IMG/VR virus record: IMGVR_UViG_3300028586_000750
Reading direction: 5' to 3' (one strand)
Source: a virus
DNA: 64,000 bases
Shown here in pieces: positions 1 to 64,000 of the stretch (positions are counted from its first letter, which is position 1; the number at the start of each line of letters is the position of its first letter). The notes beneath the pieces were generated by a model, which did not search any database, had not been told where the DNA came from, and was given only the letters and a program-made list of their open reading frames with translations. Both the position numbers and the translations under genes were made by a program.

Positions 1-3
1 AAA

Positions 4-1050
4 ATGCATTTTTCTGAGCTAAAACCAAAAAATATGGATAATAGAAGTATGCGTAAATCAAAAGACACTTCTTTATCTAACCCATCCGATAAAACCGGCA
101 TGAGTAAAAGCAGACGCGGTTCCAAGAAGAAAACTGACACCAACAATGATGTTTTGGTTCTGGGTACAACCAGTACAGGCAAAACTGTAATTCCGGGTGA
201 CCCATCTTCTGAGTTTGACCAAATATTACTTAAATCTGAAAGCGCTTCCTCAGATGAAGTCACATATAACGCTAACAACCAAAAAGTGACAGCAGAAGAT
301 ATCAACAAAGAGGAAGAAGCAATTGGTGGGGAACCAACACCTGTAGCAGATGAACCTGACTTTTATGCTGATGAAGAAATCAAAAACTTAGCTGTTCTCC
401 TCGAAGCTAATACTTCTCTTTCTACTGATGAGGCAGAAAAAGTTATTAGGGATGCAAAAGCAGAAGGAAAAACTAAGAAAGAAACACAAGCATTACTTGT
501 TGCTAAACATGATGAAAAGAAAGCAGCAGCAGAAAAAGAAGAAGAGTTAAAAACTGTTCCTGTTACAGCTTTGGCTTCTACCGCAACAGCTAATTCAACT
601 GAAACAACAGCACAGTCTAAGAGTGAAACAACTACTAGTACGCAAACAGCGGTTCTAGAAAGAGAACCAGAGCCAGAACTTGAACCAGTTGATGAAGAAG
701 AATACGCAATTCTTTATTACAATCAGAAGCCAAAAGATTTTGGTGCTGGAAGTAATTGGTTCTTAGCTGCTTATGCTCTTATCTCTATTCCTCTACTTTA
801 TGCAATTAACGGAGTGTTCAATTGGATTAGTGGTATCAAGCTACCAGACGCTGCACCTAGTGTTGGAACTTTTGGTTATAATAAAGAAATTTTCTTAGCT
901 ACTGGTGTGATTGGCTTTATCGCATTTGTTCTTGGCGTACTTGGTCTACTTACCGCTAAAAAGTATGGTTATAGCATTTGGAGGTCAGTGGTAACAGTTG
1001 TTGGCGTTATTGCTATTGCTGTAGCTGCATACATCCTCTTTGTACAGTAA
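4..1050 (+). CDS. Membrane protein with long acidic/low-complexity N-terminus and C-terminal TM helices
   Basis: 348-aa ORF; three hydrophobic segments at the C-terminus; followed by a 24-bp-arm hairpin. Confidence 0.75.
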   Translation: MHFSELKPKNMDNRSMRKSKDTSLSNPSDKTGMSKSRRGSKKKTDTNNDVLVLGTTSTGKTVIPGDPSSEFDQILLKSESASSDEVTYNANNQKVTAEDINKEEEAIGGEPTPVADEPDFYADEEIKNLAVLLEANTSLSTDEAEKVIRDAKAEGKTKKETQALLVAKHDEKKAAAEKEEELKTVPVTALASTATANSTETTAQSKSETTTSTQTAVLEREPEPELEPVDEEEYAILYYNQKPKDFGAGSNWFLAAYALISIPLLYAINGVFNWISGIKLPDAAPSVGTFGYNKEIFLATGVIGFIAFVLGVLGLLTAKKYGYSIWRSVVTVVGVIAIAVAAYILFVQ

Positions 1051-1056
1051 AGGGAA

Positions 1057-1108
1057 AAGACATGAGTGAGGCCCCACCAGATATCTGGTGGGGCCTCACT
1101 CATGTCTT
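1057..1108. terminator. Bidirectional hairpin terminator (CCCCACCAG family)
   Basis: Perfect 24-bp inverted repeat aagacatgagtgaggccccaccag/ctggtggggcctcactcatgtctt between convergent genes. Confidence 0.85.
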
Positions 1109-1115
1109 AATTTAT

Positions 1116-1334
1116 TTAACGTACGACTTCTTCAAGCGAAAGTCCCAAAATTTCTACACTATTAATATGAACTTCAAATTGGTTACCATCATTATTGTAA
1201 CCAGTGAATTTTGTGTATCCATCTTCAACGTCAACTGTATCAACGTGCTTTGGCACAAGCTCTAAGACACGAGGGTTTCTTGCAACGACTGTTAATGTGT
1301 AATCGTTATTTTCTGCGTTAGTTTTGATAGCCAT
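1116..1334 (-). CDS. Hypothetical protein
   Basis: 72-aa ORF ending at a terminator. Confidence 0.6.
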   Translation of the reverse strand: MAIKTNAENNDYTLTVVARNPRVLELVPKHVDTVDVEDGYTKFTGYNNDGNQFEVHINSVEILGLSLEEVVR

Positions 1335-1350
1335 ATTATAATACTAGCAT

Positions 1351-1539
1351 TTATTGCTGGCCAAGCTCATTAATTTCTTTCGTCTGCTTATCCAACGTAT
1401 CTTTAGTTTCATTAGCTTTATCCACTTGTTTAGTGTAACCACCTAAAGGATTTACAGGAGCATCATTTTTATCTCCACAAGCAGTTAAACCAAATAAGCT
1501 GGCACTGACAATTAAAGTAGTTGCAAGTATACGTTTCAT
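1351..1539 (-). CDS. Small lipoprotein
   Basis: MKR + hydrophobic stretch + lipobox LTAC. Confidence 0.75.
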   Translation of the reverse strand: MKRILATTLIVSASLFGLTACGDKNDAPVNPLGGYTKQVDKANETKDTLDKQTKEINELGQQ

Positions 1540-1574
1540 TTTTTCCTTTTATAATACCTGCAACTAGTATCGTA

Positions 1575-1661
1575 TTATTCTTCAGTTTTGGCGTAACTTT
1601 TAAGCATGTGCCTTCCTGTAAGAACAGCAGCGACCATGACAATGACAGTGATAATTTCCAT
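1575..1661 (-). CDS. 28-aa single-TM micropeptide (not in ORF track)
   Basis: MEIITVIVMVAAVLTGRHMLKSYAKTEE*; purine-rich RBS upstream. Confidence 0.5.
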   Translation of the reverse strand: MEIITVIVMVAAVLTGRHMLKSYAKTEE

Positions 1662-1849
1662 ATCCCTATTCTAGCATAAGAAAATGTGAAGTGACAGTTA
1701 AGTAAAACTACGCATTCATCAGGCAATTCTGTTGTTTTTCTTACTTATGTGCGATACTATATATAGAGATTACAAATGTAACGGCGGCGTCGAGAGTAAC
1801 CCTTCTGGCGTCGTTATTTTATGCCCACAAGGCTATTGGAGAAAATCAA

Positions 1850-2026
1850 ATGGGAATTATTGTCACTGTCATTATTATCGCTGCTATTGTTGCTATCGCA
1901 TCAAAGCTTGGAGCGAAAAAGACTAAAGACCAAGAAGCATATGCAAATTATCTTCAAAGAGAACATGGTGTTTACACGGAGCGTCCTGACAATCGCTACG
2001 CACACATGATGAACGCTGGTCGTTAA
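1850..2026 (+). CDS. 58-aa single-TM protein (not in ORF track)
   Basis: MGIIVTVIIIAAIVAIASKLGAKK...; GGAG RBS; ends just before the hairpin at 2031-2058. Confidence 0.65.
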   Translation: MGIIVTVIIIAAIVAIASKLGAKKTKDQEAYANYLQREHGVYTERPDNRYAHMMNAGR

Positions 2027-2074
2027 AACAAAACCCCACCAATTACTTGGTGGGGTTTCTTGTATATTCAACTG

Positions 2075-3016
2075 TTAAGAAAAAATATCAATCTGTTCAG
2101 TTTTTGTTGCTCTATATGGAACAAATGGTGTCGTAGGGTGTTCTTGCCACATGTCCGCTGGTTCACTCTTCTTTGTATCTTTCCAAGTTTCTTTAGCTGA
2201 ACCTTGAATTTGGTAATAATAACCATCACCGCTCACAGCCCAAACTGATGGTTTGTTCTTAGCCGCGTTAGAAGTTACAGAATCACCACTTGTTTTTAAA
2301 GCTTCTGGTACACCCTTGGAGAAAGCTCCATCTTTAAGAACATGTACTTCTGCTACTTCTGATAACGAAAGACTCATACTTGAATTGTAAAGGCTTACTC
2401 TAGAATGTCTAGGTTGACCAGATTCTGCACGAATGAAACTTCCTTTACTTAATTTACTAAAGAAGGAGTCTCGCTTAATACCTGGGATTAGACCATCGCC
2501 AGCACCATCATAAATTATTGAACCTGAAAGTGTTTTGATAGCTACAGGGGTGCCATATGGTACTTCTCTTAGCACTCGGTACGACTGATTGTAGGAGTCG
2601 TCAGTATTATCGAAAACGAAGCTATGTGTTGCATTATCTTCAACAAAACTGTTGAAAGCTTCATAACCTGGTTTAAGCACAGGATTGTTTTCAATGATTT
2701 CTTTACGGTAAGCAACAGCTTCTTCAAAACGACGTTTGATTTCTAGCTCTTCTGCAAAAGTATGAGGCTTATATTTTTCAATATAAAGTTCATGGCGACC
2801 TGCTGATGTTGCATCGTATGCTTTTTGGTCATGAGCAAGAAGTTGTTTTGCTTCACTTAGCTCTTCAAGGTTTGAAGCTAAATCGCATGCTTTTTTAGAC
2901 TCAAGAAGGTTAGAAGCGGCCAAGCTTGGGCTGAGAATTACAGCCGTAGCATTAGTCACCCCGTGGACACGACAAGTTGCTTTGTTTTTTGCTCTACAGA
3001 TAGTTGGATTACTCAT
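2075..3016 (-). CDS. Hypothetical protein with N-terminal CRAKNKATCRVHG Cys/His motif
   Basis: 313-aa ORF; motif shared with four other ORFs in the window. Confidence 0.75.
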   Translation of the reverse strand: MSNPTICRAKNKATCRVHGVTNATAVILSPSLAASNLLESKKACDLASNLEELSEAKQLLAHDQKAYDATSAGRHELYIEKYKPHTFAEELEIKRRFEEAVAYRKEIIENNPVLKPGYEAFNSFVEDNATHSFVFDNTDDSYNQSYRVLREVPYGTPVAIKTLSGSIIYDGAGDGLIPGIKRDSFFSKLSKGSFIRAESGQPRHSRVSLYNSSMSLSLSEVAEVHVLKDGAFSKGVPEALKTSGDSVTSNAAKNKPSVWAVSGDGYYYQIQGSAKETWKDTKKSEPADMWQEHPTTPFVPYRATKTEQIDIFS

Positions 3017-3101
3017 AAGTTATATCTATCATAATTTTCTGTGAAAAACACATGTGGGGCACCCTATTTTTAATAAGGTGCCCCAACATTATATAATTAT
3101 G

Positions 3102-4247
3102 TTACTTGGTGCTTGGAGTGTATGAGTAAATAGTTGCCCAGTCAATCAATACGTGACCTGCCGTTGTTTTGGCAGGAATTTTCCCATCGGCTGTTTCTAC
3201 TTGCATTACCCAATGCATTTTTGCGGTAGGAATAGACTCTGTTGTTGAACCAACTGCAACACCATCAATGTAGTAAGTTAATCTTTCAGGTGTCCAGTCA
3301 ATTGTGTATGTATGCCAATCTGTGTATTTAGCATTCGTTTCTACAACCATGCAGTTATTGGCTGGTGCTCCAACGCAATGGTTGTAACCGCGTACGTTAC
3401 CGTTTAGTTCGCCTTCTGGGAAGTCAATTTCTCCATCGTTCCAGTTGTTGTCATCTGACCACAGTAGGAAAGCTGTTTTATATCCTTCTAAGCTGTCTGT
3501 TTTCATACGGACACTGAAACGACCGTATTGTTGTCCGCCCCATTGTTCGTTAACAAGAGGAATAGGCGCTGCTGTTTTAGGTCGACCATCTGCACCTGTG
3601 TGTAGGTACATGTCTAATTTGCTATCGTTAACTGAAATAATACTTTGGTCATAGTCACCATTTTTGAAAGTGTCAGTGAAACCATTGTAGCTCATCCACC
3701 ATCTTGCGTAAGGACCAGGGAAACCACCTGTAGCTACAGGGGTGTTAAAATCCTCGCTGTGGGTCTGAGTCCAGCCAGGCAGGTTTCCCTTAGGCATTGA
3801 TGGGTCGGCGCTCACAGTGGACGCTGGTGGCGCTACAGTAAAGGTTTTGGCGTTATCGCCACCTACTGTCACCCATTGGCCGTTATATAGGACGCAAGCA
3901 AAATAGTTATAAGTTCCAGCAGGTAAAGTCTTCGTCTTTGTTAATGTAGTACCTGTAGTGCTTATAGTCACATTATAACTTTCAGCAAAATCAACATTTT
4001 TATTAGAAGCATCACGAGCACAAATGCTAGCTGATGCTACCTTTGTTGTAAAAGATGATTTGATTGTTGCTTTAGCTGTAACGCTGTTTCCGGTTACATT
4101 TGCGCTCAGGTTTGAGACAGTAAATTTTGGAGTTGCAGCCGAAGCTGGAGTTGCAATCGTCAAAGCTAAAGTAGAAGCAGCTAAAAGGGCTAACCCAGTT
4201 TTAGCTAGAACTTTACGTCTAGGTTTGGTTGTTTTCAGAAGGGACAT
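3102..4247 (-). CDS. Secreted glycoside hydrolase family 16 (beta-glucanase-like)
   Basis: Sec signal ending ASA-A; GH16 catalytic ExDxxE (GEIDFPEG); WHTYTIDWTP motif. Confidence 0.85.
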   Translation of the reverse strand: MSLLKTTKPRRKVLAKTGLALLAASTLALTIATPASAATPKFTVSNLSANVTGNSVTAKATIKSSFTTKVASASICARDASNKNVDFAESYNVTISTTGTTLTKTKTLPAGTYNYFACVLYNGQWVTVGGDNAKTFTVAPPASTVSADPSMPKGNLPGWTQTHSEDFNTPVATGGFPGPYARWWMSYNGFTDTFKNGDYDQSIISVNDSKLDMYLHTGADGRPKTAAPIPLVNEQWGGQQYGRFSVRMKTDSLEGYKTAFLLWSDDNNWNDGEIDFPEGELNGNVRGYNHCVGAPANNCMVVETNAKYTDWHTYTIDWTPERLTYYIDGVAVGSTTESIPTAKMHWVMQVETADGKIPAKTTAGHVLIDWATIYSYTPSTK

Positions 4248-4426
4248 AGAACAAGTCTTTCATGATGGGAAGCTATTTTTAACTTCCCTACTATTATCTG
4301 ACGCTATGTACCCCAAATAGGGCTAAGACGGGTGAGGAAAGGATTAGTAATAGGTGATACGTAAGGTGATACAAAAGCGGGTGAGGGTTATGCCTTAAGC
4401 AAAACCCTCACCCGCTAACTTCTATA

Positions 4427-4654
4427 TTAAGCCTTTTCCGTATCAAACGAAATTAAGTGTTCCCATGAAATACGCAAACGCTTAGTTTTATTACTAGTGT
4501 CCGCATACTCAAAAATCATATAATGCGGGTTTTCTGAGTTAAGCAACTTAATAAAAGGTGGCACTTTAACTAGGCGAGCAGCCAAAGGCGTCAAAACAAT
4601 GTTTACCTTATAAATATTGTTCGTTCGGACAACATCTTCCATATATTCAGTCAT
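4427..4654 (-). CDS. Hypothetical protein translationally coupled to tyrS
   Basis: Start overlaps tyrS stop (TAATG). Confidence 0.65.
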   Translation of the reverse strand: MTEYMEDVVRTNNIYKVNIVLTPLAARLVKVPPFIKLLNSENPHYMIFEYADTSNKTKRLRISWEHLISFDTEKA

Positions 4655-5874
4655 TATAGATTTCCTTTTTCAACAAGAACAAAACGGTTTTTACCTCTTT
4701 TAAGAAGAACCGTTCCTTCAAGAGTAACATCACCAACAGCTTTCAACCCATTAATAGAGATACCACCATCTTTAATCAAACGACGAGCATCAGACAAACT
4801 AGAAGCAAGTTCAGCGTCAACCAAAGTTTTTGTCAAAACGTTACCAGAAGCAACAACACCAATTTCATGACCCAAAGCAGCTACACCTTGTTCATCAAGC
4901 TCAGTGAAAGCTTTCTTGCCAAAAAGGACATTGGTTACATCGCGTACAGTGTTAGCTTTAACTTCACCATGAACAAGCTTAGTTACCTCAAAGGCCAAAG
5001 CTTTCTGGGCTGCACGTTTGAATGGAGCATCTGCAACTTCTTTTTCAAGTGCTTCAATATCTTCACGAGGAAGAAGAGTAAAGATTTTAAGAAAATCAAT
5101 TACACTATCATCTGCGGTGTTAAGCCAGAACTGGAAGAACTCAAAGACGCTAGTCTTGTTCTCATCAAGCCAAATAGCACCGTTCTCTGTTTTACCAAAC
5201 TTTTTACCTGTTGCTTTGTTAACAACAAGGGGTGTGGTAAAGACATGAGCTTCTTGCCCGTCCATACGGCGAATAAGACTTGCACCGGCTGTGCTGTTAC
5301 CCCATTGGTCGCTACCGCAAAGCTGTAATGTTACACCTTTCTCACGGAATAAGTGTAGGAAGTCGTATGCCTGAATTAGAGAGTAACTGAACTCTGCAAA
5401 ACTAATACCAGTTGTCTCTAGACGTGACTGGACAAAACCTCGGGAAATCATTTGCGCTGTAGGAACATTCTTACCTACAGTCATAAGGAACTCAATGAAA
5501 TTGATATCTTTGAACCAGTCATGGTTATCAACAATTTCAAAATCTTGTCCAGCAAAAATCTGCTTGTATTGCTCAACAATAGCTGCTTTGTTACTGTTAA
5601 TTACATCACGTGTTTTGAGGTTACGTTCATCTTTTTTACCATCAGGGTCACCAATAAGACCTGTGGCTCCACCGACTAGAAGAACAGCTTCATGGCCATG
5701 GTTAATGAAATGCTTAACGAGCATTGCTGAGGCAAGATTACCAATGGTCATGGAATCAGCACTAGGGTCCACACCCCAGTAGAACTTACGAGAACCTTCA
5801 TCTAGGCGCGTAATATCGTCTAAAGTAGACTGATTGGCTAATCCTCGCCAAATCAGTTCTTCTGAAAGTTTCAT
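4654..5874 (-). CDS. tyrS: Tyrosyl-tRNA synthetase
   Basis: YWGVDPSADS-TIGN (HIGH variant), GGATGLIGDP, QAYDF, GSDQWGN, KFGKT (KMSKS variant), C-terminal S4-like domain. Confidence 0.95.
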   Translation of the reverse strand: MKLSEELIWRGLANQSTLDDITRLDEGSRKFYWGVDPSADSMTIGNLASAMLVKHFINHGHEAVLLVGGATGLIGDPDGKKDERNLKTRDVINSNKAAIVEQYKQIFAGQDFEIVDNHDWFKDINFIEFLMTVGKNVPTAQMISRGFVQSRLETTGISFAEFSYSLIQAYDFLHLFREKGVTLQLCGSDQWGNSTAGASLIRRMDGQEAHVFTTPLVVNKATGKKFGKTENGAIWLDENKTSVFEFFQFWLNTADDSVIDFLKIFTLLPREDIEALEKEVADAPFKRAAQKALAFEVTKLVHGEVKANTVRDVTNVLFGKKAFTELDEQGVAALGHEIGVVASGNVLTKTLVDAELASSLSDARRLIKDGGISINGLKAVGDVTLEGTVLLKRGKNRFVLVEKGNL

Positions 5875-5972
5875 TATTCCTCAAATGTAGTAGTTGAACT
5901 TTCATCATAGCAGTTTTATGCTTAAAAGTAAAATATGGTTACAAGCAACTTTAGCTTGTAACCATATTTTAT

Positions 5973-7016
5973 TTACCACTTCACAGGAACATAATCTGGG
6001 TTTGTTTTCATACGGATAAGGTCTTTTAGCCCTTGTACCATAAGAGAATTAGTTGTGCTATGAATATAATCTCGTTCAATGACTAGTTGTGAAATGAACT
6101 GTGTTAAGTTCATAATAGGAATTTCATTGCCCCAAAGCGCGTTATCAATCACACCTTCACCTTTTGTAGTAGGCATAAAAACAACAACCGGTTTAATTAC
6201 CGATTTTGGAAAATGCTGTTGCATGGTTTTTGTAATTCTGGATAAATGGTCATCTGTCCAAGTGGCTTCACCAATAAGCGCACCAGTAGGTACATCCTCA
6301 CAATAAAGTTGATAACCTTTTGAGTAATAACGCACATCACCGGATTTGAAGTTTTTAACATCTACAATATAGACTGTGTTACCAGTCATAAGGATGCAGT
6401 CAAATTCTTTGTTATTTGCAGCGGGTTTAAAGTCAGATTGAAGCGGATGAGGCACTGACCATACAGTTTGGAAGCGTTTAATAAGGCCAGAGGCATCTAA
6501 AGCTTTTGCAAAGTTTTTCCTGTTTCGGACAGGTACCCAATATTTTTTATCATACTCTGTAGACTCACCTGGATTTGGTGTTCTCATGCCAGGAGTTCCT
6601 ATCATGGCGTGCACCTTAGGCAACATACGAGCATCCAAAGTGTTAGGTTCATACCCCGTGATACGACCGGGAGCGGTAGCTTGAGCTATAGGTTCGATTA
6701 CAATAGGTTTTGCAGCAGCAACATTGGCGTCAGATGAAGTTTTGGCTTTAGCAACAAAAGCTTTACGCTCAGGAACAGGGTCATGTTCACTCCAACCAGT
6801 GGCTGCAATAATTGCTTTCTTCTTCCTAAGAAGTCTAATAATAGGGAAAGTAACAAACGTCTTGTTAAACCCAATTACCATAATGCAAGCAGCAATGATG
6901 GACACAATAATGATTTTGTCATCATAGGCAGACCTAGTAAACAATGTTTCTGCGATAATTAAACGCCAAGCGAACATCCAACTCATTTTAATAATATGGA
7001 CAAATTTTATAATCAT
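5973..7016 (-). CDS. Membrane-anchored NERD nuclease-related domain protein
   Basis: N-terminal TM segments; EFDCILMTGNTVYIVDVKNF resembles the NERD core. Confidence 0.65.
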   Translation of the reverse strand: MIIKFVHIIKMSWMFAWRLIIAETLFTRSAYDDKIIIVSIIAACIMVIGFNKTFVTFPIIRLLRKKKAIIAATGWSEHDPVPERKAFVAKAKTSSDANVAAAKPIVIEPIAQATAPGRITGYEPNTLDARMLPKVHAMIGTPGMRTPNPGESTEYDKKYWVPVRNRKNFAKALDASGLIKRFQTVWSVPHPLQSDFKPAANNKEFDCILMTGNTVYIVDVKNFKSGDVRYYSKGYQLYCEDVPTGALIGEATWTDDHLSRITKTMQQHFPKSVIKPVVVFMPTTKGEGVIDNALWGNEIPIMNLTQFISQLVIERDYIHSTTNSLMVQGLKDLIRMKTNPDYVPVKW

Positions 7017-7408
7017 ATGCTTCCTGCAATTGTTAATGTAAGTGATTAAACTTATTTTTAGCTTATTTATCTACCTTACTATATATAGGAGAATTATGCT
7101 AGTTAAATTTGCTTGAAAAGGTTATTAAATGAATTTAACTATTTTTCCCGATACTATCTTTAGACTATTAGACAAAATATACTTATATACAGTACGTTAA
7201 TGCTAAACATATCATAATGATAGTTGTTTTAGCGTTGAATATATCATTTTATTAAATGGATCTACAATGGTTGTTTGCAATGTACAACAAAGCAAACTAT
7301 AAATTAATAAGCTTTGCAGGTTAAAGTAAGTAAAATGTTTCATTGACGCAAGATTGTACCAACTTAGACAGCAAAAAGGTTCAAGCAATAAAGTCTATGG
7401 AGGACAAA

Positions 7409-8695
7409 ATGAATAAGAAAACAACTTGCCTGACAGTGGTAACAAGTTTCTCATTAGGGCTAGCCCTTTTCGCAGCGCCTGTTACCGCTTTTGCTGATGT
7501 GTTGGAGGACGAAACATCAGCAAATATTTCCCAAACCAATACTGCACCTAGCGCCCCAACTAATGTAACTTTTTATGAACAGAACAGTTACCCAGTATGG
7601 CTAAAATGGACAGCCAGCGTTGATGATACTGATTATAATTTGAAGTATTACATTTATCGTGATGGAATGCCTTTATCCAAAGTTGATTCATTTGCAAATG
7701 CACAAGAAGGTGTAGATTTTAGCGCCGAACCAGGTATGACTTACACTTATACTGTAGCTAGCAAAGATAGCTCAGGTAACATATCACCAATGAGTAATTC
7801 CGTTACTGTAACTATTCCTAAAGCTGATACTTCACCAACTTCACCTGTTCTTACTTCCATTAATGTAAATAGTGATTTTATTCTTTTCAGTCTGGAAGCT
7901 ACAGACGATAACGATGTTCCTTCATATGACATTTATGTTAACGGTAGCTTATATGAACGTGGTTATTCCGGAACTGAATACACGTTGTATTTAACTCCTG
8001 GCGAAACTTTTGAAATTAGCGCTATCGCTAGAGACAGTAAAAACAATACTTCTTCTGCTTCAAATAGCTTATATGCAACTGGTGATTTTGGAACAATAGT
8101 AACACCAGCACCAGGGCCTCTGGCTTCATCACCCTTAACTGATTTCAGAACTGAATATGTTGGACATAACGTTACATACTTCTCTTGGTCATCAGGAAAC
8201 ATACCTGCATATGACCTTGGTGCTTACGATATTTACCGAAATGGGGTAAAAATTGACACTGTTTGGGGTAATGGTTCAGATAGAAGTTCCTATACAGACA
8301 AAACAGCAGAAGCTAATACAACATACACATACAATGTTGTTGCTCATGATTGGAGAAATACGAATTATGACTTATCTGAGTCTTATGCTATTTCTACACC
8401 TGCGGACCCTAACGGATTAGACACTATTGCGCCTTCTAATATTTTGTTAAACTACTATTACTACAGCAGCTACATGGGTTTGCAGATGACATGGACGCAC
8501 GCAGTTGATAACTTCGGTTCTGTTGAGTACCAGATTTACCGTGATGGGGTACTTATCCACACCCAAATAGACACAACATATTTCAATGACCAAGATGTTA
8601 TGCCTGGTTCAACTTACAACTACACTGTAGTGACTGTTGATAGCTCTGGTAATACTGGTACTCCTTTGGAAATACCAAACGTACAAATTTATTAA
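7409..8695 (+). CDS. Secreted fibronectin type III repeat protein
   Basis: GGAGG RBS before ATG 7409; signal peptide; four FN3-like repeats (W...Y.IYRDG...YTYTV.A.D..GN.S). Confidence 0.85.
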   Translation: MNKKTTCLTVVTSFSLGLALFAAPVTAFADVLEDETSANISQTNTAPSAPTNVTFYEQNSYPVWLKWTASVDDTDYNLKYYIYRDGMPLSKVDSFANAQEGVDFSAEPGMTYTYTVASKDSSGNISPMSNSVTVTIPKADTSPTSPVLTSINVNSDFILFSLEATDDNDVPSYDIYVNGSLYERGYSGTEYTLYLTPGETFEISAIARDSKNNTSSASNSLYATGDFGTIVTPAPGPLASSPLTDFRTEYVGHNVTYFSWSSGNIPAYDLGAYDIYRNGVKIDTVWGNGSDRSSYTDKTAEANTTYTYNVVAHDWRNTNYDLSESYAISTPADPNGLDTIAPSNILLNYYYYSSYMGLQMTWTHAVDNFGSVEYQIYRDGVLIHTQIDTTYFNDQDVMPGSTYNYTVVTVDSSGNTGTPLEIPNVQIY

Positions 8696-8775
8696 TAGGC
8701 CATAGTTAAAGGCCCCACCAGTTATCTGGTGGGGCCTTTTCCGATATATAAAACATACAAACATATAAGGTATCT

Positions 8776-9210
8776 ATGAAAACTGCATTTTGTACTAAAC
8801 GCGCCATAATGGTACTTGCTTTAGCTTTAAGCGGAACGGCACTATTAAGTGGGTGCGGAGGCGGGTTTACCGCTTTGCCTGACGAAGAACGGTACCAATA
8901 TATCAATGAAGCTAAAGATATAGCAGAACCAGAAAGTGCTGGAAAAATAACTACTGGGGGTTACGATACGGGAGACGGAATTTTCTCACCTTCATCATAC
9001 CGCGTAACAATTGAAGGCAAAGATACTTATAATATTTTGAAAGAAAGATTAAAGAAAGCACCTGACAATGGATGTCAAGAATCCGCTGACATGACATATG
9101 TATCTTGCGAAATTAAACAAGCTGATAGTAAAATTACTAGAGAGACAGTAAATGCTACTCGAACCAGATTTGAAATTGTAGATACAATGAGTGGACGTGA
9201 TGCAGAATAG
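8776..9210 (+). CDS. Lipoprotein
   Basis: Hydrophobic signal with lipobox LSGC. Confidence 0.75.
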   Translation: MKTAFCTKRAIMVLALALSGTALLSGCGGGFTALPDEERYQYINEAKDIAEPESAGKITTGGYDTGDGIFSPSSYRVTIEGKDTYNILKERLKKAPDNGCQESADMTYVSCEIKQADSKITRETVNATRTRFEIVDTMSGRDAE

Positions 9211-9286
9211 CAGTTAAGCACCCATTGACAATACACCTATATCAATGGTAATGTAATAAGACATAATATTAAGGATATATGTTTAT

Positions 9287-9550
9287 ATGATCAAACCCGC
9301 CCGTGTCTATGTTGAATGTTCTGTGGATAACACTCGTAGCAAGATGACTGAGGATGACCTTCATGCTGTTGCTATTAATTTCGCTTCACAAGTCCATGGA
9401 GTTATCACAGACAGACTCATCACCGATGATGACTTGTGGTGGCGAGTAGTCATTGATGCTTACGCGGAAGACAAGCGTCTTGACCGTATTGCTAACCAAA
9501 CCATCCAACAGTATCCTTATGTTGACATTGGATGGTTTGATAGGGACTAA
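9287..9550 (+). CDS. Hypothetical protein
   Basis: ORF behind a TTGACA-N18-TAATGT promoter (9225-9254). Confidence 0.65.
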   Translation: MIKPARVYVECSVDNTRSKMTEDDLHAVAINFASQVHGVITDRLITDDDLWWRVVIDAYAEDKRLDRIANQTIQQYPYVDIGWFDRD

Positions 9551-9807
9551 ACTTCGTCTTCAACATATCCAATGTGTTGAGAGTTGAATTGGAACATATC
9601 ATGTGGGTCTGCATACCATTTGATTTCTAGAACTTCAAGACGTGCAGTTTTACCAGAAGACATGCTGATAAGTAGGTTATCACCTACTTGAATTGGTTTA
9701 TTGGCATGCCCAACACCGCTAATCTGCCATTTTTCACGGTCAACTTCAAGCTGACGTAAAGCCCAACCCCATGCTTTTTTACTAACTGTAAAATCATATG
9801 TTTGCAT
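9547..9807 (-). CDS. Hypothetical protein (ASCH/PUA-like fold possible)
   Basis: 86-aa ORF. Confidence 0.6.
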   Translation of the reverse strand: MQTYDFTVSKKAWGWALRQLEVDREKWQISGVGHANKPIQVGDNLLISMSSGKTARLEVLEIKWYADPHDMFQFNSQHIGYVEDEV

Positions 9808-10096
9808 TCTTGATCCTTTTGTTTATTAAACAAATGTTATCATGATTATTGCTTATGGTCAAGCTGTATGCTCCGGCTAAGCTTGTTTTTGTTTGTTTTG
9901 ATAAGCGTATAGCTTATACATCGCTTTGATAAGCTATACGCTTATCAAAAACCACAATATGTCACATTTTAGCAACATATAATATGTTACTAGAAAAGCT
10001 TGGACTAATTTACATGCCAAGCTTTTCTTTTATATTCCTGTTGCACAACCGCTTTTGGAGTGCTAGACTAAATTTAATCATTCACCGCTACACCAT

Positions 10097-10378
10097 TTGG
10101 AGAAAATAATGTACGTAACTCACGATGACATTCTTAAGGCTGCTCTTCTTTCCCTGAACATCCAGGGTGACAAGAACTTCAAGCGCGCGCAGCTTATCAG
10201 CGTCGAGACTGAGGTAGCAGCAACCAGCCTCCAGGAAGGTAAACTTAAGGTTGAGCTTACCGGACACTTTAAGCTTGGTGAGCGTACGGAGTATTTCTAC
10301 TTCTCGCGTGAGGGTTACGATGCTGTCAAGTTCCTTGACATTGCTATCCGTGAGGCAATGGGTAACCGCCGTTACTAA
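10097..10378 (+). CDS. Hypothetical protein
   Basis: ORF between a promoter-like sequence and a hairpin terminator. Confidence 0.65.
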   Translation: MEKIMYVTHDDILKAALLSLNIQGDKNFKRAQLISVETEVAATSLQEGKLKVELTGHFKLGERTEYFYFSREGYDAVKFLDIAIREAMGNRRY

Positions 10379-10487
10379 ATCTTAAACATTTTGGCCCCTA
10401 CCTTGTCTTAGGTAGGGGCCAAAATGTTTTTCCAAGCACAAAAAGCTGTGGCCGCTTCTATCTTTAGAAGCGGCCACAGCTTTTTCA

Positions 10488-10820
10488 TTACTTAGCTGGC
10501 TCGTAGTAAACGACCTCGTAAGTCTTCCTTACCATTTCTGTGAACACGATATGTACGTTGGGATTACCCCAATCGCGGAAGTGGTCGACACCGTACAGGT
10601 TGTCATTTAGAGCAACACCGTAAACCTTACCATCACGGATACGAGTTGCGGTGTAGTACACCTTCCACTCGTCCAGTCCAGTGACGTAGGTGCTAGTAAT
10701 TTCTAGCCCAGTGAAGCCAGGCAGGAAACGACTGTGCTCGCCATTACGTAGCGTACCGGCCTCTGCGTTGAAGGCGCGCTTAACGTCCCTCATACGGAGC
10801 TTCATGGTTGCAGTCATCAT
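10488..10820 (-). CDS. Hypothetical protein
   Basis: 110-aa ORF with GC-richer codons. Confidence 0.65.
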   Translation of the reverse strand: MMTATMKLRMRDVKRAFNAEAGTLRNGEHSRFLPGFTGLEITSTYVTGLDEWKVYYTATRIRDGKVYGVALNDNLYGVDHFRDWGNPNVHIVFTEMVRKTYEVVYYEPAK

Positions 10821-11133
10821 CTTTCCTTAGGTTTAGTGTTTACTGACTTGTTCAAAGATATCAGTAGTGTCAACGAAAGTCAACCTACCTAATAATGACA
10901 GGACACTAAATTAGTTAGTTATTTGGATAAAAAACACGCAATCCGGATATGGTTAAGAAAAATTTTGTACAATTAAGTTTTTTGTAAAAGCACTCTCACC
11001 AGCATGTATTGTTTGTAACCCATTTGAGGGTAAATAAGTGTTTTAAATAAAAATAACAAACGCTATTTTTATAACAGAAAAGCACCGATACTCATGTAGA
11101 ACATTTACACGATTAAAGGAGGGACATATAACA

Positions 11134-14070
11134 ATGTCAAATCGTAAAGTAGTCTCAACCCGAAAAAGAATTATTGCAGGGACACTAACAACGCTATTAG
11201 CGTGTGGTGGTTTTGTTGGAATGGCCGCAACACAGGCATCAGCAGCAACATGGGCGGACCAAGCAAACAGTTCAGCTAAAGAATTACCAACAGCCGCATC
11301 AGCTTATAGCAACAAAGGAATAAGAGTAGCAGACGGAATTAATCCACCAACAAACTCATGGATTTCAGGAGCAGTTTTCGTAGGAGACGGAACACCTAAA
11401 CCAACATTTACAGGTTCCACATCATTTAAAACGTATGATGACAGTTTTGGCGTATTCATGCCTAATATTGTTGCAACACCAAAAACAGTGTTCGGTATGT
11501 ATTCCGATGATAACCAAATCAAATTCAAACCAGCCGGAGCGTCCAGCTACCAGTTAACAAGAATTGATGACATTTCCGCTGACCTAACCTATATGAACGG
11601 TTCACAAAAAGTTGGTACAGTCACATCAGCAGAAGGCTGGCCTTATGTTCAATACAAAGCAAACACAGCACAACAAGTAAAAGTTACAGCACCAAACGCT
11701 ATAACTAAAATTGATGGTGGTTACACTTTTAAAGACAACAATGGTACAACCTACAGAGTTATTACCAGTGCAACTTTGACTGACGGTAACTTAAACCTCA
11801 AAGCAGGCCAAATGGCTCATGTTTATGCGGTACCAAAAAACGCATCAGCGGATGAAATCAAAACTCTCGATGCAGGCGCTGTAGAACTAACAGGTAGTAA
11901 CACCAGTTACGCTATCACCAATGGTGAAGCTGTAACAGAGTTCACATTAAAAACAGTAGATAATAAACCAACTGTGTTTGCATCTATGCCTCACCAAGAT
12001 AAAATAACTAGTAACGGCACCACTTTAAAAAGTACCTACGAAAACCTTCAAGGAACAATGGACTTACTTAGTGGTAACAAGTTTACATACGCTATTCCAG
12101 CGCTTGCAACTCCACTTGATTTAGACCTTTCAGGTATGAGTGATGAAGAAAAGACAACACTTAAAGCTCAAATTCGTGCTGACATTCCAACAGTAACTAA
12201 ATTTGATGCCGAAGGTTCATATTATGGTGGTAAGTACCTTGAACGTGCTGTTCAGGTTTACCGTTTAGCTAAGCAGCTTGATATGAAAACGGAAAGCGCA
12301 ACATTGAAAACAGCTATCACCGCTGAGCTAGACATGTGGATGGACCCTGACCGTTGCGAAACAGAGTCAACTAAATGCTTTACCTATGATGAACTTCTTA
12401 AAGGTGTTGTTGGGCAAAAAGCAGAATATGGTTCTGATACAGAATTTAATGACCATTACTTCCACTATGGTTACTTCTTATATGCTGCGGGAGCTATGGC
12501 ATTAGATGACCCAACATTAGTTTCTAAATATAAGACTGTTGCTGACATTCTTGCTGCTGATATTGCTAATACACAAGATACTGACACAGCAATTGAACGT
12601 CGCAACTTTGATGATTATGCAGGCCACTCATGGGCTTCTGGTGTTTCACCATTCCAAGATGGAAATAACCAAGAGTCAACTAGTGAAGCAACAAATGCTT
12701 GGATTGGTCTTAACCTTTGGGCTACTGCTTCTGGTAACACCGAGTTAGCTACAGAAGCACAATGGATGTTCTCTAACGAAGCTCGCACAGCAGTTCAATA
12801 TTACCTAAATCCTACAAAAAGAGACGGCTTCACGTCGCCTCATCTATCCATGGTTTGGGGAGGTAAAGCAGACTATGCAACATGGTTCAGCGGCCAAGCA
12901 TCAGCTATTACAGGCATTCAAGTTATTCCTGTGGCACCAGCACATATTGCATATTTGAAGAGCGTAGGAGACGCGCAACTTGATGTACTTAGCGATAGCG
13001 TATTTGGAGCTAACAACGAAAATGTTTCAGGTCAACCATTGGTTGATTGGACTGTTGCGTTAACAGCAATGAATGACCAAGAACGTGCTGAATTACTTTA
13101 TGGTAAATTGAAGGACAGTGACATTGATAATGGTAATACTCGTTCTTACTTGTATGCTCTTATTCATTCCGCTGGCGCAGTTGAGTCTGCGCCAGTTATT
13201 CCAAGTAACCCTTCTGAACCAACTACACCCGTGACACCACCCGTAGTTACTCCACCTGTTACTCCACCAGTAACAACCCCCGAGCCAACTACACCACCAG
13301 TAGATAGTGGTAAAGCATCTGCAACAGGCTCATTAACTGATACTGCTGACGGTGACCACACTGTATCTGAAAATGGAAGTATCACACAAAAACTATCTTA
13401 TACAGGGTTAACACCTAATAATGATTATGTTGTTATTACAGAACTGTTTGATACCAAAACTGGTGCAATTGTTGGCGTAAAAGACAAAGTATTCCGCCCA
13501 GCAACAGCAACAGGTGAAACAAGTTTGGCCTTTAGCTACAGCGATAACTTTAAAGGTAAAACAATTGTGGCACATACTCGTTTGTTAGGGCCTGGTGGCG
13601 CTGTAATTGCTAACTTGAATAAAACAAGTGATACAAACCAGATTGTTACTTTCAGTGGTGGACAAACAACACCACCAGTTGTTACCCCACCTGTAACAAC
13701 CCCCGAGGTACCATCCGGTTCTCCTAAGTTTACTTCTGAGCTAACTGATGCTTCTGATGGTGACCACAATGCTAAAAATGGTGCAGAGTTAAAACAAACA
13801 GTTAACTATACAAACCTTAATGCAGGTCAAGATTACGTTATTGTTGTTGAACTGTTGGATGCTACAACTCAACAACCTGTGGGTGTGGTAAAAGACAAAG
13901 TATTCCGTCCATCAACATCAAATGGAACAACCACTTTGAGCGTTCCAACAAGTAACTCACAGAATGGTAAAACCGTATTCGCCAAAGTACGCTTTCTAGG
14001 GCCTGCTGGGGCAGAGTTCAGTAATGTTACTACTGAACTAAATGCAAAACAATCAGTTAAGTTAGGTTAA
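11134..14070 (+). CDS. Secreted GH81 endo-1,3-beta-glucanase with Pro/Thr linkers and two VaFE/T-Q ester-bond-like Ig domains
   Basis: Signal peptide; NDHYFHYGY and GNNQESTSEA GH81 motifs; two C-terminal repeats TD..DGDH...Y..L....Y....L.D..T......K.F.P. Confidence 0.88.
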   Translation: MSNRKVVSTRKRIIAGTLTTLLACGGFVGMAATQASAATWADQANSSAKELPTAASAYSNKGIRVADGINPPTNSWISGAVFVGDGTPKPTFTGSTSFKTYDDSFGVFMPNIVATPKTVFGMYSDDNQIKFKPAGASSYQLTRIDDISADLTYMNGSQKVGTVTSAEGWPYVQYKANTAQQVKVTAPNAITKIDGGYTFKDNNGTTYRVITSATLTDGNLNLKAGQMAHVYAVPKNASADEIKTLDAGAVELTGSNTSYAITNGEAVTEFTLKTVDNKPTVFASMPHQDKITSNGTTLKSTYENLQGTMDLLSGNKFTYAIPALATPLDLDLSGMSDEEKTTLKAQIRADIPTVTKFDAEGSYYGGKYLERAVQVYRLAKQLDMKTESATLKTAITAELDMWMDPDRCETESTKCFTYDELLKGVVGQKAEYGSDTEFNDHYFHYGYFLYAAGAMALDDPTLVSKYKTVADILAADIANTQDTDTAIERRNFDDYAGHSWASGVSPFQDGNNQESTSEATNAWIGLNLWATASGNTELATEAQWMFSNEARTAVQYYLNPTKRDGFTSPHLSMVWGGKADYATWFSGQASAITGIQVIPVAPAHIAYLKSVGDAQLDVLSDSVFGANNENVSGQPLVDWTVALTAMNDQERAELLYGKLKDSDIDNGNTRSYLYALIHSAGAVESAPVIPSNPSEPTTPVTPPVVTPPVTPPVTTPEPTTPPVDSGKASATGSLTDTADGDHTVSENGSITQKLSYTGLTPNNDYVVITELFDTKTGAIVGVKDKVFRPATATGETSLAFSYSDNFKGKTIVAHTRLLGPGGAVIANLNKTSDTNQIVTFSGGQTTPPVVTPPVTTPEVPSGSPKFTSELTDASDGDHNAKNGAELKQTVNYTNLNAGQDYVIVVELLDATTQQPVGVVKDKVFRPSTSNGTTTLSVPTSNSQNGKTVFAKVRFLGPAGAEFSNVTTELNAKQSVKLG

Positions 14071-14236
14071 CTAGGTTAGTTCTAAATTAAAAAGAAGCGG
14101 TGTCTTACAAAATATTGTAAGACACCGCTTCTTTTTAAACGTTTAAACTAGTGATCTTAATAAAGATCCATCTGATTAAATAGAAATGGTGTTGTTCGCT
14201 CTCATAAAAACGAACAACACCATAACTTTTTAACTA

Positions 14237-15979
14237 TTAAATATTACCAATCTTTTTGGTATTCGTTGGAACATTAATAAGCTTTGCAATATCCGCTGGG
14301 ATAGGTGTAGCAACACTTACGTTATTTGTTTCATCAGCAGTCATACTGCTAAGAGGAAGAACTGTTTTAGTTATAGCGTTCTTCCATGTTGGATTAATAT
14401 TTTTGTTTAATGCTTCTGGTGTATCATAGCGAATGAAATCACCTGTTGAGTCAGGTGTTACACCCCATGCAACAACAGTGTTTTGACCAGTCTGAGCACG
14501 AACATTGAATAAGTTGCCTGTTAACGTAATGTTTTTAGGAGCGGCATTCAAAGCGTAGAACTGGAACCCTTTAGTGGCACCAAAAGTGTTGTTAGCAATG
14601 GTGATATCTTTTGTTACCCATGAAACAGTAGGGTCTGGTAACGGTTGACGTGGGTCATGACCAGGAACTTTAGTGTCTGAGGCTAAACGACTATCTTGTG
14701 CTACACGAACAGCGAAGCGAGAGTTATTTTCAAACTCGTTATTGTAAACTTTTACGTCACCAGTGCCCACAATGGTTAAACCATCTGTTTGGTTACTGGA
14801 ACTGTTGTTGGCAACAATAACTTTTTGAGACAATTCAAGAGAAATACCTGTTGAACTGTTGTTATTAGTAATGCTGTTGGTAATAGACGCGTTGTAAACG
14901 GATTCGTCTAACCAAATACCTGCACCCCAGTTGTTACTTGAATAAAGGTTGTCAATTTTAACATCACGTGAACGTGTGATTTTGAAACCGCCAGCCACTG
15001 GTGCTTGTTTGAATTGCTGGAAATTGTTTTGTTCAATACGTGAGTTCGTGAAGGATGAACCGTATGCTGCGTTAGAACCTAAACCAAGCATTCCGCTTCT
15101 TAGAATAGTTACATGGTCAACTTTAGCATTGTTGTTACTCATGCTAAGACCAAGGTATGCGTTGTCTTCTATTTGAAGGTTTTGTGCTGTAGCGTTAATG
15201 TTAACCATACGGACAGCAGCTTGGTCTTCACTTGTTGAAGCGTAACGTCTTACACCAAAACCTTGAAGTGTTGTTCCTGCTGAGTTAACCATGATACCGG
15301 CACTCAAGTTGCTTATACGAACTTCTTTACCTACGGGACTTGTTCCAATAATAACTTTTTTAGCCACAGTATCAACGTAGAAAGTATTACTTTTAACTTC
15401 TGCGGCAGTGGCTACTTGTGTCATCTGCACACCATTAATGAACACTTGGTCACGTTTAGACGCTAAAGGATGGTCTTTATGTACGTAACGTGGGTTATCT
15501 GCGATACCATCAATTACTGATGATGGGAAGAAGGACCAAGGGGTTGACCATGTTGTACCATTTTGTGTCCATGTGGTTACTTTTTGCGAACCATCAAACC
15601 ATACAGTTTCTTTAGGATAAGCCTGAATGGTAAGAGGTTTGCTGTAAGGGACATTAATGCTTTCGTTGTACTCACCTGCACGTACAACAACCGTTTGACC
15701 TGCTTTAGCTTTTGTAACAGCAGCTTGAACTGTTTTTAATGGGCTTGCTAGCGTCCCTGCGGCTGTATCAGAGCCTGTTGGAGCTACAACAAGTGCAGTA
15801 GAAGGGACAGCATAGTTTGTCGTTCCTAGCTTAGCTGAGCCTTGCGTTGATGATGGTCCAGTTACAGGTAGCGTTGCAGCGTTTGCACCGGTTACTGTAA
15901 TTAGCGGAGAAACAAGAAGAGCGATAGTTATAGCACCTACCGCTCGTTTCTTTTTACTAAAAATAGATAGTTGTTTCAT
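14237..15979 (-). CDS. Secreted right-handed parallel beta-helix (pectin-lyase-like fold) protein
   Basis: Likely start MKQLSIFSKKK; signal peptide; VAPTGSD..GT..SP.KT..A motif; Asn-ladder repeats. Confidence 0.8.
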   Translation of the reverse strand: MKQLSIFSKKKRAVGAITIALLVSPLITVTGANAATLPVTGPSSTQGSAKLGTTNYAVPSTALVVAPTGSDTAAGTLASPLKTVQAAVTKAKAGQTVVVRAGEYNESINVPYSKPLTIQAYPKETVWFDGSQKVTTWTQNGTTWSTPWSFFPSSVIDGIADNPRYVHKDHPLASKRDQVFINGVQMTQVATAAEVKSNTFYVDTVAKKVIIGTSPVGKEVRISNLSAGIMVNSAGTTLQGFGVRRYASTSEDQAAVRMVNINATAQNLQIEDNAYLGLSMSNNNAKVDHVTILRSGMLGLGSNAAYGSSFTNSRIEQNNFQQFKQAPVAGGFKITRSRDVKIDNLYSSNNWGAGIWLDESVYNASITNSITNNNSSTGISLELSQKVIVANNSSSNQTDGLTIVGTGDVKVYNNEFENNSRFAVRVAQDSRLASDTKVPGHDPRQPLPDPTVSWVTKDITIANNTFGATKGFQFYALNAAPKNITLTGNLFNVRAQTGQNTVVAWGVTPDSTGDFIRYDTPEALNKNINPTWKNAITKTVLPLSSMTADETNNVSVATPIPADIAKLINVPTNTKKIGNI

Positions 15980-16165
15980 TGTTGAATTACCTTTCCTCAT
16001 GGTATTTTTTTGAATACAAAATGAACCCTTAATATGGGTGCACTCTATCCCCGTTTTAAATATCTGCATTTTGTTTAAGACCGCAACATAATAGGAAAAG
16101 TCTGGTATCAAAATGGTTAACACTTTAATACCAGACTTTTCCTAGAAAACTTTAGATAAGAATAG

Positions 16166-16456
16166 TTATTCTCCAAAAATAGCTACTCTTGCTGTTCCCA
16201 TAGCTTCTACAATCTTATCTTCCGCCCAAGATACAATAGCTTCTTTTTCATCTTCTGAGTAAATAACTTCAGAGTCGCTGACTCTATAGTTATATAAGTA
16301 TTCGTTGATAGTAGACCAACTCGTATCGCCTTCACCTGATAGCCAGTTGTTAAGAATGACGTGAGCTAATTTATCTACGGTTTCTTTATGGTCTTCATAC
16401 TTTACATCTGACATTATTTTCCTTTGTTTATGCGGGATATTACTCAATCTTACCAT
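16166..16456 (-). CDS. Hypothetical protein
   Basis: Acidic small ORF. Confidence 0.55.
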   Translation of the reverse strand: MVRLSNIPHKQRKIMSDVKYEDHKETVDKLAHVILNNWLSGEGDTSWSTINEYLYNYRVSDSEVIYSEDEKEAIVSWAEDKIVEAMGTARVAIFGE

Positions 16457-16579
16457 TTTTTGTCACATAAATCAACTTATGGTTTTGTTTGTTTCTACCT
16501 GTGTCTGGTCTATTTTTGTTTTTCTGTTTGTTTGAATTAGACATAAAAAATACCCCCCATTATAAAAATGGGGGGTATT

Positions 16580-16929
16580 TCGTAGCGAGTGTCAGCTTTA
16601 GCTCATGACTTCTGCCGCTGTCTTCACTACTACAGATTTTCACTGTTTGCCTCTTGCCACCTTCGGGTCTGAGCCAGTCCCTAATGGAGGATAGTATCCG
16701 CCGACACGTCCTTTGGTCTGTTTGCCTTGGTTATACAAACACAATACTTATTTTTATCCGTTATTCCTGGTGTCCCTCCCTTGCCACCATTACAGCAGCC
16801 GAGTTTGACTCAAAGTATTTTACAGTTTTTACCTATGCAGTTAACAACTCACTGTCAGTTTCTACGGTTTCACGATAACCGCCAACGGAACATCTTTCAG
16901 GCGCGACCCGTCAATTTGTTCACTCACAG
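16580..16929 (-). ncRNA. Candidate ~350-nt structured ncRNA directly 3' of tRNA-Lys
   Basis: No sense-strand ORF; 5' GUGAGUG pairs with 3' CACUCGC; many short helices and A-rich linkers; ends at a terminator (16548-16580). Confidence 0.5.
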
Positions 16930-17002
16930 TGCCCTCTCAGGGACTCGAACCCTGGACCCAACGATTAAGAGTCGCTTGCTCTACCAACTGAGCTAAAAAG
17001 GC
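16930..17002 (-). tRNA. tRNA-Lys(CTT)
   Basis: Full cloverleaf; loop CT-CTT-AA; T loop TTCGAGT; CCA not encoded. Confidence 0.92.
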
Positions 17003-17502
17003 GTAAATAGTGGAGAAAATGGGAACTTCCCTACATTTTCTGCACTAGACTTGGTTTTCCACTCGGGGCTATGTCAAGCCCCTGCCATCGGATTTGCTGT
17101 CTGTTACGATAAGCTCCCGGCCCGTTCCGAAGTGTACCTTTAGTATCGGTTGAATAAGTTCAAATCAGATTCAAACAAAACTAAAGTTGTTTATGTAAAT
17201 CTCTTTTGTGTTATAAGTTAAGTTTAACAGACCTTCATAGCAATGTCAAACTATTTTGTTAAATTTAAGTCCAGTTAGAGGCCAGTGTCATCATAATGAT
17301 GTAAAGAGCTTTCTAAGTACCAGGACTTAGTAGAGGCTACCTTTCCCCTATGGGGCACCTGCATTACTGGAACAGTCAATAAAAGTAAGATGAATTAAAG
17401 ATTCGAACTTTCCAGCAGAGTGTACACTCCGTCCAAGCATCCACGGAATCGAACCGTGTTCCTAGCTACTGTGGCCTACGTTGTATCTTCACTTACTTTT
17501 CG

Positions 17503-17575
17503 CTGGGGTAACTGGACTCGAACCAGTAACCTTAAAGTTAACAGCTTTCTGCTCTGCCAATTGAGCTATACCCCA
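17503..17575 (-). tRNA. tRNA-Asn(GTT)
   Basis: Cloverleaf; loop CT-GTT-AA; G73. Confidence 0.9.
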
Positions 17576-17848
17576 ATGAAGGATAATCTAATGACATCTT
17601 AGGGCTGGTCCACGTCCTTATCGCTCGCCTGCCGGAATTACTGACTTTGCAGCATTGACCTTCGCCGTATTTGGCTCTGTCATTACTTCTCTCACCTAGG
17701 AAAGAAGGGTGTTGGCTCTATTGTTTTATAGTATTTCATTTAGGAAGACTTACCTATTTGTGTGCTTCCTTGCTTATGTATCTACAATAGCACGCTTTCG
17801 TCAACCATGTCAACTCAAAAGCAAACTATTTTGAAAAAAGTTTTGAGC

Positions 17849-18202
17849 TTAATCTAGACGGTATGCAACAAGGGTTGCACGTGATGGATTGAACTGGGTA
17901 ACAAAACGCCACCCTGCGCAATCGCGTAGCCCAATACCAATAAGCGTATAATGCTCAGCATCCAACGAGTTAGAATCAGTTGTAAGCATTAGCTGAGGGC
18001 TACCCTTTTCAAACTCATCAAAAGGATGCTCAACAAAGACATAATTAATATTAGCCTCTACAGTGTCAATTTCCCAAACACGTAGGTTATTCTTTTTAGT
18101 AAGAAGCTTTACAGACTTAACCTTAATATCACCTTCATGCATTACTGCGGTTTTGCGATACACAGGTGTCACTTGTAGCCTTTTAACAAGGGGGTTGCGC
18201 AT
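17849..18202 (-). CDS. Hypothetical protein
   Basis: 117-aa ORF. Confidence 0.6.
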   Translation of the reverse strand: MRNPLVKRLQVTPVYRKTAVMHEGDIKVKSVKLLTKKNNLRVWEIDTVEANINYVFVEHPFDEFEKGSPQLMLTTDSNSLDAEHYTLIGIGLRDCAGWRFVTQFNPSRATLVAYRLD

Positions 18203-18316
18203 TTTTATCTCTCAATTCTATTGAATAATATATGATTTAAGACTAACATAGTTGATGATATAGTTCAAGCCCCAACAAATATTATGTTGGGGCTTGAACT
18301 ATAGTTTTGTGCTGAT

Positions 18317-19318
18317 TTAACGTTTGAAGAAACCTGCGACAGTTTTTGCTAGACGAGCGGCAGGAGGCGTGTAACCTTCTGGTAGCTTATCTTCATTAAC
18401 AATTCTTGGTCTTCCGTTAGAAGGTGCTGGACTTGTGCTTTGTTCAGTTTTTACTTCTGATTTAGGTTCAGCGGTTTTAACGGTTTTCTTTCTACTCTTC
18501 TTGCTCTCGCCATAAGCTTCAAAAGTCCCTTCTTTATATCCATGAGCTTTATCAATTGCAGAACCGAAAGCTTTTAATCTCATGCTTTCTGCAAGCATTT
18601 CCTCTTGGTACATTCTTTGGCCTGGTCCACCTAACAAATATGAACGGTACAAAGATTGTCCTCGTTCATTGAAATTAAAACCATTATTTTTGCGTAGGGT
18701 TGTAATATGGGCATCTGCTTCTTGTGCAGTTAAAGCTCTCTTATGAGACAAGTCAACTACTTTTTTGAATTCTTCTTTTACAATTGTAGCTTTTCTTTGT
18801 ACTTCTGCTGAATATAAAGCTCTTTCTCCAACAAAACCATTATCAAAAGTAACATGTGTAGCTGTAACTTCTTTTTCTGCTGTAATAACAGGTTGACGTG
18901 CTTTTAACACACGAGGAGCATTTACTCTTTCTTCTTCTTTGCGCCAGTGCTCTTCAATTTGTCTGACCATCGCGCGGTCAGGGTAACCTAAACGTTCTTG
19001 ACGTTTGTCATAAGCAGCTTGACTTTTACGCTGTCTTGCTTGCACATTTTCAGGTAAATTATATACTCGATCTTCTTCTTCACGATGTTTAGCATAAGCA
19101 TCTTTCATTTCTTGTGGAAGAGCTTCAAAGTCTTCAACATCTTTTAATGTGATATCTTTTTTATTTGTCTTTCGGGCTGCATCATCATTTTTCCAGTCTT
19201 GGGTTAACGTAACTGTTATTGCCTCAACGTGTTTTCCACCGTTACGACATTCTTTTTTAGCAGGACAAGTAACCCATTGACCTTCTTTTGCACCAGATTT
19301 GGCAACATGCACGCTCAT
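18317..19318 (-). CDS. Hypothetical protein with N-terminal H..CPAKKECRNGGKH motif
   Basis: 333-aa ORF; AAAGGAG RBS. Confidence 0.75.
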   Translation of the reverse strand: MSVHVAKSGAKEGQWVTCPAKKECRNGGKHVEAITVTLTQDWKNDDAARKTNKKDITLKDVEDFEALPQEMKDAYAKHREEEDRVYNLPENVQARQRKSQAAYDKRQERLGYPDRAMVRQIEEHWRKEEERVNAPRVLKARQPVITAEKEVTATHVTFDNGFVGERALYSAEVQRKATIVKEEFKKVVDLSHKRALTAQEADAHITTLRKNNGFNFNERGQSLYRSYLLGGPGQRMYQEEMLAESMRLKAFGSAIDKAHGYKEGTFEAYGESKKSRKKTVKTAEPKSEVKTEQSTSPAPSNGRPRIVNEDKLPEGYTPPAARLAKTVAGFFKR

Positions 19319-19412
19319 ATTTTCTCCTTTAAAGCTGTATTACTTTATATATAACGGCGAAAGCCTTCCCTATAAATAGGGAAGGCTTTTCTTATGAGAG
19401 TTTTTTGTTGCG

Positions 19413-19979
19413 TTAGCGCTTCGGGGTGGCCTCATTGATGACCTTGTGCTGGTCGGTCGTGTAAATGACACGCTTGACACCGGCCTCTTCCAGAAGCTTC
19501 GTGCAGTTCTCGCAGGGGCGCGAGAAACGCGGTCGGCCCTGCTTGTCCACGCGAGCAACGTAGATGGTAGCGCCACGAGGGTCAGGAACGCGGCTCAGCG
19601 CGTCAGCCTCCGCGTGAGTGCTGATGTTGGGGTCGTACTCAGTGCTCTCGCTGACGGTCGTGTGACGGCTGCGGTAGCGGTTAATGCCCACCGAAAGGAC
19701 GCGGCCACCACGAACAACAACTGCACCGTGCTGACGGTTAACGTCGGAAGTCTCAGCAACCTTAGTGGCAAGGTCAAGGAAGGAACGCTGGCTGCGCGAA
19801 AGAGGGGTGTGGGGAAGCTCGAACGTACCAAGACGGTTCGCGTTTCCCTTGAACAGTCGGTTCCTCGGCGGGGCGCACATTTCCTGAAAAGACATTTCCG
19901 TGTAACTTTCTCTCATAAATTTAACGGTTGATACTCTTAGTGTAGCAAGCTGTACTGAGGAATGCAACTTCGCAAGCAA
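19413..19979 (-). CDS. Zn-dependent cytidine/dCMP/TadA-superfamily deaminase
   Basis: HGAVVV..G, HAEADAL and SRPCENC motifs; true start probably downstream of 19979; GC-rich relative to the window. Confidence 0.88.
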   Translation of the reverse strand: MLAKLHSSVQLATLRVSTVKFMRESYTEMSFQEMCAPPRNRLFKGNANRLGTFELPHTPLSRSQRSFLDLATKVAETSDVNRQHGAVVVRGGRVLSVGINRYRSRHTTVSESTEYDPNISTHAEADALSRVPDPRGATIYVARVDKQGRPRFSRPCENCTKLLEEAGVKRVIYTTDQHKVINEATPKR

Positions 19980-20053
19980 ACTTTTGGAAAATATTTGAAA
20001 AAAAGTTTTGGCCTCTCAATCGGATATGACTGAGAGGCCAAAACTAAATGTGG

Positions 20054-20509
20054 TTATTTGATTTTTACAACACCAAGAGACATGTATTCGTTTGAGTGTC
20101 TAATGATTGCTTCCATATCTTCTGCATGGTAGATAAGACCGTTATTACCTAACCAAACAGGTGAATGCGTTTTAGTATGACCGACCACGTTGAACAGTTC
20201 TTTATCCACAACGATAACGCTTCCTTTAGTGAAGGAATAGTTCCATTTGGTGAAAGCTGAATAAAATGCGAAATCTGCAATCGATAGGTTCTTGTGTTTT
20301 TCACCTGCGATTGTAACAAAGTTAAATGTGCCACGTTTTAGGCTTTGGGAAAGGACATATCCGTAGTTAACGTTTTTGCCCGCAATGATTTTGACTTTGG
20401 AACGGTTGCGAATAACAGTATTAAGGTCATCAATTTGAGGAACTAACCCTGAATGGCACCCTGACATATCATTTAGAGTATAGGCATTAACTTTCATGGC
20501 AAAACTCAC
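20054..20509 (-). CDS. Hypothetical protein
   Basis: Overlaps upstream ORF by 4 nt. Confidence 0.6.
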   Translation of the reverse strand: MSFAMKVNAYTLNDMSGCHSGLVPQIDDLNTVIRNRSKVKIIAGKNVNYGYVLSQSLKRGTFNFVTIAGEKHKNLSIADFAFYSAFTKWNYSFTKGSVIVVDKELFNVVGHTKTHSPVWLGNNGLIYHAEDMEAIIRHSNEYMSLGVVKIK

Positions 20510-20913
20510 TTGTTGTGAATATCAAGCTTGGGAACAAGCTTTAGAAGGCCCTCTGGGATAAGGCTATTAGTCCACTCACCGTCAACAGGAGAAACAATAT
20601 AGGTATCCCCGGTCTGGTTCCATACAGCATAATCCGCTGTGTCAGCAAGAACGCGCACATGTGGACGATTAGGGTTGAAGTTGCTGAAAGTGGTTACAAC
20701 AAGCTTGCTACCAACAACACTAAGGTTCTCAGGGTTCACATGTGGGTAAGTTCCAATAATATCAGCTACATAGAAGTTAGTATCATGGTCACCCTTTAGC
20801 TTCTGGTGCCCTTCTTTGAATGATAGACAAAGAGCATCTAGCGTATCAGGTTCGTCATCAAGACGCACAACAGTAATACGGGGAAGTTCAGTTTCAATGT
20901 GGATGTAAGACAT
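20506..20913 (-). CDS. Hypothetical protein
   Basis: 135-aa ORF in operon. Confidence 0.6.
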   Translation of the reverse strand: MSYIHIETELPRITVVRLDDEPDTLDALCLSFKEGHQKLKGDHDTNFYVADIIGTYPHVNPENLSVVGSKLVVTTFSNFNPNRPHVRVLADTADYAVWNQTGDTYIVSPVDGEWTNSLIPEGLLKLVPKLDIHNK

Positions 20914-20928
20914 TATTTTCCTAAATAG

Positions 20929-21162
20929 TTATTCGTCAACAATACCGAGTAAATCAGCTAGGGTTTCACGATTATCCGTGTCATCCCAACCCCAACAACG
21001 GCCTGAGTTAAGTAATGCAGCATTTTTTGGGTCTGAAAAAATTGTTTTAACTTTCTCAATATCTTCGTCTTGTAGAACAACAAAGAATTCTTGCTTGATG
21101 TCAAGCAGATCATCATCAGTTAACGTTTTGCGTCCTGGTCGGTTACGACGGCTTTCAGCCAT
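20929..21162 (-). CDS. Hypothetical protein
   Basis: 77-aa ORF in operon. Confidence 0.6.
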   Translation of the reverse strand: MAESRRNRPGRKTLTDDDLLDIKQEFFVVLQDEDIEKVKTIFSDPKNAALLNSGRCWGWDDTDNRETLADLLGIVDE

Positions 21163-21493
21163 TTATTACTCCAATAATTAAGTTTGATGTGCAACCAGCT
21201 TACCAGTATTGAAAACATTTGTCAAGAACTGGTTAAACAAGTAATGCGTCAAATCATTGAGACTTGACGCATTACTTGTAATACCTTTAGGAAAGAATAG
21301 TTCCCAAAGTTTGTTTCTATCATAAGTAAGGATTCTAACTTTTCGGCTTCTCTGCTTGCGCTCCACCTATGTGAAAAGTTACAACTGACGTAGCACTATT
21401 CTTACTACTACTCGACATTTCCATGAGCATGCCAAGCTTCCAACATAATTCCGTTTCAAGCAGTGTATTAAGCTGCTATCCATTCGTCATGGG

Positions 21494-21576
21494 TACTCCA
21501 GGTGGGACTCGAACCCACACGTCCTTTCGGACAAAGCATTTTGAGTGCTTCGCGTCTGCCATTCCGCCACTAGAGC
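21494..21576 (-). tRNA. tRNA-Leu(CAA)
   Basis: Class II cloverleaf; loop CT-CAA-AA; variable arm GTCC-GAAA-GGAC. Confidence 0.92.
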
Positions 21577-21726
21577 ATATTTGGTAACTTGCGTTACCGT
21601 GTTGCTCTCTATACATATACTATAACACGTTTTTGGAAGGTATGCAACCTATTTACAATTTTTCTTCTAAAAAGACAAGTGGAGGGCAACTTAAATTAAG
21701 TTGCCCTCCACTTTAGTAGTCACTAA

Positions 21727-23265
21727 TTATTTCACGAATGAAACACCAGTTGTTGTTTTGTCATATTGAGGCCAGGTTGTACCATTTGATGGACCATAGA
21801 AGGAAGATTTTAATGTTCCGTTCTTTGTGTCAATTTCAAGTGTACGTACTGGGTTTGTGGTGTTTGAATGGAATGTTCCTAAGTAAGAAACAATTTTGTT
21901 ACCGTTCACACCAGTGTCTTCGCGGTATCCTGCTTCACCGACGTGACCAGAAACAACAATTTTGATGTTTGCGTACTGCTTAATCAAGTTGTCGTAAACG
22001 TATTGTGCAGAATTTGAACCATAGCTTGCTGATTGGTCAATTGTTGAGCCGCCATTCAAGTAAGAATGAGTTGATACAACAACATTGTAGTCAGGGTGTG
22101 AAGCTACAACTGTTTTAGCCCAGTCAACAACTTCTGTTCTTGGCCATAGTTCAAGATTTAGCATAAGCCATTTTTGGCCTGCTGCGTCAAAGGTTTGGTA
22201 AGCGTTATCAACTTTACCTGCTTCAAAGGTTGTAATACCTGGGTAACGGTTTACGTTGAAGTAAGTGTTGAATGTTGTTGTGTTGCGAACCAAAGTTCTT
22301 GTGTTCTTTGGGTCTGCTGCTCCACCACCGACACCTACTGCTGCTGTGTCATGGTTACCAATTGTTAATGCGTTAGGAATTTTGTTGTCATCTAGCACTC
22401 TCATAGCTTTTGATGCAACTTCGTATTGGTCATGAGTTGGGGTGTCCCAGTTCACAACGTCACCTGTGTGTTCTACGAAACGTAGGTCAAGGTTTTCTTT
22501 GTTGTTAACTAACCATTGTGTTCTGTTAATAAATCTGCTGTCTTTTCCAACTTCCTGTTGTGTGTCAGGGATGACTGCGATTGAGAACTTACCGTCAGCG
22601 TCTTGTGGGCTTAATGGCGCTGGGGTTGGTGTAACTGGTGGTGTAACCACTGGTGGGGTCACAGGAGGCGTTACAGGGGGTGTAACAGGTACTGTAGCTG
22701 CTGGCATTGCCCAGAAGATTGTTCCTTCTGCTGTCCAACCTGCTGCTTTAAGAGCATCTTTATCAGCTTGTGTTGTTGCGTAACGGTGCTTGCTTCCAAG
22801 AATGAAACGGTCTACAGGAATACCGCAATCAATCTTTTTAGGTGAAGCATAGAAGTTGATACCTTGGTCAACGTAATCATATTTTGTTTTGGCACTTTCG
22901 TATTCGTTTGAACCTGACCATTTTGGAATGTAAACAAAGTCACCTTTTTTAAACATGCGGTAAACAGGAACTAGTCCTTCTTTTTCTTTACCTGCTGCTT
23001 TGAACGACACACCTTTATCTACAGTAAAACCATTGTTAACTTTAGCTTTAGCAATCTCATTTGCATTAGATGTAAGCAACGATGCATTTGATGTTGGGTT
23101 AACTGATTGGTAGATATCTGTTGTCATTCCAGCACATACGGTGCTGGACGCGGGTGTGGTTGCTGCGTTTGCTGTTACCGCACCCATTGGTAAGAATGCC
23201 AATGTTAAAGCTACTGCGCCAAACTTTTTCCAATTTTTGGCAGAGTTCTTGTTTTGTTTTTTCAT
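21727..23265 (-). CDS. Secreted calcineurin-like metallophosphoesterase with N-terminal surface-protein domain and Pro/Thr linker
   Basis: Signal peptide; DTQ, HTGDVV, GNHD, STH, SGH motifs. Confidence 0.85.
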   Translation of the reverse strand: MKKQNKNSAKNWKKFGAVALTLAFLPMGAVTANAATTPASSTVCAGMTTDIYQSVNPTSNASLLTSNANEIAKAKVNNGFTVDKGVSFKAAGKEKEGLVPVYRMFKKGDFVYIPKWSGSNEYESAKTKYDYVDQGINFYASPKKIDCGIPVDRFILGSKHRYATTQADKDALKAAGWTAEGTIFWAMPAATVPVTPPVTPPVTPPVVTPPVTPTPAPLSPQDADGKFSIAVIPDTQQEVGKDSRFINRTQWLVNNKENLDLRFVEHTGDVVNWDTPTHDQYEVASKAMRVLDDNKIPNALTIGNHDTAAVGVGGGAADPKNTRTLVRNTTTFNTYFNVNRYPGITTFEAGKVDNAYQTFDAAGQKWLMLNLELWPRTEVVDWAKTVVASHPDYNVVVSTHSYLNGGSTIDQSASYGSNSAQYVYDNLIKQYANIKIVVSGHVGEAGYREDTGVNGNKIVSYLGTFHSNTTNPVRTLEIDTKNGTLKSSFYGPSNGTTWPQYDKTTTGVSFVK

Positions 23266-23425
23266 TTAAACTTTTCTCCTCGTAAATGAACTACTACATA
23301 TATCTGTTGCTGTGAAGACTTTCAGGGGCTATCCAGAAAAATACTTTTATATTGTTTCTTCGACGCTTTCTGGATAGCCAAAAGGCCCCTACTAAATTTA
23401 GTAGGGGCCTTTTGGAGTAAATTAC

Positions 23426-23902
23426 TTAGAAATCTAGTCCAACAGCTAGATAGATAGTGAACCCACCTGAACGCCAGAACATGAAAGAACCAGTTCCTAC
23501 GCCTTCTGCCATATGAACCCATTCCCAACCATCAATGTCATCGTTGCTTGCATGACCACGGTAGTCGCCGTGCTGCTTGTGACGAAGGATGACAGGAACC
23601 CCGTAGTCTGCGGGAAGGTCAGCAGCAGACTTGACCTCAGCGCCAATGTTTTCGTCAGCTTCAAACGTAACAACATCACGGGTGGCGTCAACAAGCTCTA
23701 GAGTATCAACAAGGTGACCTTCTGGGGTGAGCAGAGGAACAAAGGTATCGCTTTCTCCCCCGTAGATATATCCAATACGCCCATCCTTCTCGGTGATGTC
23801 AGTTGTGGACTGTGCGAAGAGCGCAGGGAAACCGGCTACGGCAAAAATTGCTTTGTCGCCAGCTTTAAGTTCGGACGGGTTTGCGATGTGAATGATAGCC
23901 AT
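23426..23902 (-). CDS. Hypothetical protein
   Basis: 158-aa ORF with GC-richer codons. Confidence 0.65.
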   Translation of the reverse strand: MAIIHIANPSELKAGDKAIFAVAGFPALFAQSTTDITEKDGRIGYIYGGESDTFVPLLTPEGHLVDTLELVDATRDVVTFEADENIGAEVKSAADLPADYGVPVILRHKQHGDYRGHASNDDIDGWEWVHMAEGVGTGSFMFWRSGGFTIYLAVGLDF

Positions 23903-24305
23903 TAGTTGCTCCTTATTTAGGTAGTTTCACTGTATCACAGTAAATACAGGTTAGCAATGTGAAAAGACAAAGCGGGGTGCCTCATATTTAGAGGCACCCC
24001 GCTAGTAAGTTATTCGATTTCTACTTTAGTAGCTGGTTCTACGTGAAGGTCACCATGCTCTGTTTTAATTCGCACGTGACCGGGAATTGCTTTGGATGGC
24101 TCTGCATCTTCAATGGCACGGGAAAGATTTCCCTGTGAGCCAATGATGAAGTCTCCACCTTTTACCTCGTCGTATCTAACAATCATAAGTTTTCTCTTCT
24201 CTCAGGTTAAATAAAAAACGCTACAGCCCTATACCGTAATGTGCATATAGGACTGTAGCGGTGTATAGCTTCTAATTCCTTCACAAGGAAACTATACGCA
24301 AAATT

Positions 24306-24401
24306 CTGCACCCTGTTGCCACAGGATAAGGAATGCAGTGAACAGCCTCAACTACGGCTCTTGCTGTTCTCGTCAAATCAGGGTGGCAACCCTGGCCGTA
24401 G
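24306..24401 (-). ncRNA. Candidate pseudoknot plus kissing-loop RNA
   Basis: Two crossing 7-bp helices and two hairpins with complementary loops UUGCCA/UGGCAA. Confidence 0.65.
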
Positions 24402-24407
24402 ATTTCG

Positions 24408-24489
24408 TAGCTCAGGTGGGACTCGAACCCACAATCCTTGCGGCACTTGATTTTAAGTCAAGCGTGTATGCCAATTCCACCACTAAGCC
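24408..24489 (-). tRNA. tRNA-Leu(TAA)
   Basis: Class II cloverleaf; loop CT-TAA-AA. Confidence 0.92.
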
Positions 24490-24624
24490 ATAGTGTGTGT
24501 TCCGCCTTACCTTTGTAAGACCTTACGGAAAGAAACACATTCCCGTTACCCAACATCATCACTTAATGTGTCCCTATGCTTTTATTTACATAAAAGAGGC
24601 AGATGAGCGGTCAGATAACCCTTG

Positions 24625-24699
24625 AGGGATCGACGAGATTCGAACTCGCGCCTTCAGTTTGGAAGACTGACATGCTATGACCGCTAACACTACGTTCCC
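24625..24699 (-). tRNA. tRNA-Gly(TCC)
   Basis: Loop CT-TCC-AA; U73; one acceptor mismatch. Confidence 0.85.
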
Positions 24700-24706
24700 A
24701 TACCAT

Positions 24707-24772
24707 ACAGACAAACAGGAATTTAACCTGTGACCTTGCTCACCACACGCTCTAACACTGAGCTATTATCTG
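24707..24772 (-). ncRNA. tRNA-like RNA with an 11-nt stub in place of the anticodon arm
   Basis: Acceptor CAGATAA/TTGTCTG, D arm GCTC/GAGC and T stem ACAGG/CCTGT all pair; no 17-nt anticodon arm. Confidence 0.7.
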
Positions 24773-24874
24773 TACTATGCAACGGCGTTCAAATCCGTTC
24801 CTCTTCGCTTGCTTGCGAATTGTGCTATCTATACACTATACAAGTTTGTTATAATTCACTATGTAATTATTTTG

Positions 24875-24948
24875 TTGCGGGAGAGGGATTTGAACCCTCG
24901 ACCTCTAGATTATGAGCCTAGCGAGCTACCGAACTGCTCCACCCCGCT
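24875..24948 (-). tRNA. Initiator-type tRNA-Met(CAT) with atypical anticodon stem
   Basis: A1:A72 mismatch; A11-U24; fMet-like D arm; stem CTAGG/TCTAG lacks the three G-C pairs. Confidence 0.88.
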
Positions 24949-25130
24949 TCGTTATGTTTCTATTCTAGCACACTTTATGTATTCATGTCAACTTATTTTG
25001 TCAACTTTATGTGCTTAAAGTTTTAGTGTGAGACTACCTCTTATTTCTCATTCTCACCCCAGCGCGTTATTAACTCACCTATCAAGTCTACCATCCTAAC
25101 CCCGAAAGGTTAGGACCGCTGGCCCTCGCG

Positions 25131-25199
25131 TTCCTTCACATAGAATTGAACTATGGACATTCCAAAAAGTTGGACGCTCTACCACTGAGCTATGAAGGA
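25131..25199 (-). ncRNA. tRNA-like RNA with 4-nt anticodon loop
   Basis: Perfect acceptor TCCTTCA/TGAAGGA, D and T arms; arm TCCAA-CTTT-TTGGA. Confidence 0.75.
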
Positions 25200-25377
25200 C
25201 TTACTAATGATCTCAACTTAGTTAGGTTGAAAGAGCAGTTCCGTAGGATACATCACTCCTGCAAACAAGGTAGCTAACCTGTAAGTTGCAGTCAACTAAT
25301 AACTAAACCATTCAAAGGAATGTGCCGTTCCTTAATGGCTCTCCAACTATAATGGCACACAGTTGAAGCATGAATCG

Positions 25378-25460
25378 TTTCCCTGGCAGGACTCGAACCT
25401 ACACTACACCGGCTATAAATAACTATGCCTAGCTGCCTTGACCAATTTGGCTACAGGGAA
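25378..25460 (-). ncRNA. tRNA-like RNA with irregular enlarged anticodon region
   Basis: Perfect acceptor TTCCCTG/CAGGGAA; T arm GTAGG-TTCGAGT-CCTGC; no canonical 7-nt loop. Confidence 0.65.
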
Positions 25461-25872
25461 ATAATAAGATTAACGACAGGGTTTAATACCTGCATTTTAA
25501 GGCCGTAGCCACTTACACAATGTAAGATGTTTTACTTAAACTACGTCAACCTAAATCGCTATTGTTTTATCTAAACTATATCTGTTAAAAATAGTTTTTG
25601 TGGCTGTAGGTCCGTTGATGAACCTGTCTCCATTTTTTGGAATAAACTTTCACGTTCAAACCAGAAAAGTTGTTTTCGTAAACTAACAGCCTTCCACCGA
25701 GATTTTGTGCTATTGTCCTCGGTTAATCCGCTCAGTGCAGCAATGGAGCTACCATATCTTTGCACTATTTATCTTGCGGTTTATCTTGATATTTCTTTAT
25801 AAGATACTTCTATACTATCACACGATTTTAAGTAAATCAATGTGAAAAGACATTTTCTTCAAAATATCTTTG

Positions 25873-25949
25873 CCCCCACCACAGGACTTGAACCTGTAAA
25901 AGAGGCGCTAAATCGCGGCCTCTTGTTTTGCCAGCTAAACTAGACGGGG
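25873..25949 (-). ncRNA. tRNA-like RNA, copy 1 (13-nt anticodon loop region)
   Basis: Acceptor CCCCGTC/GGTGGGG; D GTTT/AAAC; T ACAGG/CCTGT. Confidence 0.7.
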
Positions 25950-26060
25950 ATAAGAACTAATTGGTCTTTCACTTATTCTGAAAGCATATTTAGTTCTAAG
26001 TTGGTAACTCACTCGTTACCCTTTCAATACTTTAACTCTACACCATGCTACTGACAAAAG

Positions 26061-26402
26061 TCAAACTAGAACAAAGTTTGCTTTAAGAATTTCTAGAGCC
26101 TGCTTAGTATAGTTAAGATTTGACTTGATGCGAAGGTTAGTCTGGAAAGCAAAAAGCATTTCGTTAGAAGAAACTAGGGCCTCTTCCATACTCACACCTT
26201 CTGGGGTCATAGCAGAAAGCTGTTCCCACTGCTCAAAACGCAGTACCTCTAGCTGAATGATTTGCTCCTGAACAGCCTCTACAAGCTCAAGAACATCCTC
26301 AGTCTGAGAACCGGAAGCCTGAATTGCAACTGCCTTATCCTTAACCCTGCTGATGAAAGTATCAGTGTTTAGCTGGTTCAGCTTTGCTACTACGTTGGTC
26401 AT
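26061..26402 (-). CDS. Helical hypothetical protein, paralog of 26672..27001
   Basis: Shared QE.IIQLE.L...QWE.L.AM motif. Confidence 0.75.
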   Translation of the reverse strand: MTNVVAKLNQLNTDTFISRVKDKAVAIQASGSQTEDVLELVEAVQEQIIQLEVLRFEQWEQLSAMTPEGVSMEEALVSSNEMLFAFQTNLRIKSNLNYTKQALEILKANFVLV

Positions 26403-26488
26403 ATGCTTAGTCTTTCTCTCGATGAAACCGTTTAATTAACACATGCTCAATTTATGAACATCACATAAGACACTATTTTGTGTCTTTG

Positions 26489-26560
26489 CTCCCACCACAG
26501 GACTTGAACCTGTAAAAGAGACTACGCGGCCTCTTGTTTTGCCAGCTAAACTAGACGGGA
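26489..26560 (-). ncRNA. tRNA-like RNA, copy 2 (8-nt anticodon loop)
   Basis: Near-identical to copy 1 with compensatory 1:72 change (C-G to T-A) and a 5-nt shorter loop. Confidence 0.7.
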
Positions 26561-26671
26561 ATAAGAACTAATTGGTCTTTCACTTATTCTGAAAGCATAT
26601 TTAGTTCTAGGTTAGCAACTCACTCGTCACCCTTTCAATACTTTAACTCTACACCACGCCACTGACAAAAG

Positions 26672-27001
26672 TCAAATACCAAACTTAGTTTTTAGTTTAT
26701 TCATAATTTCTTGGTTAATATCAATATAAGCTTGGATTTGCATGTAACGCTGAGTGGGTAGCAAAAGCTCTAGCGAACCCATTGACCCATCTTCAACTGC
26801 GGGAGCCATGGCTTGAAGCTCTTCCCACTGGTCTAGAAGAAGTATCTCTAGTTGAATAATTTCTTCCTGCAACTGCATAACAATTGCAGAATACGCCTCA
26901 GGCCCTTTATTTGCGCTAGAAATCTCCACAAGAACGCTAGAGAGATTATTCATCACAAAATTATTAGATAGGTATTCAAGCCTTGTTGCTACATTAGTCA
27001 T
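26672..27001 (-). CDS. Helical hypothetical protein, paralog of 26061..26402
   Basis: MTNV start and shared central motif. Confidence 0.75.
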   Translation of the reverse strand: MTNVATRLEYLSNNFVMNNLSSVLVEISSANKGPEAYSAIVMQLQEEIIQLEILLLDQWEELQAMAPAVEDGSMGSLELLLPTQRYMQIQAYIDINQEIMNKLKTKFGI

Positions 27002-27022
27002 AGTTTTCTTTCTTTATTTCGG

Positions 27023-27556
27023 TTACTTGCTTAGGACAAGGGGTGTGTTGGTTTCGTTACGACGCTGAGCCTTAGCATCCTGGCGCTGTACCTTAACAAG
27101 GTCAATCGCAGCGTCAATGGATGTATCATCCTTAAGATGGTTTAGAGCATGACCGTTACCAAGCTTAAGCTTGGACTGCTCGGCAAGGAACGAACGAAGA
27201 GCATTCCCGTACTTGTGAGTGAAAGTAAACTCATCAGGTAACACGTAAGGCTGCATCTTCTCTGCAAGGAAGTTACGACGCTCAGCATCATTCTCGAGAG
27301 CGTTAAAAGTTACAGTGTCGCTCTTAATGGTCGCAAGGATGTGGTCGAACATGGAGCCGTGCTCTTTCCATCGAGCACGCTCAACAGCGGCACGCTCAGC
27401 CTTGTAAGCATACTCTGCCGCAGTAATCTTACGAGCCTTGTCTTGCTTGTAATCGTAAATAATATCCTTAATAACCATTTCCCAAATAAACCAACAAATG
27501 AGAGCTACATAGATAACGGGAAGCAGTAGCACTAGAAGAATAATAGGATTAAACAT
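27023..27556 (-). CDS. Membrane-anchored hypothetical protein
   Basis: N-terminal TM helix. Confidence 0.65.
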   Translation of the reverse strand: MFNPIILLVLLLPVIYVALICWFIWEMVIKDIIYDYKQDKARKITAAEYAYKAERAAVERARWKEHGSMFDHILATIKSDTVTFNALENDAERRNFLAEKMQPYVLPDEFTFTHKYGNALRSFLAEQSKLKLGNGHALNHLKDDTSIDAAIDLVKVQRQDAKAQRRNETNTPLVLSK

Positions 27557-27695
27557 AATTTTGACGGTACTTTCTCATAAAGTGTTCGTGGTTAAGCGGT
27601 ATAAAGTAATCGTAGCACGACATTTCCAGTAGCGCAACCAAGTGTAGATACAGCTTTTGTTTGCCTGATTACATATTTTCTGTTATAAATAAAAC

Positions 27696-28397
27696 ATGTC
27701 ATCTTTTCCCCAAAACTGCAAAGCGAAAGACCCTCTTAAATGCCGTCATCATTCACCTTTCAAAAATTCTTTACCACAAGCAGAGAAAACTGTTAAGACT
27801 AAGAAAGCACCTGAACTTGTTGTGTCTCGTGGCGTAAAAGTTATCAAAGGTAAATTCCAATCCGGAGACTTTGCCAAAGGTTTCAATACACCTGACAGCA
27901 TTAATGGTTATTACGACGGTTCATGGGAAGAAGTTGAAAAACTTGTTAAGAAGCACCGTAAAGACTTTGAACCTGGTACAGGTAGCGTTGATAACGACGT
28001 AATCCTTGTAAACGTACCCGCTAAAGGCTTCTATACAGCCATCACAGCGATTGACGATGACAATAAGCATCTTGTAGAAGAGAAAGATTATGTCCGCCGT
28101 GAAGGCGAAAAATCAGTTGGTATCAAAACAATTAAAGGAAAGAAAGAACCAGCTAAGTTTGTAAAAGTTGTTTGTTATCGTGCAGATGTTTTAGCACAAG
28201 ATGATGGTCGTACAACTGATGCTGAATGGGAGATTGTAGCAATTAATGCTCAATCTGATGAGTACACACCTATGCACCCAACTACAATGTTACGTAATGC
28301 TAATCATGATGAAGGTGGAACGTTAAGAGAATACTCAGATAAAGATTGGTCTGACGCTTATTCTTACTGGGACACGCATGCTTACCTTGAAGATTAA
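27696..28397 (+). CDS. Hypothetical protein with N-terminal CKAKDPLKCRHH motif
   Basis: 233-aa ORF; TATAAATA just upstream. Confidence 0.75.
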   Translation: MSSFPQNCKAKDPLKCRHHSPFKNSLPQAEKTVKTKKAPELVVSRGVKVIKGKFQSGDFAKGFNTPDSINGYYDGSWEEVEKLVKKHRKDFEPGTGSVDNDVILVNVPAKGFYTAITAIDDDNKHLVEEKDYVRREGEKSVGIKTIKGKKEPAKFVKVVCYRADVLAQDDGRTTDAEWEIVAINAQSDEYTPMHPTTMLRNANHDEGGTLREYSDKDWSDAYSYWDTHAYLED

Positions 28398-28445
28398 CTA
28401 GACATAACTAAGTAATGCCCCACCAAATATTTGGTGGGGCATTAC

Positions 28446-28826
28446 TTAGTTTGCAACCTGCGTATCAGTTGTCGTGTACTCTTCCATTTTTTGAGTAAGA
28501 CGAGAAAGTTCAGGTCCACTGTGAAAACTGTAAGCCTGGAAAATCCTGTCTAGGTACTCTTTATGCTTACTATCAAGTTTACTAGTGTCACCTACAGGCC
28601 ATGTAGTTAGAATATATGCGCCTTTGTGATAAGACATAAGTTCCGTATAGCGTGGACCTGTTTTGGTATGTGTGAAATATTCAGAGAATAGTGGCACATA
28701 AAGTGCACGCTGATAAAGAGTGTCAGCTAGGAAACAAAGTTTATGCAACTTCATTGAAGACATACCCTGGTCATTACGCTTATGCGAAATGAAATACTGA
28801 GCTACATCTTGGATTGATAACGTCAT
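28446..28826 (-). CDS. Panacea/SocA (DUF4065)-like antitoxin domain protein
   Basis: DVAQYF, MKLHKLCFLA, LFSE.F....GP, LSRLT match the family pattern. Confidence 0.75.
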   Translation of the reverse strand: MTLSIQDVAQYFISHKRNDQGMSSMKLHKLCFLADTLYQRALYVPLFSEYFTHTKTGPRYTELMSYHKGAYILTTWPVGDTSKLDSKHKEYLDRIFQAYSFHSGPELSRLTQKMEEYTTTDTQVAN

Positions 28827-28952
28827 TATCTGCTTTCTTTATTGACAAAATTATTTATGTATCAATTAAACCATTTTTGATAAAAGTTGTCAAGCTCAGT
28901 TTATTCCAAAACTAAAGGGACTGTCTACTTTAGGTAGACAATCCCTTTTAGC

Positions 28953-29114
28953 TTAATAACTTAATTGAACCGTGTTACTATCTGGTGCAATTTCTACAAC
29001 TTCAATATCATACCAAGCCACTGGATCATCTTGGTAATCATCATAAGTGTAATATGTTACAGGTAAATCTTTTGGTAACTTTTGTAGCTTTTCAATCAAT
29101 TCATTTACAGTCAT
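28953..29114 (-). CDS. 53-aa phage-type protein MTVNELIEKLQKLP (not in ORF track)
   Basis: GGAAAAG RBS; N-terminus similar to 30294..30446. Confidence 0.6.
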   Translation of the reverse strand: MTVNELIEKLQKLPKDLPVTYYTYDDYQDDPVAWYDIEVVEIAPDSNTVQLSY

Positions 29115-29240
29115 TTCTTTTCCTTATCTTGTTATAGTTTAATCTAACTCAATACTAGATAAAGTAAAGTTGATGCAAATAAGGTGGTAGATACTTTTTC
29201 AAATATCTACCACCTTACTAAACATAATCTGGGATTATGT

Positions 29241-29636
29241 TCAATCTTTCTTCTCGGTTACAAATACTTCGTATCCCCAACCGTAGTAGCCGTTGTCACT
29301 ACCAGAGCTACGAACAATTTCTGTTTTGATTCCTTCGGCATAAACAAACATGCGAAGCGTTGCTTCGTCAGGTCCGCTTGTGTTGAACTCGTCAACAACT
29401 TCTACGTTCGTGATGACCTGTGTAGGTGCATCGTTAGGTGCGTCAACTGACCAGTATCCGTTTGAACAACCGCCACATCCGTAAGACTCTGTTGCCTTAA
29501 GAATAGTACCGTTGTCAAGTACAAACTCAATTGAGTCTGTGTGGTATGGTGCTTTGATTTTGCGTGTTTCTACAATACGTCGTCCAACCATAATCTTGCG
29601 AAGACGGTCAGTGTCGTTGTATGTAATTTCATTCAT
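29241..29636 (-). CDS. Hypothetical phage-type protein
   Basis: GCGGCSNG and DNGYYGWGY motifs; AGGAG RBS. Confidence 0.7.
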   Translation of the reverse strand: MNEITYNDTDRLRKIMVGRRIVETRKIKAPYHTDSIEFVLDNGTILKATESYGCGGCSNGYWSVDAPNDAPTQVITNVEVVDEFNTSGPDEATLRMFVYAEGIKTEIVRSSGSDNGYYGWGYEVFVTEKKD

Positions 29637-29890
29637 GTTTTTCTCCTAATTGGTTTTGTGTTTTCTATATCCAAAATAGTTTTTACACAGTTCCAAAATA
29701 AGGAGGTTACTGAATTATTTAATTTTAAAGTTTGTTATGGATGCCGAAATCCGTTCCATACCCAGACCCGCTAGTTCTGTTTCTGGTTTAGCCTGCGCAG
29801 CCACTCAACACCAGCAGAGCTTTTACTTTTCACTGGAATTCATCCGAGAGGCGTAAAAGAACCTTTAACATAATTTTGTTAATGCCGCAG

Positions 29891-29972
29891 TGCTCCCGGT
29901 GGGACTTGAACCCACACTTCTTGCGAAACTTGATTTTAAGTCAAGCGTGTCTGCCAATTCCACCACAAGAGC
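29891..29972 (-). tRNA. tRNA-Leu(TAA)
   Basis: Class II cloverleaf; same sequence as 37579..37660. Confidence 0.92.
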
Positions 29973-30104
29973 ATATGGTACCGTTAGCTTCGCGCATGCA
30001 TTCGCTTAGCTGAAAAAGGGAAGTGAGCCACGGTTCCGTACCGCTCACCGACTGTAGTAGTCCCGTAGGACACTACCCAGCAATTATAGTCATTTTCATG
30101 ACCG

Positions 30105-30178
30105 TGGACCTGATGGGACTCGAACCCACAACATTCTGCGTGCAAGGCAGACGCTCTACCAATTGGAGCTACAAGCCC
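30105..30178 (-). tRNA. tRNA-Ala(TGC)
   Basis: G3-U70, A73, loop CT-TGC-AC. Confidence 0.92.
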
Positions 30179-30293
30179 GTATTATCTCTATTTAATTAGA
30201 TGAGGTTGGTCCGAAACTTGTTCTCCCGGCATCCCCTCGTTCTTTAATTATTCTAGCACATAATATCTGCATATACCAACTATTTTGTTACTT

Positions 30294-30446
30294 TTAGTCA
30301 GATAAATGAATTGAGTCGCGCATAGTTGTTTGAACATCAGCAACGCTAACCCACTGCGAAGGCCCCTCATCGTTTAACATAGGGACATAGACATCTGCGT
30401 TTTCTGGTAGCTCTTGAAGCTGTGCAATTAAATCTTTTACTCGCAT
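30294..30446 (-). CDS. 50-aa phage-type protein MRVKDLIAQLQELP (not in ORF track)
   Basis: RBS; N-terminus similar to 28953..29114. Confidence 0.55.
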   Translation of the reverse strand: MRVKDLIAQLQELPENADVYVPMLNDEGPSQWVSVADVQTTMRDSIHLSD

Positions 30447-30491
30447 TATTTATCCTTTTCTTTAGTATAACGGATTTAAATTTTTATTATC

Positions 30492-30962
30492 TTATTTATT
30501 TTTCCACGGCTTACCATTAGTTTGTTGGCTATGGCAATTTGGGCATAAAAATCTTAGATTGGGCGCACGATTATCATAGTTGCGCCCATTTATATGGTCA
30601 ATTTCAAGTACAATAGGTTTACCATTATATTCTGAACCAATGCCGCAACCCTCACAGATATGCAATCTTCCAATATCCAGTAGTGCTCGGCGCAAATGAA
30701 CAGTTTTAGTTTTCCATTTATTAGCCTCTTCGAGGACCAAAATATCTTCAGGTGCTAACCGTTTTGCAGCTTGTTTGCCCTTCATGTGACCTTGACCTGT
30801 AAAGTGCGAGATATCAATACCAGCATTTATAATACGTCGTTTGATATGACTTTGGCTACCACCAGCGAGTGGTATCCCAAGTTCTCTTAAAACAGCCGCA
30901 ATACTAAAACTATCTGCAACAGCTTTAGCAAGAGTTTCTGTAGTGTACTTGTATTTGGTCAC
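30492..30962 (-). CDS. HNH (homing) endonuclease
   Basis: CEGCG...LEIDHINGRNYDNRAPNLRFLCPNCH. Confidence 0.9.
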   Translation of the reverse strand: MTKYKYTTETLAKAVADSFSIAAVLRELGIPLAGGSQSHIKRRIINAGIDISHFTGQGHMKGKQAAKRLAPEDILVLEEANKWKTKTVHLRRALLDIGRLHICEGCGIGSEYNGKPIVLEIDHINGRNYDNRAPNLRFLCPNCHSQQTNGKPWKNK

Positions 30963-30986
30963 AGTCTAATTTTACCATAACATTAG

Positions 30987-31057
30987 GAACAGTAGTGGGA
31001 CTCGAACCCACATGCACCGCTAAAGTGCGGCGTAGTTTACCATTAGCTTATACTGTC
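30987..31057 (-). ncRNA. tRNA-like RNA with 6-nt anticodon loop
   Basis: Acceptor GACAGTA/TACTGTT; T arm GTGGG-TTCGAGT-CCCAC; stem GCCGC/GCGGT with loop ACTTTA. Confidence 0.65.
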
Positions 31058-31274
31058 GAGAACCAATTTCTTGGACCCCTTTTTCAGTTGAGGCAGGTTT
31101 TCGAAGCCCTGCATACCGCTCTCACGCGCATTATCCCATTTTATGCTATCTCAACAGCACCATTGCTTCTATCCGCTGCCCGTCCTGTCTCAGGTACCTT
31201 GATTGAGGACTTCTTGCTTCTTTTCACTTTAGGTGTTTTGTTAATGAAGGGTGTACATTTCCTTCATTAATAAA

Positions 31275-31303
31275 ACTATACTACTTTAAATCTACCTTGT
31301 CAA
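31275..31303 (-). promoter_or_regulatory. SigmaA/70-type promoter
   Basis: TTGACA-N17-TATAGT. Confidence 0.8.
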
Positions 31304-31311
31304 GTTCATTT

Positions 31312-31890
31312 TCAAACTTTATTTGAAGATTTTGCTGCTTCCCAGCCAGCTTTTGCGGCAACGGAACGAGGGTCAGTTAAAGCCTCAATTTGTTTCGCCA
31401 AAGCATTACCCAAAGCTTCCAATGGCTTTACGATTTCGGACCAAGGAGCGGCAACATGAATGTCTCGTGTAAGGATGCGTCCTGAATGACCGTCACCCCA
31501 AATGATAACAGGGGCAACCAAAGCGCCATTGATACCAAAGCTCAAATCATGAGTGTAACGGAAATCAAAAAGGTCTTCGTCATCATCAGTCATACGCTCT
31601 TTTAGAAGCTCTTCGTCAGTGAACGAGGTAATGTTAGCAGAGGAAAGATAAGCCCAGTTCTCATTCAACCATTCAAGCACTTCTACTAAAGTCCAGTCAA
31701 AGTCCCAAATTGTTTTTCCTGCAACACGAATGACAAGGTTTCCCCATGTACAGTTAGCTGCTGAGTCAGCAACAGACTGGTCTTTATCAAATGACAACGA
31801 CCAGTCAAATAAACCTTCATTGGTTGACATATAGTTTACTCCTAAGTAGATAATTCTATGGGTTAAAAAGTTTAGGCTTATGATGAACAC
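31312..31890 (-). CDS. Hypothetical protein
   Basis: ORF with probable start at MSTNEG. Confidence 0.65.
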   Translation of the reverse strand: MFIISLNFLTHRIIYLGVNYMSTNEGLFDWSLSFDKDQSVADSAANCTWGNLVIRVAGKTIWDFDWTLVEVLEWLNENWAYLSSANITSFTDEELLKERMTDDDEDLFDFRYTHDLSFGINGALVAPVIIWGDGHSGRILTRDIHVAAPWSEIVKPLEALGNALAKQIEALTDPRSVAAKAGWEAAKSSNKV

Positions 31891-31918
31891 TTTTTACATG
31901 TTCATCATAAGCCTATGT

Positions 31919-32006
31919 TGGCACTTTAGGTGGGATTTGAACCCACATGTCCTTTCGGACAAGGCACCTTTGAAAGCGCCTCTCGTCTGCATTCCGCCAC
32001 TAAAGT
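31919..32006 (-). tRNA. Atypical Leu-body tRNA with 10-nt anticodon loop (CTTTCAAAGG), G73 and encoded CCA
   Basis: Body closely resembles Leu(CAA) 21494..21576; perfect acceptor ACTTTAG/CTAAAGT. Confidence 0.7.
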
Positions 32007-32209
32007 ATGTTGGTAAGGGTCTTTAAGCAAGCCAATGTGGCCCACCTTTGTTATAACAATTACAAAACCTCGCAATGAGAATGTAACTGCTACAAATATA
32101 CTAGAAGTTTGCGCTTCTATATATTTCACCTTAGGCTATTTCTCCGCACCCATAGAGGGCCGGTGCATCATAACCAATTCCGATTACCGCAAAATAAACG
32201 AAACTTTTG

Positions 32210-32294
32210 TGCTCCCAAGGGGACTTGAACCCCTACGCCATTTCTGGCACTAGCTTCTTAGACTAGCGTGTCTGCCAAATTCCACCACAAGAGC
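32210..32294 (-). tRNA. tRNA-Leu(AAG)
   Basis: Class II cloverleaf; stem CTAGT/GCTAG; loop CT-AAG-AA. Confidence 0.88.
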
Positions 32295-32478
32295 ATGTGG
32301 CCACTACTTTCTTTCAACAGTGCGCACTGCCCAACCATCTTCTGCGTTTACTTGTAAGCAGTGGACCCCCAAGTAAACAGTGGTTGTATCAATTTGAAAA
32401 CTCGTTGGTAAGGATTTTACCCCTACGTTAGGAATCGAACCTACCCTGCAAGAACCTGCATTTTCAAATCTCAATAAT

Positions 32479-32574
32479 TTCGGTAAACCGGACTCGAACC
32501 GGCGCTCTCGCACCCCTAACTGGGTGGCGCATCAAAGCCTACTAACTGAGTTAGCACAGATGCTTTTTTACCAA
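32479..32574 (-). ncRNA. tRNA-like RNA with greatly enlarged D-arm region
   Basis: Acceptor TTGGTAA/TTACCGA; T arm GCCGG-TTCGAGT-CCGGT; internal helices GCATC/GATGC and CACCC/GGGTG. Confidence 0.5.
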
Positions 32575-32869
32575 AGCTTAGTATGTAAAGTTCAAAAGCA
32601 ACACATGCCTAGCTGTTACGCTACCAAGGGAATCGAACCCTTGTTTTGCTTTACTGGTCCTGTTAACCAATCAACTACTTTGCGAATGCAGGCGGTTATT
32701 AACCTCAGCAAACTCCCGAATAGGCGGGAATGGTTTCTTCTTGTCACTCACTAAAACGTAACAAGTTTACTTTTCAAACAGAACCGTAAGTTATCTCTAT
32801 TGTGTTGTTAATATCTATCATAGCACAGTATTTTTCTCTATGCAACTTCTTTTTTGAAGAAGTTTTAGT

Positions 32870-32989
32870 TGGAGCGGGTGGGATTTGAACCCACAAAATT
32901 TTACTTATCCGTGTAACGTCACACCATGTCTCACTTCATTAGCCCGTGAATAAATCGTGGCTTAAAGGAAAGACTTTGACTGCCGCCCC
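32870..32989 (-). ncRNA. 120-nt RNA with alanine-identity acceptor and T arm (tmRNA-TLD-like)
   Basis: GGGGCGG/CCGCTCC-A with G3-U70; T arm GTGGG-TTCAAAT-CCCAC; no D or anticodon cloverleaf. Confidence 0.65.
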
Positions 32990-33065
32990 ATATTTTCTTG
33001 TTACTAGAACAATACTACTCCAAATTCTTCTTGTCAAGTTCATTTACAAACTTTCTTAGAAAACT

Positions 33066-33278
33066 TTAACGCTGTTCCTTATTATGGATTTGAACTCGCT
33101 CTTCCTGGTTCTGAGCAGCAATACGAGCTTGTACACGATTAGAACTATGCTGACGCTTAATATTACTGCGCGCCCAAACACCTTTACCTCGTCCAAATCT
33201 TTTCTCTTCCTGGTGTTTATACCAAGTTTCACGAAGATATTCATGGCGTGGCGGAATACGACGATGCGTTCTACTCAT
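33066..33278 (-). CDS. Small basic protein (MSRT.R type)
   Basis: 70-aa Arg/Lys-rich ORF. Confidence 0.6.
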   Translation of the reverse strand: MSRTHRRIPPRHEYLRETWYKHQEEKRFGRGKGVWARSNIKRQHSSNRVQARIAAQNQEERVQIHNKEQR

Positions 33279-33521
33279 ATCCGTTCCTTAGCTGCTAATA
33301 CTTATTATCTAATATTGTAACATATTAAACATAAACTTAATCATACCTTTTTGGTATGCCTACAATCAGTATAAACAACCAGAAGGGTAAAAGTCAACTA
33401 GTAATTTATCTTAACAACTAAACTATTGATAACATTAGATAACAAAACTGCATGTAATATTGTACCCCATTTTTGGGTACATCTGTAAACACGATATATA
33501 CGCCAAAGAGGGTAATATATT

Positions 33522-34751
33522 ATGTTTTTAAACTTCCAACACAAACTGAAAGAAACACGAGAACAAGAATCTGGTTTTACATTAATTGAACTTATGATTG
33601 TTGTAGTCATTATTGGCATCCTAGCTGCTGTAGCAATTCCTGTTTTCGCTACACAACAAAAAGAAGGCATTAAAGGGACAGTTAAATCTGACGTTCGTAA
33701 CACAACCGGTAACGTTGTACAATTTTTAACCAAAACACCAACAGCATCAGATGTTTCCGGAACAAAGATTGTGTCTTCCGCTGACAATGTTATCGCTGTA
33801 AGTGGGGACTGGCAAGACTACACAGTGCGTGGTAAAAACGCCGCTGTTAATGACTGGTGTTGGGTTTACTCTTCCAAAACAGGTAAAGCAGTTGAAGGCA
33901 CCGGCGTCAACTGTGACTTCACAATGGCTCCTGTGACCACAACACCAGGAACAACTACACCTGGTACTGGTGGAACAATTATTCCTGGTACTGGCGCTGC
34001 TAGCCTTATTGCTACTGCTGCGTTAGAGCAACCTATCTTTGGTCGTGATTATGAAACAAAAGTTGTTGCTAGTGACCCTAACGTTACTTTCACCGCAGAT
34101 GGGTTACCTAATGGACTTGGAATGAACACAGGTGGCACCATTTCAGGTATCCCTACCACTAAAGGTGACTTCACAGTAACTGTAACTGCTGCTCTTGATA
34201 AAGCTAAAGAAACTAAAGATTTCAACTTGACTGTTGATACTATTGCTAACTTCACAGAAAGCTTTGATGATGCAGATTACGCTAAACGAGGTATTGGTGC
34301 ATCAGGACTTGTGTATGGAGGTAAAAGTTATAGTGGACCTTATGCGACACCTTCACCTGTTGGAACACCAATAGGTGGCGCTTCCAAAATATCAACATTC
34401 GGTGTAACTGGCGGAAACCTTGTATTAGCAGGCGATAAAGCAGTTAATTCAAACTCAACCATTAATGCTGTTGTTAACACTCTTAGCATTAATGGTTTAG
34501 AACCTAACGCAACATATGATTTCTCTATTTACATTGACAGTAATATGACAGGACGCTATTCAGGTAGTACAAACATTACCGAATTTAAGATTGCCGGTGC
34601 AGCAAAAACTTATACAGGTCCAGGTAATTACACTTGGTCAGGTAAAGCTGATACTAACGGTAAAGTAACAGTGGATATTAGAATGGCCTGTCAAAATTCT
34701 GTAACACCAATGGCTTTCAAAATGGATAACTTCTCTGGTTTAAAGAAGTAA
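33522..34751 (+). CDS. Type IV pilin-like protein with putative Ig domain and C-terminal beta domain
   Basis: G-FTLIELMIVVVIIGILAAVAIP prepilin motif; GLP.GL....GTISG.PT..G.FTVTVTA Ig motif. Confidence 0.88.
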   Translation: MFLNFQHKLKETREQESGFTLIELMIVVVIIGILAAVAIPVFATQQKEGIKGTVKSDVRNTTGNVVQFLTKTPTASDVSGTKIVSSADNVIAVSGDWQDYTVRGKNAAVNDWCWVYSSKTGKAVEGTGVNCDFTMAPVTTTPGTTTPGTGGTIIPGTGAASLIATAALEQPIFGRDYETKVVASDPNVTFTADGLPNGLGMNTGGTISGIPTTKGDFTVTVTAALDKAKETKDFNLTVDTIANFTESFDDADYAKRGIGASGLVYGGKSYSGPYATPSPVGTPIGGASKISTFGVTGGNLVLAGDKAVNSNSTINAVVNTLSINGLEPNATYDFSIYIDSNMTGRYSGSTNITEFKIAGAAKTYTGPGNYTWSGKADTNGKVTVDIRMACQNSVTPMAFKMDNFSGLKK

Positions 34752-34971
34752 GCTTTAAATAATTTCTTTCTCTAAAGCTCGTTCATCTTTACGGCATTCA
34801 TAATAATGCACAATACCTGGTGCAAGTAGAGTGCTAATAAGGGACAGCAGAGCTAATGTGGAAAAGGTTATCCACCATAAAAATATCATATACCATACCT
34901 ATCATCTAATATAAACGGAATGCCTCACCAAATTAATGGTGAGGCATTCCGTTTTGTTTTAAGATACAGAA

Positions 34972-35583
34972 CTACATGTTGCGAAGAGCAAATGTTAGTT
35001 CACCGTCATAACGTACACGACGGTTTAAGCCGTTCTTGTAGACAACTTCGGCGGTTAAACCAACTTTGTCATCGTTCTCTGAAAATGTGTCCACGAATTC
35101 AGACCAGCTATCATGGAAATAGTGTGTTACTGCAACAATTTCATACTTAGCTGGGTTTTCACGCTTATCATAGATAAGTTCGTGGTCTTGCCAACCGTAT
35201 GTGCTTTCACTGAGCGCTACAGGGTCACCATGCTTAGCTAAGAACTTAGCTACTCGGTGGTTGTAAACGTTCTGTGTTGTTTCTTCTACAGGTGGTAAAA
35301 GTAAGTTGGTAGCGCTGTAAATAACACTGTCTGCATCAAACCACTTTTGATGAATAACATCTACAGTGGAAAGTAAGAACTTGTCTGAAGATGATGAAAG
35401 CCAACCAATTCTAATGTCTTCTGCGCGCGCTACATCAAATAGGGTCATTTGACGGCTTGCTTTAGCTAAAGCGGCAATTGCTTCATCAACTACGTAAGCA
35501 TTGAAATTGTATAGTTCTGGTGCTTCTTTAAGCGTTAGATAGATTTCTTCTAACTGAGAAACATTTTCTTCATAGGTAGACAT
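34972..35583 (-). CDS. Hypothetical protein
   Basis: 203-aa ORF; C-terminus similar to 45587..46090 (FVDTF..DD.V...AEV / FDSF...DD.VSAQV). Confidence 0.65.
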   Translation of the reverse strand: MSTYEENVSQLEEIYLTLKEAPELYNFNAYVVDEAIAALAKASRQMTLFDVARAEDIRIGWLSSSSDKFLLSTVDVIHQKWFDADSVIYSATNLLLPPVEETTQNVYNHRVAKFLAKHGDPVALSESTYGWQDHELIYDKRENPAKYEIVAVTHYFHDSWSEFVDTFSENDDKVGLTAEVVYKNGLNRRVRYDGELTFALRNM

Positions 35584-35649
35584 GTCATCTTTCTTTTTAT
35601 ATAAGTTCAGGCCAACCTTAATTTTAAGGTTGGCCTGAACGAGGTTTAA

Positions 35650-35742
35650 TGCGACAAGCAGGAATCGAACCTGCGCGACCCCGTTTCATCCAGTAACTAG
35701 CTGGGTTACTCGGGGGTTGTGCTACCACTACACCATTGTCTT
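35650..35742 (-). ncRNA. tRNA-like RNA with 30-nt hairpin insert in the anticodon loop
   Basis: D arm GTGT-AGTGGTA-GCAC; stem ACCCC/GGGGT; insert AGTAAC/GTTACT; T arm GCAGG-TTCGATT-CCTGC. Confidence 0.65.
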
Positions 35743-36271
35743 TACGTCTGCCCTTGAAGTAGTTAATTAAAAGGGTTTCTGTAATTCTTTGCGTATCATC
35801 TTTGATACTAAAATTAAAGGACCAGATAGGTTTGCTCTAGCTATAAGTTCACCCGGTCCACAAGTTGCTCGGAAATTCGTGTGTTGGCCTTTTACACTAA
35901 GCCCCCATGTGTTGGGGACCACAGGATTCGAACCTGCATTTCAAACGGACTTCGCTCTGTCCTTAATGCTATCTCTAGCATTAACACCCACCTACTATTT
36001 CGCGCGAACTTAAGTAGGTGCAACTTGACATCTATGTAATTATTAATAATATAACAGAGGCGACAATGTATTGGTTGCTTAACTTGCGCCAGAGGCAGTT
36101 CCGACCTTATTCAGGTCCAAAGTATGTTGTTACCTTTTGATAACAGTGCATGTTATATTAAGTTTTCTAATGGTATAACAAGTCATTAAGTTGTAAGACA
36201 GAGGATGCCATTAGCAGTCCACCCCATAAGGGAAATAATGCCCCATTATACCAAATCTTTAATTGTGTTTG

Positions 36272-36345
36272 TAGGCCCCCAGAGACTCGAACTCTGCACC
36301 CACGGATTAAAAGTCCGTTGCTCTAACCTGATGAGCTAGAGGCCC
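36272..36345 (-). tRNA. tRNA-Lys(TTT)
   Basis: Cloverleaf; loop CT-TTT-AA. Confidence 0.92.
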
Positions 36346-36353
36346 ATATTTGT

Positions 36354-36477
36354 TTGAAGTTGCTGCTGGCTTTGCAGGACTCCAACCTGCGATATACGTT
36401 CTGTGCCCTAATAGCGTTGCGCCTAGGTCTGCTCCGTAATGTGTGGCTACCTCATCTAAAACCAGCAGCAACTTCAA
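36354..36477 (-). ncRNA. tRNA-shaped ncRNA with conserved 40-nt module, copy 1
   Basis: At least 16-bp terminal stem; T arm GCAGG-TTGGAGT-CCTGC; own TATAAT promoter. Confidence 0.7.
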
Positions 36478-36518
36478 CTCTTAAATTATTATACACTAAA
36501 AATTAGTTTTGGGTAAAA

Positions 36519-36629
36519 TTATTGAGAAACCTACAGGATTTGAACCTGTGAAAACGCGTTCTGTCCCCTAATAGCTTTCCGCCTAGGTCTGCTCCGCTGC
36601 GTGTGCCACTCGCCAAGACTTCTCAATAA
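36519..36629 (-). ncRNA. tRNA-shaped ncRNA with conserved 40-nt module, copy 2
   Basis: 14-bp terminal stem of different sequence; T arm ACAGG-TTCAAAT-CCTGT. Confidence 0.7.
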
Positions 36630-36816
36630 CTTTACACTATTTAATTTTTAGATCAAACAAGGTTTTCTTCCACTTGTTCTGGAAGCATTACTTGTTTAGA
36701 GGAAGTATCCGAAACTTGTTCTCCCGGCCTTGTTCTTCCTTATGTTTTAACTCTATCAGATACCTCTGACAAATGTCAAACCATTTTCAAAACTTTTTTA
36801 ATTTGTTTTGTTTCAG

Positions 36817-36941
36817 TACCAAAATGGGATTCGAACCCTGCATAACCGCTAAGTTATGCCTCCCTATATGAACTCATCTGATGTGCAAACTGTTCCACCT
36901 GGTAACCCCTGAGCTACAGGAACCCTCGGTATAGTTTTGGT
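36817..36941 (-). ncRNA. Possible tRNA-like RNA with large internal insertion
   Basis: ACCAAAA/TTTTGGT closing stem; GGG-TTCGAAT-CCC T loop; hairpin GCATAAC/GTTATGC. Confidence 0.4.
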
Positions 36942-37010
36942 TTCCACCGTATATTTTCACTTGCAGCAAGGTAATTAATCCCGCCCGTTAACTCCATACG
37001 GATTGTTGCG

Positions 37011-37092
37011 TGCTCCCGGTGGGACTTGAACCCACACTTCTTGCGAAACTTGATTTTGAGTCAAGCGTGTCTGCCAATTCCACCACAAGAGC
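37011..37092 (-). tRNA. tRNA-Leu(CAA)
   Basis: Same as the Leu(TAA) copies except position 34. Confidence 0.92.
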
Positions 37093-37159
37093 ATATTAAG
37101 AACGCCTTGACCTTTTGGCTTTATCACTCCGGTCGTTCTCTTAAAACTATATTAACACA

Positions 37160-37390
37160 TTACTCAGCTTCTCGCAAATTTTGTTGTTTAGCTCTTAACC
37201 ATTTCGTAAAATCCATTCGTAATGGCTCCAAAAGAGAAACAACCCTAAAAGTAAAGTTTTCATCTTCTGGAAGCGCGTCAATTGCCTCGTTTGCTTCTGC
37301 CTCAGAGGCAAAAGGACCAAATACTGACGTGTAATCAATATCACCATCAGATTTAATAACTACAAATGGATTTACTTCAAGATTACTCAT
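37160..37390 (-). CDS. Small protein, paralog of 37395..37550
   Basis: Start MSNLEV; SDGDIDYTSVFGPFA motif. Confidence 0.65.
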   Translation of the reverse strand: MSNLEVNPFVVIKSDGDIDYTSVFGPFASEAEANEAIDALPEDENFTFRVVSLLEPLRMDFTKWLRAKQQNLREAE

Positions 37391-37394
37391 TGCC

Positions 37395-37550
37395 TTAGAC
37401 AATCTTTTCAGGATTTTGAACTGGTTCTACACGATAAGCATAATCGTCATTATCGTCAGGTGTTACTTTTTGCGCTTCTGCTGCTGTAGCAAAAGGACCA
37501 AATACTGACGTGTAATCAATATCACCATCAGATTGAACAATTACGAACAT
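37395..37550 (-). CDS. 51-aa protein (not in ORF track)
   Basis: AGGAG RBS; MFVIVQSDGDIDYTSVFGPFATAAEA... Confidence 0.7.
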   Translation of the reverse strand: MFVIVQSDGDIDYTSVFGPFATAAEAQKVTPDDNDDYAYRVEPVQNPEKIV

Positions 37551-37578
37551 ATTTTCTCCTGTTTAGTTTAAACTTGCG

Positions 37579-37660
37579 TGCTCCCGGTGGGACTTGAACC
37601 CACACTTCTTGCGAAACTTGATTTTAAGTCAAGCGTGTCTGCCAATTCCACCACAAGAGC
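37579..37660 (-). tRNA. tRNA-Leu(TAA)
   Basis: Class II cloverleaf. Confidence 0.92.
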
Positions 37661-37736
37661 ATATTAAGAACGCCTTGACCTTTTGGCTTTATCACTCCGG
37701 TCGTCCTCTTGAAACTATACTAGCATATATTATGAG

Positions 37737-38198
37737 TTAACGGAACATGGGAAGAACTTCAGTGTCAATTACATTCCATGCCTTAACGCCACCATTGTAG
37801 GTGGTGTGCTCAACACAAACAGGGTCACCCCAGTTGTCGCACTCCATTTCGGGGCAGTTCTCAACATAGTTGGGAGACTCACCAATGAAGTACAGGAACT
37901 TGTCTAGCGTAAAAATCTCATCCACAGCCTTAGTGAAACGTGAGAAGTTATGGCTACCATAGCTTTCCCCAGCAACTACGTCACCGTTGGGAAGCTTTAC
38001 GACACTGAGAACCATATCGCTCTCAGCGCTTACGTTAACGTCAGCCCATGAAACAACTCCTTCAATGGGCCACTCATCTACCTCAATTGTGACGGAACAG
38101 TTAGTCCAGTCACGCAGCAGGTCATTAATCTTATCCGTGTTCACGGTTTCCTCTTTCTCTCTTGCACCAGTATATACAGTTACTTTGATGAATGTCAA
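37737..38198 (-). CDS. Hypothetical protein
   Basis: 153-aa ORF. Confidence 0.6.
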   Translation of the reverse strand: MTFIKVTVYTGAREKEETVNTDKINDLLRDWTNCSVTIEVDEWPIEGVVSWADVNVSAESDMVLSVVKLPNGDVVAGESYGSHNFSRFTKAVDEIFTLDKFLYFIGESPNYVENCPEMECDNWGDPVCVEHTTYNGGVKAWNVIDTEVLPMFR

Positions 38199-38330
38199 CA
38201 GAAAAACAAAAAGGCGAAGACTAATAATTTAGTCTTCGCCTTTTTGGTAGATGCATCTTAATCTATTTCTAGATGAAAAGAACAATTATTCAACAGATAA
38301 TGGAACACAACCTTTTAGAACTTGGAATTT

Positions 38331-38402
38331 CTAAAACCCAGAGAGTCGAACTCTGACATTTAACGTTTTTACGATGGACGCTCTGTATCTAGCTATTGTT
38401 CA
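38331..38402 (-). pseudogene. Decayed tRNA remnant
   Basis: T arm CAGAG-TTCGACT-CTCTG and D-like arm; acceptor does not pair. Confidence 0.4.
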
Positions 38403-38547
38403 ACCGCGAGCGCCCTTATTAGCTTTTCAAGGCTAACAAGTTTGGTGGAGCAACTCGCATATTTATACTGTAACACACTCTTCTGACATTTGCAACAGCA
38501 TAGTTAAAGCCCCACCAGTTAATTCTGGTGGGGCTTTAACTATGCTG

Positions 38548-39612
38548 TTAATCTCCGGTATCAATTGAGCCTGTGATACGGAAGTTATCCGATTTAAACT
38601 GTTTGCCTTTCTTCTTACTAAGAATGACATTATCAAACCCACGTGTATAGCTGCGGTAATTTGCATAATGAGTGAAGTGGTAAACAGTTTTACCGCTTTC
38701 TGTAAGAAGTTTCCCTGGCTGGCTACCGTAACTAGTACCAGTTGGTGGCGTATAAGCAACAATTTTTTCTACACCGTTGTCTGTTTCAACCCAAGCGTTA
38801 TTAATTTTACCTGAGCTATCAACGCTTAGTTGTTCCTTTTTAACACGTGTTGTTTCAACTTCGGTACCAGTGGTAGGAATTTTTGCTTGATGCCATTTAG
38901 TTGCACGGTCTAGACGCTCTTGCGCTTTAGTAACTGTGTCATCTGCATAATGGGCTTCTGCACGAGATAAACCACGTTCTGCATAAACCTTATTTGTAAT
39001 TCTATCTTTCTCTGCAATAAGACCTTGGTATTGTGCGTTTGCTTTCAAACCATGTTTGTACTCTTGTAAAGCTTCTTGATATTCTGTTGCTGTTGCAGCT
39101 TTTTCAATTGCACGTTCAGTTTTTGCTTTGATATCAGGGTCTAGTTTGTCTCTTGAACGTTTGATTGGTGCTAAGTTATTTGGGTCATTACGTTCAATAT
39201 CTTCTACCATCCATCCTGCTCGCGCTGGGTGAACACCTTCTGCGATGTAAAGTTTTTTCAGTTCAGCTAAAACTTCTGCTTTGCTTTCTTCACCAGCCGC
39301 AATACTGTTTTGTAGTTCAAAGCGTCTTGGGATATTGTTTTCCTCTATATATGCAAGGGTACGTTGACCAATTTCTCTTTGAGCTTTTTCTTGGGCATCT
39401 TTCTTTGCTAATGCTTGCGCCATATTTTCACGCGCATCTTGCAAATATTTTGGGATGCTTCTGTTGTCTACAGGTACACGTGGGTCATTAGCTTGTGCTT
39501 TTTGATCGTATTCTGTTTGGGAAATGTGTCCTGCTGCGCCATAGCGGCAAGCACGTTTGTTTGCGTCACAAGGTGCGTATTTCTTGTTCTTATTAATGTG
39601 ATACTTAGCCAT
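38548..39612 (-). CDS. Hypothetical protein with N-terminal YHIN..CDANKRACRYG..H motif
   Basis: 354-aa ORF. Confidence 0.75.
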   Translation of the reverse strand: MAKYHINKNKKYAPCDANKRACRYGAAGHISQTEYDQKAQANDPRVPVDNRSIPKYLQDARENMAQALAKKDAQEKAQREIGQRTLAYIEENNIPRRFELQNSIAAGEESKAEVLAELKKLYIAEGVHPARAGWMVEDIERNDPNNLAPIKRSRDKLDPDIKAKTERAIEKAATATEYQEALQEYKHGLKANAQYQGLIAEKDRITNKVYAERGLSRAEAHYADDTVTKAQERLDRATKWHQAKIPTTGTEVETTRVKKEQLSVDSSGKINNAWVETDNGVEKIVAYTPPTGTSYGSQPGKLLTESGKTVYHFTHYANYRSYTRGFDNVILSKKKGKQFKSDNFRITGSIDTGD

Positions 39613-39707
39613 GTTTTATATCTAACGTTTATGAGCAATCTTTTTTCGCTAAAAGTGTTGACGTTTTGTTTTTAGGTGTGCTACTATATAAGTGTTGGTG
39701 AAAGACA

Positions 39708-40055
39708 TTGTTTCTCAGTTCTGAATGTTATTTGAAAACTAGAGAAAAAGGAGAAATAATGGATATCAACACAGTTGTAAAGAAGAATGGCCTCGTTGGG
39801 GTCTTTGGTTATATGCTAGGCGATTACGATTGGTCAGAAATTGGCGTGTACTTTTCTTCGGAAAAGAACCGTTACTTCTGGTACACTGATAGTGGTTGCT
39901 CTTGCACTTACTTTGGAGACAACGTAGGAAGCATGAGTGAATTCTGTGACGGCGACAAGTTCGCTGCGTCACGAGCAATTTACGATTTTGTCAAGAGTGA
40001 AGAAGGCGAAAGCGGAGCTTCGGTTCAGGCTGCTAAGTTCCTCATGGACAACTAA
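39708..40055 (+). CDS. Hypothetical phage-type protein
   Basis: YDWS and DSGCSC motifs; probable start MDINT. Confidence 0.65.
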   Translation: MFLSSECYLKTREKGEIMDINTVVKKNGLVGVFGYMLGDYDWSEIGVYFSSEKNRYFWYTDSGCSCTYFGDNVGSMSEFCDGDKFAASRAIYDFVKSEEGESGASVQAAKFLMDN

Positions 40056-40185
40056 ACATGTGTGGGTTGGTTAGACGTAAGTTTCACCAACCCACACATT
40101 TTGTAATGTCAGTGGTAAATGGTATAGTTCTTATATACCAACTTTGATCTAGTGGAAAGACCACTGAGTTAAAGAAAGAACAGTT

Positions 40186-40497
40186 GTGATTTACAGTAAC
40201 CGTATCCTTGAAAAGGGACTTGTGAAGCTTCCTATGCTTTCAGATAATTTCGCGTGGGAAATTAAGCACACTACCTTAGGTGATGCCTGGCTTACTGTTG
40301 TAGGGTTTGATGGTCATGTAACTGATTACATGCGTCCCCTTCCAATGCCTTCTACTTTTGATGACGTTTATCAGCGCCGTGTTGTTGAGAACATGGCTTG
40401 CAGTATCAAGTATGAAATGCTTGAACGTGATATTATGAGTGTTAGCCCTGTTGAGGATGATGTTCGTCTAGCCTCTGTCACTAAACTTTTTGGCTAA
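40186..40497 (+). CDS. Hypothetical protein
   Basis: 103-aa ORF. Confidence 0.55.
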   Translation: MIYSNRILEKGLVKLPMLSDNFAWEIKHTTLGDAWLTVVGFDGHVTDYMRPLPMPSTFDDVYQRRVVENMACSIKYEMLERDIMSVSPVEDDVRLASVTKLFG

Positions 40498-40715
40498 ATT
40501 TTTTCTGATTTCCCTGAAAATCCCTGTCTTTTAGGCAGGGATTTTTGTCTTTGTAGAAGTCCACAAAGTTTCTTGAAGTTTTCTGTAGCTAACATAAAAA
40601 GCCCTGGTCAGATGCACTATTTAAGTTAAAATAAATAGGGAAAAGAATAGACATTTACCTAGGTCTATGATAGACTAGTTATACAACAACGAAACAACAA
40701 CAAAAGGAAACGATC

Positions 40716-40886
40716 ATGGATAAAAGGAATGTCTTCGCGGCAATCTTAAGCTCAACCGGCGCACTTGTACTTGCGGCTACAGTAAGTTTTGGAGTAGCAA
40801 GTGCAGCAAATGCGGCAACTACAGAAGTAGGAACCGGAACTGAGATCATTAGCGTTAGCGGTGCTAGCGGTATCCTTGCAGAATAG
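40716..40886 (+). CDS. 56-aa secreted micropeptide precursor (not in ORF track)
   Basis: MDKRNVFAAILSSTGALVLAATVSFGVASAANA-ATTEVGTGTEIISVSGASGILAE*; AAGGA RBS, own promoter and terminator. Confidence 0.7.
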   Translation: MDKRNVFAAILSSTGALVLAATVSFGVASAANAATTEVGTGTEIISVSGASGILAE

Positions 40887-41196
40887 CAAAGATAAAAAAG
40901 CGAAGTGCCTCACATCTTACAACAATGTGAGGCACTTCGCTTTTTACGTACCAACTAGAAAATTGGTGCTAGAAAAACTACAGACAAATCAGGTGGACCA
41001 GAAATATTTTCACCCTCAGACTCAAAATCTATATCAACACTTGTAGATGATAACTCTGGCGTTTTAATACGACTTGCAACTAACAGCAATCTCTTCTGCT
41101 CTTGCTCATCAAGAAACAACCTGGCTTTATCATAGCCAGACAAAAATTTACTCATACAACTTATCCAATGTTCCCTAAATAAGACTACCCTATGTA

Positions 41197-42093
41197 TTGA
41201 AAAAAGATTATAAATATGCTAGGATTAAAGGGACAGATGAAAATGGAGTAATAAAAATGATCCAAAGCGGTACAGGTATCAGCAGGGCCTCACAAATTCT
41301 TGCTGAACTAGAAGCCAAACGTCGTGGCCCAATTGACGCAATTATTGAAAAGCAACGTCTTGCTGTGCGTGAAGACCTTCTAAAAGGTATTGATGATGAC
41401 CATGACGAATACCTTGAAAAGGGTAACAAAATTGTCAAGCGCATTGAAACCGCTGAAAAAGAACTAGATAAGGTTCGCAGCGAAGTTCAAGCTTTTGCAA
41501 CTAAAGCTAAAGACGAGCTTCTTTCTACCAAAAAGCAGATTGACGATGCAGTACAAACTGTTAACACAGAAATCAGCCGTCTTGTTGACCGAGCAAACCG
41601 TCTTCGTGAACTTAATGACAACGAAGAAGAAGACTACAAGAAGCAAGTAGAGCGTGAAGAATTCCGCGATAGGCTTACTACTCGACGTGATGAACTCAAA
41701 GAAGAAATTCGTAACATTACGCAACAAATGAAAGACCTACGTGTTGCTTCTGGTAACAAGTCCATGCCTAAAGAAGTGGAAGCTCGCGCTGTAGCCGTAT
41801 ACAAAGAGTACAAAGCTAACGAAGACGCCCTAGAGCGCCTATCAAGTGTCTCCGGTAAGAACCACGGAGCCATTATCGCTATGCTTGACCAGCGTATCGC
41901 AGAAATGCGTGATGCTCACTCTATGAGTGTTGCTTCCTCACAAGATGCAGCAGATAAACTCAGTACGTTACTTCAAGAAAAAGCTGAGTTTGAAATCAAA
42001 ATCGCTAAACAGCGCGACGAGCTTTACGATGCTGCTCTTACCGAAATTGTTGCACGTGGACTTACAGAATTTTTTGAAGTCAAAAGCGAATAA
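41197..42093 (+). CDS. Coiled-coil protein
   Basis: Charged heptad-rich sequence. Confidence 0.7.
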   Translation: MKKDYKYARIKGTDENGVIKMIQSGTGISRASQILAELEAKRRGPIDAIIEKQRLAVREDLLKGIDDDHDEYLEKGNKIVKRIETAEKELDKVRSEVQAFATKAKDELLSTKKQIDDAVQTVNTEISRLVDRANRLRELNDNEEEDYKKQVEREEFRDRLTTRRDELKEEIRNITQQMKDLRVASGNKSMPKEVEARAVAVYKEYKANEDALERLSSVSGKNHGAIIAMLDQRIAEMRDAHSMSVASSQDAADKLSTLLQEKAEFEIKIAKQRDELYDAALTEIVARGLTEFFEVKSE

Positions 42094-42288
42094 CTAAAGT
42101 TTACCAAAGCTAACGCTGGGATACCTTTTCATCTGTCAATGAAGGTATCCCAGCGTTATTTGTATGCCCAGTAAACAAAGGACTAACAGGTAATATATTA
42201 CCTATGAATATTTAACGTAAAACCCTGGTAAAATACGAAAATAGGCTAGACTATATTTAGGGCAAACAGCCTTTCGTTAGGGAAAAAT

Positions 42289-42867
42289 ATGGAAAAAATA
42301 ACCAGCGCTTATGCTATCAACTTGCGCAATATTACTGGTACCAGAACTCTTTTATCTAACTTATCTACAAGTTTAGATACCCCTATTAACGATAGTACAG
42401 ATCCCCACGAAGTTCTTCGCTACTTTCAAGAAAAACCGTTAACTTTGCTTATTAAAGCTAACGATGAACAAGCTGCTTTAGTGGGTTTCTCCAAAAACAT
42501 GTATAAGGCCCCAGAGCATTGGGTTACCACAACTCTTGTCTTCACAAAGTTCCGTGGTTCTGAGCTTAATAAAGAACTTAAAAGAGGTATAGCAGAAATA
42601 TGTGACCTTAACGAAATTCCATTAGGCGCTATTGTACGTGACTGGAACTTGCGTTCTTATAATGCTATGCGTAAAGCGTTCCCTTACACTGAACCACAAG
42701 TTATTCCTTTGAAACCTAAAGACAACAGACCTAATAGTGACAGTGGATGGTTCTTTGATTTAAGAACAGCCGTTTTTGAAGCACCAACTGTCAAAGTGCG
42801 AAAATTGGATACATACATCAACGAATGGTGGAGTTACCAAGCCCAAAATGAACTAGAGCTTGTGTAA
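42289..42867 (+). CDS. Hypothetical protein
   Basis: 192-aa ORF. Confidence 0.65.
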   Translation: MEKITSAYAINLRNITGTRTLLSNLSTSLDTPINDSTDPHEVLRYFQEKPLTLLIKANDEQAALVGFSKNMYKAPEHWVTTTLVFTKFRGSELNKELKRGIAEICDLNEIPLGAIVRDWNLRSYNAMRKAFPYTEPQVIPLKPKDNRPNSDSGWFFDLRTAVFEAPTVKVRKLDTYINEWWSYQAQNELELV

Positions 42868-42892
42868 AGACATAAACTGCACACAATGAACT

Positions 42893-43531
42893 TTGTCTTC
42901 CGATATCAAAAACATGAATACATCAAGACAAGGTTTTACGCCTTCAAATTATTTAGAGCGCATCAAACCTCCACTTATTTCATTTGGTCTAATTATGATT
43001 GGCGTCGTTCTAGCTGTGCTAGGTGGGGTTTTCATTATCTTGCGTGATACTGTAGAACTCGGCATTCTGCCTACGGTCACATTGTTCTTAGGTTCAGCTT
43101 TAATTTTAGCCAGCGCAGGTTACCTAATTGGACGTTACATCCGTAGAAGTGAAGCTAAACGTGAAGATGAAAACAATTTCCAAAAATGGGTTGTTGAAAA
43201 TTATAACGTCACATTAAGCAAAGAACAAAAAGACCAACTATATAACTACGGTTCAACAGTAGTAGAAGGTAAACGTTACATCCTTAATCATGATTTAGAT
43301 GAAGATGGTAATGACAAAGTTTACTTGTTCACAGAAGCAGAAATTCAAGAGCGAGTTGAAACAGGTTTAATTCAAACCCTTAACAGTGTTCCAGAAGGTT
43401 TTTACCCTGAGAATGAGGATGACGAAGAACTTATTGAACAAGCAAGAAAAGCTGAACAAGCTGAACTTAATGACACTAATGTAATTCAAGCCCCACCAGT
43501 CATTAAAGCTGCTCAACCAGTTAAAGAATAA
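42893..43531 (+). CDS. Two-TM membrane protein
   Basis: Two hydrophobic helices followed by an acidic tail. Confidence 0.7.
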   Translation: MSSDIKNMNTSRQGFTPSNYLERIKPPLISFGLIMIGVVLAVLGGVFIILRDTVELGILPTVTLFLGSALILASAGYLIGRYIRRSEAKREDENNFQKWVVENYNVTLSKEQKDQLYNYGSTVVEGKRYILNHDLDEDGNDKVYLFTEAEIQERVETGLIQTLNSVPEGFYPENEDDEELIEQARKAEQAELNDTNVIQAPPVIKAAQPVKE

Positions 43532-43951
43532 TACTTACAAAATACAGCGAACCTTCAAGTTCAGCTTGAAACTTATGGTAGACTTATACCAGTTAAGCCA
43601 AGAGGAACGAACCTTTTGTTTGTTGTATGTTGTTGAAAATCGTTCCCTTGATTTAACAAATGCCCCTAACAGTACAGAACTGTTAGGGGCATTTAATTTT
43701 GTTTGATATGATTTGATAATAAAAGTATGAGTGTAAAGAAATACCTTACACTGCCGCATGGAAGTTGCAGATGTATATGTATGAATGAGAGATACTGCAC
43801 TTCCCAGTGTAAGGTATTTCGGAATTAATATCGGTTCCTCCGCTGATTTTATTTAAGAAACTTTTTCCTCTCCATTTAAACACTCCTCCTCCATAAAAAG
43901 AGGGTCAGTTGGAAATTCCTCCTCTTCCAACTGACCCTCTTTTTTGTTGCC

Positions 43952-44575
43952 TTAAACTATATCTCCAACTTTTTCAAGATAGCAAACGCCACATAGCGAT
44001 TCATATTCGGCTTCTTGCCCATCAATAGCTACAGCAGCACCTTCATTAACAAAGACCCCATTAATCTTTCTTCCATTAAAAGTTGCTTTACGTCCACAAC
44101 GACAAATAGTTTTTAACTCTTCCAACGAATGAGCTAATTCAAGTAAACGAGCAGAACCAGTGAACGCGTTAGTTTTAAAGTCTGCTCTAATACCGTAAGC
44201 AAGAACAGGTACGTTTTCTTTGACAGCAATTAAGAAAGCTTGGTTAACTTGCTCGCGTGTTAAAAACTGTGCCTCATCAATGAGAACACAATCAACGTAG
44301 CCGTGCTCTGTTACATAGTTACGGAACTTAACATGTAAATCATCATCAGCTAATAATGGCAAATCAACAGCGCGTTGAATTCCTAAACGAGACAAAACAT
44401 TTTTATGTTTAGTATCAATAGAGGGTTTGACGACAATGACTTTTTGCCCTCTTTCCTCATAGTTATATGCAACTTGGATCAACGCGGTACTTTTCCCCGA
44501 GTTCATGCTGCTATATCTAAAATATAACTTAGACAAGCTTCTTACTCCTTCGGAAAAGACCTTTCTTTTCAACAA
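43952..44575 (-). CDS. tdk: Thymidine kinase
   Basis: YFRYSSMNSGKST, DEAQFL, YGIRADF, CRCGRKA, YESLCGVC; true start likely MSKLYF. Confidence 0.95.
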   Translation of the reverse strand: MLKRKVFSEGVRSLSKLYFRYSSMNSGKSTALIQVAYNYEERGQKVIVVKPSIDTKHKNVLSRLGIQRAVDLPLLADDDLHVKFRNYVTEHGYVDCVLIDEAQFLTREQVNQAFLIAVKENVPVLAYGIRADFKTNAFTGSARLLELAHSLEELKTICRCGRKATFNGRKINGVFVNEGAAVAIDGQEAEYESLCGVCYLEKVGDIV

Positions 44576-44984
44576 CTACATTTTCTGCTTCTTTTTCGTT
44601 AGCTTCACGAATGTTTTCTAGATTTTCTTCCCAAAGTCGTCTTGTTTCCTCATCCACTTTGGAAGCGTTGCGGCGAACATTTTCTGTTGAAACATAATGC
44701 TCTTCAACTCTAGCTGGGGCTTTAGCGTTCTGCAACATTGGTACATCAGAAAGGCTGTTTGTGCTGTCTACTTCGTCTTTGTAATCAAAATCTTCTTGAC
44801 CACTAAAAGAGGAAGAATTCTTTTGAGAAACAACCCAAGCAACACCAGCAGCGATGGTACCAATACCAGCGGCAACACCAAATAATACGTTTTTGTTTGA
44901 CATACCAAAAGTATAGTACAAAACACAAAATAATCTCTGTTTTTGGATATAGTTATGGCCTACCAGAATTAACTGGTAGGCCAT
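44529..44984 (-). CDS. Membrane-anchored hypothetical protein
   Basis: Probable start MSNKNV followed by a TM helix. Confidence 0.6.
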   Translation of the reverse strand: MAYQLILVGHNYIQKQRLFCVLYYTFGMSNKNVLFGVAAGIGTIAAGVAWVVSQKNSSSFSGQEDFDYKDEVDSTNSLSDVPMLQNAKAPARVEEHYVSTENVRRNASKVDEETRRLWEENLENIREANEKEAENVVVEKKGLFRRSKKLV

Positions 44985-44995
44985 AAGGTATTAGG

Positions 44996-45481
44996 TTAGC
45001 TCCAAACGGAAGAGACTAATTCTTTTTTCTCAACAGGCTTCAAACTGTCCATATCCCACATGTCACCATGTGAAGTGTATGTTCCACTTAGGCGATAATT
45101 TTTGCCTTCAATTTCAAAGACAAGCCAGGATGACTTAGATGAGTTTAAAGCGTTTTTGTCTCGTTCAACAAAAGTGAAAACCCTGTTGCGGAATTCAATT
45201 TTGTCTCCTGTGATATATAGTTCCCTAGGGAACTTTTGTAGCCCTTCGTGACTTCCTGCCGACCTGCTTAGACCACTGTAATCAAGGACAAGATTTTTTA
45301 CGTCCTCATCAGTAAGTTCTGGCATAACATCAGGATAGATGATTACTTCGTTGATACTATCGCGGCTTTTGATAGTACGAGAAATGAAGTTAAGAGCAGA
45401 TTTTTCATCTTCAAAATCGTGCGACCTTACCCCTTCACCTTCCCATGAAAAGGTGGACGTTACAACGGTTACTTTAGCCAT
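44996..45481 (-). CDS. Hypothetical protein
   Basis: 161-aa ORF. Confidence 0.65.
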   Translation of the reverse strand: MAKVTVVTSTFSWEGEGVRSHDFEDEKSALNFISRTIKSRDSINEVIIYPDVMPELTDEDVKNLVLDYSGLSRSAGSHEGLQKFPRELYITGDKIEFRNRVFTFVERDKNALNSSKSSWLVFEIEGKNYRLSGTYTSHGDMWDMDSLKPVEKKELVSSVWS

Positions 45482-45586
45482 TAATTAATTCGACTCCTCA
45501 GTCGTCAGTCTTTATAGCATATCAGATTTAGGAGGTAAAAGTCAAGTATTTATCGCTTTTACCCTAAGTCAGAAACTTTTATTTCT

Positions 45587-46090
45587 GTGATGTTGCTTTT
45601 CTTGTGTAGGTGTCGTATGATTGAGACATACCGAACATCCCCAATTGAAAGAGTAATCATGTTCACCGAGTACGACCGCACCCTTAACATCCTGACGCTG
45701 ACTGATGCTGACGTTATTGCTGATTGGCGTAACGGTCTTCTTCGTAACACTGCACTTGTTGTGACCACTCAGGGTCACGCAGAAGGTATTCGTCTTGGCA
45801 CGTTCGGTTCGTTCGCTGGTTACGTTGACGGTTCCCTTGCAGAGCACTTCTACAAGGGCATGCGCAACCCTCAGTACATTCGTGGTACTGGCAAGTGTGA
45901 GCTTGCTAGCGTCACCGACCTTGTTGAGGACACTGATGAGCGTTGGGAGTTCGACAGCTTCGGTCCTGGTAACACGTACACAGATGACATGGTTTCAGCT
46001 CAGGTCACCTGTGAGCATGGTGTTACTGGCCGTATGGTCTTCACTACCAGCATTGGTGAACTCATTGGTACGATTGTTAACGCTTCGTAA
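45587..46090 (+). CDS. Hypothetical protein
   Basis: Probable start MFTEYD; GC-richer codons. Confidence 0.65.
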   Translation: MMLLFLCRCRMIETYRTSPIERVIMFTEYDRTLNILTLTDADVIADWRNGLLRNTALVVTTQGHAEGIRLGTFGSFAGYVDGSLAEHFYKGMRNPQYIRGTGKCELASVTDLVEDTDERWEFDSFGPGNTYTDDMVSAQVTCEHGVTGRMVFTTSIGELIGTIVNAS

Positions 46091-46184
46091 CTGATAGCTA
46101 AAAGGGCAAGCATCTAAATGGTGCTTGCCCTTTTAGCGTTTAGCAGATATACTAATTATATAGCCCTGTATAAAGACAGAAAGA

Positions 46185-46748
46185 GTGCACATGAGTAAGA
46201 ACATTGTTATCACCGGAATGCCTGGTTCCGGTAAAGGAACACAAGCTACACTGCTAGCTTCACGTCTAGGTATTCCTCACATTTCAACTGGTGATATTTT
46301 CCGTGACGAAATGAAGCGTCAAACCCCTCTTGGTATTTCTATTACCGAAAGCATGAATGCCGGTAAGTACACGAGCGACGAGATTACTAACGCTGTAGTT
46401 AAAAACCGTCTTGCTCAGCCTGACGCAGCGGACGGGTATATCCTTGATGGTTACCCTCGCACAGTGAACCAGGTTGCGTTCCTAGATGAAATTGGTGTTG
46501 ACATTACTCATGTCATTGACCTTCACATTGACCCTGACCTTGCTCTCAGCCGTCTGCTAGGTCGTGCTCTAGAACAAGCGCGTGGTGATGACACTGAAAG
46601 TGTAATCCGTGGTCGCATTGATACATACTTTAAGACAGTTGTTCCTGTGCTTGATATTTATAAAAGCCGTGGTCTAGCTGAGCAAGTGTCTGCTGTTGGT
46701 AAAATTGCTGACATTAACGAAGAACTATATACCCTCCTAACTAAGTAA
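46185..46748 (+). CDS. adk: Adenylate kinase (short, LID-less)
   Basis: GMPGSGKGTQ, HISTGDIFR, LDGYPRT, GDD. Confidence 0.93.
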   Translation: MHMSKNIVITGMPGSGKGTQATLLASRLGIPHISTGDIFRDEMKRQTPLGISITESMNAGKYTSDEITNAVVKNRLAQPDAADGYILDGYPRTVNQVAFLDEIGVDITHVIDLHIDPDLALSRLLGRALEQARGDDTESVIRGRIDTYFKTVVPVLDIYKSRGLAEQVSAVGKIADINEELYTLLTK

Positions 46749-46764
46749 CCGCAGAAAGAAAATA

Positions 46765-47046
46765 ATGCTTAATTTTAAAGAAATCCTTAAAGCTAAAGGC
46801 TTTACCCCTAGCGATAATGAACTTTTTGCTAACACCCGTTGGGTTAAAGTTTCTGAAACAAATGACATTATGTTCCATGTTTTCATTGAAGGCAAAAATG
46901 GTGACCACGGAGTTAACTACTTCACAACCACCAAACTTAATGGTCTTCCTCAGGAAGCAGATGACCTTACCGGTTCATTTGGAAAAGGTCCAGTTGAATT
47001 CTTTGAAGCAGTCCTAGACGCAGGTATCGCTATCCTTAACAAATAA
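46765..47046 (+). CDS. Hypothetical protein
   Basis: Downstream of adk, before a hairpin. Confidence 0.6.
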   Translation: MLNFKEILKAKGFTPSDNELFANTRWVKVSETNDIMFHVFIEGKNGDHGVNYFTTTKLNGLPQEADDLTGSFGKGPVEFFEAVLDAGIAILNK

Positions 47047-47100
47047 TACAAATAAGTAAAGCCCCACCAGTTAGCTGGTGGGGCTTTACTTATTACCTCT

Positions 47101-47523
47101 TCAAGCGTTGATACCAAACTTAGTTAGGCGTCGTCGTACTTCATCAATTTTCTTATTAGCAATGATGATGTTAGGCGTAGGGCGAGGGGCGCGACGGAGA
47201 GCATCCCCAAATGAGCGACGAATGCTTTTATCTTCCGCTACAGCAGTTTCAATGCCTGCCTTGAAAATCTGTGGAAAATAAATTTCTGCAAAAAGGTTAA
47301 GTTCCTTCTTATCACGAAGCACTGCCACAAGGTCAGTACCTTCAAGATAAGGCTTGTCAGTGACAAAATGAGTAATGTTATGCTCTTTGAGCTTAGCAAC
47401 CGCAGCTACTACAAGAGAATGGTCAGCAGCAGAGAAATGCACACGACGTTTAAGTGGCCACTTCACCGCTGTTCCGAAGGTTGAACCGTTTGCTACTTCA
47501 ATTACACGAAGCATGTTTGTCAT
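47101..47523 (-). CDS. Hypothetical protein
   Basis: 140-aa ORF. Confidence 0.6.
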   Translation of the reverse strand: MTNMLRVIEVANGSTFGTAVKWPLKRRVHFSAADHSLVVAAVAKLKEHNITHFVTDKPYLEGTDLVAVLRDKKELNLFAEIYFPQIFKAGIETAVAEDKSIRRSFGDALRRAPRPTPNIIIANKKIDEVRRRLTKFGINA

Positions 47524-47770
47524 TTCTATCTCCTTTCTGATTAACTCTATGATGACATAAGAATACTATAAATGTAAAGCGGAAAAATCGCTTTTTTAGA
47601 AAATTTGGAACTTTAACAAAAGTTATAACAAATTTGGTGCAAATAAATTATTAATCCTCTTAGAGGAACTAATTTCATCTTAATATTACTAACAACATAT
47701 ATGGGATTAAAAAGCAGAGACGGTTGACACCATTTCTAGTGTCAACCGTCTCTGCTTTAACTAATTAAGC

Positions 47771-48820
47771 TTATGTCCATGTAGATTTGAATTTACGTTC
47801 AAATTTAGGTTTCATATCGTGCTCTAAACGTTCGCGTTCGATACCTTTTTTAACCGCTAAAGCATCCATAAGGTTGTCATATACTCGTTGCTTTTTAGCG
47901 TTATATTCCGGACTGTGATTAGGCATGATACCTTCACGTACGGCACGTAATTCTGCCTGAATTTCAGATGCTACTCTTTCAGCAGAAGAGACTGTCCTAA
48001 TAGGCATATCAATAACATCTTTCAATACTGAACCGTCAGGTGCAGTAAGCGCTTTAGCTCTTTTAGCTTCCTCGCGTTGAGCTTTTTCTAATGCTCTGTT
48101 TTCACGTTCTTGTTGACGTTGACGGAGCACTGGATCTTGAATACGCGATTCTCTACTTAAACCTTCAACAGGCGCAGAAGGGTAACACGCGGTGCAAGCA
48201 ACTTTCCCAGCATCAGCAACCAATGTTGCTTCATCTTTACCAGAATAATCTGTTAACCAAATGTATTGCGTTGATGGTGTACATGTTCTACAGTTCATGT
48301 TTTTGTGGACATGACCGTTAGAGTTTTTAACTAAAAAACCACGTGTCCATGGTCTACGTTTGTATTCAAGCTCATAAGGAACAACTTCTTCTAGAATTTG
48401 ATTAGCTTCTTTATGATATTCGCTTATCTTTTCTTCTAAACGTTCAATACTACGAGAGGTACTTTCATAATATCTTGAAGTTTCGCTCATTTCTTCAAGG
48501 ATACGTTCCGTTCTTTCCAAATTGACTACTGCAACGTTAAGAGGTACAGCAACTTCATAGTATTTGTCGTATAGTTCAGAAATTTGTGTGTCTATTTCTT
48601 TGGGTTCTTTAGAAGACAAAGGATTTTTAAGTTTTTCCATATCTTTAAGCTGTTCTGTTACTGTTTTGGTACTGAAGTCAGCAGGTAAACCTTTATTACC
48701 ATGACGTAAACAGTTTGGGCCGGAATAGCAACGGCTACCATCGGGCAAAGTAATATATTGAGCCATTATATTCTCCTTAAATAAGTTATATACCATACCT
48801 ATCAGATAAACAGCGCTCAT
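47771..48820 (-). CDS. Hypothetical protein with N-terminal CYSGPNCLRHG motif and internal H..C..C / C..C Zn site
   Basis: Probable start MAQYIT (AAGGAG RBS); GHVHKNMNCRTC...CTACYP. Confidence 0.75.
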   Translation of the reverse strand: MSAVYLIGMVYNLFKENIMAQYITLPDGSRCYSGPNCLRHGNKGLPADFSTKTVTEQLKDMEKLKNPLSSKEPKEIDTQISELYDKYYEVAVPLNVAVVNLERTERILEEMSETSRYYESTSRSIERLEEKISEYHKEANQILEEVVPYELEYKRRPWTRGFLVKNSNGHVHKNMNCRTCTPSTQYIWLTDYSGKDEATLVADAGKVACTACYPSAPVEGLSRESRIQDPVLRQRQQERENRALEKAQREEAKRAKALTAPDGSVLKDVIDMPIRTVSSAERVASEIQAELRAVREGIMPNHSPEYNAKKQRVYDNLMDALAVKKGIERERLEHDMKPKFERKFKSTWT

Positions 48821-48867
48821 ATAGTAGAAAAGTGTGGTTAAACTCTTGTGAATGTTAAAATAAGTAT

Positions 48868-49407
48868 ATGGAAAATATTACTCTTGCAGATTTAGCTGCT
48901 TTTAATAGCCGTAAACCTACAGTGCATGCTCATGGAGCTTGGGCTGACAAATTTAGGCACAGCGCTGGTGGATATGAAATCAAAGACATTGTTGATATCC
49001 GTGAAGATATTCTCACTGCACAAATTAATGCAAAACCTATTGTGGTTAAAGCATCAACAGATTATGTAACAAGTGTTCTTGTTGAAACAGAAGATGGTAA
49101 AGATACATTTAATGTGGAAGACGAAAATGGTGAGCATCTTTACTTACGTATTTCTAAAGAACTTGGTACTCTAATTTTCTTACCCACAAATGTTAAAGTT
49201 CTTCATGATGAAGATGAAGAAGGCAACTTAATCGTTTCACAAAATTATTGGGAAGCGGAAGGACCAGGCTTATTCTTAACTGGGGTCACTATTGACGAAT
49301 ACAATGAACGTGGTGACGAATATTCTAGTCTTCGCTTAAAGTCGCGTTTGCGTTTTGTAGCACGTAACGGTGTGCTTTCTGTTGAAATTTTACCCACCCA
49401 ATCATAA
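48868..49407 (+). CDS. Hypothetical protein
   Basis: 179-aa ORF. Confidence 0.6.
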   Translation: MENITLADLAAFNSRKPTVHAHGAWADKFRHSAGGYEIKDIVDIREDILTAQINAKPIVVKASTDYVTSVLVETEDGKDTFNVEDENGEHLYLRISKELGTLIFLPTNVKVLHDEDEEGNLIVSQNYWEAEGPGLFLTGVTIDEYNERGDEYSSLRLKSRLRFVARNGVLSVEILPTQS

Positions 49408-49442
49408 TTGACTTTAGAGAAATAAAGTGTTCTAATTAGAAC

Positions 49443-49775
49443 ATGACAACAATTCTGAATGCTAGCGAAGACCTAGCATCTTTCATTCGTGACCGAACTG
49501 CAATTATTGACCCAACTTATGCAGCCTTCATGGCTTCTGGTCGTCCTGTCAATGAATGGCTCGCCTACCAGGACCGTGTTGAACGACCAACAGATGACCT
49601 TGGCATAGAAGGACTAACATGGTCTGTTGAGCAGTTTACTTCTAGCATGTTCATTATTAAGCGCAAACGTGCTCCTTACGATGAAGACCGCTACGAGTTC
49701 ACCCCATCAGGACAGAACAAGACATACAAGACTTTTGCTGCTGCACAAAAAGCTGCAATTAAGAAGAACAAGTAG
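49443..49775 (+). CDS. Hypothetical protein
   Basis: 110-aa ORF. Confidence 0.6.
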   Translation: MTTILNASEDLASFIRDRTAIIDPTYAAFMASGRPVNEWLAYQDRVERPTDDLGIEGLTWSVEQFTSSMFIIKRKRAPYDEDRYEFTPSGQNKTYKTFAAAQKAAIKKNK

Positions 49776-49898
49776 CTGTTATTAGAAATGCCCACCAGGA
49801 TTAACTGGTGGGCATTTCTAATTGGTTGACAAAATAGGGTAAACATGGTTAACTTGAAGTATACGAAGTAATTCCGTTATCAAAATTGAGAGAAAAAC

Positions 49899-50606
49899 AT
49901 GTCACTTACCTCATCCGAAGCTAGCCTTCTTATTGGCCTTACCTCAGGTAGTATTTTTGCAGAAGACATTAAGGCTATTACTGACCGTCAGTTCTTTGAA
50001 GCCATTACTCCTCTTATCCTTTCCAATAACGAATTTCATACTTTTGAAATTGTTGAAAGTATCGCAAGCCACTACCTTGCTAACCGTTATAACCTCGAAA
50101 CCATTCTTAGCTTTTATGTGAAGAATGTTCGTAGTGCTTACTCAATCAGGAATACTGCTGGTGGGCTTTCTAAGCTTGAAGCTCGTCAGGCGCTTTACAA
50201 GCTTGCACCTAAAATTAGTGCCGAAAGCTACATTGGCATGGAAGATGTAATCCCTTATTCTGATGCAGTTGAGCTTGCGAAGACAAATATTGGTCTTGCT
50301 CTCGCTTTCCTTCAGTCTCGTGGTTACCAGGAAGATGTGGTGAACTATCTTTGGTCTGCGTTCGAAGCTAATCCTTTCAATTTTTCGGATACGGCAAAAG
50401 ACACACTAGCTCGTTTTGTTCCTGACGAGGACCGAATGATTCGCTGTTTCCTTATTTCTCCTAGTGTTGTTGATAATGCTAACTTCACTGCTCGTGTTGC
50501 TAAGCAGTATCTTGCACGTGCAGCATCAGATGAGGCTATGTTCCAGGCTCGTCTTTACCACTTTAGGGAGAAGGGTATTTTCCCTGAACTTACCGAAAGT
50601 TTTTGA
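49899..50606 (+). CDS. Helical hypothetical protein
   Basis: ORF behind a TTGACA promoter at 49826. Confidence 0.65.
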   Translation: MSLTSSEASLLIGLTSGSIFAEDIKAITDRQFFEAITPLILSNNEFHTFEIVESIASHYLANRYNLETILSFYVKNVRSAYSIRNTAGGLSKLEARQALYKLAPKISAESYIGMEDVIPYSDAVELAKTNIGLALAFLQSRGYQEDVVNYLWSAFEANPFNFSDTAKDTLARFVPDEDRMIRCFLISPSVVDNANFTARVAKQYLARAASDEAMFQARLYHFREKGIFPELTESF

Positions 50607-50651
50607 TTTAAAAACGCAACAAAATAATGCGCCACCCAACAATATTATTGG

Positions 50652-51050
50652 GTGGCGCATTATTTTATTAAAAAGATACTCACAAAGTTTTTAATGGCCG
50701 ATAATGGAGGCATGTCAAACTTACTTTTAATTGATTACCGTCGTTCATTCCTTGATGGACGTGACCATATCCAAGCTCATGATAGTAAAACAGCTATTGA
50801 ACTTCTTACTAAACATGAAGGTAAGATTAATAGCATCTGGATGGATTATGATATGGGTCCAGGTGATGACATTAAAATTGTTCTTAATTTCCTTACTTTA
50901 CGCGCTAAGTTAGGTATGGCTTATCCTGTTAAAGTTATCAACGTTCATGCGCCAAGTGAGATTGGTTGGCAAGTTATTAGTAGCAAACTTAAACCAGCTA
51001 AATATATTGTCCGTAGAGAAACAATTCGTGATACTTTAGGTGCATATTAA
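50652..51050 (+). CDS. Cyclic-phosphate-processing receiver-like domain protein
   Basis: LLIDYRR, SIWMDYDMG, INVHA..G resemble the LDD.R / SLDHDLG / VHS.N..G pattern. Confidence 0.6.
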   Translation: MAHYFIKKILTKFLMADNGGMSNLLLIDYRRSFLDGRDHIQAHDSKTAIELLTKHEGKINSIWMDYDMGPGDDIKIVLNFLTLRAKLGMAYPVKVINVHAPSEIGWQVISSKLKPAKYIVRRETIRDTLGAY

Positions 51051-51161
51051 AAATGTGGTGACACTCAATTGAGTGTCACCACATTTTTGTTTGGACTTTA
51101 AAATCAACATAATATATGCTAGACTGTTTGTATATTATTGTTCGCTCAAACATAGGAAAAC

Positions 51162-51695
51162 ATGCTTCCCTCAGCTATTTTAGCTTCTGCTGCTGCATCC
51201 ACTAATGGTGGTTTCCAGCCTTTCACCCCCGTAGACACATCTGTTCCCTTCTTCACATGGAATATTGTAACTATTATCATTACAGTAATTCTAGTGCTTA
51301 TCGCTATATTTGGTATTTTTATCATTTTTGTAGACGGTGATGAATTTGGTGGCCTTATTCTCATGTGTGTTGCAATTGCATTTTTTCTAACTCATTTTAT
51401 TGCTAGTGGTATCGCTAGCACTAAAGTGGATGACCCTAACCCTGGTAATGAGAAAAAAGACATAGCAAAATATGAGACATGGCTTGAAGACCGTCACGGT
51501 TTTACTGATTTGCCTGACAATCTAGTTAAAGAACTTTATGATGGTGATGAAGTCACAATTGTGAATGTTGGTAAAGTAACAATGGTTGAACAAGAAAAGA
51601 ACACATTCTACCTTGTTTATGTTGACACTTCAAAAGAACTACCTGTAACTGGTAACACAACGAATAAACCAGAAGACCCAGAAGTTAACTGGTAA
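51162..51695 (+). CDS. Two-TM membrane protein
   Basis: Architecture similar to 42893..43531 and 59605..60162 (TM pair then W...(Y/H) motif). Confidence 0.7.
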   Translation: MLPSAILASAAASTNGGFQPFTPVDTSVPFFTWNIVTIIITVILVLIAIFGIFIIFVDGDEFGGLILMCVAIAFFLTHFIASGIASTKVDDPNPGNEKKDIAKYETWLEDRHGFTDLPDNLVKELYDGDEVTIVNVGKVTMVEQEKNTFYLVYVDTSKELPVTGNTTNKPEDPEVNW

Positions 51696-51762
51696 ACTTA
51701 ACCACCGAAATGGGATTAACCTTAAAATGAGGTTAATCCCATTTTCATGTTAAATTTGAAAT

Positions 51763-52026
51763 ATGGAAGCAGTTTTAACATGGATAACACCAGTCTGTAT
51801 AGTTATCTCAATATTGATACTTACAGGCGGCTTATTCAATACAATTATTGGCCGCAGAACCTTTTCATACTTCCTTAGCATACTTTTTATGGCAGCTATG
51901 ATAGCGCTATTGCCTTTTGGGCTTCAAATGATGACTGATCTAAGTTCAGGTTTAACAGACGGTCCTAGCAGCACCCCTACCCCAACCCCTGAGTTACCTA
52001 CAACTCCTGGCGGATACAACTGGTAA
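51763..52026 (+). CDS. Small two-TM membrane protein
   Basis: Hydrophobic pair and Pro/Thr tail. Confidence 0.65.
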   Translation: MEAVLTWITPVCIVISILILTGGLFNTIIGRRTFSYFLSILFMAAMIALLPFGLQMMTDLSSGLTDGPSSTPTPTPELPTTPGGYNW

Positions 52027-52035
52027 AACAACAAA

Positions 52036-52356
52036 ATGAACCTATTAGAGCATCGTCAAAACACTGGGTATTTTATCATGCCCTATACTTCACCTAATGA
52101 TAGCAAAGGCTACCTAAATACAGCCCATATGAGCGCTCTGTGCGCCTCTCAGCCATGCGCAGTGCATGGACACCCATCCGCGCATTCTTTGAAAGATGCG
52201 CCCTTAGAATGGAATGTAGAGCTTTGTATCTTAGAACGTATTTGCGAACACGGGAACCATCATCCCGATTTTGATAGTGCTCAATATTTACATGCTATAG
52301 GTAAAGAAAACAGCAACCGCCACATTTGTGATGGTTGCTGTAACGTTCAACAATAG
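52036..52356 (+). CDS. Cys/His-rich hypothetical protein
   Basis: PCAVH, ERICEHG..HPD, H.CDGCC. Confidence 0.65.
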   Translation: MNLLEHRQNTGYFIMPYTSPNDSKGYLNTAHMSALCASQPCAVHGHPSAHSLKDAPLEWNVELCILERICEHGNHHPDFDSAQYLHAIGKENSNRHICDGCCNVQQ

Positions 52357-52357
52357 T

Positions 52358-52786
52358 TTAAATAGAATAAACCTGATATGCCATTCGGGTTAGCTCATCA
52401 TTTGTGAAATCTTCAAACTTCGTATCGCTAGAATACTCGTAGGTTTCACTGGACGACTCGCCCCATTCATCTTCTGCACAGACAGTATGAACTGAAATAC
52501 GGTTGTCACGGTAAACGTGTACAAATGTTTCGTCGGTTGTGTGAATGTCATCACCCTCGTCATCAGGAACCTCATATCCCTGGTGGTCCACATAAAAGCT
52601 AATTTCAATCTCATCAGCATTACGGGAAATGCTAGGATTAATACTAGGGGACATAGAAAGTAGGGGTTTCATGTGTCCAAGATAATCAGCAATAAGTGTC
52701 ATAAAAACAATCATAAACCTCTCGCACGATAAAAGCAAGATTAGAATGGAAATACCCTCAACTTTACTAGTTGAGGGTATTTCCAT
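52358..52786 (-). CDS. Hypothetical protein
   Basis: Operonic with 52786..53295. Confidence 0.55.
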   Translation of the reverse strand: MEIPSTSKVEGISILILLLSCERFMIVFMTLIADYLGHMKPLLSMSPSINPSISRNADEIEISFYVDHQGYEVPDDEGDDIHTTDETFVHVYRDNRISVHTVCAEDEWGESSSETYEYSSDTKFEDFTNDELTRMAYQVYSI

Positions 52787-53295
52787 TAAATAATTTTTAG
52801 ACGGTTAATAAAATCATCAACAGGATACTGAACACCCCAGTTATAATCCTGATAAACCGTAAAGTTTGGTACACGTTCTTTAGGGGTAGTCTTATTTACT
52901 TCTTTTTGCCATGCATCCAAACTATCAAAAACAGTTACTTTTGAATGTGACTTAACCGCTTCAATATGGAAACCCTGTTCATCAGAAGCTTTAAGCGCAT
53001 CACTAAGGTGCTTAAACAAACCTACTGTGCGTGCACCCATTCCAAAACCGGCATCATCAATTTGCGTTACCTCAAAATATTCAATTCCTGTCTCATCAAA
53101 CTGCAATTCAACAAGTTTGTATTCTTTTAAGGATGCGGAACTTTTCTGCTTTTCTTGAAGATAAGAATAGTCACCAGCAAGATGAATGACATGGTTGAAC
53201 GTTTTTATGTCATGCCAACTAATGGCAGTCTTGCCGTCAACATCTGTAGTAAGAAGTTGAGGAAGAATTAATCCATAAAAAGTGTTGGCAGACAT
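52786..53295 (-). CDS. Hypothetical protein
   Basis: 169-aa ORF. Confidence 0.6.
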   Translation of the reverse strand: MSANTFYGLILPQLLTTDVDGKTAISWHDIKTFNHVIHLAGDYSYLQEKQKSSASLKEYKLVELQFDETGIEYFEVTQIDDAGFGMGARTVGLFKHLSDALKASDEQGFHIEAVKSHSKVTVFDSLDAWQKEVNKTTPKERVPNFTVYQDYNWGVQYPVDDFINRLKII

Positions 53296-53330
53296 TTGGG
53301 TTCTTTCGTATTAATGATGTTATCGGGTAT

Positions 53331-53675
53331 TTACCACTTAGGGAAATCAGCGTACTGGTCAGTCATTACCTGAAGGATGGTCATTGCGTTTTCGTAGTTC
53401 CCAGCGATATCAAAGATACGCTGTGCCTTATTTTCCCACTGCTGGTGCTCTTCTGCACGGAAACGCTCTGGACGCTGGTTGTAAGCGTACTCGCCTTGCC
53501 AGTAGCAACCTCCACCACCAGGACGCTTAGCAAAGCAAAGCTGCTCATGCATAGCTTCTGCAAGCCTCTGAACGGGGGTTAGAGCCTGCTTTGCGTCAAG
53601 TACCGCCTGAGCCTCGTCAAGCCGAGTCTGAAGCTCAGCAACGGTCTTGGCCGCGTTATCTACTACATCATACAT
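53331..53675 (-). CDS. Hypothetical phage-type protein
   Basis: LAEAMHEQLC...C.W..E motif. Confidence 0.65.
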   Translation of the reverse strand: MYDVVDNAAKTVAELQTRLDEAQAVLDAKQALTPVQRLAEAMHEQLCFAKRPGGGGCYWQGEYAYNQRPERFRAEEHQQWENKAQRIFDIAGNYENAMTILQVMTDQYADFPKW

Positions 53676-53846
53676 TTTGTTGCTTCTCTCTTGTTGTTGT
53701 TATTTAGCGCCGAGCGTTCAAGTAACCTCGGTCTTCCTTATAAAATAAACACTACACCTATTTCTTTGAGAATGCAACACCATGAACCGATATTTATTGT
53801 GAACTCCAAATAAGATTTATGACCTATAAATTGACTATACAGAAAC

Positions 53847-54182
53847 GTGACAATGGCAAAAGACATTCAATATAAATTTTTCTTAACAGAAGATACTGAA
53901 CATAAATCTTTTGGTTGGGTTGTAGCTCAATCGCAAGTGGATGACCATGAAATTTATGCGTATTTACCTTTAGAAAACTCTTGGCACCGCGTGTTCTTCT
54001 TAGAGAACGAATTTTATAGCAGCTATGACAAATTGCTTGAACCTGAACTTAAATTTAGACCCCTTGCCCCTAAAGATGTTAAGGATGCAGTTTTGTCAAT
54101 TCCTGAGGACCATCACCGAAACATGAGTTATTGGGCAGCGCAAGATATTGGTTATGAAGAAACAATTGATTTAGTTCTTTAA
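53847..54182 (+). CDS. Hypothetical protein
   Basis: 111-aa ORF. Confidence 0.6.
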   Translation: MTMAKDIQYKFFLTEDTEHKSFGWVVAQSQVDDHEIYAYLPLENSWHRVFFLENEFYSSYDKLLEPELKFRPLAPKDVKDAVLSIPEDHHRNMSYWAAQDIGYEETIDLVL

Positions 54183-54400
54183 ATGTCAGTGGCCAGTCTT
54201 ATCCTTATGGTATGAAAACAATTATGGAAATCAATATTCGCCGTGGAGTTCTTCTTTCATTAATTAAACACACTGAAGATAATGAAGATTGGATTGCTTT
54301 TACCAGCGAACTACGTGCACTTGATTGGGTTCTTGGTACGGCCCAAAAGTAAAAGTTTTAAACAAAATGTCCCCCACTAAAATAGTGGGGGACATTTTTA

Positions 54401-55306
54401 TTACACAAGCTTATGTTTAGGATTACCACTTCGTGTGATGTGCCTTGGTGGAACAATAATGGTAGTGTCAGATTCAACTGGTTCCTCTTTTAAATCACGA
54501 CCAGTTTTTCTAGCCCATACTGCGTAAAGTGCACAAAACAAAGTGGGTGTTAACCAAACTGCAACAAGCAGAACCCAGTTATGGAAACTTAGATGAGGTT
54601 GAAGTAACACATTGTAATAACCATCATCATTTGCGTAAGATGAAACAACAGAAACTAGTTCACCAGGTGACGAAATACTACTAGTTCCTTTTTCAGCGGT
54701 TCCTTGAATATCAAAAATACCTGTTCCTACAAACAAAGTAGTAGCATTATCATCTTTTACTGATTGACTAATCAAAGATGCGTTGAAATAAGGTTTTGTA
54801 ATTAAAGCTGCTACAGAAATTAGTAAGTACCAACCCATTACGCGAATAGGAAAACGGTAATATCGTGCACTAAAGTAGCTGGTAATTAAATGTAGAACTA
54901 AACCACCTACAATGAGTAATGGAAGTACGCGTAGTAAGAAACCAAGATTTTTCACATGTAGTAACTCTTGGCCAACTATTTGGTCTTGAGTGCTTACAAC
55001 CCAAGGATCAACAGAGCCATTAAGGTCACCTTTAGTTTTTAAACCTTCATCCGTGACTTCATGAACACGGTGAAAGAATGTTGATTCTGTACCGGGAGGA
55101 TGAAAAGCGAGAGTATCCCCAACAGACAAATCTTTAATTTGCACAGGCTTACTAATAACAAATGTGCCTACTGGTGAATATGTACCCATTGATGGTGTTT
55201 CAACAATAAAAGTACGTAATCCGTTAGCGTAGCCTAGACCAATAGCAGTGAGAGCCGCTAAAAGAACTAAAGCTGTAATTTTGAAAGTCAAACTTAAATT
55301 TCTCAT
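54401..55306 (-). CDS. sipW: SipW-like (S26B, ER-type) signal peptidase with extra TM/extracellular domain
   Basis: TPSM (catalytic Ser), FHRV (His), TKGDLN..DPW; ATG overlaps upstream stop (TAATG). Confidence 0.82.
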   Translation of the reverse strand: MRNLSLTFKITALVLLAALTAIGLGYANGLRTFIVETPSMGTYSPVGTFVISKPVQIKDLSVGDTLAFHPPGTESTFFHRVHEVTDEGLKTKGDLNGSVDPWVVSTQDQIVGQELLHVKNLGFLLRVLPLLIVGGLVLHLITSYFSARYYRFPIRVMGWYLLISVAALITKPYFNASLISQSVKDDNATTLFVGTGIFDIQGTAEKGTSSISSPGELVSVVSSYANDDGYYNVLLQPHLSFHNWVLLVAVWLTPTLFCALYAVWARKTGRDLKEEPVESDTTIIVPPRHITRSGNPKHKLV

Positions 55307-56730
55307 TAGATTACCGTCACATTTCCACGCCAAGTAAACGTAGTATTTTGGAAACCTTTTTGTGTAATCACAATAGGTACAGATAATTTAAGACCTGTAT
55401 CAAAGTCACTATTGTAGTTATCGTTTCTTTGAATTTGGACAGTTATTCTTTGTGTTGAACCAGGCGCAGGGGACACCATAGGAACAGCAGCGGCAGCAGC
55501 AAGTTCGCTTACGTTTTTAGATAAAGCTCCACAAGGTGCTGCGCCATTGTATGGGAAGATACAGCTAGTAGTTGTCCCGACAGAAATGTTTACATGTGTG
55601 CAAGGGTTTGACGCACCAATCACAGGGTATGGACCAGCATAAGTAACTGTACCTGTGTCAGTGAAATACCAATAACTTTGTGGGCCAAAAGCTAACACAC
55701 GTGAAGAATAAGTGTTGAATGTAGTTGCGCTGTAAAGGTTAGTAACGTTAGCAGCAGTGTAAACGGAAGGTTGCACTGCAAAGTTAGATACTGAACCTTT
55801 GAAGGTAGTACCAGAACCAGAGAAACCATCTGCTGTTGTAATGTTACCCTGACCGACATGCCAGTAACCATTAGCTGTTGCACGAGCAACAGTAGGTGTG
55901 TCATGGGTCGCGCTTGCAACAACTGCACCATCAACGTAAAGAGTTGTTTGTGATGTTGATGTAGTAACGTTTGATTGCGCTGTCGCAACAACATGGTGCC
56001 AACCGTTATTTGCATAATTTACACCTGATGATGTGATTGTTCTTGCAGAACCTGAAAAGGTTGAGAAAGCTAATGAACCATTTGAAGTAAAGTATACAGA
56101 CCTGTCATAAAGACCACTAATTTTGTCACTAGCTGCGGGTGACCAGCTAAATAGCGCACCAGAGGCAGTGTCAGTTTTGAACCACATACTTAGTGAAAAG
56201 TTTTGTAGTGGTGCAGTAGGGTTAATATTGATTAGTGAACTAGCGTTGTTACCATTCAAACGAATTGAGTTGTTTGAATATGAAAGCTTATCTGGTCCTG
56301 GTTGATTAAATGATGTTGACCCACGAGAAAGCATAGGGTTAGCAGCGTTTCTATTGTCTGCAACACTAACTGGGCCACATGACCTTGCTTTATATGTTGA
56401 GCTAATCGCGCCCATTGTTCCGGGGTTGCTAAGGTCAACATTACTTGTACCTAGTGCAGCAGTAGGTACTGATGGGAACTGGTCACTTGAACAAACAAAG
56501 GAATCTGTATCATCAATTTTGTTTGATGATGGTTCTGATGTGCATTGTGTGGTTCCTTCGCGTGCTGCTTTAAGGAAAAGAGTTCCTGAACCAAAACTGT
56601 TTGTGGGGTTGTTAATTGAACCGGTGAAGCCGCTTTGTGCGCCGCTGTTCGCTACAACTAAAGAAACCGTCAAGAAAGCAACAACAAACAATGAAGTAAT
56701 TGTAAGTGTTGCTTTCTTGACGGTTAACAT
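55306..56730 (-). CDS. SipW-substrate protein with LamG/concanavalin-like domain
   Basis: AQSGFTGSINNPTNSFGSGTL SipW-type leader; FSLSMWFKT, WHHVVAT, LYVDG. Confidence 0.8.
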   Translation of the reverse strand: MLTVKKATLTITSLFVVAFLTVSLVVANSGAQSGFTGSINNPTNSFGSGTLFLKAAREGTTQCTSEPSSNKIDDTDSFVCSSDQFPSVPTAALGTSNVDLSNPGTMGAISSTYKARSCGPVSVADNRNAANPMLSRGSTSFNQPGPDKLSYSNNSIRLNGNNASSLININPTAPLQNFSLSMWFKTDTASGALFSWSPAASDKISGLYDRSVYFTSNGSLAFSTFSGSARTITSSGVNYANNGWHHVVATAQSNVTTSTSQTTLYVDGAVVASATHDTPTVARATANGYWHVGQGNITTADGFSGSGTTFKGSVSNFAVQPSVYTAANVTNLYSATTFNTYSSRVLAFGPQSYWYFTDTGTVTYAGPYPVIGASNPCTHVNISVGTTTSCIFPYNGAAPCGALSKNVSELAAAAAVPMVSPAPGSTQRITVQIQRNDNYNSDFDTGLKLSVPIVITQKGFQNTTFTWRGNVTVI

Positions 56731-56767
56731 TCTGAACCCTTTCAGAGTTTTGGTTTAAGTATTTCTA

Positions 56768-57451
56768 TTAGGAAGAGAAAGACCAGGTTAGGCTTTGTGA
56801 AGCAGCTAGACCTTGATGAGCATTAGTGGTACTTGCCTGGTCAATTTGTAGGAAGAAGTCGTATACGCGACTTGCGCCTGGTGCTAGTGGAGCCTCTAAG
56901 GTTAGAGGGGTTGAGCTAATGTTAGCTAGTGTTAGACCGTTCTCAGGCCCTACAGCACAAGCAGAAGCTGATGCTGGTACGACACACTTTGGAGAAGCAG
57001 TTGTGCTGTCCTGAAGGGCAACATTGATTTTGCTACAGAAATCTGTTGCAGTACCGTTCTTTGGCCCATTGTTGCTTTGTGTGCAAACACCAGGAGTTAG
57101 TGTGAATGAGTTAGCTGTTGTGGTACCAGCGTTCTTGATGGTTACTGTAGTTTTAACAATTTCACCGGGAGTATGGTTCATACCGCCACCGAATTTGTTA
57201 ATTTGTGGACAAGTACCAGCATTAGAAGCGGTAATTCCTGCATCAGATGATAGACAGGTAACAGCAGCTTGAGATTCGGACATAAGAAGCGTACCGGAAC
57301 CAAAAGTGTTGTTGGGGTTATTAATACTAGCGGTGAAGCCAGATTGTGCGGGGACAAAAGCGAATGCCGCAATAACAGTAGCTAAAACTCCTAGAAGAAT
57401 TGCTAGTGGTAGTGAGTAGCGTCTTGCTTTTGGCATTACATGTGTAGACAT
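56768..57451 (-). CDS. TasA/camelysin-like SipW-substrate fibre subunit
   Basis: AQSGFTASINNPNNTFGSGTL leader; PG..V..TVTIKNAGT; HQGL.ASQSLTWSF C-terminus. Confidence 0.8.
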   Translation of the reverse strand: MSTHVMPKARRYSLPLAILLGVLATVIAAFAFVPAQSGFTASINNPNNTFGSGTLLMSESQAAVTCLSSDAGITASNAGTCPQINKFGGGMNHTPGEIVKTTVTIKNAGTTTANSFTLTPGVCTQSNNGPKNGTATDFCSKINVALQDSTTASPKCVVPASASACAVGPENGLTLANISSTPLTLEAPLAPGASRVYDFFLQIDQASTTNAHQGLAASQSLTWSFSS

Positions 57452-57912
57452 ATTTATACCTTTCTGATTACCCTTCCGTGGGTAATGGGTTCATGATTAA
57501 TTTATTATTAGTCGGGTTTGTTTCTGTGATCTGTGATGAATTTAACTTTCTCTATATCACAGGGGAAATAGAGAAAGACGCAAGCTCATCTTTGCGCCTT
57601 ATTTTCAGTGTAACATACATGTTAAATGTTACTAGTCCCCAGTTAGGGGGACATTGTATGCACGCGCATGTTTTACCAAATTCAATATAGCATACTTCCC
57701 ATTGTGAAATCAAATTTTATTTAAAATAACCTCACTTCATACTTCGAAATCACCCGCTAATACCCTAAACATCAATTTATAGCAACGCAAAATTCTGTTT
57801 TAAAAGCAAAAGATAACAAAAGATAACAGATATACAAGAATACTTTACGGTCAAACTATGTATTTAGAAATAACGGATATACCTATTAAGTGAACATCAC
57901 GAAAAGGTCTAT

Positions 57913-58401
57913 ATGTTAAATAGAATAAAAGAAATACGTTCTGCTAAGCCAGAAGAGGGATTTACCCTCATTGAACTAATGATTGTTGTGGTAATCATTG
58001 GCATCTTAGCTGCTATTGCTATTCCTATTTTCGCTAACCAACAAAAAGCTACTATTGACGCACGTACAAAAAGCGATATTAAGACAGCGCAATTAGCTGT
58101 CAGCACATGGGTTTCAAAAAATCCTCAATCTAAAACATTTACGGACCAAGCTGGTAGTAATTCAATCTTAGCAAGCCAAAAGTATTCAGATGGCACACAA
58201 ATTGCTATGTACGGCACTCCAATGGACTGGTGTGTAAGAGCATTCAACACTGATGGTAAAGAATTCAATGCATCTAATAGCTACGTTGTTTACAAATCTG
58301 TTTTAGGAAAAATGGGTCACGGTAACGAAATTGGTGTTGTTTCACAATCAAGCTGTTTCTCAGCAAATGGGTCAGTCACTATCGAATTAACAAATAGTTA
58401 A
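57913..58401 (+). CDS. Type IV pilin
   Basis: EEG-FTLIELMIVVVIIGILAAIAIPIF; C-terminal Cys pair. Confidence 0.9.
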   Translation: MLNRIKEIRSAKPEEGFTLIELMIVVVIIGILAAIAIPIFANQQKATIDARTKSDIKTAQLAVSTWVSKNPQSKTFTDQAGSNSILASQKYSDGTQIAMYGTPMDWCVRAFNTDGKEFNASNSYVVYKSVLGKMGHGNEIGVVSQSSCFSANGSVTIELTNS

Positions 58402-58419
58402 TCATTATAAAGACAAATT

Positions 58420-58956
58420 ATGTTAAATAAATTTAAAGAAATGCGTTACGCTAAGTCCGAAGAGGGCTTCACTCTTATTGAGTTGATGATTGTTGTCGTA
58501 ATTATTGGTATCCTAGCTGCGATTGCTATTCCTATTTTTGCTAACCAACAAAAAGAAGCACAATTCGCTGCTGTAAAATCTGACGTTAAAAACGTTGTAA
58601 CCATGGCAACAACCCAAAAGACTAAAACAGGTAAATTCCCTACAACTTGTGCTCAATGGGATTCTGTAATGCCAAACAACTGGCGTTCAACTTCAACAGG
58701 TGGTATGGCTGCACGTGTATCACCAGATGGATTAAACCTTTGGGTAGAAGCACAACCTGTTGACCGTAACGCGGCCAAAACAGAAGCAGAAGAAGCATCA
58801 TTCACTGCCGTATATGACTCTTCAAAATCTAGTGGTATTTTAACTCGCGCTCAATTTTCAAGCAAATATAACGTTTCTAACGTAGACCAAGCGCAAGCAA
58901 TGGGTTACACCAATTCCGGAATTATTTTCGGAACAGGTGCCTGCACAGCCTGGTAA
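58420..58956 (+). CDS. Type IV pilin
   Basis: Same prepilin helix; divergent globular domain with Cys pair. Confidence 0.9.
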   Translation: MLNKFKEMRYAKSEEGFTLIELMIVVVIIGILAAIAIPIFANQQKEAQFAAVKSDVKNVVTMATTQKTKTGKFPTTCAQWDSVMPNNWRSTSTGGMAARVSPDGLNLWVEAQPVDRNAAKTEAEEASFTAVYDSSKSSGILTRAQFSSKYNVSNVDQAQAMGYTNSGIIFGTGACTAW

Positions 58957-59021
58957 AACTTAACAAAACAATAGATAAAGCGCCCCACCAGAATTAACTG
59001 GTGGGGCGCTTTATCTATATA

Positions 59022-59312
59022 TTACTTAGAAAAGATATGCTTGATAAGTTTGGTAATAAGAGTATCTAGCTCTACCATATCAACGCTATCAACATACCCG
59101 TCTTCGTCAAGTTCGCCAGGAAGGTAACCTTGACTGATAAGAGCCGCAGCAACATCATATTTCCAGCCGCTATTTCCAAAAGGACGTTTTCCTGAAAAAC
59201 CTTCTTCTTCGTCCCATACCTTGATAAGAAGTTCCTGTAACATTTCTTTTACAGTAGCAACGCCTCTGAAATCCGTAAGAGGGGTTGCAAGAATTGCGTC
59301 ATAGTTTGTCAA
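59022..59312 (-). CDS. Hypothetical phage-type protein
   Basis: EEEGFSGKRPFGNSGW motif. Confidence 0.7.
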   Translation of the reverse strand: MTNYDAILATPLTDFRGVATVKEMLQELLIKVWDEEEGFSGKRPFGNSGWKYDVAAALISQGYLPGELDEDGYVDSVDMVELDTLITKLIKHIFSK

Positions 59313-59328
59313 AGCTCTGAACCTACTG

Positions 59329-59448
59329 TTAGTTCTCTAGGTACTCGGCGAAGCTACCCAAGTCTACGGTGTCTCCGTTAGCTGACTGAGCTACCCCACG
59401 TTCTACAGAAGCGCGGGTTTCTGGTGAAAGGGTTTCACGGTTGGTCAT
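59329..59448 (-). CDS. 39-aa protein resembling an antitoxin C-terminus (not in ORF track)
   Basis: MTNRETLSPETRASVERGVAQSANGDTVDLGSFAEYLEN*; GGAG RBS. Confidence 0.5.
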   Translation of the reverse strand: MTNRETLSPETRASVERGVAQSANGDTVDLGSFAEYLEN

Positions 59449-59604
59449 TTAAATAAACTCCAAGTTAATTACAATAGGCTTCAATGATGACATAAAGCTA
59501 ACTTAAAGTCAAGCATTGTCCCTGTTAAAGATAAAATCTAAGAAGAAAAACAGTAATCTAGTATGATTGAAAAGTAACTTAAACATTAAGACAGAAAAGT
59601 ATTT

Positions 59605-60162
59605 ATGAAAACAATATTGTCAGTAACTAACAAAACCATTAATGATGAAATTACTGGTTATTACTCTAAGAAGCCAATTGATCTAACCGAACCATTGCCT
59701 TTAGCTTCATTAAGTACCTTAATTCATCAATACAATCAAAAGAACCCCATTTTAGGTTTCAACTACATAGCAAAAAGCCGTTTGATGCTTACCCTTTCAA
59801 TAGTGTTCATTGTAATCACTTTAGTTAGCTTCATAGTAAATCCATCACATAGTTTAGGTTTAGTGACTTTATTTGGTTTGGTAAGTATAGCTTTTGGGTT
59901 TGCATACAGAAACTTCGAAACAATTACATATTTAACAAAAAGCAAAGAAGCTAACAACCCACAAGATAAACTTAACCAACTTTATCTAAACAAAACTTTC
60001 CAAGAGAAATATAATCTCTGGATTAAAGAAAAATATAATGTAGAACCTTTAACACCAGAAGAATTTACACAATTATCTCAAACAAAATTTTTCATGAAAA
60101 ACGGAAAAGTGTATGAAGAAATTATAGAAGACTTCAAACTAATCCGCTTAGAAGTTAGATAA
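59605..60162 (+). CDS. Two-TM membrane protein
   Basis: Central hydrophobic pair. Confidence 0.65.
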   Translation: MKTILSVTNKTINDEITGYYSKKPIDLTEPLPLASLSTLIHQYNQKNPILGFNYIAKSRLMLTLSIVFIVITLVSFIVNPSHSLGLVTLFGLVSIAFGFAYRNFETITYLTKSKEANNPQDKLNQLYLNKTFQEKYNLWIKEKYNVEPLTPEEFTQLSQTKFFMKNGKVYEEIIEDFKLIRLEVR

Positions 60163-60195
60163 GTAATGCCCCAACTAAATTAGTTGGGGCATTAC

Positions 60196-61500
60196 TTATT
60201 TGTGGATTTTAAAACTGCCATATTCTGGTGCTTCAATTTTGACTTTGCAAGCTAATAACACAAATAATAACCAGTTACCTTCAATTAGTAAACGGCTTTC
60301 AGATAAAGATTGCACTAAAAGACAAGCCATGAGTAGCACTGGCAACAAAGTTTGGAATGGTACAACGTTTAGCAAATCTGTTTTTGCTTTGACAGGGTTA
60401 ACTGCAATACGCCACGAACGGATGCTAGCAATAATTGCAACAGCTATAGCTAACACTGCACCTACAATACCTGTCTGGAACACAATATCTAACAAAGCAT
60501 TATGTGCCTGCAAGAATTGAGTTCCGTCTAAAATGGCAAGGTTTGTGAAAGGCTCAACCCAAGGGGTCCAATAGCTAACCCATCCCCAACCAACAATAGG
60601 ATGCATAGCAACAAGGTTCCACACATTAGACCAAATAGTTGTTCTACCAGTGAAGTCATCATCACGCCCAATTAATGCTAAAAGTGGAGAAGAATAAATG
60701 ACACATACAGCAAGTAAAGCAATTATTGCGCCACCGCCGAAATAATACAAATACTTATGGTTCTGCACTAAAAGTTTACGCATGCTAATAGCTAAGAGGC
60801 TAAGTAAAAAGACAGCGACAACAGCTACTGTAACTGTTGCAGATTGAGTTAAATAGATAGTCCCGAAAGCTACCACGAACCAGATAGCATGACGAACATT
60901 CTTTTTAGATGCAAAGAACTGAATAGCAAAAATACAGATAGACAACAAAGCAACAAAACCAAGTAGGTTACGGTTACCAACAATACCTTGAATGTCTGCT
61001 CCATTGAATAGGTTACCTTCAACCCAAGCGTAACCTGGTACAGCATCAACAAATGGGTTCAACGGTCCACGAATGAAAACTGCAACATACAGTTCAAGTA
61101 ATAGCGATGACGCAAGAATAAACTTGAAAGCTGATGACAATGTTTTCAATAGTTGACCCCAACTTAATGTTGAAGCTAAAACGTAACCAACGTAAGCTGT
61201 TATTAGTTGTAAACCACTACCAAGTAAAGTTTCTAAAGGGTATTGCGACCAGGTAACACTGATGAAACACCAGATAAGAAAAATGAATAGTGGATATGGG
61301 ATTTTCTGTAAGCTGAACTTTAGATGGTCTTTGAAAACTACAAAAACAAGTCCGAATAGAAGAAAATCTACAACAGCAAAACCTGCCCAACCAATTGCAT
61401 AACGTAATGCTTGGCCAGCGAAAGCTGCAACCCAAATAGCAACTACAAGAGCATATTTTGTAGATGCAGAGCTAATAAAAGTTTTAAACATATTGTTCAC
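60196..61500 (-). CDS. O-antigen ligase/polymerase (WaaL/Wzy_C) family membrane protein
   Basis: About 12 TMs; GNRNLLG, GRDDDFTGRTTIW, GWGW, QAHNALLD..FQTGIVG. Confidence 0.85.
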   Translation of the reverse strand: MNNMFKTFISSASTKYALVVAIWVAAFAGQALRYAIGWAGFAVVDFLLFGLVFVVFKDHLKFSLQKIPYPLFIFLIWCFISVTWSQYPLETLLGSGLQLITAYVGYVLASTLSWGQLLKTLSSAFKFILASSLLLELYVAVFIRGPLNPFVDAVPGYAWVEGNLFNGADIQGIVGNRNLLGFVALLSICIFAIQFFASKKNVRHAIWFVVAFGTIYLTQSATVTVAVVAVFLLSLLAISMRKLLVQNHKYLYYFGGGAIIALLAVCVIYSSPLLALIGRDDDFTGRTTIWSNVWNLVAMHPIVGWGWVSYWTPWVEPFTNLAILDGTQFLQAHNALLDIVFQTGIVGAVLAIAVAIIASIRSWRIAVNPVKAKTDLLNVVPFQTLLPVLLMACLLVQSLSESRLLIEGNWLLFVLLACKVKIEAPEYGSFKIHK

Positions 61501-61659
61501 TAATTAAACTATAACATGCTGCCAATACAAAGCAGCAGTTCTCTTTAAAAGGAGATTATAACGTCTTAATCTCCTTTTAAAGAGAACAACACAATTTTTA
61601 AAGCTATAATTGGCATCAAACATTTGAATAAATGATATAATAATCAAGAAGTATTAATC

Positions 61660-63378
61660 ATGAAACTAATAGATCATCCAACCCTAGCCGCAGAATGGCA
61701 CCCTACCAAAAATGGGGACTTAACACCTGAAAATGTTAATAGTAGCTCACGCGAGAAGGGGTGGTGGCAATGTTCTAAAGGACATGAATGGTTGCAAAGA
61801 ATTGAATTTAGAACATTACGACATAATACTTGTGCAATTTGTAAAATTAATGCTATTAGTCTAGCGGTAACTCACCCTCATTTAGCGGAAGAATTTCACC
61901 CTACACTCAATGGTGATTTGACTGCGGAAACAGTAACTTATGGTCGTAGCACAAAAGCGTGGTGGTTAGGTAAAGATTGCCAACATGTTTGGGATGCAAC
62001 CCCAGCAAATCGTGCGCGTTTAAAACAGAATTGCCCCTATTGTGCAGGCAAAAGAGTAATTCCAGGGAAAACAGATATTGCTACGACCCATCCTGAACTA
62101 CTTATTGAATGGCATCCAACATTAAACACTCTTAAACCTACTGAAATTTCTAAAGGCTCGCATAAAAAGGTATGGTGGTTAGGTAAAGATTGCCAACATG
62201 CTTATGAAGCTACAATTCCTCATCGCTTAGAAGGTAAAAATTGTCCCTATTGTGCAGGCAGGAGAATTTTAGCTAAAGATAATGATTTATTGCATGTCAA
62301 TCCAAAATTAGGTTTAGAATTTCATCCTACTTTTAATGGAGCGGTCAAAGCTGATGAATTAGCGCCTAATGCACGAGCAAGCTATTGGTGGCTCTGCTCA
62401 GCGTGCAGTCATGAATGGAAAGCTGCGGTTTATTCTAGATCAGCAGGTAATGGTTGCCCTAAATGTGGTATCTCAAACTTTCAGTCTGAACCGGAAAAAT
62501 ATATAGTCAATTTTCTTAACAAACTTGATATAAAAACAGAACAAAGCAATAGAACACTTTTAGATGGTCAAGAAATAGACATTTACTTACCTGATTTCAA
62601 TTTTGCCATTGAATATAATGGCTTGTACTGGCACAGCGAACAAATGGGTAAAAATAAATACTATCATCGTAATAAATATGAACTAGCTCAACAAAAAGGT
62701 ATCCAGCTAATTCAAATTTGGGAAGATGATTGGAAGGTAAAGAAAGATTTCATTCTTATTAGTTTGCTACATAAACTAAACAAACATGAATATTTGGAAA
62801 AAGCTATACCTGGTTTACCTTCCGCTAATTATGAAAAAATTGATGCTAGAAAAAGCACTATATCAGCAATAACTTATGCAGAAGCTTTAGCGTTTTTAAA
62901 TACTAACCATATTCAAGGTGGAGTAACAGCAAGTATTTACCTAGGTCTAAAAGACAAGAAAACAAATACCCTTCGTGCCGTGCTTACTTTTAAGAAAGAA
63001 AAAGATAACTATATTCTCAACAGGTATGCAACTATTGGCGTCATTCGTGGTGGGTTTACAAAAATGCTCTCTTACTTTGAGAAAACATATAAGCCTACTA
63101 CTGTAATTACATTTGCTGACCACACTGTAAGTAATGGTAAATTATACGAAAACAATGATTTTATAGCAGAGAAGGAACTACTACCTGATTACAGCTATCT
63201 CTACAGAAGCAAACGTGAGCACAAATTTAACTTTAGGTTAAAAAGATTTAAAACAGATGCATCATTGGTCTACGTTCAAAATAAAAGCGAAAGCGAACTT
63301 GCTATCATCAATAACATTTACCGTATCTGGGATGCTGGTAAAACTAGGTATGTTAAAAGATACAACTACTCGTCTTAA
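61660..63378 (+). CDS. Zinc-ribbon repeat plus PD-(D/E)xK nuclease (Hef-like homing endonuclease)
   Basis: Four HP.L..EWHP..N...WW.C..C.H.W...CPYC repeats; EIDIYLPD...AIEYNGLYWHS; IWDAG. Confidence 0.8.
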   Translation: MKLIDHPTLAAEWHPTKNGDLTPENVNSSSREKGWWQCSKGHEWLQRIEFRTLRHNTCAICKINAISLAVTHPHLAEEFHPTLNGDLTAETVTYGRSTKAWWLGKDCQHVWDATPANRARLKQNCPYCAGKRVIPGKTDIATTHPELLIEWHPTLNTLKPTEISKGSHKKVWWLGKDCQHAYEATIPHRLEGKNCPYCAGRRILAKDNDLLHVNPKLGLEFHPTFNGAVKADELAPNARASYWWLCSACSHEWKAAVYSRSAGNGCPKCGISNFQSEPEKYIVNFLNKLDIKTEQSNRTLLDGQEIDIYLPDFNFAIEYNGLYWHSEQMGKNKYYHRNKYELAQQKGIQLIQIWEDDWKVKKDFILISLLHKLNKHEYLEKAIPGLPSANYEKIDARKSTISAITYAEALAFLNTNHIQGGVTASIYLGLKDKKTNTLRAVLTFKKEKDNYILNRYATIGVIRGGFTKMLSYFEKTYKPTTVITFADHTVSNGKLYENNDFIAEKELLPDYSYLYRSKREHKFNFRLKRFKTDASLVYVQNKSESELAIINNIYRIWDAGKTRYVKRYNYSS

Positions 63379-63454
63379 AAAAGACTAAGTTTTTGCATTT
63401 TCTCTTTTTGTATGCTATGGTAGAGGTATTACTTCAAAGAAAAGGGAAATTTAA

Positions 63455-64000
63455 TTGGGTAAAACATTAGGGATCGACCTCGGTACCACGAACAGCGCTT
63501 TCGCCACAACAATTGCTGGCGAACCAACAGTCATTGCAAATGCTGAGGGTAGCCGTACAACACCATCTGTCGTAGCTTTCGCTAAAGGCACAGGTGAAGT
63601 TGTTGTTGGTGAACTCGCAAAGCGACAGGCCGTAACTAACCTTGACCGTACGATTGCATCAGTTAAGCGTCACATGGGTGAAGCTTGGACTACTGCTGAT
63701 ATTGACGGCAAGCGTTACACTGCACAGGAAATCTCTGCACGTACACTTATGAAGCTTAAGCGTGACGCAGAAGCTTACCTCAATGAAGACATTGATGGTG
63801 TAGTTATCACCTGCCCCGCATACTACAATGATGCACAACGTCAGGCCGTTAAAGAAGCCGGTGAAATTGCTGGCCTAAAGGTTCTTCGTATCATCAACGA
63901 GCCTACCGCCGCTGCTCTAGCTTACGGCCTTGAAAAAGGTGCCGAAGATGAGCTAATTCTTGTCTGGGACCTTGGTGGTGGAACCTTCGACGTTTCACTT
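63455..64000 (+). CDS. dnaK: Chaperone DnaK (5' part, truncated by window end; not in ORF track)
   Basis: TTG start after a GGG RBS; [53 protein letters not shown]; actinobacterial-like AVTN.DRTI.SVKRHMG. Confidence 0.95.

Follow-up and report, generated by a model that had tools for sequence, protein, structure and literature searches.

We interpret the 96-nt segment that follows tRNA-Leu(UAA) in the window (the whole 64-kb stretch of DNA that was analysed) as a genuine non-coding RNA that is structured, under selection and of a family not described before, carried by two megaphage lineages. With regard to its role, we lean, at a little under even confidence, toward a stable small RNA derived from the trailer of a tRNA operon, in which a pseudoknotted 5′ domain protects and shapes the molecule. 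At this stage the element is a well-defined candidate, and the comparative support for it is thin. In giant phages, tRNAs occur in islands together with orphan small RNAs, the purpose of which is largely obscure. The element outdoes its own tRNA in conservation and packs three long-range contacts into ~100 nt, a size suited to biochemical and structural work.

The segments of the element and of its surroundings are listed in Table 1. Two perfect 7-bp helices, S1 and S2, cross each other, and the loops of hairpins 1 and 3 are complementary; the pairings of S1, of S2 and of the loops are all exact in the sequence. Hairpin 3 consists of an outer stem of 6 bp (including U69:R91), a 7-nt bulge UCCUUAU, an inner stem of 4 bp and the loop UGGCAA. 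All segments named in the first-pass annotation (S1, S2 and both hairpins) were recovered on the minus strand with their pairings, although that list had left out the 9-nt linker AUUUGACGA. The kissing complementarity, described there as 6 bp, is likewise present but measures 8 nt (GUUGCCAC/GUGGCAAC) when the closing pairs are included. The strand of the RNA is fixed as minus by the G.U pairing of hairpins 3 and 4, which exists on this strand only. There are no open reading frames of at least 40 aa on the minus strand over the element; two plus-strand frames cover it and run antisense across the tRNA.

Table 1. Coordinates of the element, its segments and the neighbouring features in the window
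Feature	Coordinates	Strand	Remarks
Promoter-like site	24962..24991	minus	TTGACA-18-TAGAAT with TG; 11/12 matches; directly upstream of tRNA-Met
tRNA-Leu(UAA)	24408..24489	minus	last of the Met-Gly-Leu array
Spacer	24402..24407	minus	CGAAAU (CAAAAU in L004); 6 nt, from tRNA discriminator to S1
Structured RNA element	24306-24401	minus	96 nt, 3′ of tRNA-Leu(UAA)
S1, 5′ strand	24395..24401	minus	CUACGGC; partner 24352-24358
Hairpin 1	24379..24394	minus	CAGGG[UUGCCA]CCCUG; loop complementary to hairpin 3 loop; no variation among copies
Linker	24370..24378	minus	AUUUGACGA; 9 nt, from hairpin 1 to GAACAGC
S2, 5′ strand	24363..24369	minus	GAACAGC; partner 24340-24346, crossing S1; invariant
S1, 3′ strand	24352..24358	minus	GCCGUAG; preceded by AAGA (AAAU in L004)
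S2, 3′ strand	24340..24346	minus	GCUGUUC; preceded by UUGAG
Hairpin 3	24306..24338	minus	CUGCAU-UCCUUAU-CCUG[UGGCAA]CAGG-GUGCAG; separated from S2 3′ strand by one A
Hairpin 4	24263..24297	minus	conserved top GUGAAGGAAUU; GNRA-type loop GUGA
Intrinsic terminator	24213..24260	minus	16-bp perfect stem, 10-nt loop, U6
58-aa ORF	24010..24186	minus	after the terminator; own ribosome-binding site

The element is known from two lineages, the window's own (L001-L003 and L020-L022, nearly identical copies) and a 617-kb contig, L004, whose homologue of the 158-aa protein encoded downstream of the element is 59% identical. Neither the strand nor the location relative to the tRNA differs between the two: in L004 the element likewise begins 6 nt after tRNA-Leu(UAA). 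Between the window and L004, 89 of the 96 positions of the element are identical (92.7%), compared to 71/83 (85.5%) for tRNA-Leu, 25/48 (52%) for the linker and hairpin 4 that follow the element, and 70-74% for the neighbouring coding sequence. The element is under strong purifying selection. It forms a sharp-edged local maximum of conservation, which speaks for selection and against a recent exchange.

The seven differences from L004 are distributed as follows. A3G and U48C together convert one A-U pair of S1 to G-C. G31A and A32U fall in the linker, where the terminal GA of AUUUGACGA becomes AU, and G42A and A43U fall in the AAGA segment. G91A converts U.G to U-A at U69 in hairpin 3, a change that is found independently in L020 as well. 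All 35 proposed pairs remain canonical despite these differences (P = 0.002-0.014 under random substitution), with 33 of them invariant, one changed on both sides and one changed on one side. A formal covariation analysis of the 35 pairs in the two lineages was not significant (184/500 shuffles). S1 covaries, by one compensatory event, and the sequences lend weak support to the outer stem of hairpin 3. The comparison neither supports nor refutes the pairings of S2, of hairpin 1 and of the kissing loops, since none of these varies. The homologue covariation that had been proposed at the outset as a check therefore came out in favour of S1, through its single A-U to G-C replacement, and in neither direction for S2 and the kissing loops; of the structure claimed at that stage, the pseudoknot is plausible, with one compensatory pair behind it, and the kissing loop has none.

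The annotation had also held that such an arrangement is unlikely by chance. Taken one at a time, the features do not bear this out in first-order Markov simulations of 64-kb sequences: two perfect 7-bp helices that cross within 100 nt were found at 28 loci in the window and at ~16 loci per simulated sequence, and nearby hairpin pairs with loops complementary over at least 6 nt were found in about half of the simulated sequences. When the features are combined, crossing helices together with kissing loops within 120 nt were found in 4 of 100 simulations and at two loci in the real window, which is suggestive, in a test that was framed post hoc. It is the conservation in a second lineage, with all 35 pairs retained, that raises the element above chance. 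The second locus of the window that passes the combined test may be a palindromic region near 9900-9950, which is present in both single-feature lists.

The nested fold of the 107-nt core is mildly better than that of shuffled sequences (z = -1.96); when the complete trailer is folded, hairpin 4 and terminator included, z = -4.6. The energy is -17.7 kcal/mol for the hairpins alone, -25.9 kcal/mol with S1 and -26.7 kcal/mol with S2, so that each of the two helices contributes ~8-10 kcal/mol and, as nested alternatives, they are near-isoenergetic. In these models S1 and S2 form either at the same time, as a pseudoknot, or in alternation. In L004, the centroid fold contains a third arm, AUUUG/CAAAU (5 bp), inside S1. 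The corresponding arm of the window, AUUUG/CAAGA (24359-24363), is weaker, with 4 bp, and overlaps S2 by one base; it is strengthened by G42A and A43U in L004. Accordingly modelled, the third arm can form a three-way junction with S1 and hairpin 1, of which the latter two are solid and the third arm is weak. Alternatively, the two GA-to-AU changes could mean that a tandem G.A pair joining positions 31-32 to 42-43 has given way to A-U/U-A. Conservation is even across helices and loops, and this could reflect overlapping alternative folds. Two other proposals were rejected: a pairing between CACCCUG of hairpin 1 and CAGGGUG of hairpin 3 is broken by G91A in L004 and L020, and reading the CUACG repeat near the end of the tRNA as an att site does not hold, since L004 has not kept this repeat.

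The structured RNA runs past 24306 into hairpin 4 and then the terminator. The lower stem of hairpin 4 has a wholly different sequence in L004 with pairing retained, whereas the loop and the top block AAGGAAUU are kept; the L004 counterpart of hairpin 4 is itself the terminator. In both lineages, the bulge of hairpin 3 contains UUCCUU and the top of hairpin 4 its complement AAGGAA (-4.6 kcal/mol), and this pairing (24326-24332 with hairpin 4) is a possible fourth long-range contact. Right after its terminator L004 has a T-arm-like sequence (GCGUAGGUUCAAAUCCUAC, L004:1915-1945) at which no tRNA was called, and a long perfect terminator-like hairpin lies at L004 ~2065-2125.

The promoter-like site before tRNA-Met, in a region that can be aligned with L004, is the inferred start of the transcription unit; no promoter-like sites were found between tRNA-Leu and the element. 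The simplest unit suggested by this arrangement would comprise the promoter, tRNA-Met, tRNA-Gly, tRNA-Leu, the element, hairpin 4 and the terminator. The discriminator of tRNA-Leu(UAA) is A24408 and CCA is not encoded (A-CGA; A-CAA in L004), so this tRNA needs endonucleolytic 3′ processing and CCA addition. Several further observations concern the tRNA island. The ~170 nt between tRNA-Met and tRNA-Gly (24706-24873, minus strand), taken together with tRNA-Met, show 84% aligned identity to L004:1260-1518; the identity of 24706-24873 far exceeds that of the coding neighbours, and the segment is probably a further conserved small RNA of the island. The leader upstream of tRNA-Leu (24521-24574, minus strand) is 76% identical to L004:1576-1629, that is, part of the spacer is conserved too. 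Three tRNA-like genes reported by ARAGORN, at 26488-26560, 30986-31057 and 31919-32006 on the minus strand, have anticodon loops of irregular form (cg, cttt and tcaa), and Rfam tRNA matches that this program missed are located at 25131-25199, 25378-25460 and 35650-35742. An HNH endonuclease gene (30492-30962, minus strand) also lies within the island.

Under the trailer-derived small RNA model, the element would be the core of a 3′ trailer RNA of ~195 nt (~24407 to 24213, minus strand) belonging to the Met-Gly-Leu operon of a phage-like genome of ~0.79 Mb, whose contig measures 791,407 nt. Transcription would start from the promoter before tRNA-Met and end at the terminator (24260-24213). The transcript would be cut after tRNA-Leu by host or phage tRNA 3′ processing (of the RNase Z/BN or RNase E type), a cut that is needed because CCA is not encoded, and this would free a small RNA with its 5′ end 6 nt from S1. 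The junction with hairpin 1 would be closed by S1 and connected to the 3′ part by S2, and loop-loop pairing would possibly lock hairpin 3 to hairpin 1. Such a fold would shield the new 5′ end of what would be a stable RNA, and would offer a fixed three-dimensional surface acting in trans, by binding either a protein or a second copy of the RNA itself. If the element is a trans-acting scaffold of this kind, it would extend to megaphages the theme of 3′ETS and of T4 rnaC/rnaD.

To define the distribution of the element, we examined the contigs of ten 90%-identity homologue clusters of the 158-aa protein, together with two variants of the 58-aa ORF. Among these 12 homologue contig sets, the element was found in the two lineages only. 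In L016/L017 (158-aa protein 65% identical), tRNA-Leu is followed by a plain terminator, and in L008/L009 (61% identical) by a 125-aa gene, with no element in either case; it is also absent from L010, L011, L012, L013 and L015. The lineages that are free of the element include ones as close as, or closer than, L004. Since these related phages keep tRNA-Leu in its absence, the tRNA does not need the element, and the link to tRNA 3′ processing that had been suggested earlier is not a required one (relatives at 61-65%). Searches of IMG/VR viral contigs with exact blocks, a spaced pattern and protein-anchored scans yielded no further copy and chance matches at most; the JGI metagenome contigs gave one chance match in a GC-rich coding region and no copy. 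No copy was found in GTDB genomes, and INPHARED phages gave no match in either near or distant mode. A paralogue in the 64-kb window was sought with covariance model R1 with filters off and by repeat and mismatch searches, and none was found; tandem repeats of the element are likewise lacking in the window, and a ToxI-like type III antitoxin array was rejected.

A search of 24150-24560 against Rfam 15 with E-values up to 10 returned tRNA only, as did the search at the gathering threshold, in agreement with the initial impression that the element belongs to no recognised class. The twister, pistol, hatchet, hammerhead and pseudoknot riboswitch models of Rfam 15 gave no match, and neither did the HDV-like family models. 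With respect to a tRNA-like character of the element, the tRNA matches of Rfam and of ARAGORN both end at 24407/24408, and there is no T arm. Theta and minimal HDV-like ribozymes resemble the element in their size of under 100 nt, their two crossing helices and their location directly 3′ of a phage tRNA (PMC10879173). However, the gap between the S2 5′ strand and the S1 3′ strand consists of AAGA, without P3-L3, and that between the S1 3′ strand and the S2 3′ strand consists of UUGAG, without P4/J4-2, so the P3/L3 core that had been noted as missing is indeed absent; there is also no P1.1, and S1 starts with C rather than G1 and 6 nt past the discriminator A24408. Theta ribozymes cleave within +/-5 nt of the tRNA 3′ end, 77% of them within +/-1 nt (PMC10879173).

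The closest positional analogue is T4 rnaD, which starts 1 nt after tRNA-Arg on the same strand. Like the element, rnaC (species 1) and rnaD (species 2) of T4 are small non-coding RNAs that adjoin a tRNA in a phage tRNA cluster; unlike the element, rnaC has a tRNA-type T arm, and the T4 folds contain no crossing helices of the S1/S2 type. Model R1 found nothing above noise in T4 69000-75000. To our knowledge, the function of rnaC and rnaD has not been established despite decades of study. A functional precedent in Escherichia coli is 3′ETS-leuZ, from the glyW-cysT-leuZ operon, which is likewise flanked by the final tRNA of an operon, a tRNA-Leu, and by an intrinsic terminator, the position that the element occupies and that characterises 3′ETS-type RNAs. 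RNase E releases it from the leuZ precursor, after which it acts in trans, pairing with the sRNA RyhB, with Hfq (PMC6191717). A difference is that 3′ETS-leuZ acts by simple base-pairing to RyhB, whereas the element is a conserved 96-nt multi-helix fold with an extra hairpin. ROOL and GOLLD, orphan RNAs near phage tRNA genes, assemble as homo-oligomers (PMC12286853); they are several hundred nt long and have Rfam families of their own, whereas the element and its trailer measure ~100-195 nt and do not match them. That the complementary loops of the element might serve oligomerisation, as in ROOL and GOLLD, is pure conjecture by analogy.

The readings that compete with the trailer-derived small RNA differ in what they make of the fold. 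It is unlikely, in our estimate, that the element represents a new catalytic or resistant RNA class, i.e., a ribozyme at the tRNA-Leu end or the first xrRNA-like exonuclease stop from a virus of bacteria. For both, the active fold would consist of the S1/S2 pseudoknot with the loop-loop lock, and the element would be a new RNA class linked to phage tRNA maturation. The resistant variant, taken separately, is rather unlikely. On this reading, tRNA 3′ processing would leave a monophosphate end as the entry point for a 5′-to-3′ exonuclease (e.g., RNase J), and a three-way junction latched by a pseudoknot would halt the enzyme and so protect hairpin 4 and the sequence downstream. Flavivirus xrRNAs have the layout P1/P2/P3 with PK2 and P4, and they also block bacterial RNase J1 (PMC8374639). 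The element, at a comparable size (~70-100 nt), offers a possible junction of S1, hairpin 1 and AUUUG/CAARN, in which S2 would join the third-arm loop to the sequence 3′ of the closing helix S1 and a hairpin comes next, and G42A and A43U of L004 strengthen the third arm. However, the comparison concerns topology alone, in a virus of bacteria, and the match was noticed post hoc; the third arm has 4-5 weak pairs and clashes with one pair of S2, a PK1-like pairing with the 5′ flank (AAAU/AUUU, 4 nt) is unstable alone at +2.2 kcal/mol, and no Rfam xrRNA model matched. The relation to xrRNAs would accordingly be one of resemblance, not membership. Self-cleavage at or near the 3′ end of tRNA-Leu, by a new ribozyme class with theta/HDV-like action and another fold, strikes us as quite unlikely. 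A distance of at most 6 nt from the 3′ end of a phage tRNA without CCA is the context of theta ribozymes (PMC10879173), and the compact double-pseudoknot topology, the near-total conservation including the junctions and the optional presence among relatives, which matches the distribution of theta ribozymes, fit such an activity; against it stand the failure to match any Rfam ribozyme up to an E-value of 10, the missing P3/L3/P1.1/P4, the first base of S1 (C, not G) and the 6 nt, instead of 0-1 nt, that separate S1 from the tRNA end.

The possibility that there is no RNA function, and that a recent local DNA exchange or a DNA-level site has been conserved while the pairings are coincidental, is very unlikely. 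It would account for the occurrence in two lineages only, for the frequency with which each structural feature alone arises by chance and for the closer relatives without the element, which are compatible with mobile DNA. Nevertheless, identity falls on both sides of the element (85.5% in the tRNA, 52% in hairpin 4), so the breakpoints would have to coincide exactly with its edges, and the seven differences avoid or compensate all 35 pairs, while the stem change in hairpin 4 is compensated as well. Highly improbable, finally, is a riboswitch-like leader in which the sensing of a ligand or protein would decide whether transcription passes the terminator and enters the 58-aa, 158-aa and 512-aa genes. 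The element, the terminator and the co-oriented ORFs stand in series, and the element and the 58-aa ORF are jointly present in both lineages and jointly absent elsewhere, which speaks for such a leader; however, the terminator has a 16-bp perfect stem, no conserved antiterminator pairing with the element was found, and in L004 the terminator is another hairpin, with ~310 nt and a second long terminator-like hairpin before the ORF.

The homologue of the 58-aa ORF that follows the element in L004 (L004:2262-2435) is 46% identical, and outside the two lineages unrelated small genes take the place of this ORF. It matched no Pfam or PHROG family, and a word-based protein search returned only the ORF itself. 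Its predicted structure is all-beta at low confidence (pLDDT 62), with weak matches to SH3/Tudor/Hfq-like folds (E at least 0.1). The 158-aa and 512-aa genes are also downstream and co-oriented with the element; the 512-aa protein (21727-23265, minus strand) contains DUF5648 and calcineurin-like metallophosphoesterase domains. Elsewhere in the window, large proteins are encoded at 11134-14070 (plus strand), 14237-16123 (minus strand) and 33522-34751 (plus strand), and these include one protein that combines a GH81 glycosyl hydrolase domain with a T-Q ester domain, one that has a beta-helix and one that has a type IV pilin-like N-terminal methylation motif.

Follow-up and report, generated by a model that had tools for sequence, protein, structure and literature searches.

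tRNA-shaped RNAs with aberrant or replaced anticodon arms in a tRNA gene island of a phage-like genome

The tRNA gene island of a ~0.79-Mb phage-like genome, obtained from leaf litter, also contains genes for tRNA-shaped RNAs with odd anticodon arms. Are these broken tRNA genes? A preliminary description had proposed that they form one fleet of non-decoding tRNA mimics. We analysed a stretch of 64,000 nt that includes the island (the window). The explanation that we favour, with moderate confidence, is that the elements are tRNA-derived small RNAs outside translation, retained by selection, which may act as tRNA-shape mimics or as carriers on a tRNA chassis. If this is true, the odd island genes are not broken genes, but encode tRNA-shaped RNAs with another job.

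Results and discussion

Composition of the island

All RNA genes at 24.7–38.4 kb are located on the minus strand (Table 1). Nine ordinary tRNA genes (ARAGORN found 12 in the whole window) are interspersed with RNA genes of two other kinds, ~16 in total. The first kind comprises eight cloverleaf RNAs (x1–x7 and x10) that score above the gathering threshold of the Rfam tRNA model, i.e. 29 bits, and have an aberrant or replaced anticodon arm. The T arm is 5/5 in all eight, and the acceptor stem is 7/7 in seven of them. The second kind comprises at least eight RNAs with the architecture closing stem, insert, and T arm; one has a circularly permuted, Y-RNA-like tRNA body. The supposed single fleet is thus a mixed set.

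The weaker sites at 32479, 32870, 35913, 36354, 36519, 36817, and 38331 did not match the Rfam tRNA model; they have a closing stem and a canonical T arm adjoining its 3′ strand. The minus strand has 28 occurrences of the strict T-arm motif and the plus strand none, compared with 1.3 expected for both strands together. These values and the eight Rfam matches confirm that tRNA-shaped elements with odd anticodon arms are real. Two T-arm modules (32626–32642, within the 145-nt RNA, and 17442–17458) were missing from the preliminary description, which had listed loops of 4, 6, 8, 10, 13, or 30 nt or replacement; among the eight cloverleaves, we read 4, 8, 13, and 30 nt and replaced arms. Its view that one arm is hit is not strictly correct, since x7 also has a broken D stem. 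ARAGORN assigned an amino acid to none of the odd elements. It returned the anticipated undetermined calls (“???”) for the genes at 26488, 30986, and 31919, all with odd loops, and gave no call for x2.

Table 1. Features of the island, with their positions in the window
Feature	Coordinates	Strand	Evidence
Operon tRNA-Met, x1, tRNA-Gly, tRNA-Leu(UAA), promoter 24962–24991	24407–24991	minus	ARAGORN, promoter scan
x1, cloverleaf RNA, anticodon arm 11 nt, within Met-x1-Gly-Leu operon	24707–24772	minus	Rfam 44.7 bits
x2, near-perfect tRNA body, 4-nt U-rich anticodon loop	25131–25199	minus	Rfam 59.2 bits
x3, class-II-like tRNA body	25378–25460	minus	Rfam 43.1 bits
x4 cassette: promoter, ~85-nt structured leader, tRNA-like RNA 25873–25949 (13-nt loop)	25873–26065	minus	Rfam 39.0 bits
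x5 cassette, x4 paralogue, tRNA-like RNA 26489–26560 (8-nt loop)	26489–26676	minus	Rfam 37.2 bits, ARAGORN “???”
HNH homing-type endonuclease gene, directly downstream of x6	30492–30962	minus	Pfam HNH
x6 cassette: promoter 31275–31303, ~210-nt leader, tRNA-like RNA 30987–31057 (8-nt loop)	30987–31303	minus	Rfam 35.5 bits
x7, Leu-derived RNA, 8-nt loop, long variable arm, G73, encoded CCA	31919–32006	minus	Rfam 32.4 bits (at 31922), ARAGORN “???”
x8, 96-nt RNA: 7-bp closing stem, two hairpins, T arm	32479–32574	minus	Fold z-score −2.2, T-arm motif
145-nt RNA, 5–8 bp closing stem, T arm near 3′ end	32619–32763	minus	T-arm motif, fold
x9: promoter 33009–33037, 119-nt RNA 32871–32989, 3′ trailer 32867–32870	32867–33037	minus	Promoter 10/12, fold z-score −2.5
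x10, tRNA body, 30-nt anticodon loop holding 6-bp hairpin, acceptor 5/7	35650–35742	minus	Rfam 33.9 bits
217-nt structured RNA, predicted start to terminator-like hairpin	35813–36029	minus	Fold z-score −3.3
Twin A: 15-bp closing stem, ~40-nt conserved module, T arm; promoter 36488–36517	36359–36478	minus	Fold z-score −2.7
Twin B: 14-bp closing stem, twin A module, T arm; promoter 36750–36779	36519–36630	minus	Fold, promoter
Stem-insert-T-arm RNA, 8-bp hairpin ahead of weak T arm	36817–36930	minus	Fold
Weakest member: 6-bp closing stem, hairpin, T arm	38331–38427	minus	T-arm motif, fold z-score −1.5

Individual elements

The D stem of x1 is intact (4/4), and its elbow has U19 and A56 instead of the G19 and C56 of its sister x2, so that the 19:56 pair is preserved. 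The sequences of x1 and x2 are identical in the related contig L002. In x3, anticodon arm and variable region form a 7-bp hairpin with a 4-nt loop; compared with L002, the acceptor pair 5:78 has changed on both sides (C-G to U-A), pair 6:77 from U-A to U-G, and a hairpin pair from G-U to G-C.

The x4 and x5 cassettes are ~93% identical, whereas the adjacent ORFs share only 31% identity. Gene conversion rather than long-term constraint could account for the high value. The aberrant loops of x4 and x5 have the 5′ part in common, and the aberration is therefore older than the duplication whose flanking ORFs have diverged to this extent. Pair 1:72 is C-G in x4 and U-A in x5; this compensatory change, reported in the preliminary description, is real, and the relative keeps the difference. 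L002 also retains the odd loop of x4 and has G-U instead of A-U as the first T-stem pair of x5. The x5 cassette occurs too in a rearranged variant from a straw metagenome.

The x6 promoter is strong (score 11/12), and the leader contains a degenerate tRNA-like module at about 31094–31158. The 3′ part of x7 is 91% identical to tRNA-Leu(CAA) at 21490 over 35 nt, and x7 is unchanged in three relatives (L001, L004, and L005). Both changes of x10 relative to L003 lie inside the insert.

Among the stem-insert-T-arm RNAs, x9 combines a 7-bp acceptor that contains G3:U70 with A73, a T arm, and an insert of 80 nt, but lacks D and anticodon arms; it matches the tmRNA model only weakly (19.6 bits in one search, 11.2 in another). 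The modules of the twins are 86% identical over 49 nt, while the closing stems form in both twins from unrelated sequences. Compared with L010, twin A has one change and twin B none. The 145-nt RNA has four substitutions relative to L001, none of them helix-breaking. In the hairpin of the RNA at 36817–36930, pairing is kept in L010 and in 99% strains (U-G to U-A, U-A to U-G, and A-U to G-U); its 5′ part is less conserved. One of the three substitutions of the weakest member relative to L010 breaks a helix.

Substitutions relative to related contigs

All elements were found, with the same odd loops, in the related contigs L001, L002, L003, and L010; the relative compared is 4–9% diverged. The 39 substitutions in 16 elements comprise 15 at unpaired positions, 14 that keep a pair, four that break a pair, and three double compensatory changes. 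Random placement would yield 11.0 pair-breaking substitutions (P=0.006) and 0.22 double compensatory pairs (P=0.001). Coding controls did not have such a bias (87 pair-keeping versus 94 pair-breaking, 2 double-keeping versus 6 double-breaking).

The substitution density was 0.63% for ordinary tRNAs, 1.9% for the seven cloverleaf mimics x1–x7, 3.6% for other intergenic DNA, and 5.5% for coding DNA. In the x4–x6 cassettes, leaders and bodies are conserved to the same degree (about 2% substitutions). Zero substitutions were found in x1, x2, x7, and twin B, and 24.2–25.4 kb is nearly identical to the relative, spacers included; the low divergence to the sole relatives makes the evidence for each single element thin.

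We consider it unlikely that recent inactivation of tRNA copies produced the odd elements, in an island that changes fast by duplication, homing-endonuclease traffic, and recombination. Turnover of the array is visible: tRNA-Leu(CAA) at 37010 is one base from tRNA-Leu(UAA) at 37578, the HNH gene occupies the site at which L001 and L005 have tRNA-Leu(UAG), and some elements are missing from variants. In Rfam score, the elements grade from 59 bits down to copies that are barely or no longer recognisable, as expected from a birth-and-death process; they have accumulated substitutions at three times the rate of ordinary tRNAs, and x7 (D stem), x10 (acceptor), and the weak member at 38331 are imperfect. 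Ascertainment also favours copies with intact arms. This weakens the earlier argument that neutral decay should not spare the acceptor and elbow while hitting one arm, because a copy is recognisable at all only if its acceptor and T arms are intact; its conclusion is nevertheless backed by the independent substitution tests. The depletion of helix breaks and the enrichment of double compensatory changes, unlike in the coding controls, argue against neutral relics, as do the covariation of the elbow pair in x1, the age of the x4/x5 loop aberration, and the strong promoters and RNA-contig coverage of the elements. In agreement with the proposal of non-decoding tRNA-shaped RNAs under selection, most elements are probably selected, functional RNAs of this type.

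Expression and array variants

Metatranscriptome contigs, which report coverage but not RNA ends, covered the RNA genes far more than nearby ORFs. In three RNA libraries, contig depth peaked on RNA-gene segments (e.g. 12.6 and 14.2 at 24304–24937, 30.2 at 30644–31277) and was 0–1.5 over the ORF-only segments 26840–28107 and 33180–35715. RNA contigs of two runs (24053–24848) covered x1 and its operon, and contigs of three runs spanned x8. Circular contigs were obtained in RNA runs for two of the elements, i.e. the 217-nt RNA (runs X15 and X17) and x6, for which the self-closing contig 31026–31238 had a depth of 86.5. The cassettes are preceded by strong promoters on the minus strand; ordinary island tRNAs have the same kind of promoter and a hairpin leader.

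Some elements are dispensable, judged by array variants. The straw-metagenome variant has a compact array without 32477–32712 (joint 32476–32713), and hence without x8, and in one RNA-run contig the twins are replaced by other sequence upstream of tRNA-Lys.

The tRNA-like bodies might be RNase P/Z cleavage handles and 3′ caps that free or stabilise functional leaders and neighbouring RNAs, in parallel to the known plant mitochondrial t-elements, mascRNA, and herpesvirus TMERs, but this is improbable. For cleavage, RNase P and Z require no part of a tRNA other than the elbow and the helix of acceptor and T arm; this would account for the freedom of the anticodon arm to vary. The order promoter, conserved structured leader, and tRNA-like body in x4, x5, and x6, the equal conservation of leaders and bodies, and the fact that the most abundant RNA contig is mainly x6 leader are all compatible with it. 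However, this very contig is uncut across the predicted RNase P site 31057/31058, x1 is flanked by ordinary tRNAs that already supply cleavage sites, and the promoter-leader arrangement of ordinary tRNAs shows that a leader is no mark of a special unit. The most conserved part of the twins is the insert at the anticodon position. Pure punctuation thus fits poorly for elements between ordinary tRNAs or with a conserved insert (twins, 36359–36630).

Possible roles of the elements

The geometry of the altered anticodon arms shows that normal triplet decoding is impossible for the odd RNAs. Could some of them read in another way? Frameshift-suppressor tRNAs of bacteria read four bases or shift the frame by +1, and ARAGORN predicts four-base anticodons for x6 and x7. 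It is nevertheless very unlikely that x5, x6, and x7, with 8-nt loops and 5-bp stems, are charged and act in this way. Few or no changes separate the three from their counterparts in relatives, and in x7 the acceptor is perfect, the variable arm is long, and, as in no other element, a CCA is encoded; but its D stem is broken and one elbow G is missing. The single change in the x6 body relative to L001 lies in the loop, which can alternatively close as 6 bp with 6 nt, the sister x4 combines the body of x5 with a loop of 13 nt, and only three of the ~16 elements would be explained.

Charging through anticodon-independent identity, with delivery of the amino acid to enzymes that form cell wall, lipids, or peptides, or with titration of a synthetase, is hardly credible for any element: x9 has G3:U70, through which AlaRS might charge it, together with A73, a 7-bp acceptor, and a T arm, all unchanged in a relative (G3:U70 in L003), the genome has its own TyrRS gene 20 kb away, and non-translational tRNAs are known, reportedly including tRNA-Other of Bacillus cereus, but a recognisable identity set is confined to x9, closed-acceptor and long-stem members cannot be charged, and no gene of the Fem type, MprF type, or for a cyclodipeptide synthase was found in the window.

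For the preferred reading as selected RNAs outside translation, the following course can be envisaged. The RNAs are expressed like tRNAs, as part of a tRNA operon or from a sigma-70-type promoter of their own that is followed by a short structured leader. The acceptor/T-arm helix, which is retained together with, in most elements, the D/T-loop elbow, is recognised by RNase P, RNase Z or 3′ trimming, the CCA-adding enzyme, and T/D-loop modification enzymes, and end-matured, stable L-shaped molecules should therefore accumulate. The anticodon arm is needed just for decoding and by anticodon-reading enzymes; it has been shortened, enlarged, or exchanged for other hairpins or domains, at the price of decoding. 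The products may then engage proteins that recognise tRNA shape, as mimics or chassis carriers. As the mechanism, we tentatively propose that the tRNA chassis serves to bind proteins or acts as a decoy. Decoys for anticodon nucleases, an earlier suggestion, fit poorly for elements without an anticodon arm, because these nucleases read or cut the missing arm.

Candidate partners are host tRNA-directed defence or modification enzymes and, for the permuted RNA, a Ro60-type protein; a scan of 40 ORFs in the window revealed no Ro60/TROVE gene. In Y RNAs of bacteria and phages, tRNA enzymes act on tRNA-like domains (PMC4201824). The permuted, Y-RNA-like body at 35875–35946, within the 217-nt RNA, has the order T arm, acceptor closed by a 7-nt loop, and D arm; ARAGORN accepted its un-permuted arm order, and the YrlA model aligned end to end, but with just 13.7 bits. 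In the hairpin 35963–35984 of the same RNA, two adjacent pairs are altered on both sides in L003.

Inventory of the tRNA-like RNAs

The G+C content of the window is about 40%. ARAGORN finds 15 genes in it, which all lie at 16.9-37.7 kb on the minus strand, i.e. 12 ordinary tRNAs and three entries with odd loops that are labelled "???". The preliminary description had proposed a set of odd tRNA-shaped RNAs in this region, and these elements are real: eight of them (x1-x7 and x10, cloverleaf RNAs) score 32.4-59.2 bits with the Rfam tRNA model RF00005, over its gathering score of 29 bits, and there are 28 matches to a strict T-arm motif on the minus strand and none on the plus strand, compared with 1.3 expected on both strands combined. 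The expectation that tRNA finders would return pseudo or undetermined calls held for the three "???" entries, but the other elements are not called, and no odd-loop element is assigned an amino acid by ARAGORN.

The remaining eight elements lie below the gathering score. The sites that had been listed as weaker give no match to the tRNA model, but they follow a common plan, in which a closing stem of 6-15 bp encloses an insert and a canonical T arm that abuts the 3′ strand. Two T-arm modules that had not been listed before were added (see the table).

The anticodon arms were read from the model alignments together with the sequences. A 7-nt loop on a 5-bp stem with a triplet, as decoding requires, is absent; instead, the loops have 4, 8, 8, 8, 13 or 30 nt, or the arm is replaced. 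The rest of the cloverleaf is well kept. The T arms are 5/5 paired in all eight cloverleaves and the acceptor stems 7/7, with x10 alone at 5/7; the D stem of x6 is 3/4 paired. U8, A14, the GG of the D-loop and the T-loop core are retained with the exceptions of x7, which has lost one D-loop G and has a broken D stem, and of x1, in which U19 and A56 stand in place of G19 and C56 of its sister x2, so that the elbow pair is kept.

Features of the island and its surroundings, with positions in the window
Feature	Position	Strand	Description
x1	24707	minus	anticodon arm is an 11-nt remnant
x2	25131	minus	anticodon arm of 5 bp with a 4-nt loop
x3	25378	minus	7-bp hairpin substitutes for the anticodon arm
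x4	25873	minus	anticodon loop of 13 nt
x5	26489	minus	anticodon loop of 8 nt
x6	30987	minus	anticodon loop of 8 nt
x7	31919 (31922 in the Rfam match)	minus	anticodon loop of 8 nt
x10	35650	minus	anticodon loop of 30 nt
x8	32479-32574
x9	32871-32989		acceptor and T arm around an insert
Twin A	36359-36478
Twin B	36519-36630
Further RNA	32619-32763		newly found T-arm module, one RNA
Further module	17442-17458		newly found T-arm module
Further RNA	36817		stem, insert and T arm
Further RNA	38331		stem, insert and T arm
217-nt RNA	35813-36029		encloses the permuted tRNA body
Permuted tRNA body	35875-35946
213-nt x6 RNA	31026-31238		leader and 5′ half of x6
Module in x6 leader	31094-31158		degenerate, tRNA-like; 8-bp closing stem (7/8 paired), T-like arm with a 10-nt loop
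Short leader hairpin	21585-21600		leader of tRNA-Leu(CAA)
Short leader hairpin	25992-26010		leader of x4
Short leader hairpin	26603-26621		leader of x5
21-nt segment	30210-30230		upstream of tRNA-Ala
21-nt segment	36708-36728		leader of twin B, identical copy
tRNA-Leu(UAA)	29890-29972
tRNA-Leu(UAA)	37578-37660		identical to the copy at 29890
tRNA-Leu(CAA)	37010-37092
HNH endonuclease gene	30492-30962		directly downstream of x6
Type IV pilin-like gene	33522-34751	plus	409 aa
Deaminase-fold protein	19413-19979		just outside the island

Helices are maintained between relatives

A megablast search of 14.5 kb against 50,697 phage records returned only a 53-nt tRNA match, and scans of IMG/VR (protein-seeded and by DNA pattern) and of metagenome contigs (by pattern) yielded no relatives. 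By look-ups of exact proteins, four contigs of one relative (L001, L002, L003 and L010) were obtained with 91-97% identity, which jointly cover every element, and also six contigs of 99% strains. The comparison is shallow, as all relatives are 91-99% identical. Every element is present in the four contigs with the same odd loop.

The substitution density versus the relative is 0.63% for the ordinary tRNAs, 1.9% for the cloverleaf mimics x1-x7, about 2% for conserved leaders, 3.6% for other intergenic DNA and 5.5% for coding DNA. Because of regional heterogeneity, i.e. the near-identity of 24.2-25.4 kb with the relative, spacers included, such rates alone are weak evidence on constraint, and therefore the positions of the substitutions on the folds were examined. 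Sixteen elements (1,635 nt) were folded from the window sequence alone, and the 39 substitutions of the relative were then placed on these folds. Fifteen are at unpaired sites, 14 keep a pair and only four break one. In addition, three double changes still pair, one at the acceptor pair 5:78 of x3 and two at neighbouring pairs in the hairpin 35963-35984. If the substitutions were placed at random under an equal transition bias, 11.0 breaks (P=0.006) and 0.22 double changes that keep a pair (P=0.001) would be expected. For comparison, the same procedure with 66 coding windows resulted in 87 pair-keeping versus 94 pair-breaking substitutions, with two double changes keeping and six breaking a pair. 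Neutral relics should be hit alike in helices and loops, and this is not what the folds reveal. The even spread of substitutions over the arms that had been named as evidence against a maintained system is thus not seen, with four helix breaks versus 11.0 expected and unbiased controls.

Paralogues offer independent support that the folds are maintained. The cassettes of x4 and x5, consisting of promoter, 85-nt leader and tRNA-like body, are ~93% identical, although the paralogous ORFs directly upstream of them are only 31% identical, and they differ by the compensatory 1:72 pair that had been reported before. Gene conversion could account for the high identity, but not for the compensatory change. 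The loops of x4 and x5 have their first bases in common, and both are kept in the relative. The twins A and B have a common module of ~40 nt within closing stems of unrelated sequence.

Promoters and RNA contigs

Consensus-like promoters on the minus strand lie upstream of the Met-x1-Gly-Leu operon, x4, x5, x6, x9 and both twins, and the ordinary tRNAs of the island have the same layout of promoter and hairpin leader. A short hairpin of the GGUAAC...GUUACC type follows the promoter in three leaders (see the table), and in the x5 copy its pairing is kept via G-U changes. In the x6 leader, the 5′ strand of the degenerate module has an alternative pairing with the acceptor 5′ strand of x6.

Contigs from three RNA libraries were aligned to 19 kb of the window; they give neither ends nor levels of transcripts, and our reading of expression is confined to the parts of the island that they cover. 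These parts include x1, x3, x6 (5′ half), x7, x8 and the 217-nt RNA. Contig depths are 12.6 and 14.2 over 24304-24937, 30.2 over 30644-31277, and 5-8 over 28.7-30.6 kb, 31.9-32.5 kb and 35.7-36.3 kb, compared with 0-1.5 over the ORF-only stretches 26840-28107 and 33180-35715. The contrast between RNA genes and ORF-only stretches argues for RNA and against carried-over DNA. Single contigs span Leu, Gly and x1, and x8 is also spanned.

A circularly permuted tRNA body

When the downstream half of 35875-35946 is put before the upstream half and a seven-base loop is used as a bridge, ARAGORN accepts the result as a cloverleaf, with 7 bp in the acceptor, 4 bp in the D stem, 5 bp in the stem at the anticodon position and a normal T arm. 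The permuted order, i.e. T arm, closed acceptor stem-loop and D arm, is found only here among the elements. The Rfam YrlA (Y RNA-like) model RF02553 aligns end to end with the same topology, at 13.7 bits (35851-35952) versus a threshold of 69. The enclosing 217-nt RNA folds with a z-score of -3.3 versus shuffles and has a predicted promoter at its start and a terminator-like hairpin with a U-rich tail at its end. A decoding product of the permuted body is excluded, because no anticodon loop would form. A second YrlA match (36312-36399; 25.9 bits versus 69) spans the T arm of one element and the D arm of tRNA-Lys and was thus treated as chance. When 40 ORFs of the window were scanned against Pfam, no Ro60/TROVE (rsr) gene was found.

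Self-closing contigs

Two RNA contigs close upon themselves. The deepest contig of the region, at 86.5 in run X17, is the 213-nt x6 RNA, which closes via one extra base to 214 nt. The 217-nt contig, which matches the whole predicted transcript, is self-closing both in X15, with a depth of 13.9, and in X17, with a depth of 3.3. Rare artefacts can be dismissed as the origin of a joint that persists through assembly when the mean depth is just 3.3. Either such contigs represent circular RNAs, or a tandem duplication in the source population has been collapsed. A duplication is at odds with the DNA run, which has no such joint and a flat depth over both loci, and with four independent DNA assemblies that are collinear with the window over the 217-nt RNA, two of which also cover the 213-nt RNA, but it is still a possible source of the joints.

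Position 31026, at which the 213-nt RNA ends, is in the loop at the anticodon position of x6, one base 5′ of the wobble-equivalent base of a Lys-like loop, and some anticodon nucleases cut there. It is also the one site at which the strains differ, and a polymorphism may by itself make a contig stop. The 213-nt RNA is no more stable than shuffles (z-score -0.6). We regard it as rather improbable that at least two RNAs, the 217-nt RNA and the 213-nt leader plus 5′ half of x6, are covalently circular in vivo. If they were, a giant phage would have DNA-encoded circular tRNA-mimic RNAs, made via cleavage and sealing by an RNA ligase; the circles would tie the mimics directly to the conflict of tRNA breakage and repair and would be a new kind of bacterial-virus RNA.

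Comparison with known systems

Among described systems, the nearest are Y RNAs, tmRNA, the T4 stable RNAs and tRNA-like processing modules of eukaryotes; no island of about sixteen members with three architectures has been described for any of them. The T4 stable RNAs "species 1 and 2" (rnaC and rnaD) are small, partly tRNA-like, of obscure function, and co-transcribed and processed with the phage tRNAs. T4 has two of them, whereas about sixteen RNAs in several architectures, many with their own promoters, are present here. x9 resembles tmRNA in its alanine-type acceptor (G3:U70, A73) and its T arm, between which an insert takes the place of the D and anticodon arms; G3:U70 is the same in the relative (L003). 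However, x9 has only 119 nt, no pseudoknots and no convincing tag frame; with tmRNA models, ARAGORN made no call, and Rfam gave 19.6 and 11.2 bits versus a threshold of 47, for the T arm only.

Permuted tRNA genes, known from Cyanidioschyzon merolae and a few other algae and archaea, also encode the 3′ half upstream of the 5′ half, and the circular contigs of two RNA runs give a hint of a circular RNA form in the present case. In contrast to the permuted body, from which no anticodon loop would result and whose context is bacterial-type, they mature to decoding tRNAs via a splicing endonuclease. The TMER vtRNAs of murine gammaherpesvirus are, like the present elements, viral and multi-copy. 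Together with plant mitochondrial t-elements (PMC1920247) and mascRNA, they are tRNA-shaped, non-decoding modules that recruit RNase P/Z beside other RNAs, but these systems are eukaryotic or organellar, and here one abundant contig bridges the predicted cleavage site, i.e. the 5′ border of the x6 tRNA-like body, in a test of the RNase P/Z handle by contigs only.

YrlA-type Y RNAs (RF02553; Chen et al. 2014, PMC4201824) are likewise non-decoding, occur in phages and combine a tRNA-like domain of T arm, D arm and acceptor-like stem with another helix at the anticodon position; the permuted body has exactly their order of T arm, closed acceptor and D arm. The elements here differ in that most are not permuted but in the normal order, with open acceptor ends, and in that many diverse copies exist in place of one or two next to rsr. 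In phage tRNA islands with altered anticodon loops, by which host tRNA nucleases are evaded, change is likewise concentrated in the anticodon arm, the part cut by these nucleases. The published evader tRNAs (van den Berg et al. 2023, PMC10264068) retain both a 7-nt loop and the ability to decode, whereas the elements of this island cannot decode.

Possible roles

The RNAs have a tRNA-like fold with conserved helices and no decoding loop, are preceded by promoters and are present in RNA libraries. Their kept parts, the acceptor/T-arm helix and the elbow, would be those read by RNase P, RNase Z, the CCA-adding enzyme and T/D-loop modifiers. With these parts retained, tRNA-like maturation and stability would be expected, and the RNAs would have no part in normal triplet decoding. 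Between x4 and x5, the body is constant and the anticodon position varies; in the twins, a variable body has the conserved part at that position. Both patterns fit a chassis that may carry different heads.

By analogy with Y RNAs, which are found in phages and have tRNA-like domains that serve as substrates for modification and cleavage by tRNA enzymes (PMC4201824), protein binding is favoured, i.e. the RNAs might be mimics, decoys or ribonucleoprotein partners. The defence tRNases PARIS, retron and Schlafen cut tRNA within positions 29-41 (PMC13056530). Mimics without an anticodon arm would not be cleaved by such enzymes, and binding by them is equally doubtful; the best decoy candidates are x2 and x6, with U-rich, Lys-like loop remnants. 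RNase P/Z punctuation is possible for a subset of the elements, as are recoding in the manner of +1 frameshift-suppressor tRNAs by x5, x6 and x7, with their 8-nt loops, and charging of x9 through its G3:U70 pair. An antisense role was rejected, as complements of ten insert or loop sequences within the window reach only 9-12 nt, about chance level, including the x6 loop versus the 3′ end of x7 (9 nt); an 8-nt complement in the leader of x6 itself is not compensated in the relative. The reading of x9 as a mini-tmRNA was discarded in view of the model scores.

For fifty years it has been disputed why phages have tRNA genes. When tRNA finders mark odd entries in phage tRNA regions as "undetermined" or "pseudo", these are often put aside as defective genes. 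In one island of a very large phage-like genome, non-decoding tRNA look-alikes are about as numerous as real tRNAs, with direct evolutionary evidence for the maintenance of their folds and evidence from RNA libraries for their production. The tRNA body would thus be a reusable chassis for viral small RNAs, for which Y RNAs and tmRNA are precedents, albeit not at such a scale or diversity. The elements are concrete, clonable candidates for tRNA mimics against tRNA-cutting defences (PrrC, PARIS, retron-linked PtuAB and bacterial Schlafens), for the recruitment of tRNA-processing enzymes and for other RNA domains carried on a tRNA body.

Source genome and turnover of the island

Near-identical DNA is found in leaf-litter metagenomes, and parts of it in six leaf-litter metatranscriptomes; a ~99% variant is present in straw metagenomes. 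The genome is called phage-like from gene content only, i.e. an HNH endonuclease, thymidine kinase, adenylate kinase, a deaminase, TyrRS and the tRNA island. The ORFs are mostly of no known kind, no capsid or terminase gene was seen in the window, and a PHROGs search with ten ORFs gave no phage hallmark. Proteins of the window are encoded on contigs of 787,832-791,407 bases in several assemblies; if these are from a phage, it exceeds the largest phage genome given in PMC7162821 (735 kb).

At the position of the HNH endonuclease gene, the contigs L001 (1829-1915) and L005 of relatives have a tRNA-Leu(UAG), which suggests traffic of homing endonucleases within the island. As an accessory region with rapid turnover, the island suits cargo related to conflict, but it also yields relics.

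A second relative, rearranged and from a straw metagenome (run X6, depth ~12.6, seen over 20500-39500), has the joints 31021-21579, 26606-21493 and 26488-24953, resulting in the compact order x6 5′ half, Leu(CAA), x5, Met, without x8 and with one breakpoint in the x6 loop. The pilin-like gene is absent from the 94% relative, in which 34754 is joined almost directly to 33376 (L003, 1291-1328), so that 33377-34753 of the window are missing. The deaminase-fold protein is of the cytidine/dCMP type and also matches the MafB19-like deaminase family, and its substrate may be nucleotides or RNA. Of the six Leu tRNA genes of the island, tRNA-Leu(CAA) at 37010 differs from the two identical tRNA-Leu(UAA) genes by one base, the first anticodon position, and looks like a recent anticodon switch after duplication.

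What the first reader, a model, noticed from the sequence alone, without database searches (positions are those of the whole stretch)
32870..32989. 120-nt mini-tmRNA-like RNA: alanine acceptor with no tag reading frame
Seen: GGGGCGG/CCGCUCC-A with G3-U70, a canonical T arm, no D stem, and a helix (GUCU-UUC/GAAG-UG-AGAC) leaving where tmRNA P2 does, but no room for pseudoknots or an MLD. Established: G3-U70 plus A73 suffices for AlaRS, and the tmRNA TLD binds SmpB. Inference: a TLD-only decoy of SmpB/trans-translation, half of a two-piece tmRNA, or an Ala donor.
Basis: partly seen in the sequence, partly recalled or inferred. Interest (0 to 1): 0.72.

Follow-up and report, generated by a model that had tools for sequence, protein, structure and literature searches.

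The report
Alanine-type tRNA mimic, not true mini-tmRNA
A giant phage-like DNA element from leaf litter carries a real, transcribed 120-base RNA gene that keeps only the alanine-accepting top half of a tRNA. It looks like the tRNA-like end of the ribosome-rescue RNA (tmRNA) but lacks tmRNA's own hallmarks, so it is best read as one more of the element's non-decoding tRNA look-alikes, with its job unproven.

Summary
On the minus strand (32989..32870) lies a 120-nt RNA with a 7-bp GGGGCGG/CCGCUCC acceptor stem (G3:U70, A73), a canonical T arm, no D arm and no anticodon loop. It has a good promoter 20 nt upstream, and contigs of two of three metatranscriptomes cover it.

The tmRNA reading is only partly supported. 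The Rfam tmRNA model gives 19.6 bits (cut-off 47), aligning only the acceptor and T arms. With the same model an ordinary phage tRNA-Ala scores 32.8 bits. Genuine phage TLD-only (tRNA-like domain only) mini-tmRNAs, including the known one of mycobacteriophage DS6A, score 43-65 bits.

The conserved GG..UCGAC loop and the GAC linker of tmRNA are missing. The fold is a four-way, cloverleaf-like junction with a tetraloop stub where the anticodon arm would be. The T arm is identical (19/19) to that of a neighbouring tRNA look-alike. There is no tag frame and no two-piece topology.

Only near-identical strains were found, so comparative support is thin: two stem changes, both G:C to G:U.

This scan has already found many phage TLD-only mini-tmRNAs on other DNA; this RNA is an atypical relative of that theme. 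Best reading: a non-decoding, probably alanine-chargeable tRNA-derived mimic. SmpB decoy remains a minority possibility.

The parts
32870..32989 (-). 120-nt RNA gene (nt 1 = 32989, nt 120 = 32870, the A73 discriminator). No CCA is encoded; the trailer is ACUAAAAC.
   Evidence: Sequence; fold z = -2.86; RNA-library contigs 32301-32986 and 32299-32924 plus 32909-33202.
32983..32989 (-). Acceptor stem, 5' strand GGGGCGG (nt 1-7).
   Evidence: Pairs with nt 113-119; G3:U70 wobble.
32871..32877 (-). Acceptor stem, 3' strand CCGCUCC (nt 113-119).
   Evidence: In strain L026, C114 is U, giving G6:U.
32975..32982 (-). 8-nt single-stranded connector CAGUCAAA (nt 8-15), at the position of the tRNA 8-9 connector and D arm or of the tmRNA D-loop analogue. 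It lacks the GG..UCGAC signature.
   Evidence: Alignment to the tmRNA model compared with DS6A.
32928..32974 (-). Long irregular hairpin (nt 16-62, 16 pairs, 9-nt apical loop AUUUAUUCA).
   Evidence: In L026, C30 is U, giving U:G.
32911..32924 (-). Short hairpin (nt 66-79): 5 bp closed by an ACGU tetraloop. It is a stub at the position of an anticodon arm.
   Evidence: It has the same design as the neighbouring look-alike at 25131-25199.
32895..32910 (-). 16-nt A/U-rich linker (nt 80-95). Its first 8 nt are complementary to apical-loop nt 35-42, a possible pseudoknot. Its 3' part varies between strains.
   Evidence: Duplex energy -5.9 kcal/mol, reached by 64 of 5000 shuffles. Strain differences at 32895-32899.
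32878..32894 (-). T arm GUGGG-UUCAAAU-CCCAC (nt 96-112).
   Evidence: Nt 95-113 are 19/19 identical to the T arm of the look-alike at 31919-32006 and 18/19 to the array's tRNA-Leu genes.
33009..33037 (-). Promoter-like site TTGACA-17 nt-TATTGT. The -10 hexamer ends 20 nt upstream of nt 1.
   Evidence: The placement resembles the site before tRNA-Met (24991-24962). It is a consensus match only.
32844..32864 (-). A/U-rich hairpin just after the gene (AACUUCUU...AAGAAGUU) with no U tract. It is not a classical terminator, and RNA contigs run through it.
   Evidence: Sequence; RNA contigs continue to about 32300.
33069..33278 (-). Upstream 70-aa very basic ORF of no known family. It may be co-transcribed with the RNA. 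Whether it belongs to the system is unknown.
   Evidence: One homologue at 61% identity lies on a 617-kb contig. RNA contig 32909-33202 bridges the ORF end and the RNA 5' part. No family was found.

Best explanation
The RNA is a real, expressed gene for a non-decoding, tRNA-derived RNA. It belongs to the set of tRNA look-alikes that this ~0.79-Mb phage-like element keeps inside its tRNA gene array.

It retains an intact alanine-type acceptor/T-arm minihelix. The D arm is replaced by a long hairpin, the anticodon arm by a tetraloop stub, and the variable region by a 16-nt linker that may pair with the long hairpin's loop.

Shown: the gene, its fold, its promoter-like site, its presence in RNA libraries, and its failure to meet tmRNA-specific criteria.

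Inferred from established knowledge (RNase P, the CCA-adding enzyme and AlaRS all recognise the acceptor/T minihelix, and G3:U70 is the main alanine determinant): the transcript is cut out like a tRNA, receives CCA and can be charged with alanine by the host AlaRS.

Without an anticodon it cannot read codons. It would therefore act as a mimic or decoy for some factor that reads the top half or the aminoacyl end of tRNA-Ala or tmRNA. Which factor is not known.
For: - The structure is present and folds better than shuffles; the strain variant folds identically.
- Both stem substitutions between strains keep pairing, and the other three differences lie in the single-stranded linker.
- A promoter-like site sits 20 nt upstream.
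- RNA-library contigs cover the gene in two of three metatranscriptomes. The stretch 33325-33495 is uncovered in all three, although the DNA run covers it.
- The T arm is 19/19 identical to the neighbouring look-alike and 18/19 to the array's tRNA-Leu genes. This points to an origin or homogenisation inside the tRNA array.
- The topology is cloverleaf-like, with three arms inside the acceptor stem. The tetraloop stub resembles neighbour 25131-25199.
- The tmRNA model score of 19.6 bits is below that of a plain phage tRNA-Ala (32.8) and far below real TLD-only RNAs at 43.2, 47.6 and 65.1 bits.
- ARAGORN finds no tmRNA or tRNA.
Against: - No divergent homologue could be fetched, so there is no compensatory covariation.
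- Between the two strains the RNA differs at 4.2% of positions against 2.9% for the surrounding 1.07 kb, so no extra constraint is visible.
- Contigs cannot prove mature ends, strand, CCA addition or abundance, and the third RNA library has no contig over the gene.
- A more divergent relative in a straw metagenome loses similarity just downstream of the gene, so the locus may be evolutionarily labile.
- Alanylation and any binding partner are untested.
- An origin from a tmRNA TLD followed by heavy remodelling cannot be excluded.
Confidence: 0.5

Rival explanations
1. It is a functional TLD-only mini-tmRNA. Like the RNA of mycobacteriophage DS6A, it would be alanylated, bind the host SmpB (and EF-Tu), and titrate SmpB or occupy stalled ribosomes. 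That would block or redirect trans-translation during infection.
For: - It has a GGGG start, G3:U70, A73, a T arm, no D stem and no anticodon.
- tmRNA is the best-scoring Rfam clan member, with a local E-value of 1e-5.
- Longer phage forms exist: a 107-nt RNA in the L068 record passes the tmRNA cut-off.
Against: - 19.6 bits is below an ordinary tRNA-Ala control (32.8) and below DS6A (43.2) and the other phage minis (47.6, 65.1).
- The conserved uGG..CGAC loop and the G-ACG linker that DS6A keeps are missing here.
- An extra hairpin and a 16-nt linker separate the long helix from the T arm, giving a four-way junction.
- The T arm is shared with the array's own tRNAs.
- No SmpB gene was found among the 60 ORFs of 100 aa or more scanned in the window. 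This covers only 8% of the element.
Confidence: 0.2
2. It is a decaying or neutral by-product of tRNA gene turnover in the array: a rearranged tRNA-Ala-like pseudogene that is transcribed only because it lies within a tRNA transcription unit.
For: - It is no more conserved than its flanks between strains.
- The strain variant folds less stably: -33.3 kcal/mol, z = -1.1.
- No homologue was found beyond near-identical strains in any collection searched.
- A divergent relative differs in this neighbourhood.
Against: - All 33 predicted pairs are intact in both strains, and the acceptor identity set is perfect.
- It has its own well-placed promoter-like site.
- The 47-nt hairpin and the loop-linker complementarity are not what random decay of a 76-nt tRNA would produce.
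Confidence: 0.15
3. It is a dedicated alanine donor. The RNA would be charged by AlaRS but kept out of decoding, and would supply Ala to a non-ribosomal aminoacyl transferase of the Fem/MurM, MprF or L/F-transferase type.
For: It has the alanine identity set and cannot decode. Non-proteinogenic tRNAs dedicated to cell-wall synthesis are established in staphylococci (general knowledge).
Against: No such transferase was seen among the 60 ORFs scanned in the window. Nothing in the sequence points to this role.
Confidence: 0.05
4. It is a true tmRNA with a very short tag frame, or one half of a two-piece tmRNA.
For: Frame 1 is open from nt 1 to a tandem UAA-UGA at nt 49-54, and the one strain change inside it (C30U) is synonymous.
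Against: - That frame begins inside the acceptor stem and runs through a paired hairpin.
- An open run of 16 codons is expected in about half of random frames.
- There are no pseudoknots and no ARAGORN tag call, even at relaxed settings.
- Both acceptor strands lie on one continuous RNA in the standard order, and the permuted-tmRNA model RF04321 gives no hit.
Confidence: 0.02

Closest known systems
'TLD-only' (CDS-less) tmRNA of mycobacteriophage DS6A (JN698994.1, 28478-28560; PMC4131195, PMC11915505)
   Same: Both are encoded by a phage or phage-like element. Both have a GGGGC.GCA start, G3:U70, A73, a T arm, no D stem, no anticodon, no tag frame, no pseudoknots and no encoded CCA.
   Different: DS6A is 83 nt, a three-way junction, and keeps the uGG..CGAC loop and the G-ACG linker next to the T arm; it scores 43.2 bits. 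The window RNA is 120 nt, lacks both motifs, has an extra hairpin and a 16-nt linker, and scores 19.6 bits.
Non-decoding tRNA-like stable RNAs of phage tRNA clusters (T4 species 1 and 2 RNAs, T5 tRNA-region RNAs; from general knowledge and earlier notes of this scan), and this element's own look-alikes
   Same: It lies in a tRNA gene array, keeps the acceptor and T arms, has the anticodon loop abolished, and its function is unknown. The tetraloop stub resembles the neighbour at 25131-25199, and the T arm is shared with 31919-32006.
   Different: This RNA has also lost the D arm. It is the only look-alike in the window with the alanine G3:U70 identity.
Canonical tRNA-Ala, including the element's own tRNA-Ala(UGC) at 30105-30178
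   Same: G3:U70, A73 and a similar T arm. The single-family model R1 ranks that tRNA-Ala as the next-best hit in the window, at 24.7 bits.
   Different: It has no D arm and no 7-nt anticodon loop. It is 120 nt, not 74. Neither ARAGORN nor the Rfam tRNA model recognises it.
CDS-less organellar tmRNAs (jakobid and oomycete mitochondria, RF02544; ~65-bp plastid forms; PMC11915505)
   Same: An alanine-type tRNA-like domain without a tag reading frame.
   Different: Those are usually permuted genes of organelles with a nucleus-encoded SmpB. Here the gene has the standard order and sits in a phage-like element, and no hit outranked the weak RF00023 match.

Membership tests
tmRNA / TLD-only tmRNA (RF00023) | Acceptor stem starting GGGG with G3:U70 and an A discriminator | tested here: met
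   GGGGCGG/CCGCUCC plus A. This feature is shared with every tRNA-Ala, so it does not discriminate.
tmRNA / TLD-only tmRNA (RF00023) | T arm with a 7-nt T loop stacked under the acceptor stem | tested here: met
   GUGGG-UUCAAAU-CCCAC. It is also identical to T arms of neighbouring tRNA(-like) genes.
tmRNA / TLD-only tmRNA (RF00023) | Stem-less D-loop analogue with the conserved GG..UUCGAC sequence | tested here: not met
   The connector is CAGUCAAA. The model aligns only 'UC', at low posterior probability. DS6A keeps uGG..CGAC.
tmRNA / TLD-only tmRNA (RF00023) | One helix (P2) leaves the domain and returns through a short G(G)AC linker directly next to the T arm (three-way junction) | tested here: not met
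   The long hairpin is followed by a second hairpin and a 16-nt linker, giving three arms inside the acceptor stem.
tmRNA / TLD-only tmRNA (RF00023) | Covariance-model score at or near the gathering score (47 bits) and above non-tmRNA controls | tested here: not met
   19.6 bits. Controls: phage tRNA-Ala(GGC) 32.8, DS6A 43.2, phage minis 47.6 and 65.1 bits.
tmRNA (full length) | mRNA-like domain with a tag frame, plus pseudoknots | tested here: not met
   ARAGORN -m at relaxed thresholds finds nothing. The three frames were read. A 120-nt RNA leaves no room.
tmRNA / TLD-only tmRNA | Binds SmpB; alanylated by AlaRS | not testable with these tools
   No RNA-protein tool is available, and no host or whole genome is held.
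Two-piece (permuted) tmRNA (RF04321, RF01849-51) | Permuted gene order: the 3' acceptor/T-arm piece lies upstream of the 5' acceptor/coding piece | tested here: not met
   Both acceptor strands are in the standard 5'-to-3' order on one RNA. RF04321 gives no hit at E<=10.
Canonical tRNA (RF00005) | Cloverleaf with a D arm and a 7-nt anticodon loop | tested here: not met
   Not called by ARAGORN, with or without introns, nor by Rfam at gathering score.
Non-decoding tRNA look-alikes of this element (informal class) | Lies in the tRNA array, is transcribed, has intact acceptor and T arms, and has the anticodon loop replaced | tested here: met

The most novel reading that the evidence does not exclude
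The RNA is a new kind of alanine-charged, anticodon-less tRNA mimic. Its architecture would be its own: a four-way junction locked by a pseudoknot between the hairpin loop and the linker. It would work without SmpB, possibly with the conserved 70-aa basic protein encoded just upstream. Together they would form a minimal element-encoded particle that enters or blocks stalled ribosomes, or that soaks up a host defence enzyme attacking the aminoacyl/CCA end of tRNAs.
Probability: 0.07. Interest if true: 0.8.

Novelty: new variant of a known kind. Interest (0 to 1): 0.4.

Why it matters
Phage RNAs that copy only the alanine-accepting end of tmRNA are known from DS6A, and this scan keeps finding them. 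They are thought to interfere with ribosome rescue.

This case marks the edge of that class. Its alanine identity and T arm are perfect, yet its core is neither tmRNA nor tRNA, and it sits among a dozen other anticodon-less tRNA look-alikes in a 0.79-Mb element.

Two points follow. First, G3:U70 plus a T arm is not evidence of tmRNA ancestry, because a plain tRNA-Ala scores higher on the tmRNA model. Second, giant elements may build chargeable, non-decoding tRNA mimics from their own tRNA genes.

If the RNA is alanylated and has a specific partner, it would be a handle on what the whole set of look-alikes does.

Tried and rejected
Searches that found nothing useful:
- Whole-genome searches: no genome is held for this window.
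The 617-kb relative that carries the homologue of the upstream ORF could therefore not be fetched.
- blastn of the locus against phages and plasmids: no match.
- Exact and degenerate RNA patterns in viral contigs: no homologue. The seven hits are unrelated tRNAs or tRNA-like genes.
- Neighbour proteins gave no related loci in viral contigs, metagenome contigs or genome contigs.
- The second metagenome scan gave 18 hits. One is a true homologue, the 97% strain L026. Sixteen are ordinary tRNA-Ala genes with a chance upstream GGGGCGGCAGTC. Two are RNAs with tmRNA-like 3' ends whose matched 5' GGGG strand does not pair with the 3' acceptor strand.
- The second genome scan gave one chance hit beside a tRNA-Ser of a Saccharibacteria MAG.
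- The single-family covariance model R1 over the window and 99 loci found only generic acceptor/T-arm matches of 29 bits or less.

Readings considered and dropped:
- Tag reading frame: rejected.
- tRNA with an intron: rejected, because there is no D arm and ARAGORN -i finds nothing.
- attP-type fragment of a tmRNA or tRNA gene: rejected, because both acceptor strands are present.
- The upstream 70-aa protein recalled ArfA through a GKG motif (from memory). Pfam, PDB-sequence and Atlas searches gave nothing, so this stays a lead only.

Limits of the read data:
- The third RNA library has no contig over the gene, and contigs cannot give ends, strand or level.

Full report
**What is there**

Read on the minus strand, window 32989..32870 is a 120-nt sequence. 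It has these parts:
- A 7-bp acceptor stem, GGGGCGG/CCGCUCC, with G3:U70, followed by an unpaired A. The next bases are ACU, so CCA is not encoded.
- An 8-nt connector (CAGUCAAA).
- A long irregular hairpin (nt 16-62).
- A 5-bp hairpin closed by an ACGU tetraloop (nt 66-79).
- A 16-nt A/U-rich single strand (nt 80-95).
- A canonical T arm (GUGGG-UUCAAAU-CCCAC).

The minimum-free-energy and centroid folds agree (-38.2 kcal/mol). Only 2 of 200 dinucleotide shuffles fold as well (z = -2.86). It omitted the second hairpin and the long linker, and these matter for the interpretation.

**Is it a gene?**

- A TTGACA-17-TATTGT site lies at 33037..33009, ending 20 nt before nt 1. A comparable site precedes tRNA-Met in the same array.
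- Logan contigs of three leaf-litter metatranscriptomes were laid on 31900-33600. One library has a 686-nt contig covering 32301-32986 without a mismatch; it stops 3 nt from the predicted 5' end.
- A second library has contigs 32299-32924 and 32909-33202. The latter bridges the upstream small ORF and the 5' part of the RNA.
- The third library covers the flanks but not the gene.
- None of the three covers 33325-33495, which the DNA run covers. The RNA-library signal is therefore unlikely to be plain DNA carry-over.
- Contigs cannot show strand, ends or level.
- All three libraries have contigs stopping at 32290-32301, beside the 5' end of tRNA-Leu(AAG) at 32294. This is a weak hint of a long precursor cut by RNase P.

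**The replicon**

- The window is a dense array of tRNA genes and tRNA look-alikes on the minus strand: 15 ARAGORN calls, three with impossible anticodon loops, and 16 Rfam tRNA hits.
- The protein cluster of the upstream ORF occurs on a contig of 791,407 bp.
- Earlier notes of this scan describe the replicon as a ~0.79-Mb circular phage-like or plasmid-like element from plant litter with many non-decoding tRNA look-alikes. Those notes disagree on whether it is a phage, a plasmid or a small chromosome, and I could not settle this.
- Window ORFs include TyrRS, thymidine kinase, adenylate kinase, a deaminase, an HNH nuclease, pilins and glycosidases.
- No SmpB or AlaRS was seen among the 60 ORFs of 100 aa or more that I scanned.

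**Is it a tmRNA?**

- ARAGORN finds no tmRNA or tRNA, even at relaxed thresholds, with introns allowed or in tmRNA mode.
- Rfam at gathering thresholds finds nothing.
- At permissive thresholds the best hit is tmRNA RF00023 at 19.6 bits (cut-off 47). The alignment uses only the acceptor and T arms and deletes the conserved GGaUUCGAC and GGACG blocks.
- The literature gives a precedent. [quoted passage not shown]
- I located the DS6A RNA at JN698994.1 28478-28560. It scores 43.2 bits, keeps uGG..CGAC and the G-ACG linker, and is a three-way junction.
- As controls, the same model was run on three IMG/VR phage records. An 80-nt TLD-only RNA scores 65.1 bits, a 107-nt one scores 47.6, and an ordinary tRNA-Ala(GGC) scores 32.8.

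The window RNA therefore scores lower on the tmRNA model than a plain tRNA-Ala. The hit reflects alanine-type acceptor and T arms, not tmRNA-specific signal.

**Where does it come from?**

- Nt 95-113 (T arm with flanks) are 19/19 identical to the T arm of the look-alike at 31919-32006, 1 kb downstream. They are 18/19 identical to three tRNA-Leu genes of the array.
- The overall topology is that of a cloverleaf: acceptor stem, arm, arm, variable region, T arm. The arm at the anticodon position is a tetraloop stub, as in the neighbour at 25131-25199.
- Among the look-alikes in the window, only this one and the genuine tRNA-Ala(UGC) have G3:U70.
- The simplest history is a tRNA gene of the array, remodelled or homogenised by gene conversion, rather than a captured tmRNA end. 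A heavily remodelled TLD cannot be excluded.

**Comparative evidence is thin**

- Nothing related was found in phages, plasmids or IMG/VR.
- The upstream 70-aa ORF has one homologue (61% identity) on a 617-kb contig.
- A degenerate RNA pattern found one true homologue in metagenome contigs, L026. It is a 1073-nt contig, 97.2% identical over its whole length.
- Within the RNA there are five differences. C30U and C114U each turn a G:C pair into G:U. The other three, including a 1-nt deletion, lie in the 3' part of the linker. All 33 pairs survive and the variant has the same fold, though it is less stable.
- The RNA is no more conserved than its surroundings: 4.2% against 2.9% differences.
- A straw-metagenome strain is identical over the RNA. 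A more divergent relative in the same run loses similarity beyond 32764.
- A covariance model of the two sequences finds only generic tRNA-like matches of 29 bits or less in the window and 99 phage loci.

**Other features**

- The apical loop (nt 35-42) and the start of the linker (nt 80-87) can form eight consecutive pairs. The energy is -5.9 kcal/mol, reached by 64 of 5000 composition-matched shuffles. This was found post hoc among about ten segment pairs. It is a possible pseudoknot, unchanged in L026 and so untested by variation.
- No credible tag frame exists. The only long open frame starts inside the acceptor stem and runs through the hairpin.

**Context from IMG/VR**

Among 119 loci it gave 18 distinct sequences with a perfect 7-bp acceptor stem and at least four T-stem pairs, where about six would be expected by chance. 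Their cores are diverse: some have a D arm plus an insert, and some are true TLD-only forms. Long alanine-type, non-decoding RNAs thus recur in phages, but none is alignable to this one.

**Mechanism**

Established knowledge says that RNase P, the CCA-adding enzyme and AlaRS act on acceptor/T-arm minihelices, and that G3:U70 (with A73 and G2:C71) is the main determinant of alanine identity. By inference, the RNA can be matured and charged with alanine. It cannot decode.

My best reading (0.5) is a chargeable, non-decoding tRNA-derived mimic that belongs to the element's set of look-alikes, with its target unknown. Rivals:
- SmpB/trans-translation decoy like DS6A: 0.2. It is weakened by the missing TLD signature.
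- Decaying relic: 0.15.
- Alanine donor for a non-ribosomal transferase: 0.05.
- Tagged or two-piece tmRNA: 0.02.

**Novelty**

TLD-only phage RNAs are published, and this scan has already reported many on other genomes. Non-decoding tRNA-like RNAs of phage tRNA clusters are also long known. This RNA is an atypical variant between the two kinds. It is supported as a gene but not yet as a conserved family.

Noticed in passing
window 33069-33278 (-): A 70-aa, very basic ORF lies directly upstream of the RNA's promoter. It is 61% identical to a 68-aa protein on a 617-kb JGI contig. Pfam, PDB-sequence, Atlas and phage tblastn searches found nothing. An RNA-library contig (32909-33202) bridges it and the RNA's 5' part.
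   Followed up: partly
window 32878-32896 vs 31929-31947, 29898-29916, 37018-37036, 37586-37604: T arms of different tRNA and tRNA-like genes in the array are identical or differ by 1 nt over 19 nt, although the rest of the genes differ. This suggests gene conversion or recent duplication within the array.
   Followed up: partly
window 32290-32301: Contigs from three independent metatranscriptomes all stop within 12 nt of each other, beside the 5' end of tRNA-Leu(AAG) (32294), while DNA contigs continue. This hints at a long precursor cleaved by RNase P.
   Followed up: no
window 32477-32764 (straw metagenome run X4, record 21): A ~91%-identical relative replaces 236 nt (32477-32712, which holds two tRNA look-alikes) with 123 other letters. 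It loses similarity beyond 32764, so the look-alike content of the array differs between relatives.
   Followed up: no
L068 13690-13793 (record G003 24183-24289) and L125 (record G002 23775-23854): These are unannotated phage TLD-only mini-tmRNAs in IMG/VR that pass the Rfam tmRNA cut-off (47.6 and 65.1 bits). The first is an unusually long form of about 107 nt. ARAGORN calls neither.
   Followed up: partly
L003 4388-4493, L004 9747-9851, L005 10582-10703, L007 4149-4254: Four IMG/VR contigs share a 105-122-nt tRNA-shaped gene. It has a GGGGAGU (GGGGGGU in L003) / ACUCCCC acceptor stem, a GUC...GAC D arm and a long internal insert. These have G3:C70, so they are not alanine type.
   Followed up: no
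window 50652-51050 (+), 28446-28826 (-): One ORF has a cREC_REC (cyclic-phosphate processing receiver) domain and another a SocA/Panacea antitoxin-like domain, both just below Pfam's cut-offs. They sit in an element otherwise rich in tRNA-related genes (TyrRS 4654-5874, deaminase 19413-19979).
   Followed up: no
L029 2141-2215: An ordinary phage tRNA-Ala(GGC) scores 32.8 bits on the Rfam tmRNA model when clan competition is not applied. This is a useful baseline: weak RF00023 hits below about 35 bits carry no tmRNA-specific information.
   Followed up: yes

Follow-up and report, generated by a model that had tools for sequence, protein, structure and literature searches.

Does a phage carry a complete operon for a TasA-type fibre? 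The question is raised by three co-directional genes, here called A, B and C, which occupy positions 54401–57451 on the minus strand of a 64,000-nucleotide stretch of DNA (the window) filed as IMG/VR virus record IMGVR_UViG_3300028586_000750. The first-pass annotation of this DNA described a SipW plus TasA-like fibre operon on a phage-like genome, forming one surface-appendage island with a pair of pilin genes. The analysis presented here supports the operon and its kinship with TasA systems, and it points to a carrier that is probably not a phage.

Organisation of the operon

Gene A (56768–57451, minus strand) is a 227-residue open reading frame and gene B (55306–56730, minus strand) one of 474 residues. 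Gene C follows at 54401–55306 on the same strand; its longest open reading frame spans 54401–55333, and the start codon is most likely the ATG at 55306, giving a protein of 301 residues, in line with the 300–301 residues of its closest relatives. This ATG overlaps the TAA stop codon of B as TAATG. The leader of A, AQSGFTASINNPNNTFGSGTL, and that of B, AQSGFTGSINNPTNSFGSGTL, are identical at 18 of 21 positions and have in common the consensus GFT(A/G)SINNP.N.FGSGT, which a regular-expression search found in no other open reading frame of the window. The TAATG-coupled three-gene arrangement and the near-identical leaders thus stand as first described.

Just past the stop codon of C, a strong hairpin and T-run close the operon (54359–54395, minus strand); read from the sequence, the element, with arms ATGTCCCCCAC and GTGGGGGACAT followed by TTTTGTTT, resembles an intrinsic terminator. 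At the other end, a consensus scan gave a promoter-like site about 230 nt upstream of A (57684–57713, minus strand), consisting of TTGATT, 18 nt and TG-TATATT. Promoter-like sites are rarer in this region than in its shuffles, which makes this one a doubtful promoter. Between the site and A, the 5′ untranslated region of A contains a hairpin, GTCCCCCTAACTGGGGAC (57635–57652, minus strand), that is conserved across related loci, being found in the equivalent position ahead of A in those designated L081, L082, L084 and L086. A 61-nt stretch at the hairpin is 90% identical to L081, compared with about 66% for coding DNA. The hairpin pattern has one match in the window where none is expected, and because it occurs there only once we rejected the idea that it is a genome-wide repeat. 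It is a candidate cis-regulatory element. In the window and in four related loci, the only Rfam matches were tRNAs.

Two type IV prepilin genes (57913–58401 and 58420–58956, plus strand; N_methyl motif, 7e-9 and 2e-8), with a bidirectional terminator beyond them at 58972–59017, are transcribed divergently from A-B-C, as had been noted at first pass. The cassette has pilin-like genes nearby in the window and in L086, but not in L084 or L087. With adjacency in only two of four lineages, a single conserved fibre-plus-pilin island was rejected. The prepilin genes are neighbours of the operon, and the suggestion that they form a common system with the fibre is a weak one.

Gene A encodes a subunit with a TasA-type predicted fold

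Protein A has a signal peptide, with a single hydrophobic segment at the N-terminus in the hydropathy profile, and is likely to be cleaved between AQS and GF. An alignment of 39 sequences shows four invariant cysteines and a C-terminal YQGL...LTW motif. Family models do not recognise the protein. A matches no Pfam family at E values up to 0.1, the PF12389 Peptidase_M73 model included; NCBIfam gave no match for A or B (TIGR04088 included) or for the 39 homologues of A; PHROGs holds no family for A, B or C; and a profile of the A family searched against PDB sequences found no TasA chain. Despite the lack of a TIGR04088 match, the ...F.SGTL motif is present in A, and the A homologue of Agreia is labelled in UniRef as carrying a ‘SipW-cognate class signal peptide’.

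The structural comparison is more informative. The best PDB match of the AF2 model of A (pLDDT 78.6) is the TasA fibre, 8aur_A, with a Foldseek E value of 1e-5 and a probability of 1.0. The two superimpose over 138 aligned residues with an rmsd of 2.5 and a Z score of 10.2, the sole match at Z ≥ 8 and well above the unrelated structures compared. The TasA monomer crystal forms give a Z score of 7.8, below that of the fibre form. The archaeal bundling pilus 7ueg (Z 7.6) and the 0406 thread 7pnb, both of which are donor-strand polymers, also match A. The modelled fold places A in the TasA superfamily as a secreted subunit, in keeping with its original description as TasA-like, and A is likely to be the major fibre subunit.

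It could be argued that A and B do not polymerise and act as monomers, as adhesins or lectins that are secreted or associated with the wall and that have no more in common with TasA systems than the jelly-roll and a dedicated peptidase. Neither protein shows a TapA-like anchor or nucleator or a wall-sorting signal, and the TasA/camelysin sequence models are unmatched, as such a reading would have it. We nevertheless consider it rather unlikely: the fibre form of TasA is a better match to A than the monomer crystals are, the donor-strand polymers are matched as well, and conservation within A and within B is highest along the N-terminal strand. In the monomer model of A this strand is placed on its own subunit with low confidence, as is expected of a strand that is donated.

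Gene B encodes a split-domain LamG subunit

The LamG domain reported for the second subunit was recovered in B (PF13385, 2e-13, residues 171–329). It forms part of a LamG/pentraxin-like insert (residues ~121–360) that splits a TasA-like domain into two segments (residues ~26–120 and ~360–470). Alignment of the A and B families with hhalign relates the N-terminal halves at 97.5% (E 6e-12) and the C-terminal halves at 91.5% (E 9e-7). In the AF2 model of B (pLDDT 79.7), the LamG part matches AbnA domain 4 and PTX3 at Z 18, and this LamG/pentraxin-type domain would be nested within a disulfide-closed loop. The description of B as a secreted, LamG-bearing, TasA-like subunit holds.

Gene C encodes a Ser/His signal peptidase

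C scores 49.8 bits (3e-13) against TIGR02228, the archaeal-type signal peptidase I model, whose cut-off is 51.85. Three elements are invariant among 14 homologues of C: S48 (in TPSM), H88 (in FHRV) and a GDLNG.VDPW box with D103 and D109. The protein has the catalytic serine and histidine and no lysine, and an alignment of its family profile with human SEC11A/C covers the Ser and His boxes (E 0.0015). Four membrane helices are predicted from hydropathy, with an extra outside segment of ~70 residues predicted between helices 3 and 4. Against the SipW equivalog model NF046067, C reaches 14.5 bits where the cut-off is 190. These motifs mark C as a Ser/His signal peptidase of the ER/archaeal type that is SipW-like in type and not a SipW orthologue, so the earlier label of SipW-type peptidase is apt for the class of enzyme and does not extend to equivalence with SipW.

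Comparison with characterised systems

The operon resembles tapA-sipW-tasA of Bacillus subtilis (8aur; PMC9674648) in that a gene for a jelly-roll subunit stands beside one for a dedicated ER/archaeal-type Ser/His peptidase, and TasA, the closest structural match of A, likewise has ...F.SGTL at its N-terminus after the cleavage site. The differences are considerable. Identity is only 14–17%; the Peptidase_M73, SipW equivalog and TIGR04088 models are unmatched here; TapA is missing; the window operon has two conserved disulfide pairs and a second subunit with a LamG insert; and C, with its four membrane helices, is ~110 residues longer than SipW.

Loci for AbpX, AbpA bundling pili and TafE encode major and minor or ‘tip’ subunits together with a TIGR02228-type signal peptidase I; peptidases of the AbpX type span the membrane with ten helices and are partnered by DUF5305, and actinobacterial homologues are placed in the TasA cluster, not in the AbpX cluster (bioRxiv 10.64898/2026.01.04.697558). 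The operon in the window is alike in encoding its subunits with a signal peptidase I, and the bundling pilus 7ueg is among the structural matches of A. It differs from the AbpX system in the four helices of C, and no DUF5305 partner was noted here.

Conservation and origin of the cassette

The operon is more than a chance arrangement, since the order A-B-C recurs in related contigs and in Agreia, and of the ~130 fetched loci that hold both A and C, nearly all have A immediately upstream of C. All the named organisms among these loci are Actinomycetota, and the related operons expected in that phylum proved to be common. In most Microbacteriaceae loci, A and C are followed by a different LamG protein, without a full-length B. 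The closest counterpart is that of Agreia bicolorata (NZ_JYFC01000003.1), with the same three genes in one order (A 49%, B 35% and C 40% identical); it differs in residing on the high-GC (62%) chromosome of a free-living actinobacterium. The actinobacterial branch of the TasA superfamily is made up of 167 genome loci, among them loci of Clavibacter, Rathayibacter and Curtobacterium, which are plant pathogens. This branch escapes the models of both Pfam and NCBIfam, and the literature yielded no study on the subject. The A-(B)-C cassette of Actinomycetota is an uncharacterised relative of the window operon.

Among the relatives, dN/dS is 0.03–0.05 for A, 0.04–0.19 for B and 0.04–0.08 for C, and the cassette is kept under purifying selection in a clade of metagenome contigs of 0.64–0.89 Mb. 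The tree of C recovers this window clade as monophyletic (SH-aLRT 99), with Agreia (bicolorata) as its sister group (98), nested in Actinomycetota; Agreia also provides the closest relative of C among GTDB species genomes, at 40% identity. The GC content of the cassette equals that of the resident genome in each case. A recent transfer from a high-GC donor was rejected on this ground, and the same equality indicates an old acquisition. From the sequences compared, we conclude that the cassette was acquired long ago from Actinomycetota.

Were the carrier a giant plasmid-like extrachromosomal element of Actinomycetota with a spare host fibre cassette, the actinobacterial origin of the cassette would be accounted for. 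We regard this as highly improbable, as GC is 40–48% in the window-clade loci versus 62–71% in the actinobacterial ones, the cassette is fully ameliorated and 45–60% diverged within the clade, and the tyrosyl-tRNA synthetase (TyrRS) described below is of the Saccharibacteria type.

Nature of the carrying molecule

The TyrRS of the window is encoded on a 791,407-bp contig. The identities of its relatives descend through 96, 79, 75, 72, 69 and 67% to hundreds of proteins at 60–65%, among which the only named ones are from Candidatus Saccharibacteria and Saccharimonadales metagenome-assembled genomes. The enzyme groups with those of Saccharibacteria, on branches that are not accelerated. Adenylate kinase, considered as a second taxonomic marker, is not Saccharibacteria-like, which counts against a Saccharibacteria carrier: one match at 66% is followed by nearest relatives at 45–51%, the named ones (45–47%) being from an Actinomycetota metagenome-assembled genome and Neobacillus. 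It was dropped as a marker, its neighbourhood being mixed and uninformative.

The molecules of the window clade, at 0.64–0.89 Mb, are of a size that fits an ultra-small cell and, to our knowledge, larger than every accepted phage genome; relatives of the 791,407-bp contig measure 788,683, 878,612, 883,042 and 885,359 bp. The neighbours of the cassette in the relatives are cell-type genes, encoding HtrA, an AAA_10 (VirB4-like) ATPase, TPM and a luciferase-like oxidoreductase. For a conserved neighbour in the window with no assigned function (34972–35583), the ESM Atlas gave no usable match.

Other features of the window are phage-like, and it is on these that a second reading is built, in which the carrier, 0.79 Mb long, is a giant phage or phage-like virus that infects Actinomycetota and the cassette a long-kept auxiliary module with which the infected host builds a lectin-bearing fibre. 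The window has at least 15 tRNA genes, with duplicates, in an island mostly reading A/U-ending codons; many of its open reading frames are small and an estimated ~70% have no Pfam match; and it carries HNH endonucleases, a dCMP deaminase and a thymidine kinase. The protein at 47771–48820 has homologues in 317 actinophage records, the 96-residue neighbour at 59022–59312 matches phrog_15618 (2e-19) and 122 phage records, and the related contig L087 carries a DUF7275 gene that shares 55% identity with genes of Streptomyces phages. GTDB species genomes do not include the lineage, and the nearest cellular relatives of the cassette, the Microbacteriaceae, would be the host. Against this reading stand the size of the molecules, the cell-type neighbour genes, the Saccharibacteria-type TyrRS with its normal branch lengths, and the results of searches for virion genes and viral relatives. 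No capsid, portal or terminase gene was seen within the window. Neither A nor C has a tblastn match in 50,697 GenBank phage records, and the operon DNA gave a single 68-nt, chance-level match to phages. No queried protein has a close relative in IMG/VR: searches there returned no relative of C (peptidase alignment), of the 47771–48820 protein or of DUF7275, and only a 39% match for TyrRS. In the literature, we found no paper that describes a phage-encoded version or links SipW/TasA with Saccharibacteria. A giant phage is, in our judgement, an unlikely carrier.

The carrier genome probably looks more like that of an ultra-small Saccharibacteria cell than that of a phage. The claim that the operon is carried by a phage is not supported, and the contig is probably chromosomal rather than viral.

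A model for the fibre and its implications

On balance, we favour the view that the window contains a self-contained TasA-type fibre operon, an old actinobacterial acquisition, in a Saccharibacteria-like epibiont lineage. A and B would be exported through Sec and cut after their shared AQS by the dedicated Ser/His peptidase C. The cut would expose the conserved N-terminal strand, GFT(A/G)SINN...FGSGTL, and by analogy with TasA the next subunit would receive this strand, allowing A to polymerise, with B built into the fibre as a lectin-like adhesive subunit. The cassette would have been acquired once, by the ancestor of the 0.64–0.89-Mb clade, from Actinomycetota (nearest to Agreia, in the Microbacteriaceae), and retained under selection from then on. 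Most likely the clade is a lineage within Saccharibacteria, which are epibionts of Actinomycetota, and the fibre may serve the attachment of the small cell to the wall of its host or to plant-litter polysaccharide. The analysis itself shows how the genes are arranged, their folds and catalytic motifs, their conservation, the selection on them, their phylogeny and the affinity of the TyrRS; processing by C, the polymerisation of A, the binding of carbohydrate and a cellular genome are inferred.

A bolder proposal is that the molecules are the largest phage-like viruses seen so far, infecting leaf-litter Actinomycetota and re-dressing the surface of the infected cell by means of a long-kept, host-derived TasA-type operon with a lectin subunit alongside pilins. 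We think it improbable; if the molecules were viral, theirs would be the first virus-encoded TasA/SipW system and a far more surprising finding.

Whichever carrier is considered, the analysis brings out, within the TasA superfamily, an actinobacterial branch that is large and has no name, and the split-domain B and four-helix C are architectural variants open to direct testing. If the genome is that of a Saccharibacteria epibiont, the LamG insert of B becomes a candidate for the recognition of host-wall or plant glycans, and the operon would clearly exemplify how a parasite can retain a kit for surface fibres that was taken from the phylum of its host.

Organisation of the cassette

Gene A (56768–57451; an ORF of 227 residues) and gene B (55306–56730; 474 residues) lie on the minus strand together with gene C, whose longest ORF spans 54401–55333. 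The closest relatives of C comprise 300–301 residues and have their start codon at the position corresponding to the ATG at 55306, which overlaps the TAA stop codon of B as TAATG; the translational coupling of B and C proposed in the first-pass annotation is thus correct. Both A and B are preceded by a purine-rich ribosome-binding site, a consensus scan places a promoter-like site ahead of A at 57684–57713, and the stop codon of C is followed by a perfect, GC-rich 11-bp hairpin and a T-run (54359–54395). This terminator resembles a hairpin in the leader of gene A (57635–57652, GTCCCCC-loop-GGGGAC), which is found again some 190 nt upstream of A in four related cassette loci (L081, L082, L084 and L086). 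A 61-nt stretch of the leader, 57602–57662, is 90% identical to L081, compared with about 66% for coding DNA. The leader hairpin may regulate the fibre operon, either as a riboregulator or as a site bound by a protein.

Proteins A and B each contain one N-terminal hydrophobic segment followed by AQS and a near-identical stretch (GFTASINNPNNTFGSGTL in A, GFTGSINNPTNSFGSGTL in B), the shared leader noticed at first pass. When the window was searched for this motif with a regular expression, no further ORF matched.

Structure of the putative fibre subunits

Protein A has no match in Pfam, PHROG or NCBIfam. It nevertheless belongs to a family that is well defined in a 39-sequence alignment by a conserved N-terminal strand, four invariant cysteines and a C-terminal YQGL..S..LTW motif. 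The AlphaFold2 model calculated from this alignment has a mean pLDDT of 78.6, and its sole significant Foldseek match is the TasA fibre, 8aur_A (E 1e-5, probability 1.0). The same entry is the only structural match at Z of at least 8 (Z 10.2, rmsd 2.5, 138 residues); the next-best are crystal forms of TasA (Z 7.8) and 7ueg, an archaeal bundling pilus (Z 7.6). Model confidence is low for the placement of the N-terminal strand on its own subunit, as would be expected if the strand passes to a neighbouring one.

Profile–profile comparison aligned residues 26–120 of B with residues 30–125 of A (97.5%, E 6e-12), and roughly the final 100 residues of B with residues 124–223 of A (91.5%, E 9e-7), with matching cysteines in the latter segment. 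Between these two halves sits a LamG domain (PF13385, 2e-13), the model of which matches carbohydrate-binding domain 4 of the arabinanase AbnA and the pentraxins with Z of about 18. B is thus built on the fold of A, with a lectin-type domain inserted into the disulfide-closed loop.

The peptidase

C matches TIGR02228, the archaeal-type signal peptidase I model, at 3e-13, slightly below the curated cut-off, and does not match the SipW equivalog. Ser48 (TPSM), His88 (FHRV) and a GDLNG.VDPW box are invariant across 14 homologues and correspond, in the alignment, to the catalytic boxes of human SEC11A/C. Hydropathy analysis gives four predicted membrane helices, of which helices 3 and 4 are separated by an additional outside segment of about 70 residues. 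This architecture is common to the relatives of C; SipW is a shorter protein with two helices. As judged from its sequence, C is a dedicated Ser/His peptidase whose catalytic domain is predicted to be outside the membrane. The archaeal-type signal peptidase model has three matches in the genome of Agreia bicolorata, of which the cassette copy scores lowest; the cassette is therefore an extra, divergent system even in an actinobacterial carrier.

Distribution and descent

A scan of GTDB, with each species represented by one genome, returned 167 relatives of C. The best 80 are all from Actinomycetota, mainly Microbacteriaceae (Curtobacterium, Clavibacter, Rathayibacter, Leifsonia and Agreia), and share at most 40% identity with C. 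A homologue of A lies directly upstream of C in nearly all of the approximately 130 fetched loci that have both genes, which bears out the initial statement that related operons occur in Actinobacteria. The full A–B–C order is present in A. bicolorata (identities of 49%, 35% and 40%, respectively) and is kept in related metagenome contigs; in L086, the order is A–C–B. The closest metagenome relatives of C (45–53% identity) reside on contigs of 788,683, 878,612, 883,042 and 885,359 bp with a GC content of 45–48%, and further A homologues are found on contigs of 637–696 kb.

All three genes are under strong purifying selection, with dN/dS values of 0.03–0.19 in near-identical pairs. An IQ-TREE phylogeny of C recovers the window clade as monophyletic (SH-aLRT 99) and as sister to Agreia (98), nested within Actinomycetota, and the GC content of the cassette tracks that of each carrier genome. 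Taken together, the conserved order, selection, tree and resident GC content indicate that the cassette was acquired once, long ago, and has since descended vertically; the transfer between Agreia and the window clade may have run in either direction.

Nature of the carrier genome

The window TyrRS is found on a 791,407-bp contig. Its homologues descend smoothly through 96, 79, 75, 72, 69 and 67% identity, one of them on a 696,453-bp contig that also bears an A homologue. Below these come hundreds of proteins at 60–65% identity, the named ones being solely from Candidatus Saccharibacteria and Saccharimonadales MAGs, and in the TyrRS tree the window clade is sister to this large clade, with ordinary branch lengths. 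Sizes of 0.64–0.89 Mb and GC contents of 40–48% fit Saccharibacteria. We consider it probable that the carrier is a Saccharibacteria-type cell. Unlike TyrRS, the stand-alone adenylate kinase (46185–46748, plus strand) lends this reading no support: it has one 66% match, its next relatives are at 45–51% identity, and the named ones, an Actinomycetota MAG and Neobacillus, are of other phyla, which suggests an acquired extra copy.

The cassette had initially been taken to be phage-encoded, and a giant phage-like element would account for the 15–19 tRNA genes with duplicated Leu-UAA and Leu-CAA, for the HNH endonucleases, thymidine kinase and dCMP deaminase, and for the roughly 70% of the 86 window ORFs that, by our estimate, have no Pfam match. 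Phage homologues are also found for the protein encoded at 47771–48820 (317 records, all actinophages), for a 96-residue protein encoded beside the pilins (122 records) and for the DUF7275 gene of the related locus L087 (55% identity to Streptomyces phage genes). However, no virion gene was seen within the window, A and C have no match across 50,697 phage records, and IMG/VR, whose search was suggested at first pass, gave no relative of C and, over four scans, no close relative of the lineage. The flanks of related loci encode HtrA-type proteases, an AAA_10 ATPase, TPM proteins and a luciferase-like oxidoreductase, a Saccharibacteria-type TyrRS is unexpected in a phage of Actinomycetota, and a 0.8-Mb phage inside a 0.8-Mb cell is implausible. 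We therefore regard a phage-like carrier as unlikely, and a plasmid-like element as more improbable still. An epibiont on actinobacteria could plausibly take up DNA from its hosts and their phages, which would explain the presence of both a host-type cassette and actinophage-type genes in a Saccharibacteria-type cell.

Neighbouring genes

The two pilin genes (57913–58401 and 58420–58956, plus strand) were originally grouped with the cassette as one island. They are indeed divergent from it in the window, but pilin genes lie near the cassette only here and in L086, so the link is weak. In L086, large pilin-like genes at 15185–16588 and 17978–19027 (467 and 349 residues) lie 3–6 kb downstream of the cassette; the residue preceding their FTLIEL motif is Ala instead of Gly. 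A perfect 20-bp bidirectional terminator hairpin (58972–59017) separates the window pair from the convergent 96-residue gene (59022–59312, minus strand; phrog_15618, 2e-19), whose phage records are mostly 150-kb Escherichia coli phages of the phAPEC8 type.

The 47771–48820 gene (minus strand) encodes 349 residues with no Pfam match; the hosts of its phages are Mycobacterium, Microbacterium, Arthrobacter, Gordonia, Rhodococcus and Streptomyces. The tRNA island spans 16929–37660, with three copies of Leu-UAA and two of Leu-CAA; in L084 and L087, similar Leu tRNA genes precede the cassette by about 8 kb, so the tRNA-to-cassette arrangement is loosely conserved. At 61660–63378 (plus strand), a 572-residue protein carries four DUF4379 treble-clef zinc-finger repeats and matches PHROG HNH/homing-endonuclease families at 1e-86. 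A cluster of large enzyme-like proteins (3102–4247, 11134–14070 and 14237–16123) includes a GH16 protein, a 978-residue GH81 β-1,3-glucanase-type protein with T-Q ester-bond domains and a 628-residue β-helix protein, which suggests glucan attack or attachment, for example to fungal or plant wall material.

Proposed fibre assembly and relation to known systems

The cassette encodes two substrates with one common leader, both with the TasA fold, and a LamG domain nested in B. C would cut A and B after AQS, where the residues at −1 and −3 are small and conserved across the family. In TasA fibres, the N-terminal strand is reportedly donated to the next subunit, and by analogy the strand freed here would pass into the adjoining protomer, with A forming the shaft and B built in as an adhesive subunit. 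Neither a TapA-like gene nor a wall-anchoring signal is present; a candidate for holding the fibre on the cell is the additional outside segment of C.

The cassette would work in the same manner as tapA-sipW-tasA; at the sequence level, its proteins fall outside both the TasA/camelysin and the SipW families. It also resembles the AbpX, AbpA and TafE loci, in which TasA-superfamily proteins occur with a dedicated SPase I, but AbpX-type peptidases have ten helices (bioRxiv 10.64898/2026.01.04.697558) and C a predicted four. In the literature, we found no paper tying SipW or TasA-like fibres to Saccharibacteria or phages. Overall, we do not consider the cassette to be a new kind of system, nor, most probably, a novelty among phages; it is distinguished by its split-domain lectin subunit, its four-helix peptidase and its origin in the host phylum, and it falls in a large branch from Actinobacteria that escapes all current models.
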